IMG/VR virus record: IMGVR_UViG_3300033463_000013
Span: 64,001-128,000 of that record
DNA: 64,000 bases
Origin: a virus
Lineage: Duplodnaviria; Caudoviricetes
Reading direction: 5' to 3' (one strand)
Shown: positions 1 through 64,000 of the stretch, in pieces
How the letters are laid out: each line of letters begins with the position of its first letter
Position numbering within the stretch: the stretch's first letter is position 1
The notes under the pieces: generated by a model
What the model was told of the DNA's origin: nothing
Seen by the model: the letters and a program-made list of their open reading frames with translations, nothing else
Database searches by the model: none
Program-made: the position numbers and the translations under genes

Positions 1-149
1 ATACATTTGTGGAATCCATCGAATACGGTTTCTTCTGCATTACCGTACTCCCATGATTGAATGAACTCCATCGCTGCGGCAGTTGCCTTTTCTTCGGAAG
101 AGAATACACCATAGCATCCAGCGTTTCCAGCCAGGGAATAAACAGTCAT
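1..149 (-). CDS. Small early hypothetical protein (runs off window; MTVYSLAGNAGCYGVFSSEEKA...)
   Basis: Manual translation; ATG overlaps the TGA of the upstream gene; GAGGAGG RBS. Confidence 0.65.
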   Translation of the reverse strand, partial: MTVYSLAGNAGCYGVFSSEEKATAAAMEFIQSWEYGNAEETVFDGFHKC

Positions 150-313
150 TTTTCTTCCTCCTCTTCGCAGGCGCAATACCAAAAGATAAATCCGGGATTC
201 TGCTTTTCCAGCTCATAGCAAGCAGCTTCTGCTTTTTCTTCTGTTGCTACAATTTTACAAGGGAGAGGAGTATCGGAATCTTCCAGTTCCTGCATAATAA
301 TCCATTTGATCAT
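146..313 (-). CDS. Small early hypothetical protein, 55 aa
   Basis: Manual translation MIKWIIMQELED...; TAATG coupling to the upstream gene; ends TGA. Confidence 0.6.
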   Translation of the reverse strand: MIKWIIMQELEDSDTPLPCKIVATEEKAEAACYELEKQNPGFIFWYCACEEEEEK

Positions 314-465
314 TAGTAATCCAGCTCCCTTCCTTTATACTTCGGTGGCTTTTTGCGTTTGTCCTCACGCACCCGAGTAACGCAACATCCTTGAGGAAAA
401 GTTTTGCGTTCAGATTGAAAGACTTCAACCCAAGTTTTTGTACCATGTTTTCCTTTCATCTTCAT
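313..465 (-). CDS. Small basic early hypothetical protein, 50 aa
   Basis: AAGGAAGGG RBS downstream of the promoter at 488-515; MKMKGKHGTKTW...; ends TAA. Confidence 0.6.
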   Translation of the reverse strand: MKMKGKHGTKTWVEVFQSERKTFPQGCCVTRVREDKRKKPPKYKGRELDY

Positions 466-562
466 AGTATCCCTTCCTTTCATAAACATTATATCATAAA
501 TTTAATGTTTGTCAAATGATAAATTTAAGTGTTGAACACCTAAATTCATAGTTATGGGAAGA

Positions 563-874
563 TTACTCTTCCCATTCACCTCGCAGAAGTTTGCCCAACA
601 TAGAAGCAAGTTCTTCGGGTTCATGCGTGGATACATCGCCATAGTCCCACGGCATATCCATTGTTTCCCAATAACCCCAATTATTGGCATAAGAGTGGTC
701 ATGAAGAATGGCATCGCCTTCAATGCCCTTAAACAGGACTTGGAATCCGTTCTGGAAGTAGAGAATTTTAGCAATTTCTACTCCTTCTTTTTCACAGGCG
801 GTCAGCAGCTTGGTGAGGGACAGAACTCTACCCAGCTCAATTTCACGAGCATCATATTCAGTATAAGTAGTCAT
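563..874 (-). CDS. Early hypothetical protein
   Basis: ORF track 563..895; GGAG RBS favours the start at 874 (MTTYTEY). Confidence 0.75.
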   Translation of the reverse strand: MTTYTEYDAREIELGRVLSLTKLLTACEKEGVEIAKILYFQNGFQVLFKGIEGDAILHDHSYANNWGYWETMDMPWDYGDVSTHEPEELASMLGKLLRGEWEE

Positions 875-950
875 TATCTCCACTCCTTTTTCCACAGCTT
901 AATTACTTTGATAATCATGATACCAATAATCGTGCAGCTTGTAATTACCA

Positions 951-1280
951 TCATTTCCATATCGTTTTACCCCTCTCCGTATACTTACTTTGATTATGGT
1001 CAACCTTCTTGCGAAGAAACGCAGGAACTTTCTTTGTGCCACCGAATACAGATACCAGCTCTTTCTGCGTGGTAACATACATGGTTATGATTTTTTCTTT
1101 AGGTTCATCCTTGACGATGGTAATGCCTGTATCAGTAAGGCAAACCCAACGCCCAGCTTGTTCAAGAGTAAAACGTACATATTTTTCTTTGATAATTTGA
1201 CCTATTCCAATGTCCTCAATGATGTGTTTTACTCTGTCGGCTCTTTGAACTGATACATGATAAGTCATTTGTTCATTCAT
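951..1280 (-). CDS. Early hypothetical protein, 109 aa
   Basis: ORF with AAGGAGG RBS directly after the promoter-palindrome unit at 1298-1360. Confidence 0.8.
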   Translation of the reverse strand: MNEQMTYHVSVQRADRVKHIIEDIGIGQIIKEKYVRFTLEQAGRWVCLTDTGITIVKDEPKEKIITMYVTTQKELVSVFGGTKKVPAFLRKKVDHNQSKYTERGKTIWK

Positions 1281-1371
1281 GGTAATCCCTCCTTCGCTAT
1301 TATAATATCATATAGTTATGGGAAAGTCAATATTTGAATTTAGGTGTTGAACACCTAAATCCGAGTAAAAC

Positions 1372-1730
1372 CAAATTAAAGTGACGGCGGCTTCGCTTCA
1401 GTTACTATAGGTGCTACTCCTTCTTTCGCCCATCAAACAATTGCGTTATGCTAACCGCTTTATGACTCATGCTCTTGAGTCCGTTACTTTAATAAGTTCG
1501 CCCCGTTCCCAACCCCGTTGCCATTACGGTCACATGGAAGCTACGCCATGATTTATAGGCTCTACCAGCACCTTGGGATACGGCACTTCATCGAACGGAA
1601 ATTGTTGACCGATGCCCCGAGCAGTTTCTGTGGGATCTCTTGGCTTCATGTCAGCCCTGTCTCGTGCGACTGACCCTACTTTCCGCACATCTTTGGTATC
1701 GCAGGCTTCTTACTGCGGTTCCCTTGGAAC
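1372..1730 (-). ncRNA. Candidate structured non-coding RNA (about 350 nt) filling a whole cassette
   Basis: Full promoter-palindrome unit (about 1735-1795) and the conserved GTTCCAAGGG leader, but no RBS-led ORF. Several hairpins (1443-1458, 1464-1481, 1582-1616). Confidence 0.5.
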
Positions 1731-1809
1731 AATTATATATTACTATATATTTATGGGAATGTCAACAGTGTTATTTAGGTGTTTAACACCTAAATGGAAT
1801 AAAATGAAA

Positions 1810-2028
1810 TTACGCCCGGGCATCGGGCGTAACTTCCTGAATCTCATAGAGTTCTTCAACTCCATCATGCTCATAGGAGAAGAACTCAACTCCGAAATCG
1901 TACTGATACTGAGCGAGTTTCCAACCCTTCCGGATAGTATCCAGAATCATGGTCTGGGCAGCTTTCCGATGTGAGGTATAGACCCCAATCAGCCTTCCGG
2001 CGAGGAACAGAACAAACATATTCTCCAT
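1810..2028 (-). CDS. Early hypothetical protein, 72 aa (IGVYTS..KA motif like the gene at 1-149)
   Basis: ORF with GAGGTG RBS; ends TAA inside a GC hairpin. Confidence 0.75.
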   Translation of the reverse strand: MENMFVLFLAGRLIGVYTSHRKAAQTMILDTIRKGWKLAQYQYDFGVEFFSYEHDGVEELYEIQEVTPDARA

Positions 2029-2031
2029 AGC

Positions 2032-2256
2032 TTACACCTCTTTCGCATAGTAGGCAAGGTTCATGCCTGTTTCTGGGGAGCAGTTGTAGTAGAAGATTGC
2101 ATTGCACAGCTTGTCAAAGTCTGCATCGGGGTCATCAACAGGCTTTGTAGTCCAGCTGGCAAGCATCCCATTGGGACGGACTTTGTTGGGAACAATCATG
2201 ACCTCTTCGCCGTTGTTGTACATCTTGCGTGCGAGTGCCTTTGTAATCTTTACCAT
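2032..2256 (-). CDS. Early hypothetical protein, 74 aa
   Basis: ORF with AAAGGCGG RBS after a promoter. Confidence 0.75.
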   Translation of the reverse strand: MVKITKALARKMYNNGEEVMIVPNKVRPNGMLASWTTKPVDDPDADFDKLCNAIFYYNCSPETGMNLAYYAKEV

Positions 2257-2398
2257 CTTGCTACCGCCTTTCTGTTCTCTCTTGGAACAATATCATTATA
2301 TCATATTTGTATATATAGTCAAGTAATATATTTAAGTGTTGAACACCTAAATTTATGAATTGCCCCGAAGGGCATTTATCCGATCCTTTTCTTCATTT

Positions 2399-2653
2399 TT
2401 ATTCCTCCCATCTATCTTTCCGTGCCATAACTTCTTCATAATCAATGTCGAGCCAGTCCTTGCAGATATCCTCGAAGTCGAACCACATCCAGTCATTGAT
2501 TTCTGTGGTGCTCCAAGGTTCATCATCGCCGATAATTTCTTCCAGCTGTTCCTCCAGCGTGTCCAGCTCTTCGGGAGTCAGTTTTGCGGCGTTAGTTGCG
2601 GCTCCGCTCCAGAAGTGGAAGTCTCTCAGTTTCTTTTCAATCGTCATCGTCAT
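2399..2653 (-). CDS. Acidic early hypothetical protein, 84 aa
   Basis: ORF with RBS and own promoter; very D/E-rich. Confidence 0.75.
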   Translation of the reverse strand: MTMTIEKKLRDFHFWSGAATNAAKLTPEELDTLEEQLEEIIGDDEPWSTTEINDWMWFDFEDICKDWLDIDYEEVMARKDRWEE

Positions 2654-2828
2654 TGTACTATCCCTTTCCTTTCTTCATCTTGGAAGTCTTTCTTTCCCTT
2701 CCGCATTATTATAATATCATAAATTATGGGAAAACGCAAGTGATAAATTTAAGTGTTTAACACCTAAATATATTAAAATGAAATGTCCGCCCATAACTGG
2801 CAGGGCGGACGATAGACCGAAGTCTATC

Positions 2829-3074
2829 TTAGAGTTCTCCCCAGAAGGCGACATGGCGCTCACTGATGGCGTTGTTGAACTGATTGGCGCTGTAAGTGTT
2901 CTTCGCACCCAGCTTGACCAGTTCCCACATCAGCTTGTTAGCTTCGTCCACCGTCAGCTTATCCCAAGTGGACACACGAGGATGCACACCATCATCACGG
3001 TAGTAGTGGACTTCCGGCTTAATCCGCTTAGTAGAGTAGTAGGTGATGGTGATGCTCAGAAAAGTCTTGTTCAT
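2829..3074 (-). CDS. Early hypothetical protein, 81 aa (distant paralog of 4667-4918)
   Basis: ORF with RBS and own promoter; shares T(F/Y)(L/I)S..T.YST and A.K.M..L motifs. Confidence 0.75.
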   Translation of the reverse strand: MNKTFLSITITYYSTKRIKPEVHYYRDDGVHPRVSTWDKLTVDEANKLMWELVKLGAKNTYSANQFNNAISERHVAFWGEL

Positions 3075-3185
3075 GTTCGTTTCCTTCCTTTCTGTTCCTC
3101 TCTTGGAACATCTTAAGTATAGCAGAAATATATACGATTGTAAAGAGGTATATTTAGGTGTTTAACACCTAAATAGTATAGTAAA

Positions 3186-3388
3186 TAAAAGAGCGGGTGA
3201 TCAGTCCGCTCTTGCCCGTATAACAACATCAGCTTGGGCACCCCAATGAACTATCCGTATAGTTCCCAGCCGGGGCACTGGTGAGGGGCGATAACGGCGC
3301 CGTTAATTAGTAAGCCTGTCAGTAGCCGTCCCTACTGCATACGGCATCTCAGTCCGGTGGAATCACTTTCCCTTCCTCCTTTCGACAT
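3186..3388 (-). ncRNA. Candidate structured small RNA (about 200 nt) with a 5-codon micro-ORF
   Basis: Own promoter-palindrome unit. Strong RBS leads only to GTG-ATT-CCA-CCG-GAC-TGA (3366-3349). Hairpins at 3325-3345 and 3241-3275; terminator at 3188-3213. Confidence 0.42.
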
Positions 3389-3471
3389 ATACATTATATC
3401 ATATTATAGAATAATTGCAAGAGTGAAGTTTAGGTGTTTAACACCTAAATAGTGTAAGTACCCGAAGGTAC

Positions 3472-3702
3472 TTACTGGTTGTCGTACAGTTCAATATCAA
3501 TGGGACGGATTACATTTCCGAAATCCTTATCAATGAAGTCAAAGCCGGCGGCCTGTGCTTCTTCAATCAGTTCGGTCATGCGGTTCTTGAAGCATTCTTT
3601 TTCTTCCCGGCGCCTACGCAGGTTGTGGATTTCATGTTCAATGACCTTCAGATCTTCAATGCTAAGGCTTTCGATGTCGATAATAGTTCTTCCGATTCTC
3701 AT
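3472..3702 (-). CDS. Early hypothetical protein, 76 aa
   Basis: ORF with RBS and own promoter. Confidence 0.75.
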   Translation of the reverse strand: MRIGRTIIDIESLSIEDLKVIEHEIHNLRRRREEKECFKNRMTELIEEAQAAGFDFIDKDFGNVIRPIDIELYDNQ

Positions 3703-3871
3703 GTTCTTCTTCCTCTCTTTCTATCCTCTTGGGACATTATTATAATATCATGTTATGGGATATAAGTCAACTTATATATTTAGGTGTTTAACACCTAAAT
3801 ATGGAAATGAAATTACCGCCCTCAGGCGGCACCTGTGGGCGGTGGACGTGGATTATTATACCGGTCACAAA

Positions 3872-4111
3872 TTAACACGAAATCAGCACCTCCCCGTGCT
3901 TGGCAATGTACTCTTCAAATGCACGAGGTCCCAGCTCGCACATCGGCTGAGTCCAGCTGGTCATAAGGTATACCCGGCCAGCTCTTTTACCGAGGAAGCT
4001 GATAGCCAGCTTCAGCAGGGCACGGCGAGACCGGATAGACTTTGGCACAACCAACTGTCCATCGTTTCCCATAGGAATCCATCCGAGACGATCAGCATAG
4101 AACAGGTACAT
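3872..4111 (-). CDS. Early hypothetical protein
   Basis: ORF track 3872..4156; AAGGAG RBS supports the start at 4111 (MYLFYADR). Confidence 0.72.
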   Translation of the reverse strand: MYLFYADRLGWIPMGNDGQLVVPKSIRSRRALLKLAISFLGKRAGRVYLMTSWTQPMCELGPRAFEEYIAKHGEVLISC

Positions 4112-4237
4112 TGTTTTAATCTCCTTTCTTATTCCTCTCTCTGAGGACAATATCATTATATCATATGTTATATAAAAGTCAATACATATATTTAGGTGTT
4201 GGACACCTAAATTGTGTGAAGAAAGAAAAACCGGGCA

Positions 4238-4531
4238 TTACGCCCGGTCCCGGCATTCGCCGGTGTGGATGTTGAACTCTTTCCCGTCAAGATACATCTG
4301 TTTGGCGAGATAGTAGCTAAACCCGCGCTCCCGCATGAACCAGCCGATATGTTTGATCGTGGTCATGCTGTAGGTTCCGGTGCAGGTGAGCCAGCCTTCC
4401 GGCGTGATTTCAATCACAATCGTCCTGTAGCTTACCAGCTGGACCGTGCCGTCATCAAAGAAATTTTCGTGAGCCTGAGCATATTCGTGCCCCGCAACCG
4501 CCTTGCTATACAGATACCGTGCCATGTTCAA
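4238..4531 (-). CDS. Early hypothetical protein, 97 aa (GTYSMTTIKHI motif)
   Basis: ORF with RBS and own promoter. Confidence 0.78.
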   Translation of the reverse strand: MNMARYLYSKAVAGHEYAQAHENFFDDGTVQLVSYRTIVIEITPEGWLTCTGTYSMTTIKHIGWFMRERGFSYYLAKQMYLDGKEFNIHTGECRDRA

Positions 4532-4666
4532 ATCCCTCTTTCTTTTATTTCTTGTCCCTTAGGACAATTATATATTATCAAATCCCTGTATATATGTCAA
4601 GCAATATATTTAGGTGATGAACACCTAAATTTCCTTTGACCCCAAACAAGGGGACGGGCGGCTTCC

Positions 4667-4918
4667 TTAATCAAGGAAGCCGCTGATTTCATAAGTCACA
4701 ATAGAAGGGTCCAGGTAATTGGGTTTACGCTTAATCTGCAGGTTGTACTTGACAGCCAGCTTAGCCATCTGCTTCTTAGCTACAGCATAGTCCAGAGGGG
4801 TGTAAACCTGCAGCTTGCAGCTCTCTACGGAGGTGTAGATAGCACCGGTATTGATAGTCGGCAGGGTAGAGTAGTTGGTGGCACTCACGCTGATGTAGGT
4901 GTTCAGAGTCTTTTTCAT
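4667..4918 (-). CDS. Early hypothetical protein (paralog of 2829-3074)
   Basis: ORF track 4667..4987; RBS supports the start at 4918 (MKKTLNTY). Confidence 0.75.
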   Translation of the reverse strand: MKKTLNTYISVSATNYSTLPTINTGAIYTSVESCKLQVYTPLDYAVAKKQMAKLAVKYNLQIKRKPNYLDPSIVTYEISGFLD

Positions 4919-5029
4919 GGTCTTTCCTTCCTTTCTGTTTCCCTCTTGGGACATATATAGAATATCATAAATCAAGGTAGATTGCAAGCCTAAAATTTAG
5001 GTGGTCGACACCTAAACATTAGGGGTGGG

Positions 5030-5182
5030 TTATCTCCAGATAACCCGGTACCACTGTTTTTCGGCCCACGCGGTGGGTTTGGTTTTACGAGTCTTGATCA
5101 GGCGGTAGTGGTTGCCGTAGTCGGTCACTTCGTAGATGAGCCAGAGTCCGTCTTTGTTCTGCCAAATTTCGTAGTACTTCAT
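5030..5182 (-). CDS. Small early hypothetical protein, 50 aa
   Basis: Manual translation MKYYEIWQNKDGLW...; GGAGG RBS; own promoter. Confidence 0.7.
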   Translation of the reverse strand: MKYYEIWQNKDGLWLIYEVTDYGNHYRLIKTRKTKPTAWAEKQWYRVIWR

Positions 5183-5284
5183 GGTTCTGTCCTCCCCTCA
5201 ATTTCTGTAATAATTATACACCCAATAAAGAAAGAACACAAGCAAAAAATTTAAGTGTCTAACACCTAAATTAATAGAGGAGTC

Positions 5285-5467
5285 TTACGACTCCTCCCAC
5301 TCTTTCCAACTGGGGAAGAACATTGCGAAGTCATCGCAATCTTTCACCGGGTCATCAATATGACAGATGCCATCTTTGGCATAGGGACAATCGTTTTCAT
5401 TCCAACAATTAACGGCGCAGTAAGTGGGCTCTCCGTTGTAAGTTCCTTCTGTTGCATTACGCGCCAT
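5285..5467 (-). CDS. Cys-rich small early protein, 60 aa
   Basis: AAGGAGG RBS supports the start at 5467 (MARNATEG); five Cys residues. Confidence 0.7.
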   Translation of the reverse strand: MARNATEGTYNGEPTYCAVNCWNENDCPYAKDGICHIDDPVKDCDDFAMFFPSWKEWEES

Positions 5468-5480
5468 ATTCTTTTCCTCC

Positions 5481-5681
5481 TTAAATAATTCCTTTGGCTT
5501 TAGCCTGTGCATTGACAACCGCGCGCTGGCGGCGAACTTCTTCTTTTTCTCTCTGCCAAACGGAGAAGTCATCAGACATTTCCGCGCAGAAGTCATTCTG
5601 TACAAGGATTTCCATCGCCTCGTCATACTCTGCCTTGGTATTGATGTTCCATTCACGATTGAACTTTACTAACTGTGCCAT
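5481..5681 (-). CDS. Early hypothetical protein, 66 aa
   Basis: ORF with GGGAG RBS; first gene after its promoter. Confidence 0.72.
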   Translation of the reverse strand: MAQLVKFNREWNINTKAEYDEAMEILVQNDFCAEMSDDFSVWQREKEEVRRQRAVVNAQAKAKGII

Positions 5682-5807
5682 TGTTCTTACTCCCTTTCTG
5701 CCCTATCGGCAAGTATAATTATACTCATTTTGGGATAGGTTGCAAGGAGTAAATTTAGGTCTCGACACCTAAATTTAGGAAATGAAATAAGGCCCGGTTT
5801 CGGGCCT

Positions 5808-6065
5808 TCAACAGATAAGTTCATAAGTAAAAGTCTGTTTCAGTTTCAAATCATCATCATCAATAAATTCATTCTGATCAATGCGTTTGGCACCACGATC
5901 GATCATCCGCTCCATGAAATCAAGCACTTCTTCCACAGTATGCAGTTCTTCAGTTTCCAAATGAAACCATGCACCATAGTCATGGAGCCGCTGGATGCGA
6001 GCAGTATTGTCAGGGAGTTTCACCGTGAAGCGGATGGTGGTTTTTTCGATTCCGTAGGTTTTCAT
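5808..6065 (-). CDS. Early hypothetical protein, 85 aa
   Basis: ORF with RBS, own promoter and a downstream hairpin. Confidence 0.75.
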   Translation of the reverse strand: MKTYGIEKTTIRFTVKLPDNTARIQRLHDYGAWFHLETEELHTVEEVLDFMERMIDRGAKRIDQNEFIDDDDLKLKQTFTYELIC

Positions 6066-6217
6066 TTTGTTTTCCTACCTTTCGTTCGTTTGTTTTGGGG
6101 TACCGGGGCTACCCCGATTATAACAAAAAGTTGCGGGAAAGTCAAGTTGAAATTTAAGTGTCCAACACCTAAATTTGTATAAAAATGAAATTGCGTCCCG
6201 GTTTCGGGACGCAAGTT

Positions 6218-6526
6218 TTAACAGTAAACCAGTTTGAAACTTTTCCACCGGAGAACGGAAATCTGATTGCACCGGCGTCCGATCTCCATCGCCTCACGTT
6301 TCGTGTTCACGCGGATGCTGTGGTCGATGTAGTAGATGCCGCCGCTGTACCAGATGCCGCAGTTGCCATTCAGCTTGCGGACGCAGGTGATAGCTTCCTC
6401 AGCTGTCCGCAGCTCGTATCCGTAGTCAGCCACCTGCCAGCCGCTTTTGTACGTAATGACATGGCCCGCCTTCAGAGTCAGCCCGTCATTCTCCTGCAGT
6501 TTGCGAATTGTCCGGATGTTAATCAT
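6218..6526 (-). CDS. Early hypothetical protein
   Basis: ORF track 6218..6544; GGAGG RBS supports the start at 6526. Confidence 0.75.
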   Translation of the reverse strand: MINIRTIRKLQENDGLTLKAGHVITYKSGWQVADYGYELRTAEEAITCVRKLNGNCGIWYSGGIYYIDHSIRVNTKREAMEIGRRCNQISVLRWKSFKLVYC

Positions 6527-6647
6527 GTTCGTTGCCTCCTTCATTTGATGCCTAATTATAGCACGCTTGCGGTGTGTTTGTCAATCTAAATGTTTAAGTG
6601 TCCGACACCTAAATTTTAGTATGGGCATCAATTGATGCCCGTTCATG

Positions 6648-6776
6648 TTAAATTCCTTCAATTGCTTTAATTTGTTTCCGATACTTAAAATGAACGACTT
6701 TTTCTGCGAGAACATCAAGAATGAGATAACCAAGCATGAGAACTGGGAGCGAATAGAGAGCGAGCAGTGTCAACAT
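6648..6776 (-). CDS. Small membrane peptide, 42 aa
   Basis: Manual translation MLTLLALYSLPVLMLGYLILDVLAEK...; AAAGGGG RBS; own promoter. Confidence 0.6.
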   Translation of the reverse strand: MLTLLALYSLPVLMLGYLILDVLAEKVVHFKYRKQIKAIEGI

Positions 6777-6912
6777 TTGAATTACCCCTTTCTGTCCCCT
6801 TTGGACAAGTATACTATAACATTGGTATAGGGAGTTGTCAATAAAATAATTTAAGTGTAAACACCTAAATATATAAGAAGGATAGGCAGGACGAATCCCG
6901 CCCGGTGGGCGA

Positions 6913-7080
6913 TTACTCGCCCACCCACTCCTTTACAAATTTGTCTTTGGCAATTTCGGCGGCTTTGCGTTCCTTTTTGGTTTTACCAAATGGGAAGAAC
7001 TCGGCGCCCTTGTTCATGCCGGACCAACGGCGGGTAACATAGTAACCATGAGCCATCTTCACAACATCCACAGTTTTCAT
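6913..7080 (-). CDS. Small basic early protein
   Basis: ORF track 6913..7122; RBS supports the start at 7080. Confidence 0.7.
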   Translation of the reverse strand: MKTVDVVKMAHGYYVTRRWSGMNKGAEFFPFGKTKKERKAAEIAKDKFVKEWVGE

Positions 7081-7209
7081 AATGAGAAATCCTTTCTGGT
7101 TTTGGGTTTTCCTTCCCTTCATCTTACATATATAATTATAGTCAAGAACAAGTTAAAGTCAAGAGTAAAAATTTAGGTTATGAACACCTAAATAAATGGG
7201 CGGGACTAA

Positions 7210-7425
7210 TTAGTCCCGGTGATAGATATACCACCCATCGCCAATCGCGGCGGCGGTGCGGGCGCACCACCGCGTGATCTTGCGCAGACGGCGCGCTTTC
7301 CGCCAGTGCCTGGGCGGCGCGCACAGTTCGCACACGCACCCGGCCCACGCATCGCACCCGTCCCACACGTGCCCACCGCGGGCGAGAATACGGGCGGCTT
7401 CCTGATTGGTAACTTTAATATACAT
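7210..7425 (-). CDS. Arg/Cys-rich early protein, 71 aa
   Basis: ORF with GGGAGG RBS and own promoter. Confidence 0.68.
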   Translation of the reverse strand: MYIKVTNQEAARILARGGHVWDGCDAWAGCVCELCAPPRHWRKARRLRKITRWCARTAAAIGDGWYIYHRD

Positions 7426-7575
7426 AGTGTAATCCTCCCACTATTTTTTCGTTCCCCTCAAGGAACGATTAAAGTATACACCAAAACGGGAAAATGTGCA
7501 ACCTCTAAATTTAGGTGTGAACACCTAAATTTGAGAATGAAATTTAGGTGCCGGTTTCGGGACCGGCACCCTGGA

Positions 7576-7785
7576 TTAAAAGTCATCGTCAATTAAACCG
7601 AGTTCAGTCATGAAAAACAGATCTTCATCGGATATGGGAGAAACTTCATCAATAATCTGATCAAGGATTTTCCACTCTTCCGGACTCAAATCGTGTTCCT
7701 GATCGAACTTGTCAAAGAGTGCTTTTGCGAGTTCATCGGATTCGATGGCGGCGGCGTTCATAACGGCGAGTTCATGCATTGTCAT
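7576..7785 (-). CDS. Highly acidic early protein, 69 aa
   Basis: ORF with GAGG RBS and own promoter; D/E-rich. Confidence 0.72.
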   Translation of the reverse strand: MTMHELAVMNAAAIESDELAKALFDKFDQEHDLSPEEWKILDQIIDEVSPISDEDLFFMTELGLIDDDF

Positions 7786-7915
7786 AATGTTTAACCTCTT
7801 TTCTTTATTCTCTCCTTAAGGAGTGTCACAATTATCTCATAGATTTGGGAATCCGTCAATAGGTAAAATTTAGGTATTGACACCTAAATTTAAGAATGAA
7901 ATAAAAAAACAGGGA

Positions 7916-8116
7916 TTAACCCTGTTTCCGGATAATGCCCGTGCCATCACCGGGGCACTCAATCCAATATTTACCAAAGTAATGATTGAGATACATCATA
8001 ACCCGGAAGATATGGGAGTCTTGCTCATTAGTAGAAACATCCACGATAACGGACATTTCAGTTTCAAGTGCGGTGGCGATGGCGCGCGCGGTGCGGGAGT
8101 GACGATTGTTCAACAT
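7916..8116 (-). CDS. Early hypothetical protein, 66 aa
   Basis: ORF with GGAGG RBS and own promoter. Confidence 0.7.
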   Translation of the reverse strand: MLNNRHSRTARAIATALETEMSVIVDVSTNEQDSHIFRVMMYLNHYFGKYWIECPGDGTGIIRKQG

Positions 8117-8233
8117 GGTGGGAAACCTCCTTCATTTGATACACTTATTATAAGGGTAGAAACGGGAAAACGCAATACCTAATATTTAGGTTACGAACAC
8201 CTAAATATGAAAATCAAATTGTGGGATGGCGAA

Positions 8234-8602
8234 TTATCGCCATCCCACTACTTCAAAGAATGTTTCAGGATTATCGGTATGCCCTTCATACATATATTCC
8301 ATACATTCATCATCTTCTATATTGTTGTTTACTCGGAACATAAGAAGAGTAAGAATATCACCCTGGCGCAAATCCCCGGTATCATTTAGGAAAGTCCAAA
8401 TATTTCCGTCTTTATCCTCGCAATCGACAACCCAAATTGAAATTTCGAGCTGGATGGAGCTTCTTACTACAACCAGCTTGCCATAATAATCTTCGCTGGT
8501 TATGGGATTTGCTTCTGCTTGGGCCGGAAAGGCTAAAGCGGTAGAAATGAGAATCAAACTTACGATAATAGTGGCGATGATACAAATCCGAAATTCTTTC
8601 AT
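8234..8602 (-). CDS. Secreted or membrane-anchored early protein, 122 aa
   Basis: N-terminal hydrophobic signal with AQA cleavage-like motif; acidic beta-rich body. Confidence 0.75.
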   Translation of the reverse strand: MKEFRICIIATIIVSLILISTALAFPAQAEANPITSEDYYGKLVVVRSSIQLEISIWVVDCEDKDGNIWTFLNDTGDLRQGDILTLLMFRVNNNIEDDECMEYMYEGHTDNPETFFEVVGWR

Positions 8603-8734
8603 GAAAATTCTCCTTCTGGTTTCGGGTTTTCCTTCCCTATTACGATATAATTATAATTGTATATAGATAAAAAGTCAAATTAGAAATTTAGGTTACGGAC
8701 ACCTAAATTTAAAAGGGGCGGGCACAGAATGCCC

Positions 8735-8923
8735 TTAATATTTATAACTAGGATAATTGCTTCTCCAGCGTTCAGCTGCCTTAGTAGCTTGCCGCTCTTG
8801 TACAGCTGCCATGCAGCTGGCAACAGCTCCCAGCCCTACCAGCATAGCACCAGGCACCAGTCCCAGCACAGCCCCAGCAACCAGCCCTCCGAACAACAGC
8901 CCTCCGATGATACCCACCTTCAT
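8735..8923 (-). CDS. Small membrane protein, 62 aa
   Basis: Gly-rich hydrophobic N-terminus; GGGAGG RBS. Confidence 0.7.
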   Translation of the reverse strand: MKVGIIGGLLFGGLVAGAVLGLVPGAMLVGLGAVASCMAAVQERQATKAAERWRSNYPSYKY

Positions 8924-9088
8924 ACATAGACCTCCCTTCCATGATACCCATTATACACCCGGCCCACGGCGGCCGTCAAGCAGTCTGTTTAGGCGTGGAC
9001 ACCTAAATATTTGTTAGGTACCGAACTATTTGCGTACACCTAAATTTTTGAGCGCATGAAAAAAGCGGGCGGTTGCCCGCCCGCCCGC

Positions 9089-9325
9089 TCAATGCCGGAA
9101 GTAGATGCAGGGACGATCCTCGTAGTCTTCGAAGGTGTACCACCGGGTCACGCCGTCCCGGCAGAACCCAAAGTCCACGCACTCTCCGACGATGCAGATG
9201 ATGCTGTAGGGGTTCCAATAACCGAGTTCCTCGGCGTCCTCAAGCCACTCTTCCCGGGTGTCGTACCCGTCCGCCTTGGCGACCATGGTCTGAATCTGTT
9301 CGATGGTCATAACGATGCGCTTCAT
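9089..9325 (-). CDS. Early hypothetical protein, 78 aa (GC-rich block)
   Basis: ORF with AAGGAGG RBS preceded by half-site ACACCTAAA. Confidence 0.75.
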   Translation of the reverse strand: MKRIVMTIEQIQTMVAKADGYDTREEWLEDAEELGYWNPYSIICIVGECVDFGFCRDGVTRWYTFEDYEDRPCIYFRH

Positions 9326-9367
9326 TTTGTTTATCCTCCTTCAATTGTTTAGGTGTCCGGCGAGGGC

Positions 9368-9691
9368 TCACGCCCTCGCCTGTACTTCGACGATGTGCCC
9401 GACGACGACGTCGTCAAGCGCATGCTCCCGGTTCATGAGGTAGTACCACGTCTTGCGGATGCCCTCCACGCTGTACTCGGGGAACAGGTACTGCATCCTC
9501 GGGCTGTCCATCCAGTCGGCGGTCAGCAGGACGTCGATGGTCAAGGTGTCAACCACGGCGTCGTAGGCGCTCCGCTCACGGTACACCCCGTGAACATTGT
9601 ACCGCCACCGGAAAACCCGGTCAAGCAACTTCACCGCCCGCTCGGCGGTCTCCGGCGTGCCCTGCACGCTGACGATGTAGGTCTTCTTCAT
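9368..9691 (-). CDS. Early hypothetical protein (GC-rich block)
   Basis: ORF track 9368..9799; RBS supports a start at 9691 or 9697. Confidence 0.72.
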   Translation of the reverse strand: MKKTYIVSVQGTPETAERAVKLLDRVFRWRYNVHGVYRERSAYDAVVDTLTIDVLLTADWMDSPRMQYLFPEYSVEGIRKTWYYLMNREHALDDVVVGHIVEVQARA

Positions 9692-9735
9692 GTTCATACC
9701 CTCCTTCGTGTTTAGGTGTCCCGGGTCGCCGTGGC

Positions 9736-10068
9736 TCAATCGAGCCACGGCTTGCCGATGTATGCATTGTAGGTCATCCCGCAGGATGCGGCGCACCATT
9801 CGGCATAGTCTTCAGCGGAGATCTCTTCGTAGTCGTCCTCGTCCTCATCCTCGGTGTCGGCTTCGGTGAAGTCCGAAGCCGGCATCGTGCGGACCAGATC
9901 GGCGATGACCGCCATGCCGAGCAGGACCATGTCCTTCTCGACCTCGGCGATGTCCTTCGTCTCGGTCAGTTTGAGATCGCCGAGGGTGATGTATCCCATG
10001 CCGATCCCCGTGAACTGGATGTCGTAGCCGACGCTCTTGGCATTGTCGATGAACTGCTGATTGGTCAT
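9736..10068 (-). CDS. Acidic early hypothetical protein (GC-rich block)
   Basis: RBS supports the start at 10068 (MTNQQF); EDEDEDD tract. Confidence 0.75.
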   Translation of the reverse strand: MTNQQFIDNAKSVGYDIQFTGIGMGYITLGDLKLTETKDIAEVEKDMVLLGMAVIADLVRTMPASDFTEADTEDEDEDDYEEISAEDYAEWCAASCGMTYNAYIGKPWLD

Positions 10069-10131
10069 TGTTTTGTCCTCCTTCATGTTTAGGTGTCGGT
10101 TGGGGCAGGGCTTTCGCCCTGCCCGGTGTTT

Positions 10132-10323
10132 TTAGAACTCGATGTAGTCAAGCTCTTTGCCTTCGCCGATGTGGATGGTGTGCAGGGTGTGCCCTGCATC
10201 AATCAGTTCCCGGGCAAGGCAGGATGCGGTCGTGGCGTTGATGCCGTGGCACTCGCCGTGGATGTCCCTCACGTACCAGTGATGGGGCGTGCCGTTGATG
10301 TAACCGATGTACAAGGTATTCAT
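10132..10323 (-). CDS. Early hypothetical protein (GC-rich block)
   Basis: RBS supports the start at 10323 (MNTLYIG). Confidence 0.7.
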   Translation of the reverse strand: MNTLYIGYINGTPHHWYVRDIHGECHGINATTASCLARELIDAGHTLHTIHIGEGKELDYIEF

Positions 10324-10521
10324 GTTCGTTTCCCCTTTCATATTTAGGTGTGCCGTCTTGCTTGGGTCTCGCCTCAACGGCTCGGTGCTTGAACATTCAC
10401 CCCCACGGGTCGCCTTGAACGCCCGGCTTCGCACTCCCGCCGGGCAACGGCGCGTCCATATCCAATGGAATCATCCCCTTTCATATTTAGGTGTCCCTTC
10501 CCGGGTGGGAAGGTGAGGGGC

Positions 10522-11124
10522 TCAGCCCCTCACCATTTCCCGGAACTCCCGGAGCGTGGGCAGGTCTTCCTGCTCCACGAACTCGTAGAAGCGGTTCAGC
10601 CGGGCGTAGGCGTAGCGGTACTTGTCGTGCTTCTTGTCGTACACCCGGGTCACGTAGGGCTGAATCTTCATCAGTCCGTGCTTGGCATCGTAGTTCAGCG
10701 AACTGGTGATGCCCTTCTTCCCGGTGTAGGTCAGCATGGCGATGTACTGCGTCCGGGTCGCCACCCAGAGCTGGTCCATGAAGTTCTCCTCGGTGAGGAA
10801 CTCGGTCTCGGCGGCGATGACGAACAGGTCGATGTCCGGGAAGATGTCGTCTTCCGTCCAGTCCGCCTTGGCGAACTTCCACGAACCCGCTCCGGTCTTG
10901 CTCTCGCCCTTGTGCGAGCTGCCGTCATAACGCAGGGTGAAGTCGGTCTTGTCCGCTGCCCGGCAACGGACGTCCGCCTCATGCTCCACGCCCTTCGCCA
11001 TGAGATAGTTACGAGCGTAGAAGTCAACCCACTTGCCCATGTAACCAGTGCTGCCCTTGCCCTGCTCCTCCCGGATGCGAGCGTTGAACTCCTTGATGGC
11101 CTGAATCTTTTCAGCTTTCGTCAT
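10522..11124 (-). CDS. 200-aa early protein, possible PD-(D/E)xK nuclease-like fold
   Basis: AAAGGAG RBS; motif KTDFTL...GESKTG resembles the D...ExK signature. Function is inference only. Confidence 0.7.
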   Translation of the reverse strand: MTKAEKIQAIKEFNARIREEQGKGSTGYMGKWVDFYARNYLMAKGVEHEADVRCRAADKTDFTLRYDGSSHKGESKTGAGSWKFAKADWTEDDIFPDIDLFVIAAETEFLTEENFMDQLWVATRTQYIAMLTYTGKKGITSSLNYDAKHGLMKIQPYVTRVYDKKHDKYRYAYARLNRFYEFVEQEDLPTLREFREMVRG

Positions 11125-11362
11125 GATAATCTCTCCTTTCAAAATAGCGAGCTTGCCTGAAGGTCTCCGGCGGATTTGGACTCTCCCTCACCGTCGACAG
11201 TTGTATCCCACTGCTGGGCGAGCTTTTCAGCTCGCAGGCGTATGGTCAGCTTCTGGCTTCTTGTCAAGGTTCGGATTGGGCGACTTTAACACGCCCGGCA
11301 GACCCCCTTTCTTCCGGTTGGAACCCTTCCCGGGCGGTTCCCGTTCCCCTTGGGACAGTTAT

Positions 11363-11391
11363 ATTAAACCATAGAAAACACTTAAATTCAA
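11363..11391 (-). promoter_or_regulatory. Leftward promoter for the GC-rich early block
   Basis: TTGAAT, 17 nt, TG-n-TTTAAT, followed by the conserved GTCCCAAGGG leader. A half-site variant (ATTTAAGTGT) overlaps the -35/spacer. Confidence 0.55.
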
Positions 11392-11544
11392 GTATTTTTT
11401 GAAAAAAAAATATTTTTTTGAAAAAACCCGCAACCCGTTGAAAAATAAGGGCTCCCGGGCCTGCGTTTCAGGAAACCAGCCCAACCAGCCACCCGCCGCA
11501 CCCCGGGTGTACCCAAATTCCACCGTACTTTTATTTTCAAATAT

Positions 11545-11574
11545 TTGACAACTTTCCATCCTTTATGCTATAAT
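11545..11574 (+). promoter_or_regulatory. SigmaA-type promoter heading the packaging/structural operon
   Basis: TTGACA, 18 nt, TG-C-TATAAT; no palindrome upstream. Confidence 0.8.
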
Positions 11575-11599
11575 AAAAGAAGAAATGGAGGTGGTTCCA

Positions 11600-12907
11600 T
11601 TGAAAAAGAAATACTCACTCGACTTTAATATAGTTCGAGATATCGACCGCATGAAAGCAGTCGAAGAAATTTTAGATCAAATGGAAACAGACCCGACTTA
11701 GACAGAGTTGGAACAAATGGCCTCCTACATCTTATACGGAAAGGACGAGAATGGACAAAATAGTATTTAGCGCAACGAAACAATTGATAAGGATAAAAGA
11801 TATAAGAGTTATAAGACAAAAGATGATAAAGTATAGTCCTTAGATGAGATTATGGAGGCTCCCGGATTTGACGAGCAATAGTTGCGCTCGGCATACAAAC
11901 GTGATGCATACACGGTTCCAAAACCATGCATCAACAAACCCCGCTATGACAAGAAAACCGGAGAAATGGTGGACCCTGGCGATAGCGATGTTCCAGGAAT
12001 GATGGAGTAGTGGGAAATTATTGATAGATGGCAACATATGTTAGATGTTGCATAGGGTAAGGTGCCGCCGCAAGAAGGCGATACAATTGTATCCGATCCC
12101 TATCGCATCTATCAGTTAAAACATAATTTAATTGATATTAGAAAACATCAATACTACTTGAAAGATTCGTATAAGCCAACATTACATTTCCAAAATATGG
12201 ATCATCCAAAACCCCAATTCTATGATTGGAGTAGTGATGCCTTCTACTGGGTATCGCGCGATTAGTGGCAAGAAAAAGTAGACAAATCCTATACTTCCCG
12301 TGTTTCTAAAAATTTGAAGGATTATGAAACTAGAGGGGAGGGGGATAGTTTAGAAATTAAATGGGTAGTATGCCGCCATACATTTGATTGGGAGAATCCT
12401 AAACATGTTCGTGCATTACTTAATCATTATCATACGCTATATGAAGCTATGCGCGATAAGCTTAACACATACGGACGCACCTTACTATGGGATTTCGACC
12501 GTTATGTTTCATTGTGTGACTTTAGTGAATTGCGCCTATTCCTTATTGAATTGAGGAAAATGGGGTTAGCTTATGAGGATATTTTGGAAGAGATGCGCGC
12601 GAAATATGCAATGGAATATTCACCGAATTATTTGGTTTCAATCGTAAGTACGGAAGTACCGAATAGAATTGCGAGAGTTGCGCGTATGCTTCGTATTGAG
12701 AATGAAACGCCAATGGAAAAGAGAAAATAGTGTATTCATTGCGGAAAAATGTTACCGGCCGATCCACTTTTCTTTAGTAGAAATAATTCTCATAAAGATG
12801 GACTATCGAATACATGTAAATAGTGTGATCGTGTTTCAAGAATTAAACGAGGGGTGATTAGCGGTGGAGACCTTAGAAAAAAAGACCCGACGCTGCCTCA
12901 AGTGTAA
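11600..12907 (+). CDS. 435-aa protein with sigma-region-4-like HTH and C-terminal Zn finger (TAG=Gln); putative regulator or packaging factor
   Basis: GGAGGTG RBS and TTG start; one frame with 9 in-frame TAG, ending TAA; C-terminus CIHC...CK(TAG)C. Confidence 0.8.
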
Positions 12908-13817
12908 ACGTGAATAGCCACTTGAATTGTTTTAGGCAACACCTTCAAAATATTTTCCAGGTGGAAAGTGTTATATTTGTACGCCATGTTTAGAAGTTAT
13001 GACACCACAAGACAATTTAGGTGAAGTTGACCGTTTAATGCGTTGGTTAGATCTTCCATTTGACCTCAATAAATGGACATAGTTATATGAGTAGCATCAA
13101 GATCATACATTAACTGCTTATTTTAATTTACTGTATGATGACCATTATGAACCTTTACGTTGGGCAGATGAAAATGAAAGATGGAGATTGGCGCGAGAAG
13201 AAGGTACAATTGATGATGAAATTAAAGCATTAAATGATGCAAAATTGAAGAAGTTGAGAAAAGTTTGGTCAGGTTCATATAAGCCAGAACAACTTCTTTG
13301 GTTAGATAATTTTTATAATTAGATTGTAGCAACTTAGAATGTATCTACTCCAATTTTACAAGAAAAAGCACGAGATTTTTGTGAACTGCAATTGAGAATT
13401 AAAAATGGACTTCGCAATGGAGTGGATGTAAAAAAGGACATGGATGCGGCTGATAATATAGTCAAGACATACAATTTCTAGGCATCAAATGCAAAATCAG
13501 CGGCAGATTTTGAGTCTGTTGGAGAGTTAATGGTATATTATGGTAAAAAAGGGTGGCACCCCAACTGGCATACCGAACCACAAGATTCCATTGATTTTAT
13601 GATGGAAAATATTCAAAATTATTTGAAACGTTTAGTTATTAATGAGGGTAATTTTGCGGAACAAGTTGAAGATAAACGTGAAAGATATAATATGACTGAA
13701 AGATTAGAAAAAATTGAAAATGAAAAAGTTGATTTTGATGAAACTGCTAATATTGATTATGAAAATAGTGATGAACTTGCCGCCGAACTTGGAGAGGGAG
13801 GGGGTATAGATGAATGA
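12864..13817 (+). CDS. Zn-finger protein upstream of terminase, probable terminase small subunit (TAG=Gln)
   Basis: GTG start with RBS; CLKC...CYICTPC; several in-frame TAG; joins ORF 13530..13817; position directly before TerL. Confidence 0.72.
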
Positions 13818-15591
13818 TTTAGAAGAGGTTGTATTAAGAGATGGTATACCAATTGAAAAAGGTATAGTTCTTACGAAAGAATATTTAGATAATAATTAGG
13901 AATTGTTTACTAAATATTTAAACTTTTGGATTAAATATCCAGATCTATTTTTGGATGCAATTCAAGATTCAACTGATGCAATTAACTTTCATTTAAAGCC
14001 ATTCCAACGTGTAGCTTTGCGCGCGAGTATGCGTTATAGGTATCATTTTTGGACAGCTACACGTGCAACGTCTAAATCGTTCACAGCATATTTAAGTGCG
14101 TTAGTTCGTGCAGTATTATTACCAAATTCAACTTTAATGATTGTATCTGATACAAAGGGAACGGTTATTAAGATTGCAGAAGCAAAATTTGAAGAAATTT
14201 TTCGTCACTGGCCTTTACTTCGTAATGAGCTAAAGACCCGATAGGATGATGGTAAAACAGGTATTAAATCTAGTTCTAACTATTATGAAATTTATTTAAA
14301 GAATGGCAGTATGATTAGTGTTATCTCTAAAGATACGTCAAGAGGTCTACGTGCCACAGGCGCAGTTCTAGAAGAGTGTGCATTAATTGAAGAAGTTCCT
14401 TTTAACGAAGTTATTTGGCCTCAGATGAATATTGCGCGAAAAGAAGTTGATGGAACACTTAATCCTGAAGAGCCTGCAGCATCTCAGACCTTCATTACTA
14501 CTGCAGCTGAACGCACGGTATTTATGTATTAGAAATTAATTGAGATTACTGTAAACGCTGTATTGCGACCGAAAGAATACTTCTCATGGGGCTTATCCTA
14601 TGAAGTACCGCTTCATTATGGACTTATTAATAAAGAGACATTAATGGACCAGCGTTATTCTAATACTGTTAGTGAAGATAGCTTTGCGCGTGAATCTCTC
14701 TCAATATGGAGCGGCAATAGTGCAGATGCTTGGTTAGATTCACGTAGATTAAATAGACATCGTTCTTTATTATATTGTGAACGTGAAGCACATAAATTAC
14801 CAGATGGCGGATTCTATTTAATTGGTGTTGACGTTGCTCGTTATGGTGCGAATACTGCTGTTATGGTAGTTAAAGTATTACCTGGAGTACAACGTTTTAA
14901 AAAGAATGTTGTATATACAGAAGTAATACATGGAGAAAATTATATTACAGTACAAGCACCAAGAATTAAAAAATTAATTTAGTTATATAATCCGCGCGAA
15001 ATTATTATCGACGGTAATGGACCTGGTATTGGTTTAATGGATGCTATGGTACTTCCATCCTTTGATCCAAAAACTGGTGAACAATTTCCAGCGTATTATA
15101 CATTTAATGATGAGAATCATTTACCTCCAGAAATGCATGATGAAGTAAATGAGCCTGTTCAAAAATATAATGCAATTATATATGATGTAAAAGCTTCTGC
15201 TTCTAATGAAGATGAAATTCATGCGGCTTTTCTTACTTCAATTAATAATGGTTCAACTGCATTTTTAGCACATGAACGCGTGGTTAAAGATAAATTAATG
15301 TAGACTAAAAAGGGCCAAAGAATGACTTCCTATGATAGACGAGTATTCTTATTACCATATGAAATGACTTCACGATTAATGGATGAACTTAATAATTTAA
15401 GACTAAAACCTACAGGTGTAGAAAATAAATATAAAGTAGAACGTATTTCAAAATCCATTGAAAAAGATAGATTTTCTGCACTAGAATATGCTATGTACCG
15501 TATTAAGTATTATGAAGATAAAGAAATTTTCCGTAGGAGAAAAAAGAATATTGATTCATTTGGCTTTTTCACTCCTAAAAATAGGAGGTGA
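13810..15591 (+). CDS. terL: Terminase large subunit, 593 aa (TAG=Gln)
   Basis: Five ORF-track fragments in one frame, joined over 5 TAGs. Walker A-like ATRATSKS, Walker B AVLEEC, RNase H-like GVDVAR, IDGNG and KDRFSA. Confidence 0.93.
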
Positions 15592-15596
15592 TTTTT

Positions 15597-17138
15597 GTGA
15601 GTTAGGATTTTTTAACGATGTTTAAGAAACCATAGTTTAGAATAAACTATGTTCCTATGGACTCTCGTGAACGCACCTCTCGTTGGGGCGGCCATAGATA
15701 GAATAGCGTTTATAGAGATTTTACGCTAGAAGAAATTGAAGATATAATTCGCTCTGGCGAGATTTCCGCTATTCGTGAGCTGTCTCGTTATTATTATAGA
15801 ACGAACGGGCGTTATCGTAATAGTATAGATTTCCTTGCGAGTCTTCCACTATATGATACTGTTGTTACACCAATATATGAAGTTGGAAAAGGTTCTAAAA
15901 CACAAATTATAAAAGCATTTTATAATGCATGTGCTTTTGTAGAAGCATTAGATGTTAAAAATACATTAACACGTATTACTAGAGAATGGTTAAAATCCGG
16001 CATATATTATGGTATTTTACAGGAATATGGAGATAAAGTAGTGGTACAAGATTTACCAGTTGAATATTGTCGTACTCGTTTTAAAGATTTTAATAATTTA
16101 AGTATTCTTGAATTTAATATTCAATATTTTATTACATCATATTCTGATGATAATGTGCGTGAAGCGGCAGTGTTAAATTTTCCAGATGTAATTCAAAAAG
16201 CTTGGAGAGATTGGAAAAATAATAAATTAGATAATCCTTGGATTATGGTGCCAGCAATGAGTGGCGGGGTAGTTTTCTGTTTTGCAGAAGATTAGACTCC
16301 ATTATTCTTAGCTGCTATACCTGAATTAGCTAAATTAAAAGATGCCGTAAAACGTGAAGAAAAACGTGATGAAAATGAATTATATAAATTATTAATTCAT
16401 AAAATGCCGACTGATAGTAATGGACATTTAATCTTTGAATTAGATGAAATCGCGGAAATTCATGCTGGTATTGCTAATATGCTTTCTAGTTTAGATACAG
16501 TTGATGTATTAACTACTTTAGGTGATGCAACTTTAGAAAATTTACAAGATACATCTGCTGCATCATAGGCGAATAATCGTATTGAAAAATATAGTAATAA
16601 TGCTTGGGATGCTTTAGGAAGTAGTGAATTATTATATAATGCAGATAATAGTTCATCTTTAGCATATGTTATTAAACGATTAGCAGGTCTTACTCGTACA
16701 TATTTAAATATGTATAGTACATGGATTAAATTTTTAATTAATAGCCGTTTTAATCGTACAGGACTAACATTTGATTTTGAAATTTTACCAACTAATGAAT
16801 TTAATTTAAAAGATTATACAGGATTTTATTTACAATAGGCACAATTCGGTTATCCACGTATGCGCGCCGGAGTAGCTCTAGGAGTAAAATAGCGTGATTT
16901 AGTTAGTGCTATTGACTTTGAGAATGAGTTCTTAAACTTAGATGAAAAGATGATTCCATTAATGTCATCTTATACTCAAACTGGAGATGAAAATTCTTCG
17001 AAAAAAAATAAATCTTCAGAAAAAAATAGTAATAGTAATGGTTAGGTAAAAGACATAACTAATAAGGGCGGAAGACCAGAATTAGCTGATGAAGAAAAGT
17101 CTTAGAAAACAAGAGCAAATATTGATGCTATGGGTTAA
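15597..17138 (+). CDS. Portal protein, 513 aa (TAG=Gln)
   Basis: Follows TerL; continuous frame with only TAG interruptions (first at codon 3); C-terminal PLMSSYTQ...GGRP signature. Confidence 0.85.
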
Positions 17139-17153
17139 GGAGGAGACTAAAAT

Positions 17154-18485
17154 ATGAAAAGAAATATTCCAATTTATTTCGATAATGCTATTATTATGTC
17201 ACCTGCTGAACCTATCAATGGCTCTACAGGTCTTAATAGATTAAAAGTTGGCGTTTTTACCAAATATGGTAATCGTAATGGTTCTTATATTAAGGATGAC
17301 GTTGCAGAAATGATGATTGCTAGTGCAACCAAAGGAGATACTCCAGTAGTTGGTTTCTTTGATCCAGAATCAAAGAATTGGGCAAGTCATACTGGACCAA
17401 CTTTAGCGAGCGCCTATGGCTATGTTGAATATTTTGAAGGATGGCAACCATTTACAGATACGGATGGAGTTCAGCGCGATTATGCGGTTTTCTCTGTTGT
17501 GCTATTTACAAAATATTTTAATGAAGCCAATTTTGTTGTTGGACAAAATCAAAGTATGGAACTTGATATTAATTCAATCGAAGGTGATTGGGCAAATATC
17601 GGTGATACAGAATATTTTGTCTATACTAAAGCTGAAATCATGGGGCTGTGTATAATTGGTGACCACGAACCATGTTTCTCGGTTTCATCTTTCTTCTCGA
17701 AGAATGATGATACTTATAAATCTCAATATGAAAAGTTCTCTTCTCTATTGGCTGATTTGAAGGCTAAGGTGGAAGAGGCAGAAAATCAACCAAATGAAGG
17801 AGGGGAACATCAAATGGAAATTGAAATGAATCCCGAAGTAAATGAACCCACTCCTGCACAGGAATTTGAAGCCCCAGCGGCCGAAGAACCTGTAAATCAG
17901 GAGCCAGAAGCTCCAGCTGCAGAAGCTGCTGCTGAAGAACCAGCTGCAGAACCAGAACAGGAACCTGCTGCAGAAGAATCTGCAGAAGAACCTGCCGCTG
18001 AAGAACCTGCTGCTGAGCCTGAAGGTGAAGAGGGTGCAGAACCCGAAGAACCCGCAGCAGAAGAACCTGCTGTAGATTTTGAAGCACAGATTGCTGAACT
18101 TCAGAATCAACTAACTGAAATGACTACTAATTATGAGAATGCTCAAACTCGTATCGCAGAACTTGAGTCCCAGATAACATCCGCGTCTGAAACTGAAGCT
18201 ACTCTACGTGCTGAGATTGCTACTTATGAAGCCGAGCGTGCTCGTTTAGAAGTAGAACAAAAAACTTCCTTAATTGAACAGTATGCTACTGATTTAACTG
18301 AGGAAGAGATTAGCCCAATTCGTGAAGAAATGGATAATTTCTCTTATGAAGAATTGGAAAGCAAACTAGCAGTTTGTTATGCTAAGAAACACATGACTGG
18401 CAGTGCTGACAACAAAGTAGTTCCACTACCAGAACCCGTTGTTGATGAATTCGCGTTATTTATGCAGAAATATCGCAAGAATTAA
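17154..18485 (+). CDS. Prohead protease/scaffold fusion protein
   Basis: Lies between portal and capsid genes; N-terminal protease-like region (QSMEL, GLCIIG..EPCF), acidic linker, coiled-coil C-terminus; no TAG. Confidence 0.82.
   Translation: MKRNIPIYFDNAIIMSPAEPINGSTGLNRLKVGVFTKYGNRNGSYIKDDVAEMMIASATKGDTPVVGFFDPESKNWASHTGPTLASAYGYVEYFEGWQPFTDTDGVQRDYAVFSVVLFTKYFNEANFVVGQNQSMELDINSIEGDWANIGDTEYFVYTKAEIMGLCIIGDHEPCFSVSSFFSKNDDTYKSQYEKFSSLLADLKAKVEEAENQPNEGGEHQMEIEMNPEVNEPTPAQEFEAPAAEEPVNQEPEAPAAEAAAEEPAAEPEQEPAAEESAEEPAAEEPAAEPEGEEGAEPEEPAAEEPAVDFEAQIAELQNQLTEMTTNYENAQTRIAELESQITSASETEATLRAEIATYEAERARLEVEQKTSLIEQYATDLTEEEISPIREEMDNFSYEELESKLAVCYAKKHMTGSADNKVVPLPEPVVDEFALFMQKYRKN
17860..18075 (+). 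repeat. Imperfect coding tandem repeat (EEPAA)n in the scaffold linker
   Basis: Repeated GAAGAACC(T/A/C)GC(T/A/C)GC units. Confidence 0.85.
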
Positions 18486-18498
18486 GGAGGAATAACTT

Positions 18499-19104
18499 AT
18501 GGCAATGAACAGATTTCCTATTACCAATGTTGTGGGCGATCTAGTTGACCAGCATCGTGATCCCGATGAAAAGCTATATGCCAGCCTAGAACTAAACCAA
18601 GTAGCATTCCCAAAGACTGGTATGGTAGTTTCTCAGACCCCTCTCGGAGCCGCATTCACCAAGGCTAATCCTTGTGAAAATGGCATGTGGGTTGTTGCTG
18701 ACAAGGCCGCTGGTGCTATCAATGCTCCCGCTGCTGCAACCGATTCCCCAATTGGTATTGTTTATACTACAGAAAAAGAATATGACCGTGAACATTATGG
18801 TCTACAACGCTTCGGCCGCAAGATCGCTGGGGATTATCCTCGTGTTGGCATCTTAGGTTTAGGCGACACTGTAACTACTAACTGCTTACAGTATGATACC
18901 ACTGATTTCGCTAATGATACAGCTCTTGATACTGCTCTAAAAGCAATTGGAACTACTCCTCTCTACGTTGCAATTAAAGCTGGTTCTCCAGTTCCTCAGA
19001 TTGTAGATGAGATTCCACAGGCTGGTATCTATGCTAAGATCGTAAAATATTACACTATACCTAACGGCGGAAAGGGCGTTAAGTATCAGATTATGCGTGT
19101 ATAA
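18499..19104 (+). CDS. Head decoration/minor capsid protein
   Basis: Lies between scaffold and MCP; CENGM motif; high-expression codon style; no TAG. Confidence 0.68.
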   Translation: MAMNRFPITNVVGDLVDQHRDPDEKLYASLELNQVAFPKTGMVVSQTPLGAAFTKANPCENGMWVVADKAAGAINAPAAATDSPIGIVYTTEKEYDREHYGLQRFGRKIAGDYPRVGILGLGDTVTTNCLQYDTTDFANDTALDTALKAIGTTPLYVAIKAGSPVPQIVDEIPQAGIYAKIVKYYTIPNGGKGVKYQIMRV

Positions 19105-19118
19105 TGGAGGTGCGACTT

Positions 19119-20210
19119 ATGAATAAGCTACATATGTTAATGAACGGCGTATTTGGTCGTGCCGTTCCTGCTGAATTTGCAGCAGAAAATTACGATTACG
19201 AAGCCGCTCTCCGTGATGAATTAGCAAAGCTAATGACTAAGGATGGCGTACACTTCAATCGTCACGTCTTCAATCGCAATAAAGAAGACGTTTTCGAACT
19301 CCTAGAAGAAAATCTACAGGAAGTTCTACCACAGAACGTAAAGAGTGCTCTCGATATGTTCGTCGAAGTAAAGAATTATGCTCAGGGCCAACGCCCAGAG
19401 TTCCGCGTAGTTCGCGGTAAGATTCGTGGCAAGCAGTTCGTTACTCGTGCTACCGAATCTGGTAACTATGAAACCTTCCGTCTAGACCGTGATCGCTTTG
19501 ATCTATACATCCAAGCTATTGGCGGTGCTGGATATGTTGATTTCGAACGTTATCTAGATGGTCTCGAATCCATGACTGATATTTACGAAGTAATTCAAGA
19601 AGGTATCGTAGACCGTCTATTTGAAATGGTACAAGGTTGCCTACTTAATTCTTGGAATGCTGCTGGTCGTCCAGCTCGCAACAAGGTTGCAACCAATCAG
19701 TTCAATCCTACTGCTATGAAGAAACTATGCAACACCGTTGCTCCTTATGGCAGCCCAATTATCTACTGCACTCCTGAATTTGCTGCTGAAATGGTAAACG
19801 CTCTAGTTTATAATGCTAATAACATTAAACTATCTGATGTTGATATGCAGGAAGTTCGTGATCGTGGATATATCGGCAAGTTCTATGGCACTCCAGTTGT
19901 TGTAATGCCACAGTCTTGGACCGATGAAACCAATACTAAGCTACAGTTCAACCCAGCATTTGCTTATGTATTACCTGCTGGCAAGGAAAAGATCATTAAG
20001 ATGGCTTTCGAAGGCTCTCCTTACTTCCGTGAGTGGGATGACCATGAAGGCGATAATTCCTTCACTCTACAGGGCTATGTAAAGGTTGGCGTTGGCCTAT
20101 TCACCACTCCTAACTATTGGGGCATTTATTATAATGCCGCACTATCTCAGGGTAGCGGTTGGGAAACTGAGAATGCTAGCGTAGTAGCTAATAATGAAAT
20201 TACTAACTAA
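19119..20210 (+). CDS. Major capsid protein
   Basis: 363 aa, position in the head module, strong codon bias, followed by a strong terminator; no TAG. Confidence 0.85.
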   Translation: MNKLHMLMNGVFGRAVPAEFAAENYDYEAALRDELAKLMTKDGVHFNRHVFNRNKEDVFELLEENLQEVLPQNVKSALDMFVEVKNYAQGQRPEFRVVRGKIRGKQFVTRATESGNYETFRLDRDRFDLYIQAIGGAGYVDFERYLDGLESMTDIYEVIQEGIVDRLFEMVQGCLLNSWNAAGRPARNKVATNQFNPTAMKKLCNTVAPYGSPIIYCTPEFAAEMVNALVYNANNIKLSDVDMQEVRDRGYIGKFYGTPVVVMPQSWTDETNTKLQFNPAFAYVLPAGKEKIIKMAFEGSPYFREWDDHEGDNSFTLQGYVKVGVGLFTTPNYWGIYYNAALSQGSGWETENASVVANNEITN

Positions 20211-20222
20211 TTAGTAATATAA

Positions 20223-20260
20223 TGGGAGGGAGGTAATCCCTCCCTCCCAGATTTTCTTTT
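20223..20260 (+). terminator. Rho-independent terminator after MCP
   Basis: TGGGAGGGAGG-TAAT-CCCTCCCTCCCA followed by a T-rich tract. Confidence 0.85.
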
Positions 20261-20283
20261 GGAGATAAAAGGAGGATAATAGT

Positions 20284-20724
20284 ATGTCTATTAGAATTAA
20301 AAATATTAGTACGAATTTAGTTTCGTTATATGCGCCAAATGTTCATTTTAATCGTGAACTAATGCCGGGGCGTGAAATTCCTGTTTCATAGGAAGAATAT
20401 GAAGAACTTACTTTTGACACCGGCTTTATGCAGCTAGTTAATGGACACTATCTGAAGATTCTTGGTGTTGATGAAGAACAGGCTGTAGAAGTTGTTGAAG
20501 ATATATTCGAGGCTTCTGAAATTGAAAAGATGCTAGTAAATAATGATGTAACTGCTTTTGCAAAGTTTATTCCAAAGGCAACCGATGCTGAAAAAGAGAG
20601 TGCAGTTACTCTAGCCGTAGAGCACAAGATTACCAATGCTGGTATTGTGGCCCTAATTAAGAAATACTGCGATGTTGATGTAATCAAGGCTATTGCCGCA
20701 AAACACGACGCAGAAGAGAAGTGA
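20284..20724 (+). CDS. Virion assembly protein, 146 aa (one TAG=Gln)
   Basis: GGAGG RBS and ATG at 20284, in frame with ORF 20428..20724 across one TAG. Confidence 0.75.
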
Positions 20725-20730
20725 TGACAA

Positions 20731-21222
20731 ATGGCAACACCCTTCTTAAAGGTTTATGACGCTTTTCTCGCACGCATAACCGCGGACGAGTGGACATTAG
20801 AAGAAGAGTTAGCTATCGTAGAACGAGATTGGCAAGAACTTCTCAAAATGGCCATTGCTCGGTTTAAATATCCTCGTGTGAGTTTAGAGTTTGAGGAAGT
20901 TGATGCCGCTAATATAGATGACAATTCTCCTCAACTTAAAATATATTAGTTCCAAAACGATTTAACCAATGCAGAAGTTCAAGTTCTTGCTACCTATATG
21001 AAGCATGAATGGATTAAGCGTTGCGTTGCAAGCTGGGAACATATAGGCCAGCTTTATACTTCAAAAGATTTCTCCGCAGCAAATCACTTAGATAAGTTAA
21101 ATGATTTAGAAGCAAAAGTTGCTCTTGAATGTGAGGCAGCAAAAGATGACTATGACAAATCTCGCGGACATGCCCCTTCAGAAATCTTCAGATAGCTTGC
21201 AGGAAAAAAGTAGTATACCTAA
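20731..21222 (+). CDS. Putative head-tail connector/adaptor (TAG=Gln)
   Basis: Joins ORFs 20731..20949 and 20998..21195 over TAGs; first TAA at 21220-21222. Confidence 0.72.
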
Positions 21223-21487
21223 TGCTACTTTTGAAGGCTATAAGAATAAATTAAAAGGGCGATTATATGGCTTATTATGTGAGCGCGAAAAAGACGGAGA
21301 ATGGGAAAAGTTCCTTGATTCATTAATTATTGAATTACAAGGATTAGGAGCCAATTCAATTAATTGGTGGCCGCTAATGGGTAAGGTGAAGATGCTTAAA
21401 TATTTGTCATATGAATGGTTTCGTAAGACAATATTTGAGTGTATGAATCTTGTTAGCGGTTTAGAAATGCCTAATGAATTATCTTGA
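21170..21487 (+). CDS. Neck-region hypothetical protein (start uncertain)
   Basis: ORF track 21119..21487; overlaps both neighbours; no TAG. Confidence 0.62.
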   Translation: MPLQKSSDSLQEKSSIPNATFEGYKNKLKGRLYGLLCEREKDGEWEKFLDSLIIELQGLGANSINWWPLMGKVKMLKYLSYEWFRKTIFECMNLVSGLEMPNELS

Positions 21488-22781
21488 TGTATATTTTTCC
21501 CGAGTAAATCATTTTGGAGAAACATATGCTGAGCGTATAAAAAATAGTGGGATTGTAGCATTCGAGAAATGGATGGCGCAGTCCCCTTTTACAGTTGTAG
21601 ATTTATCTGTAGAGCGCGGATTATATTTTAGCGGCATAATCCAAACGAATAAAGATAAAGAAGAAAAAAAGATCATGTATTTATATGTTGCACTTGACAT
21701 ACCGGTTCAAGTTGGAGATATACTTACATGGCGACAAGATAATGGAGCCATTGAAAAGTGGCTTTTATTATAGAAAGAGCATAAAGTGCATGAATAGTAT
21801 TAGACATTTCAAATTATTAAATGTAATTATAATTTAAGGTGGATTGATGCGAATGGTTATTTGCGTCAATCTTGGGCATACGCTGTTAGTTCTGTTGATA
21901 GCAAAGTTAAAGGTAACTTCCGTATGTGGCATAGTTTAATTTCACCGCAACCAAATAAGTTTGCAGAAATTATTATGCCAAGACCGGAATTAACTGGAAC
22001 CGATGTGGATGAATTAATGCGTGGAATTACATTTATTATTGAAAATGAAGGTTGGGAAGTTATTGAATGCGATTGGACTAGTGTTGAGGGCATTGTATAT
22101 ATGTCTTTGACTGAAAGCAAAGTTAATTATCAATATGATGATAGAGATATTGATGTAGCTGATACTGATAGATATAAATTCCCGGAACTTCCCACAATAT
22201 ACAAATTAGGTGATACAATTATTCCTTAGTTTGAAGCTGATACTTTAAATCAGTGGGAAATTGAATTACGTCCTTCTGATTTTACTTTAGTAAGTGAAGA
22301 GCAAGAGCTACCTGGCGAAAAAGAAAAATGGTATTCTGAATTACATTCTATCGCGGCAGGATAGTGCATTATTACGATACGATTAAAGAATAGACCAGCT
22401 GTAACTAAAAAAGTAGAAATCACAATTGTTCAAAGAGAAGAAACCTTTACGGCTTATATTGATGGCCCTGATCAGTTACGTCTTGATAGACAAGATAAAT
22501 ATAAGTTAGAAAGTAATCTTCCTTTAACTGGACAAATAACATTTGAAATTCAATCATGGCCAAATATGGATAAGAAAAAAGTGATTGAATATGCTACTTT
22601 ACGTCAAGATATAGATAAAGATAATAATCTTATACCTAATCAATATGTACTTCATGCAAATGCTCGTAATAATTTAGGAAATATTATTTTAGCAGCAACT
22701 TATACTGTTAAAGATGGAAATGACGAAATTATTTTTTAGCAAGTATATACTAAAACTGTTGAAATTATTCCGCTATGGTGA
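21474..22781 (+). CDS. Putative head-closure/neck protein with Ig-like C-terminus, 435 aa (TAG=Gln)
   Basis: Joins ORFs 21474..21773 and 21861..22229 and continues to TGA at 22779-22781. Confidence 0.75.
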
Positions 22782-22791
22782 GGTGAGTTAA

Positions 22792-23298
22792 ATGCCTGTA
22801 AATGATCCAACTCAAAGGCGATTTGCAGTTATGGGTACAAATGCATTTAACATCGCTAACAAATTAATGACCAATTAGAAATTGTGTCGACTTCTAAAAT
22901 ATTAGGTGCGTGATCCTTTTGATACTGAAAAGTATGAAAATGTTGATGGAGTTTTACTTCTTAATAAACAAATTATGATTACTCCAAAAATTTGGGATAA
23001 TAGTACGGAGAAAACATCGTATGTAGTCGCATTATTTAATAGTTTTGTAAAAAATGTTATGAATCCAGAATATAAAATTGATAGTATTAGTTTTGATGTG
23101 GCTTGTCCATATGACGAATGGGTTTTAAATGGTCATTCATTACGACCTTATCTTATTATGGAAGAAATTGATAAAATGTTCAATGGTGCATAGCTTTCTG
23201 GGATTGGTACTTTAGAATTTATACGTGCGGATCGAAATGTTTTTACATCACAAATTGGCGGCTATACGATGTAGTATGAGATAAATGAATTTAACTGA
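22792..23298 (+). CDS. Putative tail completion/terminator protein, 168 aa (TAG=Gln)
   Basis: GAGGTG RBS; read-through of 4 TAG; contains ORF 22906..23193. Confidence 0.72.
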
Positions 23299-24064
23299 TT
23301 CGGATACGTTAAAATTTCTTCGCGGGACACCTATATTATTAGAAGACGTATGTGCTGTTTATCCTGCAAAATTAGGTGAAATTGTTGATATAGGTTATGA
23401 TAATTTTTAGTAGTATTTAAGTATATTAACAAGTACTAAACCTACGGTGGCATATGATAATGATAATGAATTATCATAGTTAATGGCAACTTTAACTGAT
23501 TTTTAGTATATCCTTTTAATGGCAACATTAGATTTTAAAATTAATACTCTTATAAAAGATGGTTTTAAATTCTTTACTCATGAAGATATATTAATTTCTT
23601 TAGAGCCACCACAAATATTAGTTGGTCCTGCATAGGAACAGCATGTCTTGGATGAAGCCAAGTATTATGACTTTTAGCGTCTACTTCGTAGAATGTATTT
23701 TCTTGAAACTGAAGGCGATGAGATTGTTATTTATGAAGATGATGATCCTGCCACTAAACGATTAAAGGAGTAGATGCGAAAAAATAGAGAGAAAGTTAGA
23801 AGAGCTAAAGCAAAGCAAGCTCAATAGGAAAAATCTGATTTACAACTCTCTGACCTCATTGCTAGTTTAACTATCAATGATTGCGGCCTAAATATGGTAA
23901 ATATTTGGGATATTACATATTATGCTTTTCACGATTAGCTAAAGCGGATGGGCTGGCGTGACTAGTTTAATATAAATTAGAAAGCAGCCCTTGCGGGTGC
24001 GAAATTAAAAAAATCATAGTTAAAACATTGGATGCGTTCCATTGCGAACTCTGACAAATCATGA
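23285..24064 (+). CDS. Tail-module protein, 259 aa, absent from the ORF track (12 TAG=Gln)
   Basis: Manual translation MNLTDSDTLKFLRG...KHWMRSIANSDKS; only TAG interruptions; fills the gap between neighbours exactly. Confidence 0.8.
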
Positions 24065-24084
24065 TTTTAAAGGAGGTAACTTTT

Positions 24085-25119
24085 ATGGCTAATGTTAATA
24101 TTTTTGATAAGTATGGCATTAAAGAGGTTGCCAATGTCTACTTCGAAGCACTCGAAACCGATGAAAAGGCCGGTGTGTATGCTGGTGACATTGTTCTATT
24201 CCTCGATACCTTAAAGGTTTCTACCATTGAAACCACTGCAGAAAATACTGCTGCACAAGGCGGTTGGGGCAATCCTAAACTAGTACAGTGGGACTATGGT
24301 AAGGAAATCAACATTACTCTAGAAGATGCTCTAATGTCTCTAGAATCCCTACGCTTCATGCTAGGTGGCGCTATCAAGAGCAAAGCTACTGAAACCGAAC
24401 CAATTATCGTTCGTCATACTGAAGAAGTTGTTTGTGTTGATGGCGGCAAATTACCTTATATTAAGGACCATCTAACTGGTATTAAGTTTGACGGTTCCGA
24501 AGGTCCAGCTATCGTAGCTACTTATGCTCATCCAGTTCGTCTCATCAACTTAACCACTGGTGCTCGTACCCAGATTAAGCCTGCTGAGAATGCTGCTGGT
24601 GTTACTGTTGGTAAGGATAGCGTTATTACTTTCAAGAATCCTAAGCTAATCGGTGATTCTACCGTTGCTGCAAAGGAAGGCGACCATATTCGTATTTTCT
24701 GGGAAGAAGAACTAAAGGGCGCAGGTTCCGAGAAAGAAACCGCGGTTGAAGTTACTATTTCTCCAGATACCTTCCCTGGCACTTATAAGGTAGTTGGCGA
24801 TACCTTCATGCGTTCTGAGAAGACTGGTAAGGACGAACCATTCCAGTTCATTATCAATAAGGCTAAGGTACAGTCCAACGTTACTATTACTCTACAGGCA
24901 GAAGGTGATCCTTCTACTTTCGAAATGACTCTAAACGTACTACGTTCTACCAATGATGCTGGTGAAAATGAAATGATGAAACTCGTTCGTTACAACCTCA
25001 CCTCTGGTTCTACTGGTACTGCTGGTGACGATATTGGTTCCGTTGCTGCTGCAGCTGCTTCCAATAACGACAATGGCGGAGATACCACCGAAGAAGTAAC
25101 TGAGGAAATTACTGAATAA
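24085..25119 (+). CDS. Major tail tube protein
   Basis: AGGAGG RBS; AQGGWGNPKL and QAEGDPSTFEM motifs; same codon bias as MCP; no TAG; terminator follows. Confidence 0.82.
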   Translation: MANVNIFDKYGIKEVANVYFEALETDEKAGVYAGDIVLFLDTLKVSTIETTAENTAAQGGWGNPKLVQWDYGKEINITLEDALMSLESLRFMLGGAIKSKATETEPIIVRHTEEVVCVDGGKLPYIKDHLTGIKFDGSEGPAIVATYAHPVRLINLTTGARTQIKPAENAAGVTVGKDSVITFKNPKLIGDSTVAAKEGDHIRIFWEEELKGAGSEKETAVEVTISPDTFPGTYKVVGDTFMRSEKTGKDEPFQFIINKAKVQSNVTITLQAEGDPSTFEMTLNVLRSTNDAGENEMMKLVRYNLTSGSTGTAGDDIGSVAAAAASNNDNGGDTTEEVTEEITE

Positions 25120-25134
25120 TTTCAAGGTAAATAT

Positions 25135-25170
25135 AACTAGGGGCAGTAATGCCCCTAGTTTATTTTTATT
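25135..25170 (+). terminator. Rho-independent terminator after the tail tube gene
   Basis: AACTAGGGGC-AGTAAT-GCCCCTAGTT followed by a T-rich tract. Confidence 0.85.
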
Positions 25171-25191
25171 TAAAGGTGGTGGTGCCACTTG

Positions 25192-26064
25192 ATGGATCAA
25201 TATTTTGGGCATAAGGAGTTATATTCAGTTGTTCTTCGCGCAAAAACTCCTATGCAATTTGGAGACAGATATATAGAATCGGAAGAGCCAGTACTTTATT
25301 TTGATAGTATAAATATGTCTGTCTTATCAGAATAGAATCGTCCTATTATGGCGCGTGGTGGATTTGGTAATATGCCACGAGTAATTTGGGATGAACGTTC
25401 AGAAGTAACGTTTTAGTTGGTAGATGGGGTTATGTCATCTGCCGGAATGGGTATTTTACTTGGTTCAAATGTTGTAAAGAAAGAACCTCCAGAGATTCTT
25501 TATGTTCCTAAAAAAGAAGGCCCTTTTGAATTAAATGAGAATCATGAACTTTATTTAGAACATTGGCCAGTAGAACCATAGATAAGAAAAACGTTTATAT
25601 TTGAATATGGGCGTGACGTAGTTTAGAAAAAAGTTTACGGAAAACGTATTACAGATAAAAAAGACCCTTTTGATGATACAAAAAACTTACCATGTATTCA
25701 AGTTTTTGAGGATAAAAATTTATCAATTCCCGCAGATATTACTAGAACTTATGTTGTAGATTACTACTATAAATATGAGGATGAAGCGTTAATTTATTCT
25801 GTCCAAAAAGAACGCTTCAATGGATTATTCACTTTAGAAGCTAAATTTTATTCTAAAGATGAAAATGAGGGCATTAATTATACGAATGTATTATATATGC
25901 CAAAAGTTAGAGTAGTAAGTAATATCAACTTACGCTTGGGAGAAAGGGCCGATCCTACAGTTTCTACTTTTACAGTTATTGGATTACCAGAAACTGTTGG
26001 AGATAATAAGAATTTAATAATGCAAATTACTCGTCTAGGACAGGATATAGACAGTGATATATAA
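25192..26064 (+). CDS. Tail-tube paralog, 290 aa (TAG=Gln), absent from the ORF track
   Basis: ARGGFGNMPRVIWD and GERADPTVSTF align with AQGGWGNPKLVQWD and QAEGDPSTFEM of the major tail protein; 4 TAG. Confidence 0.78.
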
Positions 26065-26065
26065 T

Positions 26066-26097
26066 AGCCACTTTCTTAGGAAAGTGGCTCTTTTTTT
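26066..26097 (+). terminator. Rho-independent terminator before the tape measure gene
   Basis: AGCCACTTTC-TTAG-GAAAGTGGCT followed by a T tract. Confidence 0.82.
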
Positions 26098-26124
26098 ATT
26101 ATGTGAAAAAAGGAGTGAGGAAAG

Positions 26125-29100
26125 ATGGAGCAATCGGTTAGTATTCCAGTAAGATTGTAGGTGGAAAATTTACAATCAATTATTAATGAATTGTAGGGGA
26201 AACTAAGTAATTTAAAGGTTGGCTCTAAAGGATTTAAGGAAGTATAGAATGTTATTAATTCACTTCAACGTGAAATGGATAAATTACAGATACAAACTTC
26301 TAAACCTTTTGTAAGTTAGGGCTAGTTTAACGCAGCCGAACGTTCTGTTGGTAAATTAGAAGATGAATTAGAACGTGTCTAGATCACCATGAGTCGTATT
26401 AGATTTAGCGACTTAGAGCTAGATCAAGGCCAGCTTGATAAAATTAAAGAATTTGATACACAAATAACTGCTATTAAAAATAGTATTAAAAGTGTAAAAG
26501 AAACCGCAAAGCAAGAATTTTTAGGCAGCGAGGGCGGTTTGGCTTGGCTTGGATTCAGTGAAAAGAATGCTGTGGCTGTTAATTAGACTCTAGGACAAAT
26601 AACTACAGCTGTTAATTTAGCTTTTTCAAAATAGGCAGACGCAGTAGATGCGGCGAAAAAAAAGTTAGAAGATTATAATGCATCTATGTCTCTATCTGGC
26701 AAAATAGAGAATTTTACTACATAGATTAGTAAAGCTAGCTCTGTTAAAGATACTAGTAAAATTTTTGGTGACATATATAATTAGATTTTTAATGAAGCTG
26801 GAACTGGATTTAAGGCTGGCGGAAAAGGTGGAAGGAATATTCTTACACAGTGGCTTACAGAACAATTTCAGTTAGATGAAAGTTAGGTGCGCGCATTAGT
26901 ATCAAAAAGTGCTTCTGATGTTCTTACTTCTTTAAAAAATGGAGAATTATAGTCATTAATTAATGAAAAACTAAGTAGTTTAAAAAGTTCTACCTCTGGA
27001 ACAACTAGTGGTGCATTAGAAGCTGATATTGCTGCGAAAAAAGCAAAATTAAATGAATTATAGCCTGTACTAGATAGTATTTCTAAGGCAAACGAGCGTG
27101 TTAGTACTAGTGAAGAAGAATTACGTAGACAACTTGAAGTAACAAAAGCATAGCTATAGGAATACAAAGATAAACAGACTGCTATTGCACGCGGTAATTA
27201 GGATATAGCTAATAGTTGTAAGAAAGGGTAGACAGAATTAAGTAATTTTAAAAATACATTAGCATAGACAAATGCCTAGTTCTTATAGACTGAGCGCGCG
27301 GTGCGTAATTTTAATTCTATTAAGATGACAATTACTAATTTCATGGGATTTACTCAAGTATTAAATCTTGTAAAACGTGGAATTCGTGAAGCTTTAAATC
27401 ATATTAAAGAATTAGACTCTGTAATGAATAAGATTTCTATTGTTACAGATATGAGTACTGGAGACTTATGGCAATAGGTTAGTTCTTATTCTGATATGGC
27501 AAAACAATATGGCGTTTCTATTAAGGGCGCGTATGAAGTCTCTTAGATTTACTATCAATAGGGTCTACAGACTAAAGATGTATTAACTTTAACTAATGAA
27601 ACTTTAAAATTAGCTAAAGTTTCTGGTTTAGATTATGCACAGACTACTGACTATATGACAACTGCGTTACGCGGTTTTAAGATGGAAATGTCTGAAGCTT
27701 CTACAGTAGTTGATGTATATAGTAATCTAGCAGCACATACTGCCGTAACGCAGGAAGAATTAGCTGTAGCTATGAGTAAAACAGCATCTTCTATGGAATC
27801 TGTTGGTTCTTCATTTGAAGAGTCTTCTGCAATGATTGCAACTATGGTAGCCGTTACTCGTGAATCTGCTACTAACATTGGTTCTGCTTTAAAGTCTATT
27901 GCGGCTCGTTATGGTGAAATGAAGAAAGACCCTACTGCATTAACAGATGCAGAAGGTGAAGCTTTAGCATACAATAAAGTTGATGCAGCATTACAATCTG
28001 TAGGTATTACATTAAAAACTACTGACGGTCAATTCCGTAATTTTACTGATGTTATTTTAGAATTATCAGAAGTATGGGATCAGTTAGATAGTACATAGCA
28101 ACGTTATATTGCAACTCAATTTGCAGGCAATAGACAACAATCCCGTTTCTTAGCATTAGTAAGTAATAAAGATTTATTAAAAGCTAATTTAAAATATGCT
28201 GAAGATAGTGAAGATGTTGGAGATATTTAGGCTTTAAAAGCATTAGATTCTATTGAATCTAAAACGGAACAGGTTAAAGTGGCATATCAAGAACTATACA
28301 CTACCATTGGCGCACAGGATGCCTGGAAACTAATGCTTGAGGGTGCTTCAAATGTTATGAAGACTATGAAGCAAATGACTCAATCTATGGGGGGTATTCC
28401 TGCTGGCGCAATAGTATTAGCATATGATTTTGTTTAGGTAATAAAAACTATAGGATTACATTTATTACAGAGTATTGCTTAGGTTTGGCATAGTGTTTTA
28501 CCTTAGAATTTACCAGCGTAGGCAGGTACTTTAGGTGAATAGACTGCTGATGAGTTTGGTAATAAATTAATTGCTCGTTTACAGTAGGCTAAAGCGGGAG
28601 CACAAATGGCTCAAGAAGTCGCTTAGGATGCTGCGAATGCTGGACGAGATAAAAATACTCCAGCTGGTAAAGAAAAAACAAATGAACAAGCGACTTAGCC
28701 GGCGGTAGATGCTGCTGAAAATGCTGTTAAACAAAGTGAGGCTGTAAGTTAGGCTGCTGCATCAGCTGCACAAAGTGCCTAGACGATGGCTAGTGCTTAC
28801 GAGCGTATGGCTGCTGCAGCGGAGAGAACGGCATAGGCTACTGCTACACTTAATCATTAGTAGACTGGCGGTACTCCAGTTGTTGATAATACTACATCTG
28901 GAATAATGATTAATGCCGAACAAATTCAATCTGCTATGTCAGCTACTAATTTATCTTTAGCACCAATTGAAGCAATTACTAATGCAACCAATCAATTAAA
29001 TGGTAGTGAAGTTGGTTAGTCTATTTTATAGTCTTTTAAAGCTGCATTAGACAGTATAGATATGTCCGCGGCGGATGCTGGAGATAAGTTACAAGCTACA

Positions 29101-32100
29101 ATTTAGAGTTTTGTTGAACGTGTTAAAGCAACTGGAATAGATTTTTCTGAAGCTGGTAAATATAGTGGTTCGTAGGTTGCTACTGGTATAGCTATTGGTA
29201 TTTCGGAAAATCTTGCTTCTGCAACTACTTAGGCTTCAGCCGGCGGTAATGCTATTATTGAAGCTTTAAAGAGCGGTATGGGAGTAGCCTCACCTTCTGT
29301 TCCGGCTATACAGGCAGCCAGATTTGTTATGTCTGGTGCAAAGATAGGATTAGAAGAAGGATTAGAGGAAGCTACAAATGCAGCAAAAGACGGCGGTGTT
29401 GCAATTGTTTCTGCTTTAAGAGAAGGGCTAGAATCTAAACCAGTAGATTTAAATACTCTAATTCCTTTTAAACAAGCAGAAGATTTGACTCAAATTGAAG
29501 ATTTAGATGCTTATTTAGAAGAGTTTAGAAATAGACGCACAAAACTATTAGAAGCATTTTAGTCAGATCCTGATTTATATGCTAGAACTATTCAAACTGA
29601 AGCAAAAGCATAGATTCAAAAAGTTGAATCCGCTGCTGAAAAGGATAGAACTGCAGCGACAGAAAGATTTCATCAAACAGAAGCTTATACAAATTATGCC
29701 GCACTTCGTAAGGAGATGTGGACTCCAGATAAATTTCAAACGGAAGAAGATGCGTAGAGACGCGCGAATGAATTAGCAGAAAAGATTGCAGAAGATAGAG
29801 CATTATTAAGTCCAGAGAAAATTACGGAAAAACGTAATGAAATTGCTGGTAAAATGTTACAAGAAGAGCAAAAAAAGCTTGGATTGGAGACTCTTCGATC
29901 ACACTATAGTTAGGCCATGTAGAATAATGGGCAACTTAAGCTTGGAGATAGAAAAATAACTGCAGATCAATTAAGAACTGAAATACAGGCCGTTGAAAAG
30001 CAAGCAAGATAGAATAGAGATGCAAGATCTGATGAAATTGAAGCAAAAGTTAGAGAAGAGTAGAATACAATTCGTTCACGTATTAGTGCCAATGAGGCTG
30101 AATATGACCGAGTAAGTGGGATTGCATTTAATGGAGTTAAATCACAATTTACTCCAGAACAATGGGAACGTTATCAAAATGCTTAGTCTGACTATAAGTT
30201 TGAAAAGAAGGCTTATGATGAAGAAATAAAAAAAATTAATGGAGATGAAGCAGCCGCTGTTGCCGCGGTAAGAGAGAGATTTAATCCATTAAAGAAAGAA
30301 AATATTGAAAGTACATTAAACAGTTCGTTTGGTTCAGCTTATGCTACTGCTGAATCTAGAGTTAATGAAGAAAAAGCACGTCGTGCTGAAATTCAAAAAC
30401 AAGAAGATGAACGTCGTCAGCAAGAAGAAGCGCGCAAACAAGAAGAAGAAGCGAAAAGATAGGCTGAAATTCAAAAACAACAAGAAGAAGAACGTAAACA
30501 ACAAGAAGAAATACGTAAATAGCAAGAAGAACAGCGTAGATAGCAAGAAGAGGCTCGTAGACAAGAAGAAGAAACTCGTAAATAGCAAGAAGCAGAAGAA
30601 GCTAAAAGGCAAGCTGAAATTCAAAGGTAGTAGGAAGAGGCGCGAAAGCAGCAAGAAGAAGCAGAATATCGCAAACAATATCCAGATCGAACTGAAAGTG
30701 ATGTTCGTGCAATGGCTACAGCTTATAAGAAAGAATAGGAACAGAAAAAGATTTTCGAAGAAGCACGTAGTCAACATGCAGATATTGATGCGCGTCGAAA
30801 AGGCGTTTATGAACAATATAGTGGTATTTATGGCGCGTTACATCGTAAAGAAAAAAATGCAGAATTAGATTATTTAAATTCACAAGAGCGATAGGGAGAT
30901 GCTGAGCGTCAATAGAGGCTTAGGGAAATTAATTACACTCGCGAAGATATGGCGTTAGTAGGATAGATAGGTACTTTAAAAGGTAGTGATTTAGAACTAT
31001 TCCGTCAATTAACTTCGCCGGGTGGATAGGAAAACATATAGGCGCCTGTATCTGTAACTCCTGATACATCTTCTGCTGAAGAGGCTGGTCAACAATTAGG
31101 TGAAACTGTAAAAGAAAAAGTTGAGGAAAATAAACCACAGGTCGGCGTAGACGTAAGTCAATAGGATAATACCGATGAATTAATTTCAAAATGGCAACGT
31201 TTAAAAGAAATTCAAGAATCTATTAAAAGTGGTACTGGGGATATTGATGCATTAAAGGATGAGAGAAAAGGACTAGTAAAAGATTTAAATACATCTTATA
31301 ATGTGTCTCCGGAAGCTATTTAGAAAAGGATTGACCAATTACAGCAGTAGCCAACAGAACAATAGTAGACAACTGTTTAGTAGCCATAGATTACTGGTGC
31401 AGACTAGGCCGGTACATAGGCTGGACAACAAGTTGCTAGTAGTGAGCAGGCGGCATTAGATAGTGCCCCGCCACAAGCTCCAGCGGTAGCAGGAACTTCT
31501 GAATCTGGAGAAACTGCTGGACAATAGGTATCTTAGGGCGAATAGGCTGCATTACAAAGTAATCCTCCACAACAGCCAGAAGTTTAGGGTACACCAGAAG
31601 CTGGATAGAAGGCTGGTGAATAGATGGCTGAAGCTGCATAGGCAGCATTTAAACCACCAGAATTATCTAATTCAGCATTTAATGTATTTGATTCCAATGG
31701 AATTCAATAGACAGTGGAATCTATTACTGCAATACTTGAAAAAATTGGTACAGTATCTGATGCATAGAAAGCAAAATTATTAGAACTATTTAATACCGAA
31801 GGAAAATTAGGAGATTTTGTAACAGAATATAATAAAGTTATCGGTATTACTGAACCGAGTAAACAAGGATAGCAAAGTACATTCGTTGCACCAACTGATG
31901 CAGTAGGCGCGAGTGTTTATAATAATCCAATGACCAATCCTATGGTCAGCATGAGTAGTTTCTCTGCGACTCCACCAGAAGTAGATACATCTGCATAGGT
32001 TGCACAAATTTAGGCATTAATTGATAAATTAGTAGAAATGAAGGCTATTACTGGAGAAAATGCTGATGCTATGCGAGCAATGCTTGAAGGGGCAAATCCT

Positions 32101-35100
32101 GCACAATTAACTGCGATGCAAGCTACTTTACAAAGTGCTCTGCGTCAAACTGGTAATACCGCTGTTGAAACTGGACAAAAAGTTTAGAATATGGGTAAGA
32201 GCTTCTAGACTATTGGTTCAGCTGTTCGTATGCTTTCTAGTATTACTGGATTAAGTAAGGAAGCTAAAGGTAGCATCATGGTTCTTGGTGGAGCTATTAC
32301 TGGTCTTGGTGCGGTTATTCAGCTAGTTCATAAAACTAGTAAAGCTGCAGCCGCTTCAAATCCATGGATGGCTATTGCAATGGCAATTGTTGCTGTTGTT
32401 AATGGTATTATGATGTTATTTGAAACTCCAGCGCAACGATTAGAACGTTTAAATGAAGAAGCTGATAAATTAAATACTAAAGCTAAAGAAGCTAAAGCGG
32501 ATTATAAAACTTTAGATAATACTTCTAAAAAATTAAAGGAATTAGAAGAAAAACGTTATGATAGTGCTGAAGCTACAGAAGAATATTAGACTGCAGTTGA
32601 TGAATTAGCGGAAAAGTTCCCTGGCTTAATTGAAGGTTTTGATGAAGCGGGGGAAGTTATTATTAGTACTTCTTCTTTAGAAGATGAGTTGGCCGCGGCT
32701 AGAGAAAGAACTGCTGATGCCACTTATAATGCTGCACGCGCTGAACGCGAGGCATTAGAAGAAAAATTAAAGTAGGATGTAGGAAAAATTAAAGCAGGAA
32801 ATATAAAAGCTGGCCCTTCCGTAAATGACGCATATGAAAAAGGTACTAGTCTTATGCAGGCCACTGGTGCAACGGTAGAATAGTTTTCATGGTAGTACTA
32901 GAAGGATCCGAAGAAGGATACCTGGCAAGAAGCTAGTAATAAATTTGCTTTCTTTGACTCAGACGATCTACGTACTGAAATGTTTACTAATCATGATTAT
33001 GCTAGTTATGATGGTGTATATACAAATATAAGTCTTGGATAGGGCGAGAATTACGTTACTGATTTAATTAATGGTGAATTTGATGAGGACTATGGTATCC
33101 CTGAGAAATATGATAGTTTCTTATCATTTTTACGTGATAGTAGATTTAGAGGTGCAGACGGTAATACTATTGATCTTCCTAAAATTTATAATTTCGTATC
33201 TGCATTAGAAAAAGGAACTTCAAGTTTATATGAGCTATCTGACGCAGAAAGAGAAGCATTAGGAATACAAGAAAGTGAATTAAATTAGTATTCCACTGTT
33301 TCTGAGTGGGCAGAAGCGCATGGAATGAACTATGATTGGCTTTCTTCTGGAAGAGACATCGGCGATGATATGCTTGCTTATTTTAGCGCAGTTGGCTTAA
33401 ATAATAATCAATCAGCTTTTGCATATGAAGATACTAGAAGCTTAGTAGATAATGCTGAATTATTGTCATCATTAAATAATTAGGAATTAATAGAAGGAAC
33501 TAGCAATGATATTGAACTTGTGGCGAAGGCGCGGGATGCCTTTTATAAAGCACGTTAGGAAGACGATTTATCAGCCATGCGCGCAGCGTGGGAAGATTTA
33601 TTAACTTTAGAACGTGCAATTGATCCAGACGATAACGCAATGGCATATCTACGGCTATGGTATGAAGAATTTCATGCCGAATTAGGTGATGTAGGCACTA
33701 TATTAAAAGATGCAACAAGTGATACAAAGTCACTTAGTGGCGCATATAAGAAGGAGATTAGCAGTAAATTTAAGTAGATTTTTGAAGGGGAATAGCGTTT
33801 TTTTGATGATGAATCTGGATTAAGTGGAATTATTACTTCTACTGTATATGACAGATTTACGGAAGAAAAAGAAAGAAATCCTAAATTAAAATTAGATGAA
33901 TGGTTAAGAACTAATGCTTATTCTATGGCTGACAAGTATGGTATTGTTATGGAAAAATTTTGGACTAGTCTTGGAGCGGATGAGCAAGAGTTATTAACTA
34001 CTATGCTTAAAGATACTGATTCTTATGATTTTGAAGATATAGTATAGCAATTTGGTATTCAGCCTGGTACTGAATTGTATACTATGTTAGAAGCATATTA
34101 TAAGAAAATATCTGGTAATATTTAGGAACGTTTAGCTAATAAATTTGAAAATTCTGATTTATTTACCTTGAATGATGAAGGAACTAATCAGGATATGGTG
34201 GCTTTGGGTGAAAAATTTAAAGCTCATGGAAAAACGGCCACAACAACATAGGAAGAACGTTTCTTAAATAAAGTGTATTCTGAAGTTGATACCTTAGCTT
34301 AGGCAGGTTATACACAAAAGGCAGTTGCATATGGAGAGAAAGCTTTAGCCTTACTTGATAGCGTAAATGGTATTACTGATGCAGTTACTAAAAACAAAGT
34401 GTTTGATTTAATTGAGAAAAATGGTATATCAACTATTGAAGGTATTGATGATACTATTAGATCAATTGAAAATGATGAAACAATTGACGCTGAAACAAAG
34501 ACTGCCATGATCACCGCGTTACAACAAACTAAAAAAGATTTAATTACTAATATAGGTTTAGCGTTATAGACTGCCGCAGATAGTTATTTAGAGGCCTGGA
34601 AAACTGATAGTAAAACATTAGGTAAATTAACTAGTGGTCTTGATTTGACCGATGTTGATACTTTAATTCAAAGTGATGCTGGTATTGATATGGGTCTTTC
34701 TATGGATGACTTTATTAGTGATGGTAATAAATTAGTATTAAAAGCTAACCAGGCTGAATTGTATATTAAATCATATTTTGAAGCATAGCGTACTAAGTTA
34801 GGTACTTATCGAGGTCAATTAGAAGCTGTTCTTGGTAAATGGGGTAAGAAAGGTGTAGATGGTAAAATTGATCCTGGTATGTATAATGATCGTATTTTAA
34901 ATCAGGATGCGCAAGCTGAAATCGAATCATTAATTGGTGTTGGTAATTTACAAACCTATGCTAGATGGGATGCAGCAGAACAATACTGGGTTGTTACTAA
35001 TGCCTAGGGATTAAATGATGCTATTACACAAGGCTATGATAATGCTAATTAGTAGTTAGAATTATATGGCAACTATTTAGATTGGTCTGAAGAATCTATT

Positions 35101-38100
35101 ATCAAATCAACCCAATGGAAAGCTGGTAATTATAGTTCATTAAAGAAAATATTTAAATTATCTGATACTGATAACGCAGGATTAGAACGTAATTTAAAAA
35201 CATTATTAAGAAGTGGCAGTGCGGCGTTAGAAGCATATAAAGACACTCCAGATGTAAAGAATGCTGTTACATAGATTCGTAGTGCGCTTTCTACTTTTAT
35301 GTCTGATGCTATTACAAAAGGTATAGATAAAATTGATATTGCTGATTATGAAGGCTTACCAACTTGGATTGTTTCAGATTTTAAGAAGACTGCTTTTAAG
35401 AGTAAATATGAATTTGTATAGAAATATGTTCAATATTTAGGCGATGATGTAGAAGCTATTAATGATATGATTATTTCTGCATTGGAAGCTGATAATGAGC
35501 GTACTTCTGGTGATGTAATTAAAGATCTTAATTTCTTTAGTGAGAGGTAGTTCTCTGCCACTGGTTCTGAACTTAAAACACTAGCAAATAAGTTTGGATT
35601 AAATTTAGCTGACTTATTTGCTCAAGGATATGCTTGGTATGATAAAGAATTGGGTGAATATGTTGTTAATTATCAAGCAATTGCTGCTAGTGGATTATAT
35701 CCAGATTTTGACTTAACTGCGGTTGAAGGTTTCCATGAAACTGTACAAGATAGCATTAATGAATTTTGGAATAAATTAGGTAGTTTAGTTAAAAAAGGTT
35801 TAACAGGATCATTATCTAATACTGAAGTAAAGTAGCTTAGAGAAATGGCAAAATAGACTCATTTTGGAGGAGAGTTAAATTTTGATCAAACTGCAGAAGG
35901 ATTAAGATTAAGTGAACAATCAGCATATGCTTTATATGGTCATTTAAAAAATACTAATTCCTTATAGGCTAATTTAATGTTCAAAGAAATGAAAGATGAC
36001 TTAATTGAAGCTGATGAACATTATTAGTCTATAAGTGCTAATACCGCGAGAATTGCTGTATTAGAGGGAAAAGTTAATACTGCAAAAGTAGTTGGACAAG
36101 GTTATTAGACTCAAGCGGGTAATGTAGATTTAGTTGCTCATGCTACGCATCAAATTACTGGTCAAGAGATGCGCGCTGCTGGTTGGAAGGAATATACTGA
36201 TACTGATTATGCTACACTTGATACTGTTACTTATAGTGGTAAAGAACATGGCACAAATGTAGTATTAAATATTACTCCAATTACTAATGATGGTACTGAA
36301 ATATTAAGTCCTGAAGATTTAGATGCCTATGCAGCGAGTTTATTAGAAGGCGGCGGCACTGCGGATGAGATTATGCTTCGTGATACTAAGCATTTAGTTA
36401 TGGGAGCTTGGGATGTTGATGTATCTAATAGTGACGCATTAGCAGACGGTCTTGCGCGGGCTGGAGAAGAAGCTAATAGATTGCATGAAGAATCTGATTT
36501 GATTGCTCAAAATATAGATTCATGGGATGCTCCTAATGATGCTCGTATTAAATAGTATGAACAAGAATTAGCTCTGGCAAAAGAAATTGAGCAAGTACGT
36601 TCTACTACTGAAGATTCTTCATTTGATTTTATGTCAAATAAGATTCCAGGTGCACAAAATAATCCAATTAAGTATTTTGAAAGCTGGGGCAAGGCTTGGA
36701 AAACATTAAAAGAAAGTTTTAAATCTACAACTGATAAGGGTATGATTGGTTATCAAGATTTCTATAATATTATGACAGAAATGGGTAATATTGCTAAGAA
36801 AAGTGGTGTTCCAATTAAACTTGGTTCAGAAATGTTTGTAGAAGATGCTGAGAGTGCGTCACGATTAATTGAGAAGGGCGCGAAATTTTTAACAGTTGCA
36901 TCTGATGGTTCTATTAAAGTAGATTTAAGTCAATTTGGTATTGATTTTGAAACTGGCGCCGCGGATATGAAAGACGGAGTTAATGCTGGTATTAAAGCCA
37001 TGGCTAAATCTTAGGTAGAAATGCTCGATGGTATGATTAAATTAATGGAAACTATCGTAGCAATGGAAAAATTAAAATCTGTAGATGTAAATGCAGATAA
37101 TAAAATTGACCTAGGAGAAATGTTTACATCTGTAGAGTTCAATACAGATGGTTCTATTGCGGCCCTTGGTGCATTTAAACAAGAGTGGTTAGATGCAAAA
37201 AATGATTTATTGGAGTTCCTTGATTCAGAAGATGGCGCAGATGTAAAAGCTGCAATGCAAAATACTAAAATTACATTTAATGGTATTACTCAATCCATGT
37301 ATGATTTATTCGATATTTCTGATGAAGAGTTAAATAACATGGATACTGCAGCTAAAGAGCGTTACCATGCTATTATGAGTGCTTTCTATAATGCAGCAAT
37401 GTCTGGTGATTATAGTAATGAAAGTATTATGCAATCTATTAAAGATGTATTAATTAGTACTGGATATGAAGGCGACATTGATATTGGTGATTTACATATT
37501 ACTATACATTAGGGAGTAGCTCTTGAACGTGATAGCGATAACAATTATGTAATTGGTGATTATAAAACTCCAGATCCAGATTAGGCTGTTCGAGCGGCCG
37601 CTTTATAGAATGCTGGTGTTGAGGAAATTACTGATTCTGCAAGCCATGTAGATTTTGGTACCGAAGTTGAACTATCTGGTGAATTAAAAGTTGGTAAAAA
37701 TCGCATTGCAGTGGGTTAGACTGATCAAGGAGATACAATTTATCATTCTAATACAACCGGTGGTAATTATGATTCAATGAGTGAATTAATTGCCGCGGAA
37801 TTTAAATTTAAACAAGATAATAATGAAACCGCGGCTGAAACTTTACCAGAATTTGAAATTGAAGCTGGTTATAAAATTATTCCTAAAATTACTGATGAAG
37901 GTGCAACAGTCACTAAAAATCAATTAAAGGCTTTAATTGGTAAATCTGCAGCCGATTTACAAAATGAATGGGGTTCAACCGAAAAAGAACATATTAAATT
38001 TAAAGCTAAATATGGTATTGAATGGGTAGAAGGTTCTACAGATGCTGATTTAGACGCATTAAGAGAAGCTAGCGGATTAGAAAGTAAAGTAGTAGATATT

Positions 38101-41100
38101 ACTGCCAATGTTGATGCTGGCGGTACTCATGAAAAACTTGTTGAAGCTATTGAATCTGGTAGTGCAGAAGTAAAAGTTAAGGTTACTTTAGATACTGAAG
38201 GCGCAGATCAATCTATTCTTAATTTACTTACTGGTAGCGCTAATCCTGGTGATGGGGGACAATCTCCAATTACATTCCCAGAAGGTTCGATAACTCCAGA
38301 CATTCCCGAAACGTTACCTGTCGAATCCGCTCCAAAATTAGAATATAAAGGTACTGATAAGATTGTACTTGATATTGGTGAGGCACCTGTTGAAGCTACT
38401 GTTAAAGGTGTAACTCCTGTTTTACCAGAAGGTACTACTGAATATAAATTATCAACAACCATACCTCAAATTAAAGGTGAAGCGATAGAGTTAGCAATTA
38501 CACCAGGTACTGTTGGTATTGGCAGCGATAATATTACATTGACTGATAAAGTATCAACTACTGGTACTACTGATTACATTAGTTTGAGTACTGATCCAGA
38601 TATTACAGCACAACTAGTCGGAGATGGCGATGATAATACTGTTGATGTAGGTTCAATTACTGGGGATATTGCTGGTACTGCAACTAATTTAATAATTAAT
38701 TCTGTGAGTTTTACACAATTAGGCGAAGACGCAGACGTAGAAATTTCTGATATGATTCCAGAAATCACTGGTGAAGCTACTACTTTAAAGATTACTGCAT
38801 AGAATACTGAGGTTGAAGGTGGTTTATCAAATACAGAAATTACTGCTATGCTAGAAGGCACAACCGTTAAAGTTACAGTTGATAAAGGTACTTCTATTAC
38901 AGATTTAGAAGCCGTTTAGACTGCGGCGGATGATACAGATGAAAAAGAACCAGAAGTCAGTGTTTCTACTGATGGAGAGGATGCGAAGTCAACGTTAAAT
39001 GACTTAATTACTTTAGCTCAACAATTAGCTGATATTGATCCATCTATTCTTATTACTGCTAGTGATCATGCTTCTAGTTTTATTTCAAATATTATTTCAA
39101 AATTAAGAGAATTAGATAACAAAACATTTACTGCAACAGTAAAAGCTCAAGTACAATCTGAGGGTGGCGGCAATGCTAGCGGTACTGTTGGTATGGCTAA
39201 AGCTGGCGGCACTTTAATGGGTGAACTTGGTCCAGAAATGGTTGTATCTAATGGACGATATTTTGTTGTAGGACAAAATGGACCAGAAATGGTAAATCTT
39301 GCTAGTGATGCTATAGTATTTAATCATTTATAGACTAAATCACTGCTTGCAAAAGGAATGTCTTCTACTCGTGGATAGGCCGTCACAAATGAACGTAATG
39401 CCGTTGCTTTTGCTACAGGTAATATCAATGGCGGACCTGCGATGGCAAGTGCTTCTTCAGTACTTGCTACTTTGAAGCAATTAAAAGCTCAGTGGGAAGC
39501 ATTAGCAAAACTTGATGTAGGCTCTCTCGCCGGCGCCGGAGGCGGTGGCGGTGGAGGCGGCGGTGGCGGAAATGACCAACAAGCCCGCGCTGCATGGATT
39601 ACTCAAGTTGAGCGTTGGTATAATTTAATGCAAAAAATTGCTCAATGCGAGAAAGATATTACTCATGAAGAAACACTACGTACAAAGCTTAATTCTGACT
39701 TTAATAAAAATGGTAAAGCATATTATGATAGTCAAATTAGAAGTTTAAAAGTTCTTCAAGATTAGATGATTGCTCAAGAAGAATTAAATATTTCTAAAAA
39801 AGAATACTTTAATCAACGTCGTGAGCAATTAAATACTGCAAATGGTCCGTTTAATCAGCTTTATTCGTTTGATGAAAATGGTTAGTTAAAGTATAATGAT
39901 AATTATCAATTTACCACTTCTGAAGGAAAACAACTAACTGGTGGATTTGCTTTCTTATCTGAATTAATGAAAGTAGACGAAATGGGTACACCAAAATATT
40001 CTTCTGAAGAATAGTATAATATGCTAGTGCAAGCTGGATTTAAAGATTTCATGCAATATGACACTTCTGGTAAAGAAATATTAAAGCCAGAAGATGAAAA
40101 GGGAGATATGAGTTCTTTCTATAGTTCTTCCATTCAAGCATTATTTGATCATATGAATGCATAGAAAGATGAAATGTAGAATTTACATGATACTATTGAA
40201 GAAGGAGAAAATAGTTTACTAGAATTACAAACTTAGTAGAATGAAATTCTAAAAGAAATTCGTGATAACTAGATGGCTGTTGAAGATGCTGTTCTTGAGG
40301 CAATTATTGATCAGCGTCAGCGCGCGATTGATAAATTAAGTGATGAACGTTCTGCTTTAGAAAAATCTACTTCTAAATATATTGAAGGTTTATCAGATGC
40401 ACTTAATAAAGAACGTGATATGTATGAACGTAATGAAAGTTCTGAAGAACTTAATAAAATGCGTAGATAGCTAGCTATTCTACAGCGTTCTGGTGGTTCA
40501 GGTAGTTAGATTAGTTCATTATAGACTTCTATCAGAACTAAAGAAAAAGATACATATTTTGAAGAACAATAGCGTTAGATTGATGCTATTCAAGAAGCAT
40601 CTGACTTACAACTTGAAAGACTAGATGCCCAAATTGAATTAATGACCGAAACTCTTGAATATGAAAAAGACCATGGGATGCTCTGGGAAGCGGTTTATCA
40701 AAAGATGGCTGAAACTCCAGAAGAAATTACAGCTTTCATAATGGAAGAAAATAGTAAATATTGGTCGATGTCTCCATTAAAGAGTTCTGAGGAAATGAAT
40801 AATATTTTATTCTAGTCTGAAGCTTGGACTGCTTTTAGAGACAGTCAAAACGAAGCTTTGAATAAGGCAAATGCCGCGTTAGCAGATGAGGGTACAACTA
40901 TTGCACAAGCCGTTTATGGTGCGGATAACTCCTGGTCTATCTTTACTACTGCAATGGGGAACTTATATGGTGATCAATGGGCTAAGTTAGCTTCTGATTA
41001 TAAGCCAATATTTGGCCAGAATATGGCGCAAACCGGAGATATCACTAAAGCTACTACTGATTTAACTACAAAGATAAGTTAGGATCTTGGAACATTAGGA

Positions 41101-41808
41101 GATAAATTAGTAAGTGCATTAAGTAAACCTGATCCAGTCAGTGTATCTCCTAATACTGATACTGATAATAATTCTTCTACATCGTCTAATACACCCGCAA
41201 CTCCAACTAAAAAGACCACTCCTCCTAAAAATAATACTATAACTGTTTATGAAGTAACAGTAAATGGTAAAACATAGACCTTTACCAATGAATCAGATGC
41301 ACAACGATATCGGTCAGCGGCTGCGGCTGGATATGGCAGTGCTCTTAGTGCTGGTTATTCATAGAGTGGAAAATCTCCAGCTGAAATTAAAAAATTAGCA
41401 GATGCATATATTGCGTCTAAAGTTTCAGGTGTAAAAAAAGTAACAAAGAAAAAAGCTAGTGGCGGTTATGTTAATCATGGTGTATACGAATTAGGTGAAT
41501 TAGGTACTGAAACAGTATTAACTGCAGGTTAGACTAAAATTTTACGTGATAATATTTTATCAGATAGACCAAATTCATTGTTATCATTACTTAAGAGTTA
41601 TAATGAAAATTATAATCATATTAATGATTATACTTAGAGTATGTCTAATGATGATGACAAATCTATTAATATTGAAAATGTATCCGTTAATATGAATATT
41701 GAAGAAATTGCAAATGATTATGACGCACAACGTGCTGGTGAGCAAGCAATGGCTAAGATAATTGAAATTGCACGCAAAACTAGCGCAAAGAATAGCATAA
41801 GGAGGTAA
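26125..41808 (+). CDS. Giant tail tape measure protein, about 5,227 aa (TAG=Gln)
   Basis: The TAG-terminated plus-strand fragments from 26389 to 41082 share one frame. TP901-type TMP core at about 27.4-28.3 kb (TTALRGF, IGSALKSI); GELGPE and GELGTE C-terminal motifs; TAA at 41806-41808. Frame spot-checked by hand, not every codon. Confidence 0.88.
30370..30670 (+). repeat. Coding repeat (R/K)(K/R)QQEE inside the TMP, single-alpha-helix-like
   Basis: Repeated CGTAAA(CAA/TAG)CAAGAAGAA units. Confidence 0.85.
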
Positions 41809-41815
41809 AAGGAGT

Positions 41816-43798
41816 ATGCCAACTATAAATTATATTGAGGGTTATGAACCTATAACAACTCGTGAAAAACGAGGACAAGTATATATGGCGACTCATAAAG
41901 GGGAGAATTATCTCCCCTTTATGAATCGTTCTTTTATTAGTTTTTCTTTTGGAGAACGAGATGGTACACCTGTTAATATTGAAGATTTTAATTTAATTGC
42001 TACAACAGATGGTGATAGAATTAAAAGAAACGGATTTTCAGATTTTGAAGATTTGGTTACTTCTTATGATATTCTTGATGGTCAATTTTATTGGGGCACA
42101 TACTATAAAAATAATTCATTGTCATTAACCTTATCTACAGATGGTATATCCCAAGAACAGTTAGATGATTTTTTACATTGGTTTTAGGCTGGAAAAATTC
42201 GTGAATTAGTTTTAGCGGAGCATCCTAATCGCGCGGTGATGGCTCGTGTGTCATCACCGCCGGGCCTATCTTTATTACCATTCGAATTACCAGCTACAGT
42301 TACAATTGCTGGTAAAACATATAAGACTAGTACCACATTATGGAAAGGTGATATTTCATTAGAATTCGTTATGGATGAGCCTTTTTGGTACTCTAAAGTT
42401 AATATATTTGGAAAAAGAGATACTAATGGTGTATATCATGATACATGGACGGACGCCAATGGAAATTTAATTAATGTATTGAATGAAAATGTTAATCAAG
42501 ATGTTATGAAAATTGTTTTAGAAGATGGTATTCCAATTAGCAGTATGCTTACATCTTCTATGATTTTAGGTAATAATATCTATGCTAATTTAGATGACGG
42601 GTATGATGGCATGATCGCGCGTGATACTATTTATGTTACATTTACGCGTGATAATGATAATATTATTGTTTATTTAGGTACTGGTGATTATATTAGACAT
42701 GAGTTAATCACATTTGTAGTTGATGAGCAATTACCAATAGAATCTATTGCGGATTATTTACCGAGTATTAATAAAGCTACTACAAGTATTGCTCCTGTAT
42801 ATAGTATTTATAATGTTCCTGAGATTACTTATACGAGTTTATATGATACAATAAATATGGCTTTAAATACTTATGGAGAAGAATCATATGCATATGCTGA
42901 TATGGACACTACAGAATAGTGTATTATTGCAGAAATATTACAAGATGGTTCAGTATATGGAGCATTGATTTCTGGTCCGCATATGTCAGAATCTACTGGT
43001 ATATTAAATTTAACTCCTGGAGAATATGGATATTTTTACTATTGTGGAACTGCACCATCGCCTGTAGAATTAACATTTACATTAACTCCAAAAATGAGTG
43101 AGAACTATATCTCGATTCCTCAAAATAGTTATAAACATGAAACAAATGAATTTCCATATAATACTATTACTATTGAAAGTATTCATAAACAGGAATTAAG
43201 ATTCACCACTCCTGGAATTTATTCTGCTTATAATAAAGTAATTGAAATTTTCAAAAATATTCAGACAGCATAGGACTGGGTAGCTGTGCGTGAAGATATA
43301 CGTTTAGATGTGCATCATCCGGCGGTACGCGCATGGGCAAATAAAGTTATTGATTATTTAGATAAAAATGCTACGGGTACCATTTAGGAAACTGATAAAA
43401 TTGTTGCCCAAGCTTGTATGACTTATATGTTTAAAACGTATGAAACAGGAGCGGAAAATAATTTACTATCTGGTACATATACTTTTAATAGTAAAACTGG
43501 AAAAGCTACTGGAAAAATTAAGTATCGTATACCATAGGTTGAATTACCAGAAGATTTTAATGGATGGGTAACTTATGGTGAAATTATGAATGAAAATAAT
43601 AATGTAAAAGAAGAAGATATTGGCGATATGGTTAAATCTAACTACCTTATTATAAGAGATAGAAATTATCCGGATAAAATTAATGGTAATATTAATAAAT
43701 GGACAGAAAATTCCAAAGATGCATCTCATCGTATTTATGATGATGTAGATGGCGGCTTATAGAATGTAATTATTAAATATAAAAATTTATATCTGTAA
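41816..43798 (+). CDS. Distal tail (Dit-like) protein with insertions, 660 aa (TAG=Gln)
   Basis: Follows the TMP; joins three ORF fragments over TAGs; FISFSF, DGQFYWG and F...EPFWYS motifs. Confidence 0.75.
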
Positions 43799-43822
43799 TG
43801 AGGTAAAAGGAGGAGATATGAT

Positions 43823-46800
43823 ATGGTACAAGATCAGTATATACGACCATATGAAATCTCTATCTGGACACTTTAGGACGAGTTTATAACCGTCCTAAAG
43901 TGGTCCGAAATAGAGAATAAAGGACAAATTCAAAATGGAGAGGTTGAATTAATCGATGATGGCACCGAAAAATTATCTTTTTCTGTTCCATTGTGGTATT
44001 ATTCTGATGGAATAAAAATCAAAAATCCATTATGGATTACAGTAAATAATAAAACAATCGTGCCAAATATGCACAAAATTAAATTAATTTTTAATAAAAA
44101 AACCGAAGATGAAAAAGTTTTTGAATTTTTAATTACTGAAATTAATGAGTCTCATAATAAAGATGAGATTATTTATGATATATCTTGTGAGGGTTTAGCT
44201 TTTCATGAATTAGGTAAAATTGGTTATAAAATTAGTTTAATGCCTGATGATTTCTTAAATGAATGGGAAGCATGGTTTAAAAATGGATAGATTAACGATG
44301 CTCCAGTATAGAATTTACAATATTGGAATGATCGAGTATTTAAATATACTGATGTTTCTGGTGAAGTGCGTTGGAAATATAATTGGACTTATGAAGTACA
44401 TATGGATTGGTCTTCTTTTAGTTATAGTAGTGAACGTGATTCATCTACTGTATATGAAGAAGAATATGTTTCCGCTTGGGACACAAATGATAATTTTTTA
44501 ACTTTTCCTAAATAGGTTGAATAGTTTAAGGAAAAGTGGCGCGCGGTAGAAATTGAAGAAAGTAATATTTATAATATTACATAGACTATTGCTGAAACAT
44601 TTGGAGTTTTCTGTAAATATGAATATGAATATGACGATAATTATCATATTATTGGAAGAAAAGTAATTTATTATAATAATTTTATTTCTGATTCTTATGG
44701 TCATATTGATTTAACATATCCTTATAGTTCTTCATCTATTACACGCACGGCTGATCATACAGAACTAGTTACTAAATTATTTGTACGTCCTATTGATAGT
44801 GACACTTCTGAATCTAATTTAATTACTATTATGAATGTGGATGCAAATAGAAGCAGAGAAGATTATCTATTAAATTTTGATTATTTACATGAAGTGGAGA
44901 CTATTACTGATGAATAGTATGAAGCAGTTCGCACATTTGAAGATGTTATGCGCATGTATAACAATCAATTATTAACACTAGAGACATAGATTGCGGTCTT
45001 ATAGAATAGTTGTATTACAGAAGAAGCAAATATAACTTTATATACAAATGCTCTTAACTTAGATAATGAACGTTGGAATAATGCAAAAGCTTTGCGCGCG
45101 CAGTTAACTGGTGGTACGGATAATATTACAATTAACGATGCATCTCCGGAAATGCTTCTTTTAAAACCAGATGGCACATAGGCTAATATGTATTATGTAA
45201 CAATTTCTTTAGAAGGAGTTATACCTAGTACTGTTGTATTATATAAAAATATAGACTATACAAAGATACCTGGCGGCCTTGTTTCGGAACGACTAACTGG
45301 TATATGCACCGGTGGAAAATATGAATATGATGAATTTGGAAATCTAAATAAAATAAGTAATTTATATATTAAAGATTCTACTATTAAGCGCTTATATATG
45401 ACATGTGAATACCGCCCAGAATTATATTATGATAATGTAGTTCGTACATGGGAAATTCGTCGATATAAAGATTAGTAGGCGTTATAGGAAGCAAAAAATC
45501 GTTTACTTGAATATCGTATGTTATTAAATGGCGGAGATGTAGATTACGCTTGTGTTGATGAAGCAATTACTGATTATGCTGTTTCTGGTAATGGAGTTCG
45601 TGTTGATCAATGTCATGTTGAATACGCACGGTTAGATGAAGGCCATGGATATTTATCTACATATAACGGTGTTTTAAAAGATAAATATGAGCATACTGTT
45701 GAATTTGAACGCATGATGGGTCCTGCATTACGAGAGGGTTATTGGCAACCTGATACATATAATGATTATGGAGATAAATTTCTTGATCGATTTGAAATTG
45801 ATTTTACTCAAGAAAATGGTATAAACGGGACTTCTAAATTTGCAACCTTTATATGGGATACTGAAAATTTTGATGATGAATTAACATTATTTTATGAGTT
45901 GGGTGCATAGCAAGATATACAATATTATTTAATAGTAGATTTAAGTAATGCTTTAGAGTATATTAAGGGTAATTTAAATAATTTAAGCTTTATTTATTAT
46001 GATGAAAATATTAAGACAACAAATGAATTAGAATAGGCTCGTAGAAATTTTACTATTGATTCTTTATGTCAATTTGCTTATGTTTATCATAATGTAAGAA
46101 AGAAATATATTCCTGTATTGGTATTAACTGGCTGTGCATCTTTACGAGACAGCTAGATTACATTTATTAAGAATGCTCCTGCAAGTTTCAAACCATTTTT
46201 AGGAACAATTGAATCTTAGGTCAATTCTACTACATCTGCAATAACAACTGTAGTTAATTCTTTATATGATAATCTTGTATTTATTGACCCAAATGATTTA
46301 AAGGTTAATCAAGCCGGAAAGGCGTGTTTGTGTTATCCTCGTATACGAATTAATTCTTTATAGATGAAAAATACTGAAGATGAAGTATTATTATCTTCAA
46401 ACGGAACTAATCTTAAAATGTTTGATGATTTTTATGTGTTAGTTAGAACAGACCAGAGTAATATTGATGATTCTTATTATATTACAATTAAACCTAAACA
46501 TCTAATTAAAAATGCTACTACCGATTCTGTGATAGATTTAAGTTACTCTATATCTAATGCAGATATATCTATTTATCTTGATGCAATATAGGTGATGAAA
46601 GAAAATTCAAAACCAAAAGTATCTTATAGTATTGATTTAAATGTCTTAAATAAAGACTTTATTCATACAGCTTATAATAAATTAAATCGTATAGTACATA
46701 TTAATGATTTTGAATTATAGTTTGAGGATGTTAATGGCTATATTTCTTCGATAAGATTAAATTTAGATCGACCTTGGGAAGATACAGTAGAAATTAAAAA

Positions 46801-49057
46801 TTATGCTACTAAATTTGAAGATTTATTCTCTACCATTGTCGCATAGACAGAAGCTATGAAGAAAAATGCTAATATTTTAAATTTAGCTTCATCAGTGATA
46901 GGCTCTAATGGATTATTATCAGCTTCTGTATTACAAGATAGTATGTTAAAAGTAGATCTAAATTATGCGTTTAATAATGGTAAACTTACTATTGACGAAA
47001 AGAATGGCATTTGGGGCGTTAGCGATGCTGGCGTTGTTGCGTTCCGCGGCGGCGGAATTTTTACGGCTACAGAATAGGATGAAAATGGATAGTGGAAATG
47101 GAATACTGGTATTTTACCTTCTGGCATTAATGCTGATTTAATTACTAGTGGTCAATTAGATACTAATAAAATAAAGATTTATGCAGGAGATAAAGTTAAA
47201 TTTCAACTTAATGGAGATGGATTATTTGCTTATAAATCTTTATTTTCAGATGGCGTTATTGACACATCTACTGTAGGAGGCCAAACATATCTTAGTACTA
47301 AAATCGGCTCTTCTGATTTACATACGGCTAATATTGATATGGATGCTAGCCAATTTGTTACTTTTAATGAAGAGGGTTTATTCTTAGTTGCAAAAAAGGG
47401 AGCATTAGTATTAAATGAAGATAAAAATGGTTATATTACGGTCGCTGAAAATTTAACATCGATTACTGAAGTTAAACGTGTTGAAATTAGTTGGGATGGA
47501 TTAAAATTACGTAATTGGGATAATAAAGAAGTATTTTATGCTGATCCAAATAGTGGAGATTTAACGCTAGAAGGCTCCGTTATTGCTGATTCTGGACGTA
47601 TTGGTGGTTGGGATTTAAGTGACAAAGCATTAACTGGTCAATTTATGCAGTTAGTTAATGATAAAACAAATATTAATGCTAGTGGTATCTTTTTGACTGA
47701 TACTAGTATTACTAGTAATGAAACAATTCAATATAATAATACAACATTATATGCATATACACTTAGTACACGTCCAGGAGAAGCATTTTATTGTGCTGAG
47801 CGTTAGAGTAGTATGAATGCGAATGGAAAAACTATTTATGGCTATGGAACTCGTATTTAGTCAGTGGTTCCTAAATATACTGCTAAACGTGAATTTAGTT
47901 AGACTAGTACAACCGGTAGTTCGGTCTCTGCGGGAGACCCAGGCGAAGAAGATATGGGTCAATATGGAAGTACTACTTATACTTCTGGTACTGTTTATAA
48001 ATATTAGATAACATATGTATCAACGCAAAATAATAATGTTAATGCAATTGTTTAGTATAAAGGTAAAGATATTGAATATGATGGGAATACCTCTCCTAAT
48101 GCTTCATGGTATTCTTAGTTATAGGCGGCTTTACCAAATACATACTTAAATTATGTAACAATTACTAGAGTTTCAACTTCTAATTTAGTTCAAATAACTG
48201 GGTTAACTGGAACATTAACGTTAGCTACCTATACTCCACATTTTAGTGTATATGCCAATGGTACTGTTATTATAGAAAAAGGTACTTTAGGCGGTTTTAC
48301 ATTAACATCTACAAAATTATTGAATGGTATATTAGAAAATACAAATTTAACAGGTAGCACTATTACCAATTCGATAATTAAAGTTGGTGATACAGCATAT
48401 AATACAAATGACTATGGGCAATTATTCAAAGATTTTACGCCGAACAGTGCGACCGGATAGTTTGTATTGACAAGAAATAATGGGAATACCGTAACTTTTA
48501 ATATAGCCGATACAGCATATTTCAGATCAGCGGTATCGGCAGCACGCGTAATAACGCTTGATCTGAGGTTTGTGAATAATGCATATAATTCTAAAGCTAC
48601 AGCTACAGCAACTACGCCGGGTTTCGGTGCAATTAGTGGATATACTGCTACAGCAGAAGCGTCTTTAGCACCAATTTACAGAAGCGGTTATAATGCCGGT
48701 AAAACGAAAGGTGCAAATGATGTATATATAAAAATTATATAGTGGAATGCGTGGACAAAGACTAGTGCCACAGTCTATTCACAACAGGTAGATTTAACTT
48801 TAAGTAATGGTAATAAGTATACTAGATCTACAGTTATTGATATAGAATCTGATTTAAATGCCTCGTATAAAGACGGATGGAATGATTGTAGAGATGCGAT
48901 GGGTTCGGGAGTACAATGTTTAACTGGCTGGACTGATTATAATAATGGTCGGGCGACAACATTATATAAAAAATCTGGTGATTCTGCTGGCCTTCATGCC
49001 TGGCGTTATGGTGGAACAGTTTCTACTAAATATTCTAAGCCCCCCGCGAAAACATAA
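43823..49057 (+). CDS. Large tail tip/baseplate hub (Tal-like) and host-specificity protein, about 1,744 aa (TAG=Gln)
   Basis: Follows Dit; fragments 43991 to 48742 share one frame; GINADLITSGQLDT and GRIGGW motifs; ends TAA at 49055-49057. Confidence 0.8.
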
Positions 49058-49097
49058 AAAAAATAAGCCCTCTCTTTCGAGAGGGCTTTATTTTTAT
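49058..49097. terminator. Bidirectional terminator between the converging late and replication operons
   Basis: A tract, AAGCCCTCTC-TTTC-GAGAGGGCTT, T tract. Confidence 0.88.
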
Positions 49098-49474
49098 TCT
49101 TGTATAAAATCTTCAATTAGTATTATTTTTGATGGCGCGATTTCAATATTTTCTAAATCTTCTAATGGAATCGGCTCGGCATCAATACTAACTACAGTAT
49201 TTAATAATGAAGCAATTTCTTCATTAAATTCATTTACTTTTGTAGGTAGGATTTTATAACTATTATTTTCTATTATTGGATTATCATTTTCATCTTTTTC
49301 AGAATAAGTATTAATTAATTTTGTACGTCCTTCATTAAATAATGACAGCTCTTCTTCAACTTTTTTTAATAGTTTAGCTACATGATAAGCCGTTCTACCT
49401 TTAATGGGACTATCTGATAATTCTTTTAACACATCTATACTATTGATAATGGTTAATAATTTAACTTCAATCAT
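49094..49474 (-). CDS. Conserved phage hypothetical protein (DUF1617-like)
   Basis: ORF of 126 aa, coupled to the upstream gene by TAATG; no TAG. Confidence 0.7.
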   Translation of the reverse strand: MIEVKLLTIINSIDVLKELSDSPIKGRTAYHVAKLLKKVEEELSLFNEGRTKLINTYSEKDENDNPIIENNSYKILPTKVNEFNEEIASLLNTVVSIDAEPIPLEDLENIEIAPSKIILIEDFIQE

Positions 49475-50226
49475 TATATATCTTCACCCCATGTGGCTTT
49501 ATTTGCTTTAATTTTGCCGCAAAAATATTTTCCAATACAAATTGCATCTGACTCATCTTCAGTGCAATCCATATCATACCAAACTTTTACTTTAGCTTGC
49601 GCCTATTTTTTTTGAGCATCGCGGTGCTAATCTCCACCTGCAATACCACAATATGCTCTCCATTCTTTTGAATACACTAATTCGTGTTCTATACCAGCTT
49701 CATATACTACATCTAGTATCACTCCCTATAAATTTGCGAGTGTCTAAAATGTTTTAACCTAAACATCTGTAGCTTTCTCGCCGTATTTCTATAATTGAAT
49801 ATTCTCAATTCCAACGAAGTCTGGTTCCCATTCTTTTAATGCAGCTTTAAGCCAATTTTTTACTTGATTAATACGATCGGTCGCTGGTAAGGAGGAATTT
49901 GTTTTAAAAATTCCATATCCGACCAGTACTTTATTATCATATATTGCATAGCCTGTGATGCCTGTTGCGGCATCTAAGGCTAGAATACGCTATGTATCTG
50001 TACCCTTTTTGGGTACTTTATTTTTTTTGACTTTATATGGATCTCCGGCCATACAAATATCACAAATTTTATGTTTACGCCACTAATCGAATGTCTATTC
50101 CTATTTATGCCCCGCTGGACAAATTATTTCAATCGGAGTTTTAAGATTCTTATAAACTTCGCTTACTAATTTCCATCCTTCCGCTTCCAAGGCATTTTTT
50201 ACAACATAAACATTAATTGTACTCAT
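49474..50226 (-). CDS. ruvC: RuvC-like Holliday junction resolvase with N-terminal Zn finger, 250 aa (10 TAG=Gln), absent from the ORF track
   Basis: RILALDAATGITGYAI, VGIENIQ, LANL(TAG)GVI and DESDAICIG motifs; CPAGH...CDIC at the N-terminus. Confidence 0.87.
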
Positions 50227-51023
50227 TATTTATCAGTACTTCCGAAACCGCCTTCACCGCGATCGGAGTCAACTAAAATATCAACTACTTTAGCTTGGAA
50301 GCGATAGCTTGGCATTACTAGTAGTTGTGCAATACGATCACCGGCATGAATTTGATAATCTTCATCAGAAGTATTATCATAAATAACTCCTAATTCACCA
50401 CGATAACCGCTGTCAATAAGTCCAACACTATTGCTTAAACGTAATGGAGTTTTTAGTCCAATACTAGAACGAGGAAGAATAAAAGCTAGCCATCCTTCCG
50501 GCAATTGAATTTTAACTCCAGTTTTTATCATATTGCTATAAGAATGTGCTGGAATAGTTTGATCTTCTTTTGCGTATATATCCGCCGCAGCGTCCGTCTC
50601 ATGCGCATATGATGGGACTTGTGCGCCAATATTAAGTGTTAGCGGTAAAACAATATTATAACTATGATATTTTTCTACCGCGGTGTCAATAACTTTTAAC
50701 ATTGAATCCATAATACCGTCAATTAGAATCTTCTTATTACCTGTATATGGTTCATCAGTATAAATAGATTCATTTAAAACATTTTTTAATGTATTTGCTG
50801 AATTAATAACTTCTTGCTTAGTTAATCCTTGCTGTTCAAAGCCATTAATTAATTGTGTTACAGATTGATTAATCATTGCTGGAGAAAAACTTTGCTTAAA
50901 CTGTGCTTGTACTAATGTCATTACATCATCAGTTAAAGTATCTTCATCTAATTCTGCCATTTCTTTAATCGCATCTATAATACTACCCAATTCAGTTCCT
51001 TCAAATTCATTCATTTTATTCAC
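50226..51023 (-). CDS. dut: Trimeric dUTPase with an N-terminal extension of about 120 aa
   Basis: AADI, PRSS, GLIDSGYRGE, GDRIAQ and RGEGGFGST motifs. Confidence 0.93.
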   Translation of the reverse strand: MNKMNEFEGTELGSIIDAIKEMAELDEDTLTDDVMTLVQAQFKQSFSPAMINQSVTQLINGFEQQGLTKQEVINSANTLKNVLNESIYTDEPYTGNKKILIDGIMDSMLKVIDTAVEKYHSYNIVLPLTLNIGAQVPSYAHETDAAADIYAKEDQTIPAHSYSNMIKTGVKIQLPEGWLAFILPRSSIGLKTPLRLSNSVGLIDSGYRGELGVIYDNTSDEDYQIHAGDRIAQLLVMPSYRFQAKVVDILVDSDRGEGGFGSTDK

Positions 51024-51026
51024 CTC

Positions 51027-51233
51027 TTACTCAAAAGTCTTTTCAATGGTAACCTTATATTCAATATATAAGATTTCACCTTTTGACTTCTTTGGTTTAG
51101 CAGTATAACCAGATTTAGTTACTGTATAGCCTTCTGATACTGCTTTTTCCTTTGCTTCTTCAATCATATCCATGGCTTCTTCTTCACTATCAGTTAGCCA
51201 TACATCAGTTTTCTTCAGTAGTTGTCTCGGCAT
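51027..51233 (-). CDS. Hypothetical protein, 68 aa
   Basis: ORF within the operon, with RBS. Confidence 0.72.
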   Translation of the reverse strand: MPRQLLKKTDVWLTDSEEEAMDMIEEAKEKAVSEGYTVTKSGYTAKPKKSKGEILYIEYKVTIEKTFE

Positions 51234-51627
51234 TTTCTTCTTTCTCCTTATTTAATTTTCTTAATTTTTGAATTAAATCTATATAATTAAGTTTTTTTGC
51301 TGTTTCACTCACTGCGCCAATTACATCTCCGCTATCGGCTACCATTTCAGCATACTTCTTCGCGCCAACTTTCTTTTTAAGTGCGCGCCTTTGCGCTCGA
51401 TTCATTGGCACTCGAGTACTATTGATTTTCTCAATAGTTTTGTCTTGAATCTTTTTAAGAACTTCCTCAGGAGTATTCGCACCAATCTGCTCACGCGCTT
51501 CTTCTGTAGTAATATTCTGAATTTGAGCAAATCGCTCAATAAGTTCATCTACTGTTAAGTCTGCTTTTTCCTCTTCGGGAAAAGCATCATCAATTGGGTC
51601 CATCTTTGCTCTTAAACCTCTTTCCAT
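51205..51627 (-). CDS. Hypothetical protein (NRAQRR motif)
   Basis: GGAGG RBS supports the start at 51627. Confidence 0.72.
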   Translation of the reverse strand: MERGLRAKMDPIDDAFPEEEKADLTVDELIERFAQIQNITTEEAREQIGANTPEEVLKKIQDKTIEKINSTRVPMNRAQRRALKKKVGAKKYAEMVADSGDVIGAVSETAKKLNYIDLIQKLRKLNKEKEENAETTTEEN

Positions 51628-51628
51628 A

Positions 51629-52573
51629 TTATCCTCCACCACCAGAATTCTTATTATAGCCAAATTCCTATGTCTTAAAGAACTCTATGTAGTATTTTTC
51701 AAGTTCATTTAATTTATCTTTATCAGCATAGGTGATAACTTCAATCGTCCAATTCCAAAATCCTTCTTTTAGTATTGCATGATGTACAGCTTGATCTGCA
51801 ATTGACTTTATTCCAATTGCGCTTTTAAAGTGGTCTGCTATACGCTTCTTAACATCTGTACTTTTCCCAATATAAGCCATTCCATTTTCTAGACTTGTAA
51901 GTTTATATATTCCTGGCTCAGTTTTAATTTCAATCCGCTTGAAGGTATCCTCTATATTGGGTTTAACATATTCTGACCAAACTAATTTACTTATTATATC
52001 TGGATGTTGTACTTTCGCCGCGACAGTAGTAAGTAAGAACTCAATATCATCTTGATATTCTTCAGGTAACTAAATAGTATAGAATAAACGTTCTTGCTTT
52101 TCTTTTTCATACTGTTTAATTGGTTCAAGTAAACTTTCATACTTCTATTTTTCTTGATTTACTTTATTCCAATATTGAGCCGCTTCATATTCTGTTTCTG
52201 CTTTAGTATTTTTTAATATCTCATCTAAACGTGAAATTTCATTATCAACGTCTTTCTATTTAGATTCAATTATTCTATTTAGATCTTCTTGACGATTTTT
52301 CCGCTATCTTTCCATGGAAGCGTCTATTTCTTTAAGTCTATTATCGGTTATATCTTGATATACATCTAATGCTGCTTGTAAGTCCTTACGACATTCTTCA
52401 AGCTTATATTTTTCGTAATCAATCTATTCATCTAATACTTGTTTTTCTGCTTTGGTATCAATTAATTGATTACGATATTTATCAAGTTCAGTTCTATCAA
52501 TTTTCTATTTTTGATAAAGTTTATATCCTAAAAATATTATTATAATAAGGCATCCGATTATAGCATATATCAT
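51629..52573 (-). CDS. Membrane-anchored coiled-coil GIY-YIG nuclease, 314 aa (7 TAG=Gln)
   Basis: N-terminal TM helix (MIYAIIGCLIIIIFLGY), coiled coil, GIYKLTSLENGMAYIGKS, LNELEKYYI and FGYN; only TAG interruptions. Confidence 0.85.
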
Positions 52574-52603
52574 CAAATTCACCACTATTTTCTTTGATAC
52601 CTT

Positions 52604-52632
52604 ATTATAACAAAATTTTTTTAAATTGTCAA
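52604..52632 (-). promoter_or_regulatory. Consensus sigmaA promoter
   Basis: TTGACA, 17 nt, TG-T-TATAAT; no palindrome. Confidence 0.85.
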
Positions 52633-53192
52633 GTGTTGGATTTTAATCCTTGGGCACTGAAAAATATTCCACCAATAATATTTCCTGTGATTGTTAAAAG
52701 TAAGTTCCAACTAAAAATTCCGCCCGTTAACATATAATAGAAATCAGCAATACAGTGATTAAATCCTGCTAGAATAAAAGTAGCAACTGCTAATACTGTG
52801 ACCCATAAAGGAGTTTCTTTATAAGTTGCCAATGACATTAACATTCCGCAACCTATTCCTTTTAAAAGAGCGTCAGTCCAAAGTTGACTTTGTTTGGCTA
52901 ATGCAATTGACTGTGCAGCTTCATGTATAAGTGGAATAGACCAACAGGCTATAATTGCTACTCCAAAAAAATTACACAGTAATATTAATGGATAATAGTA
53001 CCAAGTATTTTCCTTTGTTATCATATATTGAACTTTTCCTGTGAACAGGTGTAATCCATATAGACGCACAGTTAATAATCCACAGGCAAAAAGCACTGCT
53101 CCAATAATGTGGTTGGGCGCGGAAAGATACGCCCAACCTCCTAATGCTATGGCCATTCCTGCGAATACCGCTCTTGATAATTTATTTGCCAT
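52629..53192 (-). CDS. Formate/nitrite transporter (FNT) family channel
   Basis: Multi-TM protein with LFTG and FILAGFNHCIAD signature motifs. Confidence 0.85.
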   Translation of the reverse strand: MANKLSRAVFAGMAIALGGWAYLSAPNHIIGAVLFACGLLTVRLYGLHLFTGKVQYMITKENTWYYYPLILLCNFFGVAIIACWSIPLIHEAAQSIALAKQSQLWTDALLKGIGCGMLMSLATYKETPLWVTVLAVATFILAGFNHCIADFYYMLTGGIFSWNLLLTITGNIIGGIFFSAQGLKSNT

Positions 53193-53676
53193 TTAAATAA
53201 TCCTCCATATAAATAATTCGTTGATTTGAAGATCCTCTTAATGGAAGAGTGGTATCGCGCTTATCTTGTTCATATCGTCCTTCAATTAAGCAGGTAATGT
53301 TTCGTAATACCGCACGAACATCATCGTCATCGCGCGCTTCAAGTTCTTCTATGGTATATCCAGTCCATACATATATTTTTAAATCTGGATAATCAAGTTT
53401 ACACCAACCTATAAGATTTAGGACATCGCCAATATTCTCATTATTTAATGGTTCGCCACCGAGAATACTTAATGTACGCATTACTCCATTTTTCTTTAGT
53501 TTTTCCATTATTTCTTGGCGCACATCTAAATCATATTCGCGTCCATAATTAAAATCTTGTGCTTCTGGGTTGTGACAACCGGGGCAATGGAAGTGACAGC
53601 CTGAGAAGTAAACCGAGAGGGAGATACCGGGCGCGGCTGCGGTATCATCCCAGTAAATTCCAGCTATTTTACTCAT
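53182..53676 (-). CDS. nrdG: Anaerobic ribonucleotide reductase activase (radical SAM)
   Basis: CHFHCPGCHN (CxxxCxxC), LGGEP and RGSSNQ; adjacent to nrdD. Confidence 0.95.
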   Translation of the reverse strand: MSKIAGIYWDDTAAAPGISLSVYFSGCHFHCPGCHNPEAQDFNYGREYDLDVRQEIMEKLKKNGVMRTLSILGGEPLNNENIGDVLNLIGWCKLDYPDLKIYVWTGYTIEELEARDDDDVRAVLRNITCLIEGRYEQDKRDTTLPLRGSSNQRIIYMEDYLNGK

Positions 53677-55931
53677 TAGTGGATGTGTTTGACGCGCTCT
53701 TCAGTTTCAACCTGCTTGCCCCTATTAAAAGCAGTTTTATAATTTCCGGTTAAGTAGCCAGTTACGCGTCTAAGTCTTGATATATTAGTACTTCCACACT
53801 GCGGGCACTTCTCGCCAATTTCATCTTGATAACCGCAGTCATTACAGCTATCTAACGGCACGTTGAGCGCGAAATAAGGTATATCGTGGTCCATCGCATA
53901 GTTTACTATAACTTCAAGTGCATCTATATTATTCTTTACTCCGCTTGGAACTTCTACATATGTGATACATCCGGCGCTAGAATATCCTGTTAGTTGGCTT
54001 TCAATATCAATTTTATCAAATACTGAAATGTCGTGCCAAACTGGTACATGCATACTATTTGTGAAATATTCATGGTCAGATACATTTGGAATCTTACCAT
54101 ATTTTGCGCGGAATTTCTTCATTGCGGTATAACAAAGATTTTCTGCGGGAGTATAATATACTCCGAAGTTTAGGTGATATTCTTTCTTAAACTCGGCGCA
54201 TCTATCTTTAAATAGTTGCTCAATACGCTTTGCTAGTTCCATGCCTTTTTCGGTAGTATGGTCACAACCAATTAGAATCTGTAAAGTTTCTGCAAGACCT
54301 AATTGACCTATAACTAATGTGCCGTGCTTTAGTGCAGAGCGAATACCTTCTTCTGGATGATAACCTAGCATTGTATGATTTTCATACATAAATTTGGCAG
54401 AAGAAGCATCTTGACTACAAATCCAATTGAAACGTTCAATAAGCATATCTTTGGCTTCATGGATTTTTGTATCAAGCAAATCCATAAAACAATCAATTAG
54501 TACTTGTTGATATTGTTTATCATCTATATAAGTTTGTTGTAATTGTTTTTCTTTTGCTTCCATAGCAAGTGTAGGCATAATAATTGTTACAGGACAAATA
54601 TTGCCACGACCATCCTTCATTTGAGGATTTGTACCAGGCTCAGCATTTATATCTCCAAGGTTCGCCGTGCGGCAGCCCATTGTAGAGAAGTAAGTGCGAG
54701 GATCATTAATATCATATCCAGCTGCATTAGACCAATCTACATTTGCGTAGTTTGGATAGATACGTCTTGCAGTTGATTCAAGTGCCAGTCTATATAAATC
54801 ATAATTTGGATCCCCATGATACCTATTTACACCTTTCATACATTGGAAGATTCCGCAAGGGAAGATAGGTGTTTTATGAAATTTACCCACCCCTTTAATT
54901 GAACCATTCAAAAGTGCTTTAATTACCATACGCCCTTCGGGTAGTGTACAAGTACCATAGTTAATGCTTGTAAATGGTAACTGATTACCACTACGAGATT
55001 GAAGTGTATTAAGATTATGGTACATACCTTCAACCGCTTGTTGAAGCTCGCGTTCTGTTTGTTCTAATGCATAATAATAAATACCTAAGTCTTGTTTAAA
55101 GTAATCATCCTCAATAGATAAATCCATATCTTTTGCATAAATAATTACTTGCTCTAATTCAGCTTCTGGGAGTCCTCCAATATATTTACAACCATCAGCA
55201 TAATGTTTATAAAAACTTTTCCTTACATAAGGCACCATAGTCCAATCCAAATGAGTAGCGCTAACACCGCCAAACTGCATTAGACTTTGTAACTGGAAGA
55301 TAACTGCTACGAGTTGGAAAGCAGTATTAATTGAATTAGCAGGACGTACATCAGTCTGTCTTGTATTAAATCCATTAGCAAGTAAGTCATCAAATGGAAT
55401 ACTTAAGCAATTATGCATACCAACAGCATATGCACTTAAATCGTGAATATAAATTTCATTATTTAAATGATTGGCTTTAGCCATTGGAGATACACAATAA
55501 TCAAGTGCATACTGCTTCATCATTTCATCAGAAGCCTCACCAACACGGCCGCCGAACGAATGTTCATCAATATTAGCGTTTTGGTTTTGAACATTTGTAG
55601 CACGAAGTTTTTCACTAATAGCCCGAATAAATTCAGTGGAGTTTGCGCGCATCACGCCGTGCTTATACCTATATTTAATATATGCTTTACCTACTGCACG
55701 ATCATAATCAGTTAGATAATCTTCGACTAATTCTTGAATATCTTCAACTCCAAGGGGTTCTTCCATTTCTTTAGCAACATTTTCTACTAATTCAGCAATT
55801 TCATCACCATAATTTGCTAATGTTTCAGCATGAGGATAAACCTCTTTTTGTGCTTTAAAAATAGCACGAGAAATTTTATCTTTATTAAATGGAACTAATT
55901 CACCCGTTCTTTTTCTAATCTGTAATTCCAT
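53676..55931 (-). CDS. nrdD: Class III anaerobic ribonucleoside-triphosphate reductase
   Basis: ATP cone (QIRKRTG), IYIHDL, MGCRT, TPAENL, Zn CxxC pairs and the RRVTGY glycyl-radical motif. Confidence 0.96.
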   Translation of the reverse strand: MELQIRKRTGELVPFNKDKISRAIFKAQKEVYPHAETLANYGDEIAELVENVAKEMEEPLGVEDIQELVEDYLTDYDRAVGKAYIKYRYKHGVMRANSTEFIRAISEKLRATNVQNQNANIDEHSFGGRVGEASDEMMKQYALDYCVSPMAKANHLNNEIYIHDLSAYAVGMHNCLSIPFDDLLANGFNTRQTDVRPANSINTAFQLVAVIFQLQSLMQFGGVSATHLDWTMVPYVRKSFYKHYADGCKYIGGLPEAELEQVIIYAKDMDLSIEDDYFKQDLGIYYYALEQTERELQQAVEGMYHNLNTLQSRSGNQLPFTSINYGTCTLPEGRMVIKALLNGSIKGVGKFHKTPIFPCGIFQCMKGVNRYHGDPNYDLYRLALESTARRIYPNYANVDWSNAAGYDINDPRTYFSTMGCRTANLGDINAEPGTNPQMKDGRGNICPVTIIMPTLAMEAKEKQLQQTYIDDKQYQQVLIDCFMDLLDTKIHEAKDMLIERFNWICSQDASSAKFMYENHTMLGYHPEEGIRSALKHGTLVIGQLGLAETLQILIGCDHTTEKGMELAKRIEQLFKDRCAEFKKEYHLNFGVYYTPAENLCYTAMKKFRAKYGKIPNVSDHEYFTNSMHVPVWHDISVFDKIDIESQLTGYSSAGCITYVEVPSGVKNNIDALEVIVNYAMDHDIPYFALNVPLDSCNDCGYQDEIGEKCPQCGSTNISRLRRVTGYLTGNYKTAFNRGKQVETEERVKHIH

Positions 55932-55936
55932 ATGAA

Positions 55937-56143
55937 TCACTCCTTGAACTTCTTTCCGCAATATGGGCATGAGTCACTATCGGAAAAATCATAACTTCCG
56001 TTACTATGCGGACATAACTTTTGTAAATCTTTAATTTCATCACGAATAATAAATACTCGATCTGAACGTTCCATTGTAGTTAGCGCCTTTTTCAATTCAG
56101 TACTTAATTCCTTATATTTGTTTTTAATATTATCTGTATTCAT
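55937..56143 (-). CDS. Small Zn-ribbon protein
   Basis: CPH...CPYCG; start at 56143 coupled to the upstream gene by ATGA. Confidence 0.7.
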   Translation of the reverse strand: MNTDNIKNKYKELSTELKKALTTMERSDRVFIIRDEIKDLQKLCPHSNGSYDFSDSDSCPYCGKKFKE

Positions 56144-57225
56144 ACTTTCCAAATTCCTCCCTTCTTAGCTGTTTCTGTAGTCTGGCGAAATAAGGTATTA
56201 GATGCTGGATATTTCTCTAATATAATTTCAAGCTGTTCGCGCTCAGGGCGCCGGTCAGATAATTTTTTATCTTTTGGTATCCTATCTATAATACTTTTAT
56301 AATCTTTTGTATCGCCTTGCGACCAAGTAGCAATTAATTTTGATATATCTGAAATTGGATTATAACAGCCTATCATTGGTTCTTCATATTTAATCTTAAT
56401 AGGAATGTTACAGCTCCAAAATACATATAATAAATTTAATTTATAAATTATATCTTTTAAATAATCCGATTGATAATGAAATGAGCCGCCAAGTGAAAGA
56501 TATACCTAAGCGCTTGGACTTACTGCAGCCAATAAGCGATTCTTATAATGCTTCATCAATATTGGTGTTTCTTTTAATGGTATATTTAAATCTAAATATG
56601 CATCATTACTTCGATTAATTAAATAATTTTCACGGACATCTAAAAAATCAGAAATTTTCTTATAATGAGCCGGATGAATAAAATTAATTGAAGAAGGCTT
56701 CCTATCAATCATCTTATCTATTATATTTCTCCAACCATCTTGAAAAAAATCTATATCATAAATATAAATACGATGACGTTTTTGAATTGCAGGAAGAGGT
56801 AGCACATCCTCTCCCGCGTGCCATCTATAATATGAATTATCTAGTAATCGCGCAATTTCAATATCTTTTATACCAGCTACACGCTTATCTTTTAAAAAAT
56901 CATGATATATACGTGTGCGCGCGATAGTATAATCTATTAATTTATTTTCAAATGGAACATATTTACCATTGGTAAATGCTGTTCCTCCATATATAATATT
57001 ATCTGCTCGTTTAAAAATATCTGGCACAGTCACAAAATCTTTAGATTCACTAAAAATATATATCTTTTCATAACTTGTTAATTCAGTTTCATCTAAGTTA
57101 ATCAGACGACAAAATTTATTTTCTTCTTGTTGATAGTAAGTAGCAAGTTTCATTATTTCAAGATTTGGAGGGCAGAGTGATGGTTTCTGCCACAATTGTA
57201 ATTGTAAATCAACTAAACCTATCAC
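56140..57225 (-). CDS. Hypothetical protein with a degenerate radical-SAM-associated N-terminus, 361 aa (one TAG=Gln)
   Basis: ORFs 56506..57225 and 56140..56376 are in frame across a single TAG; MIGLVD...PNLEIMKLATYY motif; no CxxxCxxC. Confidence 0.68.
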
Positions 57226-60200
57226 TCTTCTACCTCCACACGCTCGGTCTGGAATTCTAAAGTTCCGTCATTATGTATTGCTATTATTTTAGAGATAATT
57301 GGATAAAAACTATCTTTACGTTTTTTCGGAATGAAGTCTTGTCCTCTACGGATACCCTGTACCATTAATAATGTTCCACGCGAGAACCAACTTTTCTCGA
57401 TAACGTGTTTCTTACCATCTAAACCTCTTTGAGATAATTGTTTATCATACCCTGCATATTGATTCTTATAAATCTTCACATTAACAACACCACTGGGTGT
57501 CAGTAATGTTACGGTGTTTTTCATCTTGCTCTTATCTATTACTGTACCAATAATTCTTCTTAATTTATATACTCTAACTTCATTACCATCTTTACCTGTA
57601 AATGAATAATCTACTTCGGGTTCCTCTGGTAATTTGAAAAAATCATCATATAAATATTGTGCTTCTTCTAATTCATGTGAATGACTATAAAAGCTTACAG
57701 ATTCCATTTCCCAATGAGATATTGAGCCGCTAGCATATTTATTAAACATTTCATTATAAAGCGCTTGATTTAATTGTTCTAGCATTTCATTCTTATGTTC
57801 TTTTAAATATATTCTAATAGGATCCATTCCTCTTTGATAGAGATTGTCCCATACTGCGGCAGCAATTCTTGTACCATTAGATAACCAGTCCGCGCTGAAG
57901 TTGTTTGCAATAAAATTAACCGCGGAATCATTTAATTCATAATATTCAACCTTCTTTTGTTGCTTTAAAAACTTGTTGAATAAGAATAATTTTTTACAAA
58001 ACATAAGTTCTTCTGGAATCAAATTATAATTAATTAACATCTGCATATTTTGAAGTGTTAATCTTTGCTTTTTATCAGAAATCAATTCGATATATTTTGC
58101 CATGATTTCTTCACGCGGAACGCCCATTAAACTGTCAAATGCTCCGCATTTAATGAGGTTTGCCATTTGTATCTTATTGACTTTAACTTTGTCCAAAAAT
58201 TCTTCCATCGATCTAAATGGACGCCCACCCATAATATCTTTGATGGTAGACGTTGATAATCTTGTAATACCACGTAGACCGTAGAGGATTTCATTACTTT
58301 CAACCACTGGAGTAAAGGTGTAACTGGAACCATTGATATCGGGTGGAGCGACCTTAATTCCATATGTACTGAACCGTCCGATCGCTGCTGCAACCTTACC
58401 ATAGTCAACTGTTTTAGATTTTTCTTTCTTTTTATCTTCTTTCTCGCCTTCTGTAAGTTCATTTTCTTCCTCCCATTCTTCTTCCTCAATATCATCTTCT
58501 TCGGCCTCAGGTTCAACATCTAAACCCTCATCCTCATCTTCAACCTCTTCAATTTGAATGCCACCGCTATCTACAATTAAATTTGCGGTGTTCCAGAAGA
58601 TGATTGGATAGAAACGAGCAAGATTCATTTCTTGAAGTGCTATCATGGAGTATGAATACGTATGCGCAGCGTTAAATCCATATCCACGGCTCAACGCAAC
58701 TTCAACATCCCAGACATAATGACAGAACTTTTCATTTAATCCCTTTTCCTTAACATTATCAAAAAACTGTTTAGTTAAGGCATCATAATCTTTAGGATTC
58801 TTTTTTGCAATTGACTTACGAAGTTTATCAGCCCACTGTAAGTCCCAACCGCCACATTCAGGCAACTGAACCAACTGCATGAACTGTTCTTGTGTGATAG
58901 ACATGCCATCAGATATGTCTAATTCACGATGCATAATGGCCCGTTGTTCTTCAGTTAAACCCATCTGTTGCATTTCTCTATCCCATGCTTTTGGATTTTC
59001 TCTAAACCTCGCATATTTATCTAATGGACTTTCCGCGCCTTTTTCTGTCGCCATTAAACGAATAACCGAGTTAAGAACTGCTAATTCGTCAACACTTCGT
59101 GGATGTGTCAACGCAATTCCACGAACTCCACTTTGCTGTTCCATCTGGAATAAACTAACTATTTCGTGATTCTGGACCATATCCCACATTTTTTCATCGT
59201 CACGATTTATCTTATAAACTCCAAGAGCATTCTCATATGTTTCTCTTAAAGTTGGATACTGTTTTATATAACCTTGTTCTACCAATAAGTCAAGACAAGT
59301 ATGAATTTTATCCGCAGCTTCAACACTCAACAAGTCCATCTTAATCATGGATACATCTTCAAGGTCATGTAACTCAAACTGTGTAATTACCGTACCATCG
59401 GGCGCCCGCATCAATGCGCTACTTTCTGTAAAGTCCTCATCTGTGAAGACTACACCGCCCGCATGAATACCTTGACCACAAATTAAACCTTCAATCTTAC
59501 TTGCTACTTCCCAAAGTTTGGGATATTTATTTATTTCATTAACAAATGATTGAGTTGGCGCGATGCCATTATCTTCATCACCATAGTATGTTTGCTTTAA
59601 TGTATATACTTGACCACGCTCACTTGGAATTAAATTTGAGATATATGATGCTTCATCAACATCAATTCCTAATCCACGTGCTGCTGTTTGAATCGCTGAT
59701 TTTGACTTTTCTGTCTTAAATGTTGCTACATTTGATACTCGGTTCTGACCATATACTTTTCTTAAATGTTCTAGAACCTGCGCTCTACGAACACCTTCAA
59801 TATCAACATCAATATCAAGTACTGATACACGAGCTGGGTTAAGGAATCTCCAAGGATATGTCTTCGTCTTTTCACGTAAACAATTTATTTGAATAATATC
59901 CAAAGCATACAGAAGAACAAATCCCATACCAGAACCACGTGCCGGCATTACTAATGTTCCAGCATTCCAACATTCATCAATAATTTTTTGAAGATTGAGG
60001 AAGTATGCTGACCATTGTGCTTTATTTACTTCTGAAGAAATCCATGTCATTTCAAGACATTCATTTAATGCCTTATATGCTTCTTCATTTTGAAGATCTT
60101 CATGTTTCATAATGCCTTCTACTACGGCATCTACCAACATATTATCTGCGCGATGAGGAGAACCAATGAATTTTTCTAATTCTGGAATCTTCTCTATATA

Positions 60201-61178
60201 ATATTCCAAATCATCATTACTATGATTATTAAATTCACGCCATGGCAAACTCGGAATCTTTAGTGGCTTTAGAATACTAAAATCTTCACATTTATCTTTA
60301 ATCTCACGAATTGCCGCGTAAGCCGACTCAATCTCATCATCACTCATATACTTTAAGAATCCACGCACTTCTTCATCTTTCATCATGTAAGTTGTTGCGT
60401 AGAAACTCTTAACTTCACGGTCACCATCTTGTGCATTAAGAAATGCTTCATGAATTGAAGCATCTTCTGGACGACCATAATGGCTATCTGTTGTAATAAT
60501 ATATTTTAATTCAAGTTCTTTAGATATTCTGAGCAACTGTTGATTAACGAAAATCTGTTCTTTATTGTTGGAAGGTTGGATTTCGAGATAGAAATTCCCT
60601 TTACCGAATATATCTTCAATATACATGCACCAACGTTTAGCGGTTTCATAAAATTCTTCATCTCCTGTGTCCATATATCTTAACAAAAACTTATCTAATT
60701 GTGAGCCAAGACACGCGCTTGACGCAATCAAATGTCCTTGATTCGGTTTTACAATATCTTTTAAATCCTGATAATAAGTTGGACGTCTGCGCTGGCGCCG
60801 ACTCATATATGAACGCTGCCACGCTCTTGTAGATAACTGACAAATCTGCTTATATCCTTCCAAATCCTTCGCGAGAAGAATGAAGTGGAAGTATCTATCT
60901 TTTGTCTTATCATAATTCTTCGCGGTCAAACCATTTCTTGTAAGGTAAATCTCATTACCGCGAATCAGCTTAAAATCTGGATGTTTTTCTTTAATTTTCT
61001 TATAATATTTCTCTGCCTTAATATAACTTGATATAGTTTCATGGTCTGTTATTGCAACACACTCATGCCCAAGTTCTATGGCTAAATCAATCAAACCTTG
61101 TACGGTGTTAATACAATCACGCAAAGTTTCATTACTATATTCAGTATGATTGTGCATACTACCTGGATATTGTGACAT
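57222..61178 (-). CDS. dnaE: DNA polymerase III alpha subunit (family C, DnaE-type)
   Basis: PHP domain (HNHTEYS, AITDHE), RGSG, DIDVD, KMDLL and GYGFN; no TAG in about 1,318 codons. Confidence 0.96.
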   Translation of the reverse strand: MSQYPGSMHNHTEYSNETLRDCINTVQGLIDLAIELGHECVAITDHETISSYIKAEKYYKKIKEKHPDFKLIRGNEIYLTRNGLTAKNYDKTKDRYFHFILLAKDLEGYKQICQLSTRAWQRSYMSRRQRRRPTYYQDLKDIVKPNQGHLIASSACLGSQLDKFLLRYMDTGDEEFYETAKRWCMYIEDIFGKGNFYLEIQPSNNKEQIFVNQQLLRISKELELKYIITTDSHYGRPEDASIHEAFLNAQDGDREVKSFYATTYMMKDEEVRGFLKYMSDDEIESAYAAIREIKDKCEDFSILKPLKIPSLPWREFNNHSNDDLEYYIEKIPELEKFIGSPHRADNMLVDAVVEGIMKHEDLQNEEAYKALNECLEMTWISSEVNKAQWSAYFLNLQKIIDECWNAGTLVMPARGSGMGFVLLYALDIIQINCLREKTKTYPWRFLNPARVSVLDIDVDIEGVRRAQVLEHLRKVYGQNRVSNVATFKTEKSKSAIQTAARGLGIDVDEASYISNLIPSERGQVYTLKQTYYGDEDNGIAPTQSFVNEINKYPKLWEVASKIEGLICGQGIHAGGVVFTDEDFTESSALMRAPDGTVITQFELHDLEDVSMIKMDLLSVEAADKIHTCLDLLVEQGYIKQYPTLRETYENALGVYKINRDDEKMWDMVQNHEIVSLFQMEQQSGVRGIALTHPRSVDELAVLNSVIRLMATEKGAESPLDKYARFRENPKAWDREMQQMGLTEEQRAIMHRELDISDGMSITQEQFMQLVQLPECGGWDLQWADKLRKSIAKKNPKDYDALTKQFFDNVKEKGLNEKFCHYVWDVEVALSRGYGFNAAHTYSYSMIALQEMNLARFYPIIFWNTANLIVDSGGIQIEEVEDEDEGLDVEPEAEEDDIEEEEWEEENELTEGEKEDKKKEKSKTVDYGKVAAAIGRFSTYGIKVAPPDINGSSYTFTPVVESNEILYGLRGITRLSTSTIKDIMGGRPFRSMEEFLDKVKVNKIQMANLIKCGAFDSLMGVPREEIMAKYIELISDKKQRLTLQNMQMLINYNLIPEELMFCKKLFLFNKFLKQQKKVEYYELNDSAVNFIANNFSADWLSNGTRIAAAVWDNLYQRGMDPIRIYLKEHKNEMLEQLNQALYNEMFNKYASGSISHWEMESVSFYSHSHELEEAQYLYDDFFKLPEEPEVDYSFTGKDGNEVRVYKLRRIIGTVIDKSKMKNTVTLLTPSGVVNVKIYKNQYAGYDKQLSQRGLDGKKHVIEKSWFSRGTLLMVQGIRRGQDFIPKKRKDSFYPIISKIIAIHNDGTLEFQTERVEVEE

Positions 61179-61203
61179 TTTCTCACCTCTTTCTACTATA
61201 TCT

Positions 61204-61232
61204 ATTATATCATAAAATTTAATTTTTGTCAA
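61204..61232 (-). promoter_or_regulatory. Consensus sigmaA promoter for dnaE
   Basis: TTGACA, 17 nt, TG-A-TATAAT; no palindrome. Confidence 0.82.
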
Positions 61233-61624
61233 TGCCAAAACAGAAATGCTATATATGTTATAGCTATCTGAATTAAATGTAATGTTTGGTCTGTAATTAA
61301 ATTTATCTCTAATTTATTCGCCTTTTCATTATCTATATAAGCGTGCCAGAATGTATTCCATAGTAGAAATAGTGGATAATCAAAATAGAAAAATATCTCA
61401 TTATAATTATTTATAATTCCATAAACTAATAATGGTAATAATATCATAAATGCCCAAGAAAAACCGTGTACTATTAAAACTACTTTATAATCATCTTTAT
61501 ACATAGGATTTGGCGCATTCTCTTTCCACCATTTCTTTTGCTTCATCTTTGCCAATATTCCTTGTAAATAATAATCATCTACAATATGACAAAATATCAT
61601 TATAAACAGCAATATTAATTTCAT
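61229..61624 (-). CDS. DUF3307-like membrane protein
   Basis: HIVDDYYLQ, H..ID and DQTLH motifs with TM helices. Confidence 0.78.
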   Translation of the reverse strand: MKLILLFIMIFCHIVDDYYLQGILAKMKQKKWWKENAPNPMYKDDYKVVLIVHGFSWAFMILLPLLVYGIINNYNEIFFYFDYPLFLLWNTFWHAYIDNEKANKLEINLITDQTLHLIQIAITYIAFLFWH

Positions 61625-61632
61625 ATTATACC

Positions 61633-61869
61633 TCATCCATAAGGGTTCTCGTGCGCCCTATAATCCCAATCTATTTGATCTTTAAATTCTTCTTGTTTTT
61701 TCTCAGTGAATGTGCGCCACGCTTCCAAGTCTGAAAATTGCATATGTTCTTCATGTGTACCTTCCCAAATATAATGTTTACATACTTCACATCTTTTGGG
61801 TTCTTTTTCTTCTTGATACCAACGATTTCCGCACCAAGGACATTCATAGTAAAATACATCAGAACTCAT
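61633..61869 (-). CDS. Small Zn-ribbon protein
   Basis: CPWC...CEVC. Confidence 0.7.
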   Translation of the reverse strand: MSSDVFYYECPWCGNRWYQEEKEPKRCEVCKHYIWEGTHEEHMQFSDLEAWRTFTEKKQEEFKDQIDWDYRAHENPYG

Positions 61870-63634
61870 ATTTACTATTATCCTCTACTAACTCATAATC
61901 ATCAATGAAACACTGGACTGACTTTTTACCCATCCATTCATTAAGGTTTGCGCGCCCATAAATAGTAAGTTTTTTCATCCTATTATTCATAACTTCCTCA
62001 ATAAAGTCTGTATCTTTAAATTTCACATAATCAATTCCATTATATGAAATCTTAACACTACTTCTGTCCGCGCCCATAACATTAACACTCATAAGTGGAA
62101 TATTCTTTACAATAATCTTCGGCTCATCAATATGATTTCCAAAGTATTCTGGATGCGCTGCTAAACAGCCTAGTAATTCATCATTATAATCATTACCATC
62201 TAGAATGTAATCTACAATATAACAATTCTCAAAGTCTTCAGCTTTTAAATGACTATTTGCATAATTAAGTAGAGCATTTAATTTGTCTCCATTAAGGCCC
62301 CAGCCGGCCGCATTATCATGTCCAGCTGTATATGTTACAAGACCGCTATCTTCAAGGAACTTTTTAAAGCTAGGAAGTCCAGCAAAATTACCATCTGATC
62401 TAATACTTCCTTGAATTTCATTATCATTATTACGGCGACCAATCATGACTGGCTTGCGATATTTTGTAACAACATTCATAGCAATGAGACCAGTTAATTC
62501 TTGTGGAATATTATCTGAACCATCTAGTTCTACTATAATAATATTATTATCATCAAGACCATCTTTTTGAATTTTAAAGTCTACAATTCCCATAGCTTGT
62601 TCTTTTAATCGATCCTGACGGGATTTTGCATTTTTACCTACACGTGCAGTTTGTTCAGCTGCTGTTTCCCAATCTCCTGGTTTTGCTCCACGTTTAGTAC
62701 TTTGTAAAGGTTTATTTGGTTCAATAAAGCAATATAACATTGCCTCTTTCTCTGATGTGGTTCCAACTCGTGTAATGGCATTGATTAATGGCGCGATATA
62801 AAAGGCAATATCAATTGGATTTAATCCTGCATAAGGCGCAATTGCTTTATCTTTTAATGAATAGGATTGTGCTTCAATTAAAGTTTTAAATCCTTCATTA
62901 GTAATATTCCTTAATCCTTCCATCATTATATAATTTGTTTCAACATTAGTTCTATCCATTACATCAGCGATTTCTCCAAGTGCTGCCAAATCAATATAAT
63001 TATGAGCCTGCTCAATACCAAGTTTATCATCTAAAACTTCACAAAATTTATAGACTACGCCCGCGCCACATAGAGATTTGTTTGTATATTCTGGTGATAG
63101 CTGATTGTTTACTACAATAACAGTAGGCAAATCTGATACAACAGGATTACCTTGATCATCATATAATTGGTCATGGTGATCTAAACAAATAACATCCATA
63201 CCTAATTCACCCAATGCACGATGTTCTTTTACATCATAGCTACCAGCATCTGGACATACTACTAAATCCCACTTAGCTTCATCTGTAATCCAGTCAACTT
63301 TATCATTTAATCCATGCTGCTTATGTTCATGCACTGTAAATTCTAATCTTGCCTCTGGAAAGATATGTTTAATATAAAGCCATAAAATACTTGAACTAGT
63401 AAAACCATCAGCATCGCAGTCTACTATAAATAATATATCACTATTTCTACGTAGATGATATAATAGCTTTTCCGCTGCGGCTTCAATATTTTTTAGTTTA
63501 TATGGATTTAATTCACAAGTTTCTGCAGATGGATTAAGAAAATTTTCAATATCTTCTACTCCCCTATCATGGAGTATTTCTTTTAATGCTTTATCTGGAT
63601 TTGTACTATAACTATTTCTTAATCTATATTTCAT
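61859..63634 (-). CDS. recJ: RecJ-like DHH-family ssDNA exonuclease
   Basis: DCDADG, DHH, LCGAGV, GSIRS and GHDNAAG motifs. Confidence 0.92.
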   Translation of the reverse strand: MKYRLRNSYSTNPDKALKEILHDRGVEDIENFLNPSAETCELNPYKLKNIEAAAEKLLYHLRRNSDILFIVDCDADGFTSSSILWLYIKHIFPEARLEFTVHEHKQHGLNDKVDWITDEAKWDLVVCPDAGSYDVKEHRALGELGMDVICLDHHDQLYDDQGNPVVSDLPTVIVVNNQLSPEYTNKSLCGAGVVYKFCEVLDDKLGIEQAHNYIDLAALGEIADVMDRTNVETNYIMMEGLRNITNEGFKTLIEAQSYSLKDKAIAPYAGLNPIDIAFYIAPLINAITRVGTTSEKEAMLYCFIEPNKPLQSTKRGAKPGDWETAAEQTARVGKNAKSRQDRLKEQAMGIVDFKIQKDGLDDNNIIIVELDGSDNIPQELTGLIAMNVVTKYRKPVMIGRRNNDNEIQGSIRSDGNFAGLPSFKKFLEDSGLVTYTAGHDNAAGWGLNGDKLNALLNYANSHLKAEDFENCYIVDYILDGNDYNDELLGCLAAHPEYFGNHIDEPKIIVKNIPLMSVNVMGADRSSVKISYNGIDYVKFKDTDFIEEVMNNRMKKLTIYGRANLNEWMGKKSVQCFIDDYELVEDNSKYEF

Positions 63635-63647
63635 TGTTTCTCCTTCC

Positions 63648-64000
63648 TTATCTTACTTTTATTCTATGTTTAAAAAGTTCTTCAAAAACTTCCTTGCCTT
63701 TATCAAATGGAGAATCTTTATATCCTAAAAGATTATCCATATCCCATATATAATAAAAAGTTGCTTGGCCCTTATATTTATTACATAGATTTTCTATTTT
63801 TGTTCTATATTCTCTAGCTTCATTAGAACGCCAATCTTCATATTCTTTATCAAATGCAATTGTTATTTCGTTTGCGCCTAATACATTAGTTAATAGACTA
63901 ACTTGAAACTTATTTACATTTGAACCGCAGCAAGCAACTGTATTACTAAAATCATTATAATATCCATCATCAAGCAGAACAGATTTTTCACCTTCTGCTA
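63648..64000 (-). CDS. DNA primase, C-terminal part (TOPRIM), truncated by the window edge
   Basis: Manual translation AEGEKSVL...VACCGS...IAFDKEY...KDSPFDKG; ends TAA at 63650-63648. Confidence 0.85.
   Translation of the reverse strand, partial: AEGEKSVLLDDGYYNDFSNTVACCGSNVNKFQVSLLTNVLGANEITIAFDKEYEDWRSNEAREYRTKIENLCNKYKGQATFYYIWDMDNLLGYKDSPFDKGKEVFEELFKHRIKVR

Follow-up and report, generated by a model that had tools for sequence, protein, structure and literature searches.

The window analysed here is a stretch of 64,000 nucleotides, bases 64001-128000, of a complete phage genome of 181,407 bp (IMG/VR) that comes from cattle rumen. A conserved late block lies on its plus strand. The block is headed by a gene (11585..12907) for a sigma-factor-like protein with a C-terminal HNH/endonuclease VII-like zinc ribbon (phrog_5767, 2.2e-20), which has nine in-frame TAG codons (2-11 in the orthologues). 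This gene is followed by a conserved gene without an assigned function (12864..13817; phrog_3314; seven TAG), by the gene for the large terminase subunit, TerL (13714..15591; phrog_2, 7e-23), with six TAG (3-10 in the orthologues), and by the portal protein gene (15588..17138; phrog_2739, 4.1e-68) with nine. The next three genes (17154..20210) encode head proteins of 443, 201, and 368 aa and have no TAG versus 40 CAA/CAG, and their orthologues have 11 TAG versus 757 CAA/CAG. The 368-aa product (19104-20210) is an HK97-fold major capsid protein, for whose AlphaFold model (pLDDT 76) Foldseek gave matches to the capsid proteins of lambda and HK97 with a probability of 1.00. Four smaller head-tail genes (20284-20724, 20731-21222, 21450-22781, and 22792-23298) have one, three, seven, and four TAG, respectively.

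Further downstream on the same strand, a gene of 259 codons (23285..24064; phrog_4051) has 12 TAG versus five CAA/CAG, and its orthologues have 5-13 TAG. The adjoining gene for a virion structural protein (24061..25119; phrog_2729) is TAG-free, with three TAG versus 113 CAA/CAG in the orthologues, and is probably the tail tube gene, as judged from its position. Its paralogue (25189..26064; also phrog_2729) has four TAG. The tape measure gene (26125..41808; PHROGs) consists of 5227 codons including 144 TAG versus 205 CAA/CAG, and the corresponding ORFs of relatives have 4345-5369 codons with 124-146 TAG. The genes at the expected Dit position (41816-43798; 660 aa; six TAG) and the expected Tal position (43823-49057; 1744 aa; 32 TAG) had no match in Pfam and PHROGs searches. 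Thus, among the gene names given in a preliminary description of this DNA, TerL, portal, and tape measure agree with PHROGs and RuvC agrees with Pfam, while Dit and Tal are positional labels.

The remaining genes lie on the minus strand. A RuvC-like resolvase gene (49474..50226; Pfam RuvC, 26.9 bits with a cut-off of 22.2) has ten TAG versus four CAA/CAG, and is surrounded by an otherwise TAG-free operon; its orthologues have 7-10 TAG. A gene for a GIY-YIG nuclease-domain protein (51629..52585; Pfam GIY-YIG, 6.7e-9) has seven TAG, and 8-12 in the orthologues. Nucleotide-metabolism genes, namely ORFs of 187 aa and 164 aa and the gene for the anaerobic ribonucleotide reductase NrdD (52629..55970), are TAG-free, and the NrdD orthologues have 0-2 TAG. 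A gene for a conserved protein of 361 aa (56140..57225) has a single TAG at codon 240, so that it would end after 239 aa under code 11. The replication genes (57222..63634) include those for Pol III alpha (DnaE; 1338 aa; no TAG versus 59 CAA/CAG) and a RecJ-like protein (591 aa; no TAG). The only TAG of a 146-aa ORF between these two (61229-61669) is its fourth codon, which probably lies upstream of the true start.

In this phage, TAG is a sense codon. The reading frames of 29 genes (11585-63634; 16,941 codons) contain 263 TAG and neither TAA nor TGA, as the preliminary description had claimed for the frames it read, while the other two frames of the same genes contain 556/487/196 and 970/288/1139 TAA/TAG/TGA. 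Code 11 fragments the flagged range 11600-57225, and contiguous ORFs, the largest of which is that of the tape measure protein, result when TAG is read as sense. When ORFs of at least 100 aa are counted, the coverage of this range rises from 0.397 under code 11 to 0.987 with TAG as sense, in comparison with 0.459 with TGA and 0.703 with TAA as sense. Thus, the gain expected from re-calling the genes with table 15 instead of table 11 is specific to TAG. Over the whole genome, the fraction covered by ORFs of 200 aa or longer rises from 0.287 to 0.638. The three genes said to be hidden from code 11 (starting at 23285, 25189, and 49474) are hidden indeed, their longest in-frame code-11 ORFs being 41, 55, and 41 codons.

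That genes end only in TAA or TGA follows by definition once TAG is read as sense; independently of this, no gene needs TAG as a stop (TAA 110, TGA 54). The sole candidate for a TAG stop was the ORF 56506-57225. However, its frame extends to 56140, giving the 361-aa protein, for which full-length tblastn matches were found in four relatives. One of them (G001) has Gln and another (G002) has TAG at the TAG site, and TAG in G001 corresponds to a Gln of the window elsewhere in this protein. The internal repeats quoted in the preliminary description were all found at their coordinates in the frame of the ORF starting at 26125, where they belong to the Gln/Glu-rich repeats of the tape measure protein. 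In the 21-bp tandem repeat at 30475-30597, one heptad position is occupied successively by CAA, TAG, TAG, CAA, and TAG.

May TAG still be a stop codon, with the interruptions resulting from pseudogenes, assembly errors, or split genes? This is hardly credible, because the 263 in-frame TAG stand against no TAA or TGA over 16,941 codons and because the essential TerL, portal, and tape measure genes would all be broken. Moreover, 30 independent loci and four complete genomes behave alike, with TAG and CAA/CAG exchanged at shared columns, and a CUA tRNA gene is present. In a variant of this explanation, mRNA editing converts TAG to CAG; against it, T>C was found at 16-25 places versus 32-41 for C>T, with RNA contigs that barely cover the TAG-rich genes.

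Which amino acid does TAG specify? Codon-level alignments, which require no translation table, were prepared for 62 TAG columns of the window (15 genes) with 30 related loci. The codons found in these columns include TAG 294, CAA 232, CAG 65, GAA 85, and AAA 67. With substitution profiles drawn from the same alignments, Gln is the best residue, the log-unit deficits being 1006 for Lys, 1024 for Glu, 1266 for Ser, 2203 for Leu, and 2516 for Tyr. When each column is weighted once, Gln remains the best (-146.9 versus -219.5 for the next residue, a gap of 73). In the reverse test, TAG of the relatives falls on 12.2% of pairs with a window Gln but on 1.2% or less for any other residue. A genome-wide repeat with four complete relatives gave the same order of residues, with Gln best by 370 log units, and Gln in 22 of the 37 TAG columns with agreeing sense residues. 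At column 179 of the 12864..13817 gene alignment, relatives have CAA 17, TAG 6, and CAG 1, and two conserved Gln columns of the portal gene have CAA 21/CAG 4/TAG 2 and CAA 15/TAG 10/CAG 2. TAG is mostly located at variable positions, and the plurality residue is Gln in just 22 of 61 columns. In a representative library, 1129 homologues of TerL were found. Distant TerL homologues were uninformative at its six TAG columns; thus, the proposed comparison with homologues succeeded with the codon alignments but not at this distance. Sequence closeness does not explain the pairing of TAG with Gln, because the main partner CAA is two changes away while TGG, one transition away, is nearly absent. Judged from these alignments, TAG is equivalent to Gln in evolution, as the preliminary description had concluded from the repeats.

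The same description recommended a search of the rest of the genome for a CUA-anticodon tRNA. Such a gene, encoding tRNA(CUA), was found outside the window at genome position c[5318-5410] by ARAGORN and Rfam (53 bits). The predicted tRNA is 93 nt in length with a variable region of 23 nt, a length that formally corresponds to class II. Its body is of the Gln type, with an A1 x C72 mismatch (1-72 unpaired), G73, G2-C71, and G10, and the acceptor stem is common to the phage's own tRNA-Gln(UUG). The E. coli GlnRS identity set comprises a weak or absent 1-72 pair, G73, G2-C71, G10, U35, and G36. An extra hairpin of 3 bp with a 7-nt loop lies between the anticodon arm and the variable loop. While the decoding loop, CUCUAAA, has U35 but A36, the loop of the extra arm, CUCUGAA, is a glutamine anticodon loop with U35 and G36.

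A covariance model retrieved 19 two-arm tRNA(CUA) genes (16 distinct) at 68 bits or more, while ordinary tRNAs scored 65 bits or less. In the extra helix, each of the three pairs has changed on both sides, indicating covariation. The consensus of the extra-arm loop is Y-U-[C13/U3]-U16-G15-A13-A/G, so that it carries CUG or UUG. Among the 16 distinct sequences, G73 is present in 13 of 14, and positions 1 and 72 are unpaired in 9 of 14. At the sequence level, both the tRNA gene and the conservation of its second arm are established, and no publication on the two-arm design of tRNA(CUA) was found.

The long extra arm between the anticodon and T arms resembles that of class II tRNAs (Ser, Leu, and bacterial Tyr, including Ser- and Leu-type amber suppressors). 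Ser-like and Leu-like tRNA(CUA) genes do occur in other IMG/VR phages. In contrast to class II tRNAs, the D arm, acceptor end, and discriminator are Gln-like, and the loop of the extra arm has kept the sequence of an anticodon loop, which is not the case for class II variable arms. Runs of 2-6 and 5-6 unpaired bases border the extra hairpin and set it apart from the Ser-like tRNA(CUA) genes. A class II identity was rejected because both the acceptor stem and the D region agree with those of the phage tRNA-Gln(UUG) and not with those of the Ser-like genes, and because the alignments disfavour all three amino acids. Glu and Lys, the second and third commonest TAG partners, share the likelihood deficits given above. 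Since the body is also that of a class I, Gln-like tRNA, there is only a very slim chance that TAG specifies Ser, Leu, Tyr, Glu, or Lys rather than Gln.

The E. coli suppressor supE (glnV44), a tRNA-Gln with a CUA anticodon, is a substrate of GlnRS in spite of its A36 and places Gln at UAG codons. It is an ordinary class I tRNA of 75 nt. The phage tRNA(CUA) likewise has a Gln-type acceptor end and a CUA anticodon, but it adds the conserved hairpin of 3 bp, the loop of which resembles an anticodon loop with CUG or UUG. I tentatively suggest, at somewhat less than even odds, that it is a five-armed amber suppressor. The CUA arm would read UAG, while the second arm would let the host Gln-charging machinery accept the tRNA by supplying the G36 identity element that a CUA anticodon lacks. 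It speaks against this role that a short arm at the variable-arm position is far from the anticodon-binding site of GlnRS in the E. coli complex. If the suggestion is true, tRNA identity has been naturally uncoupled from decoding, and the second arm accounts for Gln as the destination of phage TAG recoding.

Among the relatives, G001 (98% complete) and G003 (100% complete) have an equal TAG signature, with the coverage rising from 0.25-0.27 to 0.64-0.65. However, no tRNA(CUA) was detected in them by ARAGORN with relaxed thresholds, a regular expression, or the covariance model. Thus, a phage suppressor tRNA is not the whole story for this family. It could be that TAG is read without any phage tRNA, by a host suppressor tRNA, in a host in which RF1 is absent or down-regulated, or by a near-cognate tRNA-Gln, tRNA(CUA) being dispensable. 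To my knowledge, no bacterium with TAG as Gln is known, which was counted against a decoder supplied by the host. Candidate host MAGs, which are only candidates linked to the phage solely by an NrdD of 76-77% identity, have RF1, which would compete at TAG. The phage would thus have to compete with RF1 in some manner. It is known that suppressor tRNAs are present in only 35-40% of recoded phages (bioRxiv 10.1101/2021.08.26.457843), in keeping with recoding without them, whereas the tRNA(CUA) of this phage has been kept with covariation in many phages. I consider readthrough without the phage tRNA to have a slim chance.

The best explanation, to which I assign a probability of about 0.93, is that TAG specifies Gln (NCBI code 15), that genes end only in TAA or TGA, and that the phage's own tRNA(CUA) is the most likely decoder of UAG, presumably charged with Gln by a host enzyme. 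Recoding of this kind was correctly described as already known; it has been reported in Lak phages, crAss-like phages, and clades named after gemstones (Borges et al., bioRxiv 10.1101/2021.08.26.457843), and TAG-to-Gln decoding in crAss-like phages has been proven by proteomics (PMC9523058). This phage is thus a newly added member of the known code-15 phages. As in the code-15 gut phages, structural genes contain in-frame TAG aligned with Gln, TAA and TGA are the sole terminators, the phage has its own tRNA(CUA), the replication genes are largely code-neutral, and the source is an animal gut with a host inferred to use the standard code. In contrast to these phages, no code change module with an RF2 or an aminoacyl-tRNA synthetase is present; the recommended search for RF2 or GlnRS was negative, with neither release factor (PF00472) nor GlnRS-type (PF00749) genes in the genome.

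TAG is unevenly distributed among the genes, and the density pattern per gene is conserved in relatives. It is avoided in the capsid gene, the other two head genes, and the structural gene 24061..25119 of the tail region (14 TAG versus 870 CAA/CAG in the orthologues of these four), as well as in the replication genes. The DnaE, NrdD, and RecJ-like genes and the block up to a genome position of about 172 kb are free or nearly free of TAG, also in relatives. Thus, the replication, nucleotide-metabolism, and small promoter-cassette genes are readable under both codes, while most virion genes and the two nuclease genes need TAG suppression. The RuvC and GIY-YIG genes (ten and seven TAG) are exceptions among the TAG-poor early and replication genes, and these TAG-rich nucleases in an early-type operon, together with four TAG-free structural genes kept in relatives, differ from the code-15 gut phages. 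In agreement with the lock model of Borges et al., the early and replication genes other than the two nuclease genes are free of TAG. However, a simple model of locked late genes does not hold for the capsid gene and the three other structural genes, which have no TAG. TAG may serve as a lock, by which some proteins are delayed or limited as long as the suppressor tRNA is scarce, and it may be selected against in genes that need maximal output.

The nearest TerL in GenBank has an identity of at most 37.5%. The TerL of phAss-1, of the proposed Phassvirus group (PMC10607447; OQ749652), is detectably related, yet only 33.7% identical. Like the present phage, phAss-1 is a TAG-recoded siphophage of large size that has genes for suppressor tRNAs and none for an aminoacyl-tRNA synthetase; further common features are the great length of the tape measure protein, a gene for Pol III alpha, and a suggested Bacillota host (PMC10607447). 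In contrast, it has a genome of 136 kb and comes from human gut, while the present phage has one of 181 kb and comes from rumen, and its tape measure protein is 3149 aa in length (PMC10607447) in comparison with 5227 aa here.

The genome is a single contig of 181,407 bp with direct terminal repeats, which the IMG/VR virus record rates as 100% complete; the window corresponds to its positions 64001-128000. The Rfam families cow-rumen-3 and cow-rumen-4 match this contig, and bovine gut metagenomes contain DNA near-identical to the phage. The GC content of the window is 0.42-0.52 in the first 12 kb and about 0.31-0.38 over most of the window. Under the standard bacterial code (table 11), the range from 11600 to 57225 is a patchwork, which becomes a series of tightly packed genes once TAG is read as sense. 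When the genes of this range were re-called as ORFs of at least 100 aa, the coverage rose from 0.397 (table 11) to 0.987 (TAG as sense), while the controls gave 0.459 (TGA as sense) and 0.703 (TAA as sense). For the whole genome, with ORFs of at least 200 aa, it rose from 0.287 to 0.638. The 29 genes between 11585 and 63634 (16,941 codons) have 263 in-frame TAG codons and not a single TAA or TGA, whereas all three stop codons are present in hundreds in the two off-frames of the same genes. Genes end only in TAA (110 genes) or TGA (54 genes), and TAG is needed as a stop in none. The only serious candidate for a TAG-terminated gene, 56506-57225, was rejected; the frame runs on to 56140 and encodes a 361-aa protein. 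Four relatives have this protein conserved over its entire length, and Gln in one genome can correspond to TAG in another. The three genes that the preliminary description had reported as hidden from table 11 (at 23285, 25189, and 49474) indeed have a longest in-frame table 11 ORF of 41, 55, and 41 codons, respectively. One ORF with TAG as sense starts at 26125 and has 5227 codons, including 144 TAG. The internal repeats that had been quoted as pointing to glutamine were all found in the frame of this ORF, with their coordinates correct. In addition, the 21-bp units of a tandem repeat at 30475-30597 encode heptads, in which the codon at position three is successively CAA, TAG, TAG, CAA, and TAG.

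Which amino acid does TAG encode? Protein-database entries for close homologues appear to come from translations in which TAG was already sense. The close portal matches were thus left unused, since they would make the test circular, and the codon work was done on the DNA of related loci. Thirty IMG/VR loci, whose portal proteins are 57-78% identical to that of the phage, provided orthologues for 15 genes, which were translated with X at TAG, aligned, and back-mapped to codons. Opposite 62 TAG columns of the window, the relatives show TAG (294), CAA (232), CAG (65), GAA (85), and AAA (67), each of the remaining codons being rarer than these. In likelihood scoring with substitution profiles derived from the same codon alignments, the best assignment for TAG was Gln, with a lead of about 1000 log units; when each column had a single vote, Gln scored -146.9 and the next residue -219.5. 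Some TAG columns are conserved Gln sites, such as two in the portal gene (CAA 21, CAG 4, TAG 2 and CAA 15, TAG 10, CAG 2). In the reverse test, TAG of the relatives fell on 12.2% of the window Gln pairs versus at most 1.2% for any other residue. The main partner of TAG, CAA, is two changes away, while TGG, one transition away, is almost absent; thus, codon closeness does not explain the TAG-Gln pattern. A genome-wide repeat with the four complete relatives again favored Gln, by 370 log units, and 22 of the 37 unanimous columns are Gln. A distant TerL alignment (59 full-length sequences, 28-51% identity) is silent on Gln because TAG occupies variable sites, its six TAG columns being variable or gapped. 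The reading of TAG as Gln is borne out by the codon alignments of the 30 related loci and the four complete relatives.

TAG recoding in phages is an established phenomenon (Borges et al., bioRxiv 10.1101/2021.08.26.457843) that has been proven by proteomics (PMC9523058); the preliminary description was right in calling it already known. The present phage is a well-supported further case of it. Its family must be annotated with table 15, in which TAG is read as Gln; table 11 leaves about 60% of the range 11600-57225 without any ORF of at least 100 aa and misses TerL, the portal protein, and the tape measure protein, besides several genes in their entirety.

A search for a suppressor tRNA and for RF2 or GlnRS had been proposed. 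The genome has 30 tRNA genes, one of which has the anticodon CUA and lies outside the window at c[5318-5410] of the genome (L031:5318-5410, minus strand, L031 denoting the genome of this phage). Neither a release-factor domain nor a GlnRS/GluRS-type catalytic domain was found in the genome. The tRNA(CUA) is 93 nt in length, with about 20 additional bases 3′ of the anticodon arm. It shares the acceptor stem of the tRNA-Gln(UUG) encoded by the phage, and its A1 x C72 mismatch, G73, G2-C71, and G10 agree with the set of Gln identity elements known from E. coli. A tRNA-Gly gene lies one base downstream. The same strand has a cow-rumen-4 RNA motif (L031:5788-5855) about 380 bp upstream of the tRNA(CUA), and a cow-rumen-3 motif is found at L031:1062-1157.

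A BLAST of the tRNA(CUA) against the relatives had returned T-arm fragments only, and ARAGORN, a regular expression, and a covariance model were used instead. A pattern scan of IMG/VR, in which the region after the anticodon arm was left unconstrained, found short as well as long tRNA(CUA) genes. The long genes form two sets: a Ser-/Leu-like set from other phages and a Gln-like set including that of this phage. With the covariance model, 19 Gln-like two-arm members (16 distinct) scored at least 68 bits, while ordinary tRNAs scored at most 65 bits. In the Gln-like set, the additional bases form a 3-bp helix closing a 7-nt loop, and changes on both sides are seen at all three pairs (TCC/GGA, TGC/GCA, GCC/GGC, and CCA/TGG). 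The loop reads Y-U-[C or U]-U-G-A-A/G, which is, judging by its sequence, a Gln anticodon loop (CUG or UUG). The tRNA(CUA) of this phage has CUCUAAA as its real anticodon loop and CUCUGAA as its additional one. The second arm may keep the Gln identity of the tRNA for the charging enzyme. A literature search found no paper on a second anticodon-like arm in a tRNA, which is no proof that the design is unpublished. The two-arm suppressor tRNA offers a cheap and concrete experimental handle on how such phages have a stop-reading tRNA charged by host enzymes.

Three other IMG/VR phages have paired tRNA(CUA) genes, an ordinary 75-nt Gln type and a two-arm type (L081:1228-1394, L132:2881-3047, and L152:994-1160). 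Unrelated IMG/VR phages have a Ser-like class II tRNA(CUA) with G73 (L110:7320-7407, L108:948-1035, L149:1301-1386, L142:3799-3884, and L101:1461-1544) or a Leu- or Tyr-like tRNA(CUA) with A73 (L092:8377-8459). TAG may encode a residue other than Gln in the latter six phages.

The code signature is common to all four complete or near-complete relative genomes (G001-G004), and the two-arm tRNA(CUA) is present in G002 and G004. In the near-complete G001 (L036-L044) and G003 (L055-L063), which recode TAG in the same way and possess tRNA-Gln(UUG) genes, no tRNA(CUA) was detected by ARAGORN, the regular expression, or the covariance model.

The labels terminase, portal, and tape measure, assigned earlier from the sequence alone, were all matched in PHROGs (TerL, 13714-15591; portal, 15588-17138; tape measure protein, 26125-41808), as was RuvC in Pfam (49474-50226). 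Pfam also identified a dUTPase (50226-51023), a GIY-YIG domain (51629-52585), NrdD (53676-55970), Pol III alpha (57222-61238), and a RecJ-like protein (61859-63634). A Pfam search of the structural proteins gave no matches, and PF27364 is listed for homologues of the capsid protein. The product of 19104-20210 is an HK97-fold major capsid protein, whose model (pLDDT 76) matched the lambda and HK97 capsids with a Foldseek probability of 1.00. By position only, 41816-43798 is a candidate for Dit and 43823-49057 for Tal. The PHROGs matches in a TAG-rich block at 8-45 kb of the genome are to families of unknown function only. The tape measure ORF has 5227 codons here and 4345-5369 codons in the four complete relatives. 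The long-tailed Thermus phages P23-45 and P74-26 have tape measure proteins of roughly 5000 aa, shorter than the one here. A tail approaching 0.8-0.9 micrometres is implied by the 5227 codons.

The conserved late block opens with a gene (11585-12907) that contains nine TAG codons. Its product resembles a sigma factor with a fused zinc ribbon of the HNH/endonuclease VII type; thus, a possible late transcription factor may itself depend on TAG suppression. Directly upstream, two ORFs at 9056-11160 (334 aa with six TAG, and 231 aa) have a GC content of 0.58-0.60, against the genome average of 0.36. They have no PHROG match and are essentially missing from the 30 related loci. The segment that they occupy is probably variable or acquired. 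Further upstream, a 23-bp palindrome, ATTTAGGTGTTNAACACCTAAAT, occurs about 19 times between 480 and 9100, at spacings of 250-840 bp. On the minus strand, a promoter of the TTGACT/TATAAT type and an AGGAGG ribosome-binding site follow each copy. Thus, the real genes of this region are short minus-strand genes, and its negative GC skew fits them. Minus-strand table 11 ORFs cover 72% of the promoter-cassette region (1-9100), and nearly all of them end in TAA or TGA.

The genome ORF set, in which a few ORFs of the cassette region are doubtful, has 475 in-frame TAG codons versus 1514 CAA and CAG codons. The first tenth of genes is mildly richer in TAG (72 versus about 40 per later tenth). The codon is frequent in most virion genes, accounting in the tape measure gene for 41% of all Gln codons, and absent or almost absent from the replication and nucleotide-metabolism genes. 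Nevertheless, the capsid gene, two adjacent head genes, and the phrog_2729 structural gene are free of TAG, while two nuclease genes in an otherwise TAG-free operon are loaded with it (RuvC with 10, GIY-YIG with seven). These densities recur gene by gene in relatives at 45-97% protein identity: orthologues have 0 TAG for the capsid (one in one of 18), 0-1 for DnaE, 0-2 for NrdD, 7-10 for RuvC, 8-12 for GIY-YIG, and 2-12 for the portal. Since the capsid gene is TAG-free and the nucleases are TAG-loaded, there is no blanket late-gene code, and the plain picture that all late genes are recoded is contradicted. The distribution is what selection for TAG in some genes and against it in others would produce, and it is conserved down to 45-60% protein identity; TAG might lock certain proteins and be avoided in those that must be made in the largest amounts. 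This conserved pattern sharpens the published model of recoding as regulation into testable predictions. It is worth following up, as are the two-arm tRNA and those relatives in which no suppressor tRNA was detected.

Four rumen metatranscriptomes of bovine and sheep origin, belonging to three studies, contain RNA contigs with 90-99% likeness to the capsid and tail-region genes of the phage at 17600-20300 and 23900-25100. Members of the phage family thus appear in field RNA libraries, where DNA carry-over is possible. The contigs are dense on the TAG-free capsid and tail genes and thin on their TAG-rich neighbours. This contrast is confounded and was set aside, because conservation is highest in the TAG-free genes and the relatives present in these runs are only 90-99% alike.

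The best TerL matches among GenBank phages are at most 37.5% identical and include those of Geobacillus, Enterococcus, Bacillus, and Lactococcus phages and phAss-1. The latter is TAG-recoded too (PMC10607447), with a TerL 33.7% identical to that of this phage. The phage family adds a rumen lineage, whose hosts are probably Bacillota, to the recoded phages. The closest NrdD sequences (76-77%) are in two rumen "Bacilli bacterium" MAGs, both of which have GlnRS, RF1, and RF2; no related prophage was found in these two MAGs. This likeness is a hint of a Bacilli/Bacillota host lineage, short of a host assignment. In rumen Bacilli MAGs (L196:2001-5206 and L198:2001-5392), the match to the phage NrdD (764 aa) spans 3.2-3.4 kb rather than 2.3 kb, suggesting an inserted element (an intein or intron).

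Follow-up and report, generated by a model that had tools for sequence, protein, structure and literature searches.

In Streptomyces, a tRNA that becomes effective late, the bldA tRNA-Leu(UAA), gates scattered genes through a rare internal codon, TTA. In phages, stop codon recoding has been described as a gate on late and lytic genes (Borges et al., bioRxiv 10.1101/2021.08.26.457843; Nat Microbiol 2022). The preprint (bioRxiv 10.1101/2021.08.26.457843) calls use of the alternative code in the replication machinery "variable," and names a group I intron endonuclease, lying within an early gene of Agate phages, as one of the three families with the strongest TGA enrichment, its recoding being read as a delay until late. 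In phage T4, GIY-YIG and HNH endonucleases are carried on transcripts with early genes and remain untranslated until late; the block consists of hairpins that sequester the ribosome-binding site (RBS), and a late promoter relieves it (Edgell, Gibb and Belfort 2010, PMC2988022). T4 endonuclease VII (gene 49) is likewise delayed, according to Barth et al. 1988 as cited in PMC2988022. For crAss-like phages, dual coding is described in large blocks of either code (Mgcod, bioRxiv 10.1101/2022.06.29.495998; Yutin 2021, PMC7886860).

Here we analyzed a 64,000-nucleotide stretch (the window; positions 64,001 to 128,000 of IMG/VR virus record IMGVR_UViG_3300033463_000013) from the 181-kb genome of a rumen phage, and we establish the anatomy of an operon within it, the codon pattern of its genes, and the conservation of that pattern.

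Results

Six coupled genes behind one sigma-70 promoter

The operon consists of six tightly packed minus-strand genes between a sigma-70 promoter and a terminator (Table 1). The first-pass annotation had placed the promoter at the head of this operon, and its match to consensus bears this out. A near-consensus promoter occupies the same spot in 22/22 relatives covering the region, and no conserved internal promoter was found among the relatives compared. The genome contains 62 near-consensus sigma-70 sites including this one, with 58 on the minus strand and 55/62 intergenic. At the other end, the terminator has a 10-bp stem with six GC pairs and T-runs on both strands. We found no terminator between the upstream nrdD-nrdG-FNT unit and the six-gene operon.

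Table 1 Features of the operon and its context (window positions unless marked)
Feature	Position	Strand	Details
Bidirectional intrinsic terminator, operon/convergent tail fiber gene	49065..49088	both	
DUF1617-like protein	49094..49474	-	126 aa, 0 TAG; Pfam PF07761, PHROG 1401
RuvC-like Holliday-junction resolvase (predicted)	49474..50226	-	250 aa, 10 in-frame TAG; Pfam PF02075, PHROG 827
dUTPase with N-terminal extension	50226..51014	-	262 aa, 0 TAG; Pfam PF00692, E=8.5e-26
Hypothetical acidic protein	51027..51233	-	68 aa, 0 TAG
Hypothetical protein	51205..51627	-	140 aa, 0 TAG; no family match
GIY-YIG nuclease (predicted)	51629..52573	-	314 aa, 7 in-frame TAG; Pfam PF01541
Sigma-70 consensus promoter, extended -10, heading operon	52604..52632	-	TTGACA-17-TGnTATAAT, 12/12 match
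Upstream TAG-free unit nrdD-nrdG-FNT (context)	52629..55970	-	
Suppressor tRNA(CTA)	5318-5410 (genome)		Found by ARAGORN and Rfam

The ATG of the 140-aa hypothetical gene, preceded by GGAGG, lies 1 nt past the GIY-YIG stop, and TAATG start/stop overlaps join dUTPase to RuvC and RuvC to the DUF1617-like gene. The Shine-Dalgarno sequence of RuvC itself is weak, and its start is coupled to dUTPase via TAATG. The DUF1617-like protein scores marginally below the cut-off for PF07761 (21.8 bits against 22) and matches PHROG 1401 with E=3.9e-22.

TAG is read as Gln

The genome encodes a tRNA(CTA), which has a weak 1-72 pair, G73, and a long variable arm. This arm raised Ser, Leu, or Tyr as possible meanings of TAG, which are ruled out by alignment columns and by Gln-like acceptor features of the tRNA. 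In alignments of 24 orthologs, RuvC columns 144, 146, 156, 167, and 210 and GIY-YIG columns 94, 158, 193, and 265 contain Q or TAG exclusively, and close relatives use TAG and CAA/CAG interchangeably at conserved Gln columns. These alignments show that the phage uses genetic code 15, in which TAG specifies Gln. Homologous copies of the tRNA occur in the related genomes G002, G004, G006, G007, and G009; the copy in G002 starts with TGGGGTA, which we take to be tRNA-Gln-like. The tRNA is missing from a standard-code sister genome (G001) and was not detected in G008 or G010. A search of the phage for a release factor gene or other code-change factor found none.

TAG status differs from gene to gene within the operon

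Our counts for the six operon genes (Table 1) reproduced those of the first-pass annotation. In the window, the two nuclease genes contain 17 TAG against 17 CAA plus CAG codons, compared to 0 against 22 in their four operon partners (Fisher p=4e-5) and 0 against 139 when flanking replication genes are added to the partners (p=2e-14). DnaE, NrdD, NrdG, and RecJ, earlier noted as lacking TAG, indeed have 0 in 2857 codons. Genome-wide, 94/151 called genes have zero in-frame TAG, and TAG shares per family are bimodally distributed.

The same contrast was retained when TAG shares were computed gene by gene across relatives, as the first-pass annotation had proposed, in each of two sets, 23 related loci and 8 complete recoded genomes. 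In the 23 loci, TAG makes up 0.44 of Gln codons in RuvC, 0.41 in GIY-YIG, and 0.50 in the tail fiber gene, compared to 0-0.10 in the operon partners; in 15 loci the nucleases fall slightly short of the tail fiber share. Among the partners, the 140-aa hypothetical has a share of 0.10 in relatives, the 68-aa acidic hypothetical 0 TAG versus 37 CAA/CAG, the DUF1617-like gene 3 versus 75, and dUTPase 3 versus 228 (1/83 in 8 genomes). These data support TAG status as a property of the individual gene inside one transcription unit, not of the block.

RuvC leads the conserved families of the 8 recoded genomes in TAG content, with a pooled share of 65/109 = 0.60 versus a neutral share of 0.44 (binomial p=7e-4), an excess that derives from genomes with shared ancestry. 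RuvC ranks first in 4/8 of these genomes and exceeds the genome baseline in 7/8 (Wilcoxon p=0.008). GIY-YIG is at the neutral/late baseline (0.37 in 8 genomes), so that only RuvC of the two nucleases exceeds it.

AT drift and low expression had been named as explanations that would undo the first-pass reading, and neither accounts for the pattern. Regional mutation bias was rejected because GC3 is 0.25 in RuvC versus 0.18 in dUTPase and 0.24 in nrdD, and because out-of-frame TAG trinucleotides are frequent in TAG-free genes, which means that the purge of TAG acts on codons. Low expression as a sole or full cause was rejected because 0 TAG was counted against hundreds of Gln codons in dozens of minor replication genes. 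We also found that late virion genes are almost TAG-free (major capsid protein, 0/110; major tail protein, 1/69); since these genes avoid TAG though they are late, TAG appears to cost yield. No shared late-promoter motif was seen by eye upstream of TAG-rich genes, several of which come after terminators.

The pattern does not extend to nucleases in general. No TAG occurs in RecJ, RNase H, two metallophosphoesterases, an HNH protein, or a GmrSD_N-like protein (pooled TAG versus CAA plus CAG, 0/205 for metallophosphoesterase and 0/236 for RNase H; DNA ligase has 0/191). Conversely, the same replication block contains TAG-rich genes for a PIN-PhoH protein, Dam methylase, a 965-aa protein (unk965), and three further proteins of unknown function, with shares of 0.17-0.36. 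The 965-aa protein was considered as an SbcC partner of the adjoining metallophosphoesterase and rejected, as it has no Pfam, PHROG, or PADLOC match and no N-terminal P-loop was seen in the translation.

Both nuclease products have intact predicted catalytic residues

The RuvC-like product scores 26.9 bits for PF02075 (cut-off 22.2), matches PHROG 827 with E=1.7e-21, and has a CHCC zinc ribbon at its N terminus. A phmmer search against the PDB gave no match; only a profile search did, pairing the RuvC profile with E. coli RuvC 1HJR across the whole domain (E=0.006). The acidic catalytic tetrad of E. coli RuvC is D7, E66, D138, and D141, and residues D85, E141, D224, and D227 of the phage protein align with the E. 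coli motifs and are invariant in 14 orthologs.

The GIY-YIG protein (36.4 bits for PF01541; cut-off 22.6) has an N-terminal membrane helix, a coiled coil of ~140 residues, and a C-terminal GIY-YIG domain. Its AlphaFold model shows residues 2-162 as a single helix and residues 221-300 as a GIY-YIG fold, and Foldseek matched it to the GIY-YIG domains of I-TevI and UvrC at target-normalised TM-scores of 0.64-0.70; the sole return of a protein Atlas search was "viral GIY-YIG." Residues Y223, Y234, R244, H248, E292, and N307 are invariant in 30 homologs, and the ATG start and GGTG Shine-Dalgarno sequence are conserved in relatives. In both nucleases, the predicted catalytic residues are intact.

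In-frame TAG occurs at RuvC codons 42, 44, 48, 79, 146, 156, 161, 167, 200, and 208 and at GIY-YIG codons 23, 50, 90, 106, 143, 168, and 302, counted from the ATG. The first TAGs do precede the catalytic domains, as had been noted, but the same outcome is expected if TAG is dealt at random among the Gln codons: we found no N-terminal bias, a first TAG no earlier than chance, and no signal of selection for early positions.

Some relatives keep the genes without the TAG codons

The standard-code sister genome G001 has the same operon and gene order with TAG-free nucleases, and the low-TAG relative L008 retains the operon with a TAG-free RuvC. Thus, the TAG lock is dispensable. In the distant code-15 phage phAss-1, RecJ is recoded and RuvC is TAG-free. 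A look-alike of the 68-aa acidic hypothetical adjoins the RuvC-like gene of phAss-1.

Discussion

Gating by a suppressor tRNA as the probable basis of the pattern

We consider it probable that the two nucleases are recoded genes set among standard-code-safe ones and gated by decoding through the phage tRNA(CTA). Class S (standard-code-safe) genes, including those for replication, nucleotide metabolism, and the most abundant virion proteins, would be held strictly TAG-free, and class R (recoded) genes would carry TAG at about the mutation-only level, near 40% of Gln codons. In a single operon, driven by sigma-70 and translationally coupled, RuvC and the membrane-anchored GIY-YIG would be class R genes with class S neighbors. 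If tRNA(CTA) did not decode TAG efficiently, ribosomes would halt at RuvC codon 42 and GIY-YIG codon 23, giving inert stubs, and full-length yield would scale with read-through efficiency to the power n (n = 10 for RuvC, n = 7 for GIY-YIG), so that both enzymes would appear late and in small amounts. The suppressor tRNA is presumed to accumulate against host RF1 during infection, this temporal switch being assumed, and the co-transcribed dUTPase would be produced from the outset. A delay or dose limit may be useful, for RuvC above all, because RuvC has to debranch DNA ahead of packaging and overproduced resolvases are toxic.

Since the per-gene TAG pattern is conserved and does not come from AT drift or low expression alone, full-length RuvC and GIY-YIG, as predicted from their reading frames, would have to depend on the suppressor tRNA. 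The first-pass annotation had proposed recoding as a safety catch for nucleases; the conserved, per-gene, suppressor-dependent character of TAG use agrees with that proposal, and its restriction to nucleases does not hold, since other nucleases are TAG-free, GIY-YIG is only at baseline, the RuvC genes of G001 and L008 lack TAG, and phAss-1 recodes RecJ instead.

More tentatively, TAG may have been positively selected in RuvC and tolerated in GIY-YIG, forming a multiplicative, switch-like lock with yield s^n. If true, the most dangerous DNA-cutting enzyme would be timed and dosed by codon meaning, gene by gene within one mRNA, and in a phage with nearly all genes behind host-type sigma-70 promoters, the lock would be a functional replacement for the RBS-hairpin/late-promoter logic of T4.

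Alternative explanations

The pattern could instead be a neutral by-product, a possibility that we take seriously and yet doubt. The nucleases would be needed only after suppression is active, and without a purge of TAG, AT-biased mutation would carry CAG to TAG up to equilibrium, leaving a lock without selected function. The codon mix of class R genes is that expected from 4-fold sites, with observed CAA/CAG/TAG of 0.51/0.08/0.41 in TAG-rich genes and 0.45/0.09/0.45 predicted. The baseline share of GIY-YIG, the free exchange of TAG with CAA/CAG at conserved Gln columns among close relatives, the random position of the first TAG, and the TAG-free RuvC genes of G001 and L008 are all in line with this. 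The RuvC share above the neutral value and its top rank in half of the genomes speak against it. Even so, neutrality would still imply suppressor dependence and differs from our preferred explanation on adaptiveness alone.

Alternatively, the TAG codons could limit dose rather than set time, with suppression incomplete throughout and many TAGs keeping the enzymes scarce on an mRNA that comes from a very strong promoter and is shared with bulk dUTPase. We regard this as unlikely, although it is compatible with a timer. Avoidance of TAG by the late, abundant major capsid and major tail proteins fits a dose limit, as do the spread of class R shares from 0.16 to 0.60, the TAATG coupling of RuvC to dUTPase with a weak Shine-Dalgarno sequence of its own, and the promoter of the suppressor tRNA, which is ordinary sigma-70-like, as for many class S genes. 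However, minor replication proteins such as RecJ, the ligases, and RNase H would withstand a reduced dose and nonetheless almost lack TAG, so that translation before or without suppression also seems to be required.

It is very improbable that the nucleases are mobile or recently acquired, homing-endonuclease-like genes whose codon usage was carried over from a different recoded phage, although PHROG and PADLOC call the GIY-YIG domain "homing endonuclease." Mobile homing endonucleases are patchily distributed and have a DNA-binding domain, but GIY-YIG is syntenic in every relative examined, and its AlphaFold model combines the membrane helix and coiled coil with no DNA-binding tail. Synteny of both nucleases holds in 23/23 loci and extends to G002 and G004 (37-49% identity) and to the standard-code G001, and GC3 of RuvC is equal to that of its neighbors. 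Decayed pseudogenes or assembly errors can be dismissed, as nothing more than the presence of stops under table 11 suggests them, and the frames are open except for TAG, the catalytic residues are invariant, TAG aligns with Gln, and dozens of independent assemblies show the pattern.

Comparison with known systems

The operon offers a natural internal control for the hypothesis of recoding as a translational timer, with one promoter, overlapping starts and stops, and genes with 0 TAG beside genes with 7 and 10. The arrangement is kept across dozens of genomes, and the standard-code sister phage provides a comparison.

As in bldA, a system mentioned in PMC10732093, a single tRNA that is effective late would act on a codon inside scattered genes. 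In contrast to bldA, which uses a sense codon in cellular development, a stop codon is here reassigned by a virus, and the tRNA would compete with release factor. The T4 comparison rests on genes of the same kinds, GIY-YIG/HNH endonucleases and endonuclease VII, on transcripts with early genes; unlike in T4, the proposed block is at elongation/termination, via codon meaning. A T4-type RBS hairpin was not supported at either nuclease start: the GIY-YIG leader has a local structure of -13.3 kcal/mol (z=-2.7) but 0 consensus pairs in 14 relatives, and the RuvC start has z=-1.6 and no conserved hairpin.

The phages of Borges et al. share with this one a tRNA(CTA), TAG read as Gln, standard-code early genes, and recoded genes that would not be completed before suppression. 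Nucleases had been put forward as an extension of the recoding idea, which the endonuclease of Agate phages anticipates (Borges et al., bioRxiv 10.1101/2021.08.26.457843); the TAG-locked nucleases exemplify a published idea in a clean and conserved form and do not represent a new mechanism. The present case differs in that the genes are core, syntenic, and free-standing (a resolvase and a membrane-anchored GIY-YIG protein) and not an intron passenger, recoded and TAG-free genes alternate in one translationally coupled operon, the top TAG-enriched family of the clade is RuvC and not a lysis gene, and TAG is absent from the major capsid and major tail proteins. Finally, as in crAss-like dual coding, one portion of the genome can be read in the standard code and another requires TAG as Gln. 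Unlike the large blocks described there, four changes of code state here fall within 3.5 kb and span overlapping start and stop codons, and operons of this kind would be mis-called if annotated by "code blocks."

Recoding alternates gene by gene within one operon

The phage genome is 181,407 bp long, has a G+C content of 36%, and contains a short terminal repeat and 30 tRNA genes. When stops are restricted to TAA and TGA, broken-up frames join as long genes. Alignments of 24 RuvC and 24 GIY-YIG orthologues contain numerous columns that hold solely Gln or TAG, indicating that TAG is a glutamine codon in this phage. Rfam matches to cow-rumen-3, cow-rumen-4, and ROOL RNAs assign it to the rumen, and a Firmicute is the probable host, since the closest GenBank relatives are phages of Enterococcus, Enterocloster, Bacillus, and Lactococcus.

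The first-pass annotation had proposed that TAG delays nucleases inside replication operons, and its TAG counts were exact, including 0 TAG in the 2857 codons of DnaE, NrdD, NrdG, and RecJ. The six operon genes are enclosed by a promoter and a terminator. The two nucleases contain 17 TAG to 17 CAA or CAG codons, compared to 0 to 22 in their four partners (p = 4e-5) and 0 to 139 when flanking replication genes are added (p = 2e-14). The TAG-free genes often contain TAG out of frame; therefore, the absence of TAG acts on codons. The ATG of the 140-aa gene lies 1 nt past the GIY-YIG stop, with GGAGG ahead of it, and the dUTPase/RuvC and RuvC/DUF1617 junctions are TAATG overlaps; as read from the sequence, there is no space for internal promoters at the junctions.

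Features of the phage genome, with TAG share, TAG/(TAG+CAA+CAG), pooled over 23 related loci (W, window coordinates; g, whole-genome coordinates)
Feature	Position	Strand	In-frame TAG	Pooled TAG share
Window	g 64001-128000
Sigma-70 promoter, perfect match, extended -10	W52632-52604	minus
GIY-YIG	W52573-51629	minus	7	0.41
140-aa protein	W51627-51205	minus	0	0.10
68-aa protein	W51233-51027	minus	0	0.00
dUTPase	W51014-50226	minus	0	0.01
RuvC	W50226-49474	minus	10	0.44
DUF1617-like protein	W49474-49094	minus	0	0.04
Bidirectional terminator	W49065-49088
Tail fibre				0.50
nrdG				0.05
FNT				0.04
nrdD				0.02
Perfect sigma-70 promoter of sigma-factor-like gene	W11545-11574
Sigma-factor-like gene (PHROG 5767)	W11585-12907	+	9
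Major capsid protein	W19104-20210	+	0
Major tail protein	W24061-25119	+	0
965-aa protein, no detectable family	g 151686-154583 (L006:3686-6583)	minus	23
tRNA with anticodon CTA	g 5318-5410 (L001:5318-5410)	minus
Cow-rumen-4 RNA (RF02948, 68 bits)	g 5788-5855 (L001)	minus
Cow-rumen-3 RNA (RF03083)	g 1062-1157 (L001)	minus
ROOL RNA (RF03087, 277 bits)	g 166758-167347 (L006:18758-19347)	minus

A search with RuvC as the query gave 23 related loci of 64 to 85% identity. The operon is kept in all 23, all 22 loci that cover the region upstream of GIY-YIG have a near-consensus sigma-70 promoter there, and no conserved internal promoter was found in these related operons. The contrast in TAG share between nucleases and partners recurs across the 23 loci. 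TAG shares are also bimodal in a second region (33 loci, fetched via a metallophosphoesterase gene), where the metallophosphoesterase (0/205), RNase H (0/236), DNA ligase (0/191), and RNA ligase (0/127) are TAG-free and a 965-aa protein without known family (0.35), a coiled-coil protein (0.36), Dam methylase (0.34), a 186-aa protein (0.32), PIN-PhoH (0.17), and a 222-aa protein (0.16) are recoded. Thus, code state is a heritable trait of each gene family, not of strand, block, or operon. The 965-aa gene follows a terminator-like hairpin downstream of the TAG-free metallophosphoesterase gene, and its product does not look like SbcC; several further TAG-rich genes come after terminators, not promoters.

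Recoding is not a general property of nucleases

RuvC scores above the Pfam threshold and matches PHROG 827 (annotated as a Holliday junction resolvase). Its N-terminal CHCC zinc ribbon is conserved, and its invariant tetrad (D85/E141/D224/D227) aligns with E. coli RuvC. The GIY-YIG protein has >1000 metagenomic family members. Its predicted model has a single unbroken helix (residues 2 to 162, a hydrophobic N-terminus plus coiled coil), then a helical linker and a GIY-YIG domain superposable on I-TevI and UvrC, and the motif residues are invariant. We rejected a typical mobile homing endonuclease, as the gene is syntenic in every relative and its product lacks a DNA-binding tail.

RuvC and GIY-YIG are TAG-rich, but other enzymes of nucleic-acid cutting or trimming (RecJ, RNase H, two metallophosphoesterases, an HNH protein, and a GmrSD_N-like protein) are TAG-free, and a DNA methylase and proteins without known family are among the TAG-rich genes of the replication block. 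In phAss-1, a distantly related code-15 phage, a RuvC-like gene adjoining nrdD-nrdG has 0 TAG and the adjacent RecJ homologue is broken by TAGs. Thus, a recoded nuclease island recurs in a replication block, with the recoded enzyme varying by lineage. In GenBank, this RecJ homologue appears as three "hypothetical proteins", divided at its in-frame TAGs (L096, OQ749652.1:52717-63196), and the RuvC-like gene is labelled hypothetical.

Most recoded genes sit at mutational equilibrium

With TAG as a free synonym, 4-fold sites predict CAA/CAG/TAG proportions of 0.45/0.09/0.45, compared to 0.51/0.08/0.41 observed in TAG-rich genes of the studied genome; therefore, most recoded genes are at mutational equilibrium. 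We ranked 48 conserved families after adding seven complete recoded genomes (G002, G004, and G006 to G010) and a standard-code sister (G001). The GIY-YIG share, 0.37, is within the late-gene baseline of 0.29 to 0.49. RuvC leads the 48 families in pooled share (65 TAG versus 44 CAA/CAG, 0.60), ranking first in 4 of 8 genomes and exceeding the genome baseline in 7 of 8 (Wilcoxon p = 0.008; binomial p = 7e-4 against 0.44), although these p-values are optimistic because the genomes have common ancestry.

Several findings speak against a strong lock. RuvC falls slightly under the tail-fibre gene in TAG share across 15 loci, and conserved Gln columns switch freely between TAG and CAA/CAG. In a low-TAG relative (L008, IMGVR_UViG_3300033463_000072), RuvC lacks TAG, and its CAG count is raised. 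The order nrdD-nrdG-GIY-YIG-dUTPase-RuvC is preserved in G001 (IMGVR_UViG_3300031994_000013, L068-L076), a complete standard-code genome with in-frame TAG of ~0 and no tRNA(CTA). The first TAGs, described earlier as preceding the catalytic domains, come no earlier than in a random deal among Gln codons, showing no early bias. L008 looks intermediate, with a tail-fibre TAG share of 0.18. Because G001 is nearer to the studied phage than recoded G002 and G004 are, the data suggest that recoding was lost or was gained repeatedly.

Over all 8 recoded genomes, TAG versus CAA+CAG is 0/110 for major capsid and 1/69 for major tail, while neighbouring genes such as portal and terminase are recoded and the late block is otherwise TAG-rich. 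This pattern implies that TAG also lowers yield after the switch, suppression being costly for bulk proteins. As we read these sequences, TAG is purged by two constraints, translation before or without suppression and bulk synthesis, and RuvC and GIY-YIG are under neither.

A suppressor tRNA and a possible timing mechanism

The tRNA(CTA) has homologues in recoded G002 (150928-151018) and G004 (165322-165419). These tRNAs are 91 to 98 nt long, with an unusually long, class II-like variable arm, an anticodon stem-loop that is the same in all 3 genomes, a weak or mismatched first acceptor pair, and discriminator G73; alignments indicate that they nonetheless insert Gln at TAG. The G002 tRNA begins TGGGGTA, a tRNA-Gln-like start. 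The phAss-1 genome holds two tRNA-Sup-CTA, of 72 and 88 nt. G008 and G010 (L117-L125, L136-L144) have TAG-rich genes, yet ARAGORN detects no tRNA(CTA) in these records, which IMG/VR classes as "linear" and which lack end repeats. A search of the phage for a release-factor gene found none.

The cow-rumen-4 RNA, which could be a leader controlling the code-switch tRNA, is flanked by a sigma-70-like promoter (genome 5886-5858) and by a TAG-free ORF of 114 aa; tRNA(CTA) follows this ORF directly. In G002 and G004, no cow-rumen-4 RNA was found beside tRNA(CTA), but a ROOL RNA is nearby; G004 also encodes a tmRNA.

Near-consensus sigma-70 promoters (≤1 mismatch) number 62 genome-wide; the minus strand carries 58 of these, and 55 of the 62 lie between genes. 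Their density is very high at genome 43-73 kb, ahead of tiny genes, including the region at window 480-9050. Because they precede TAG-free and TAG-rich genes alike, the tRNA(CTA) unit included, transcription alone seems a poor timer in this phage. We infer that full-length yield would follow s^n, where s is read-through efficiency and n the TAG number, so that RuvC (n = 10) and GIY-YIG (n = 7) would respond steeply to the suppressor tRNA:RF1 ratio and be produced late and sparingly, with co-transcribed dUTPase produced immediately. The sigma-factor-like gene is the first of the structural block and has a C-terminal zinc-finger or endonuclease-VII-like motif. Synthesis of a late sigma factor might thus require the code switch, and the 9 TAG of this gene hint that code state would lie upstream of late transcription.

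Comparison with known systems

Borges et al. (bioRxiv 10.1101/2021.08.26.457843) proposed recoding as a gate on late/lytic genes, with variable recoding of replication genes. In Agate phages, an early gene harbours a group I intron whose endonuclease ranks among the families most enriched in TGA, an enrichment that they interpreted as endonuclease delay. The proposed extension of such a gate to nucleases thus has a precedent. In T4, RBS hairpins serve the same end, delaying late genes that sit on early polycistronic mRNAs, endonucleases of the GIY-YIG and HNH types among them (PMC2988022); in the studied operon, a conserved RBS hairpin was looked for and none was found. Given these two precedents, the finding is therefore an unusually clean case of a known kind. 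New are the gene-by-gene alternation of recoding inside a single coupled operon, a clade in which RuvC is the most recoded family, and the existence of a standard-code sister carrying the same operon.
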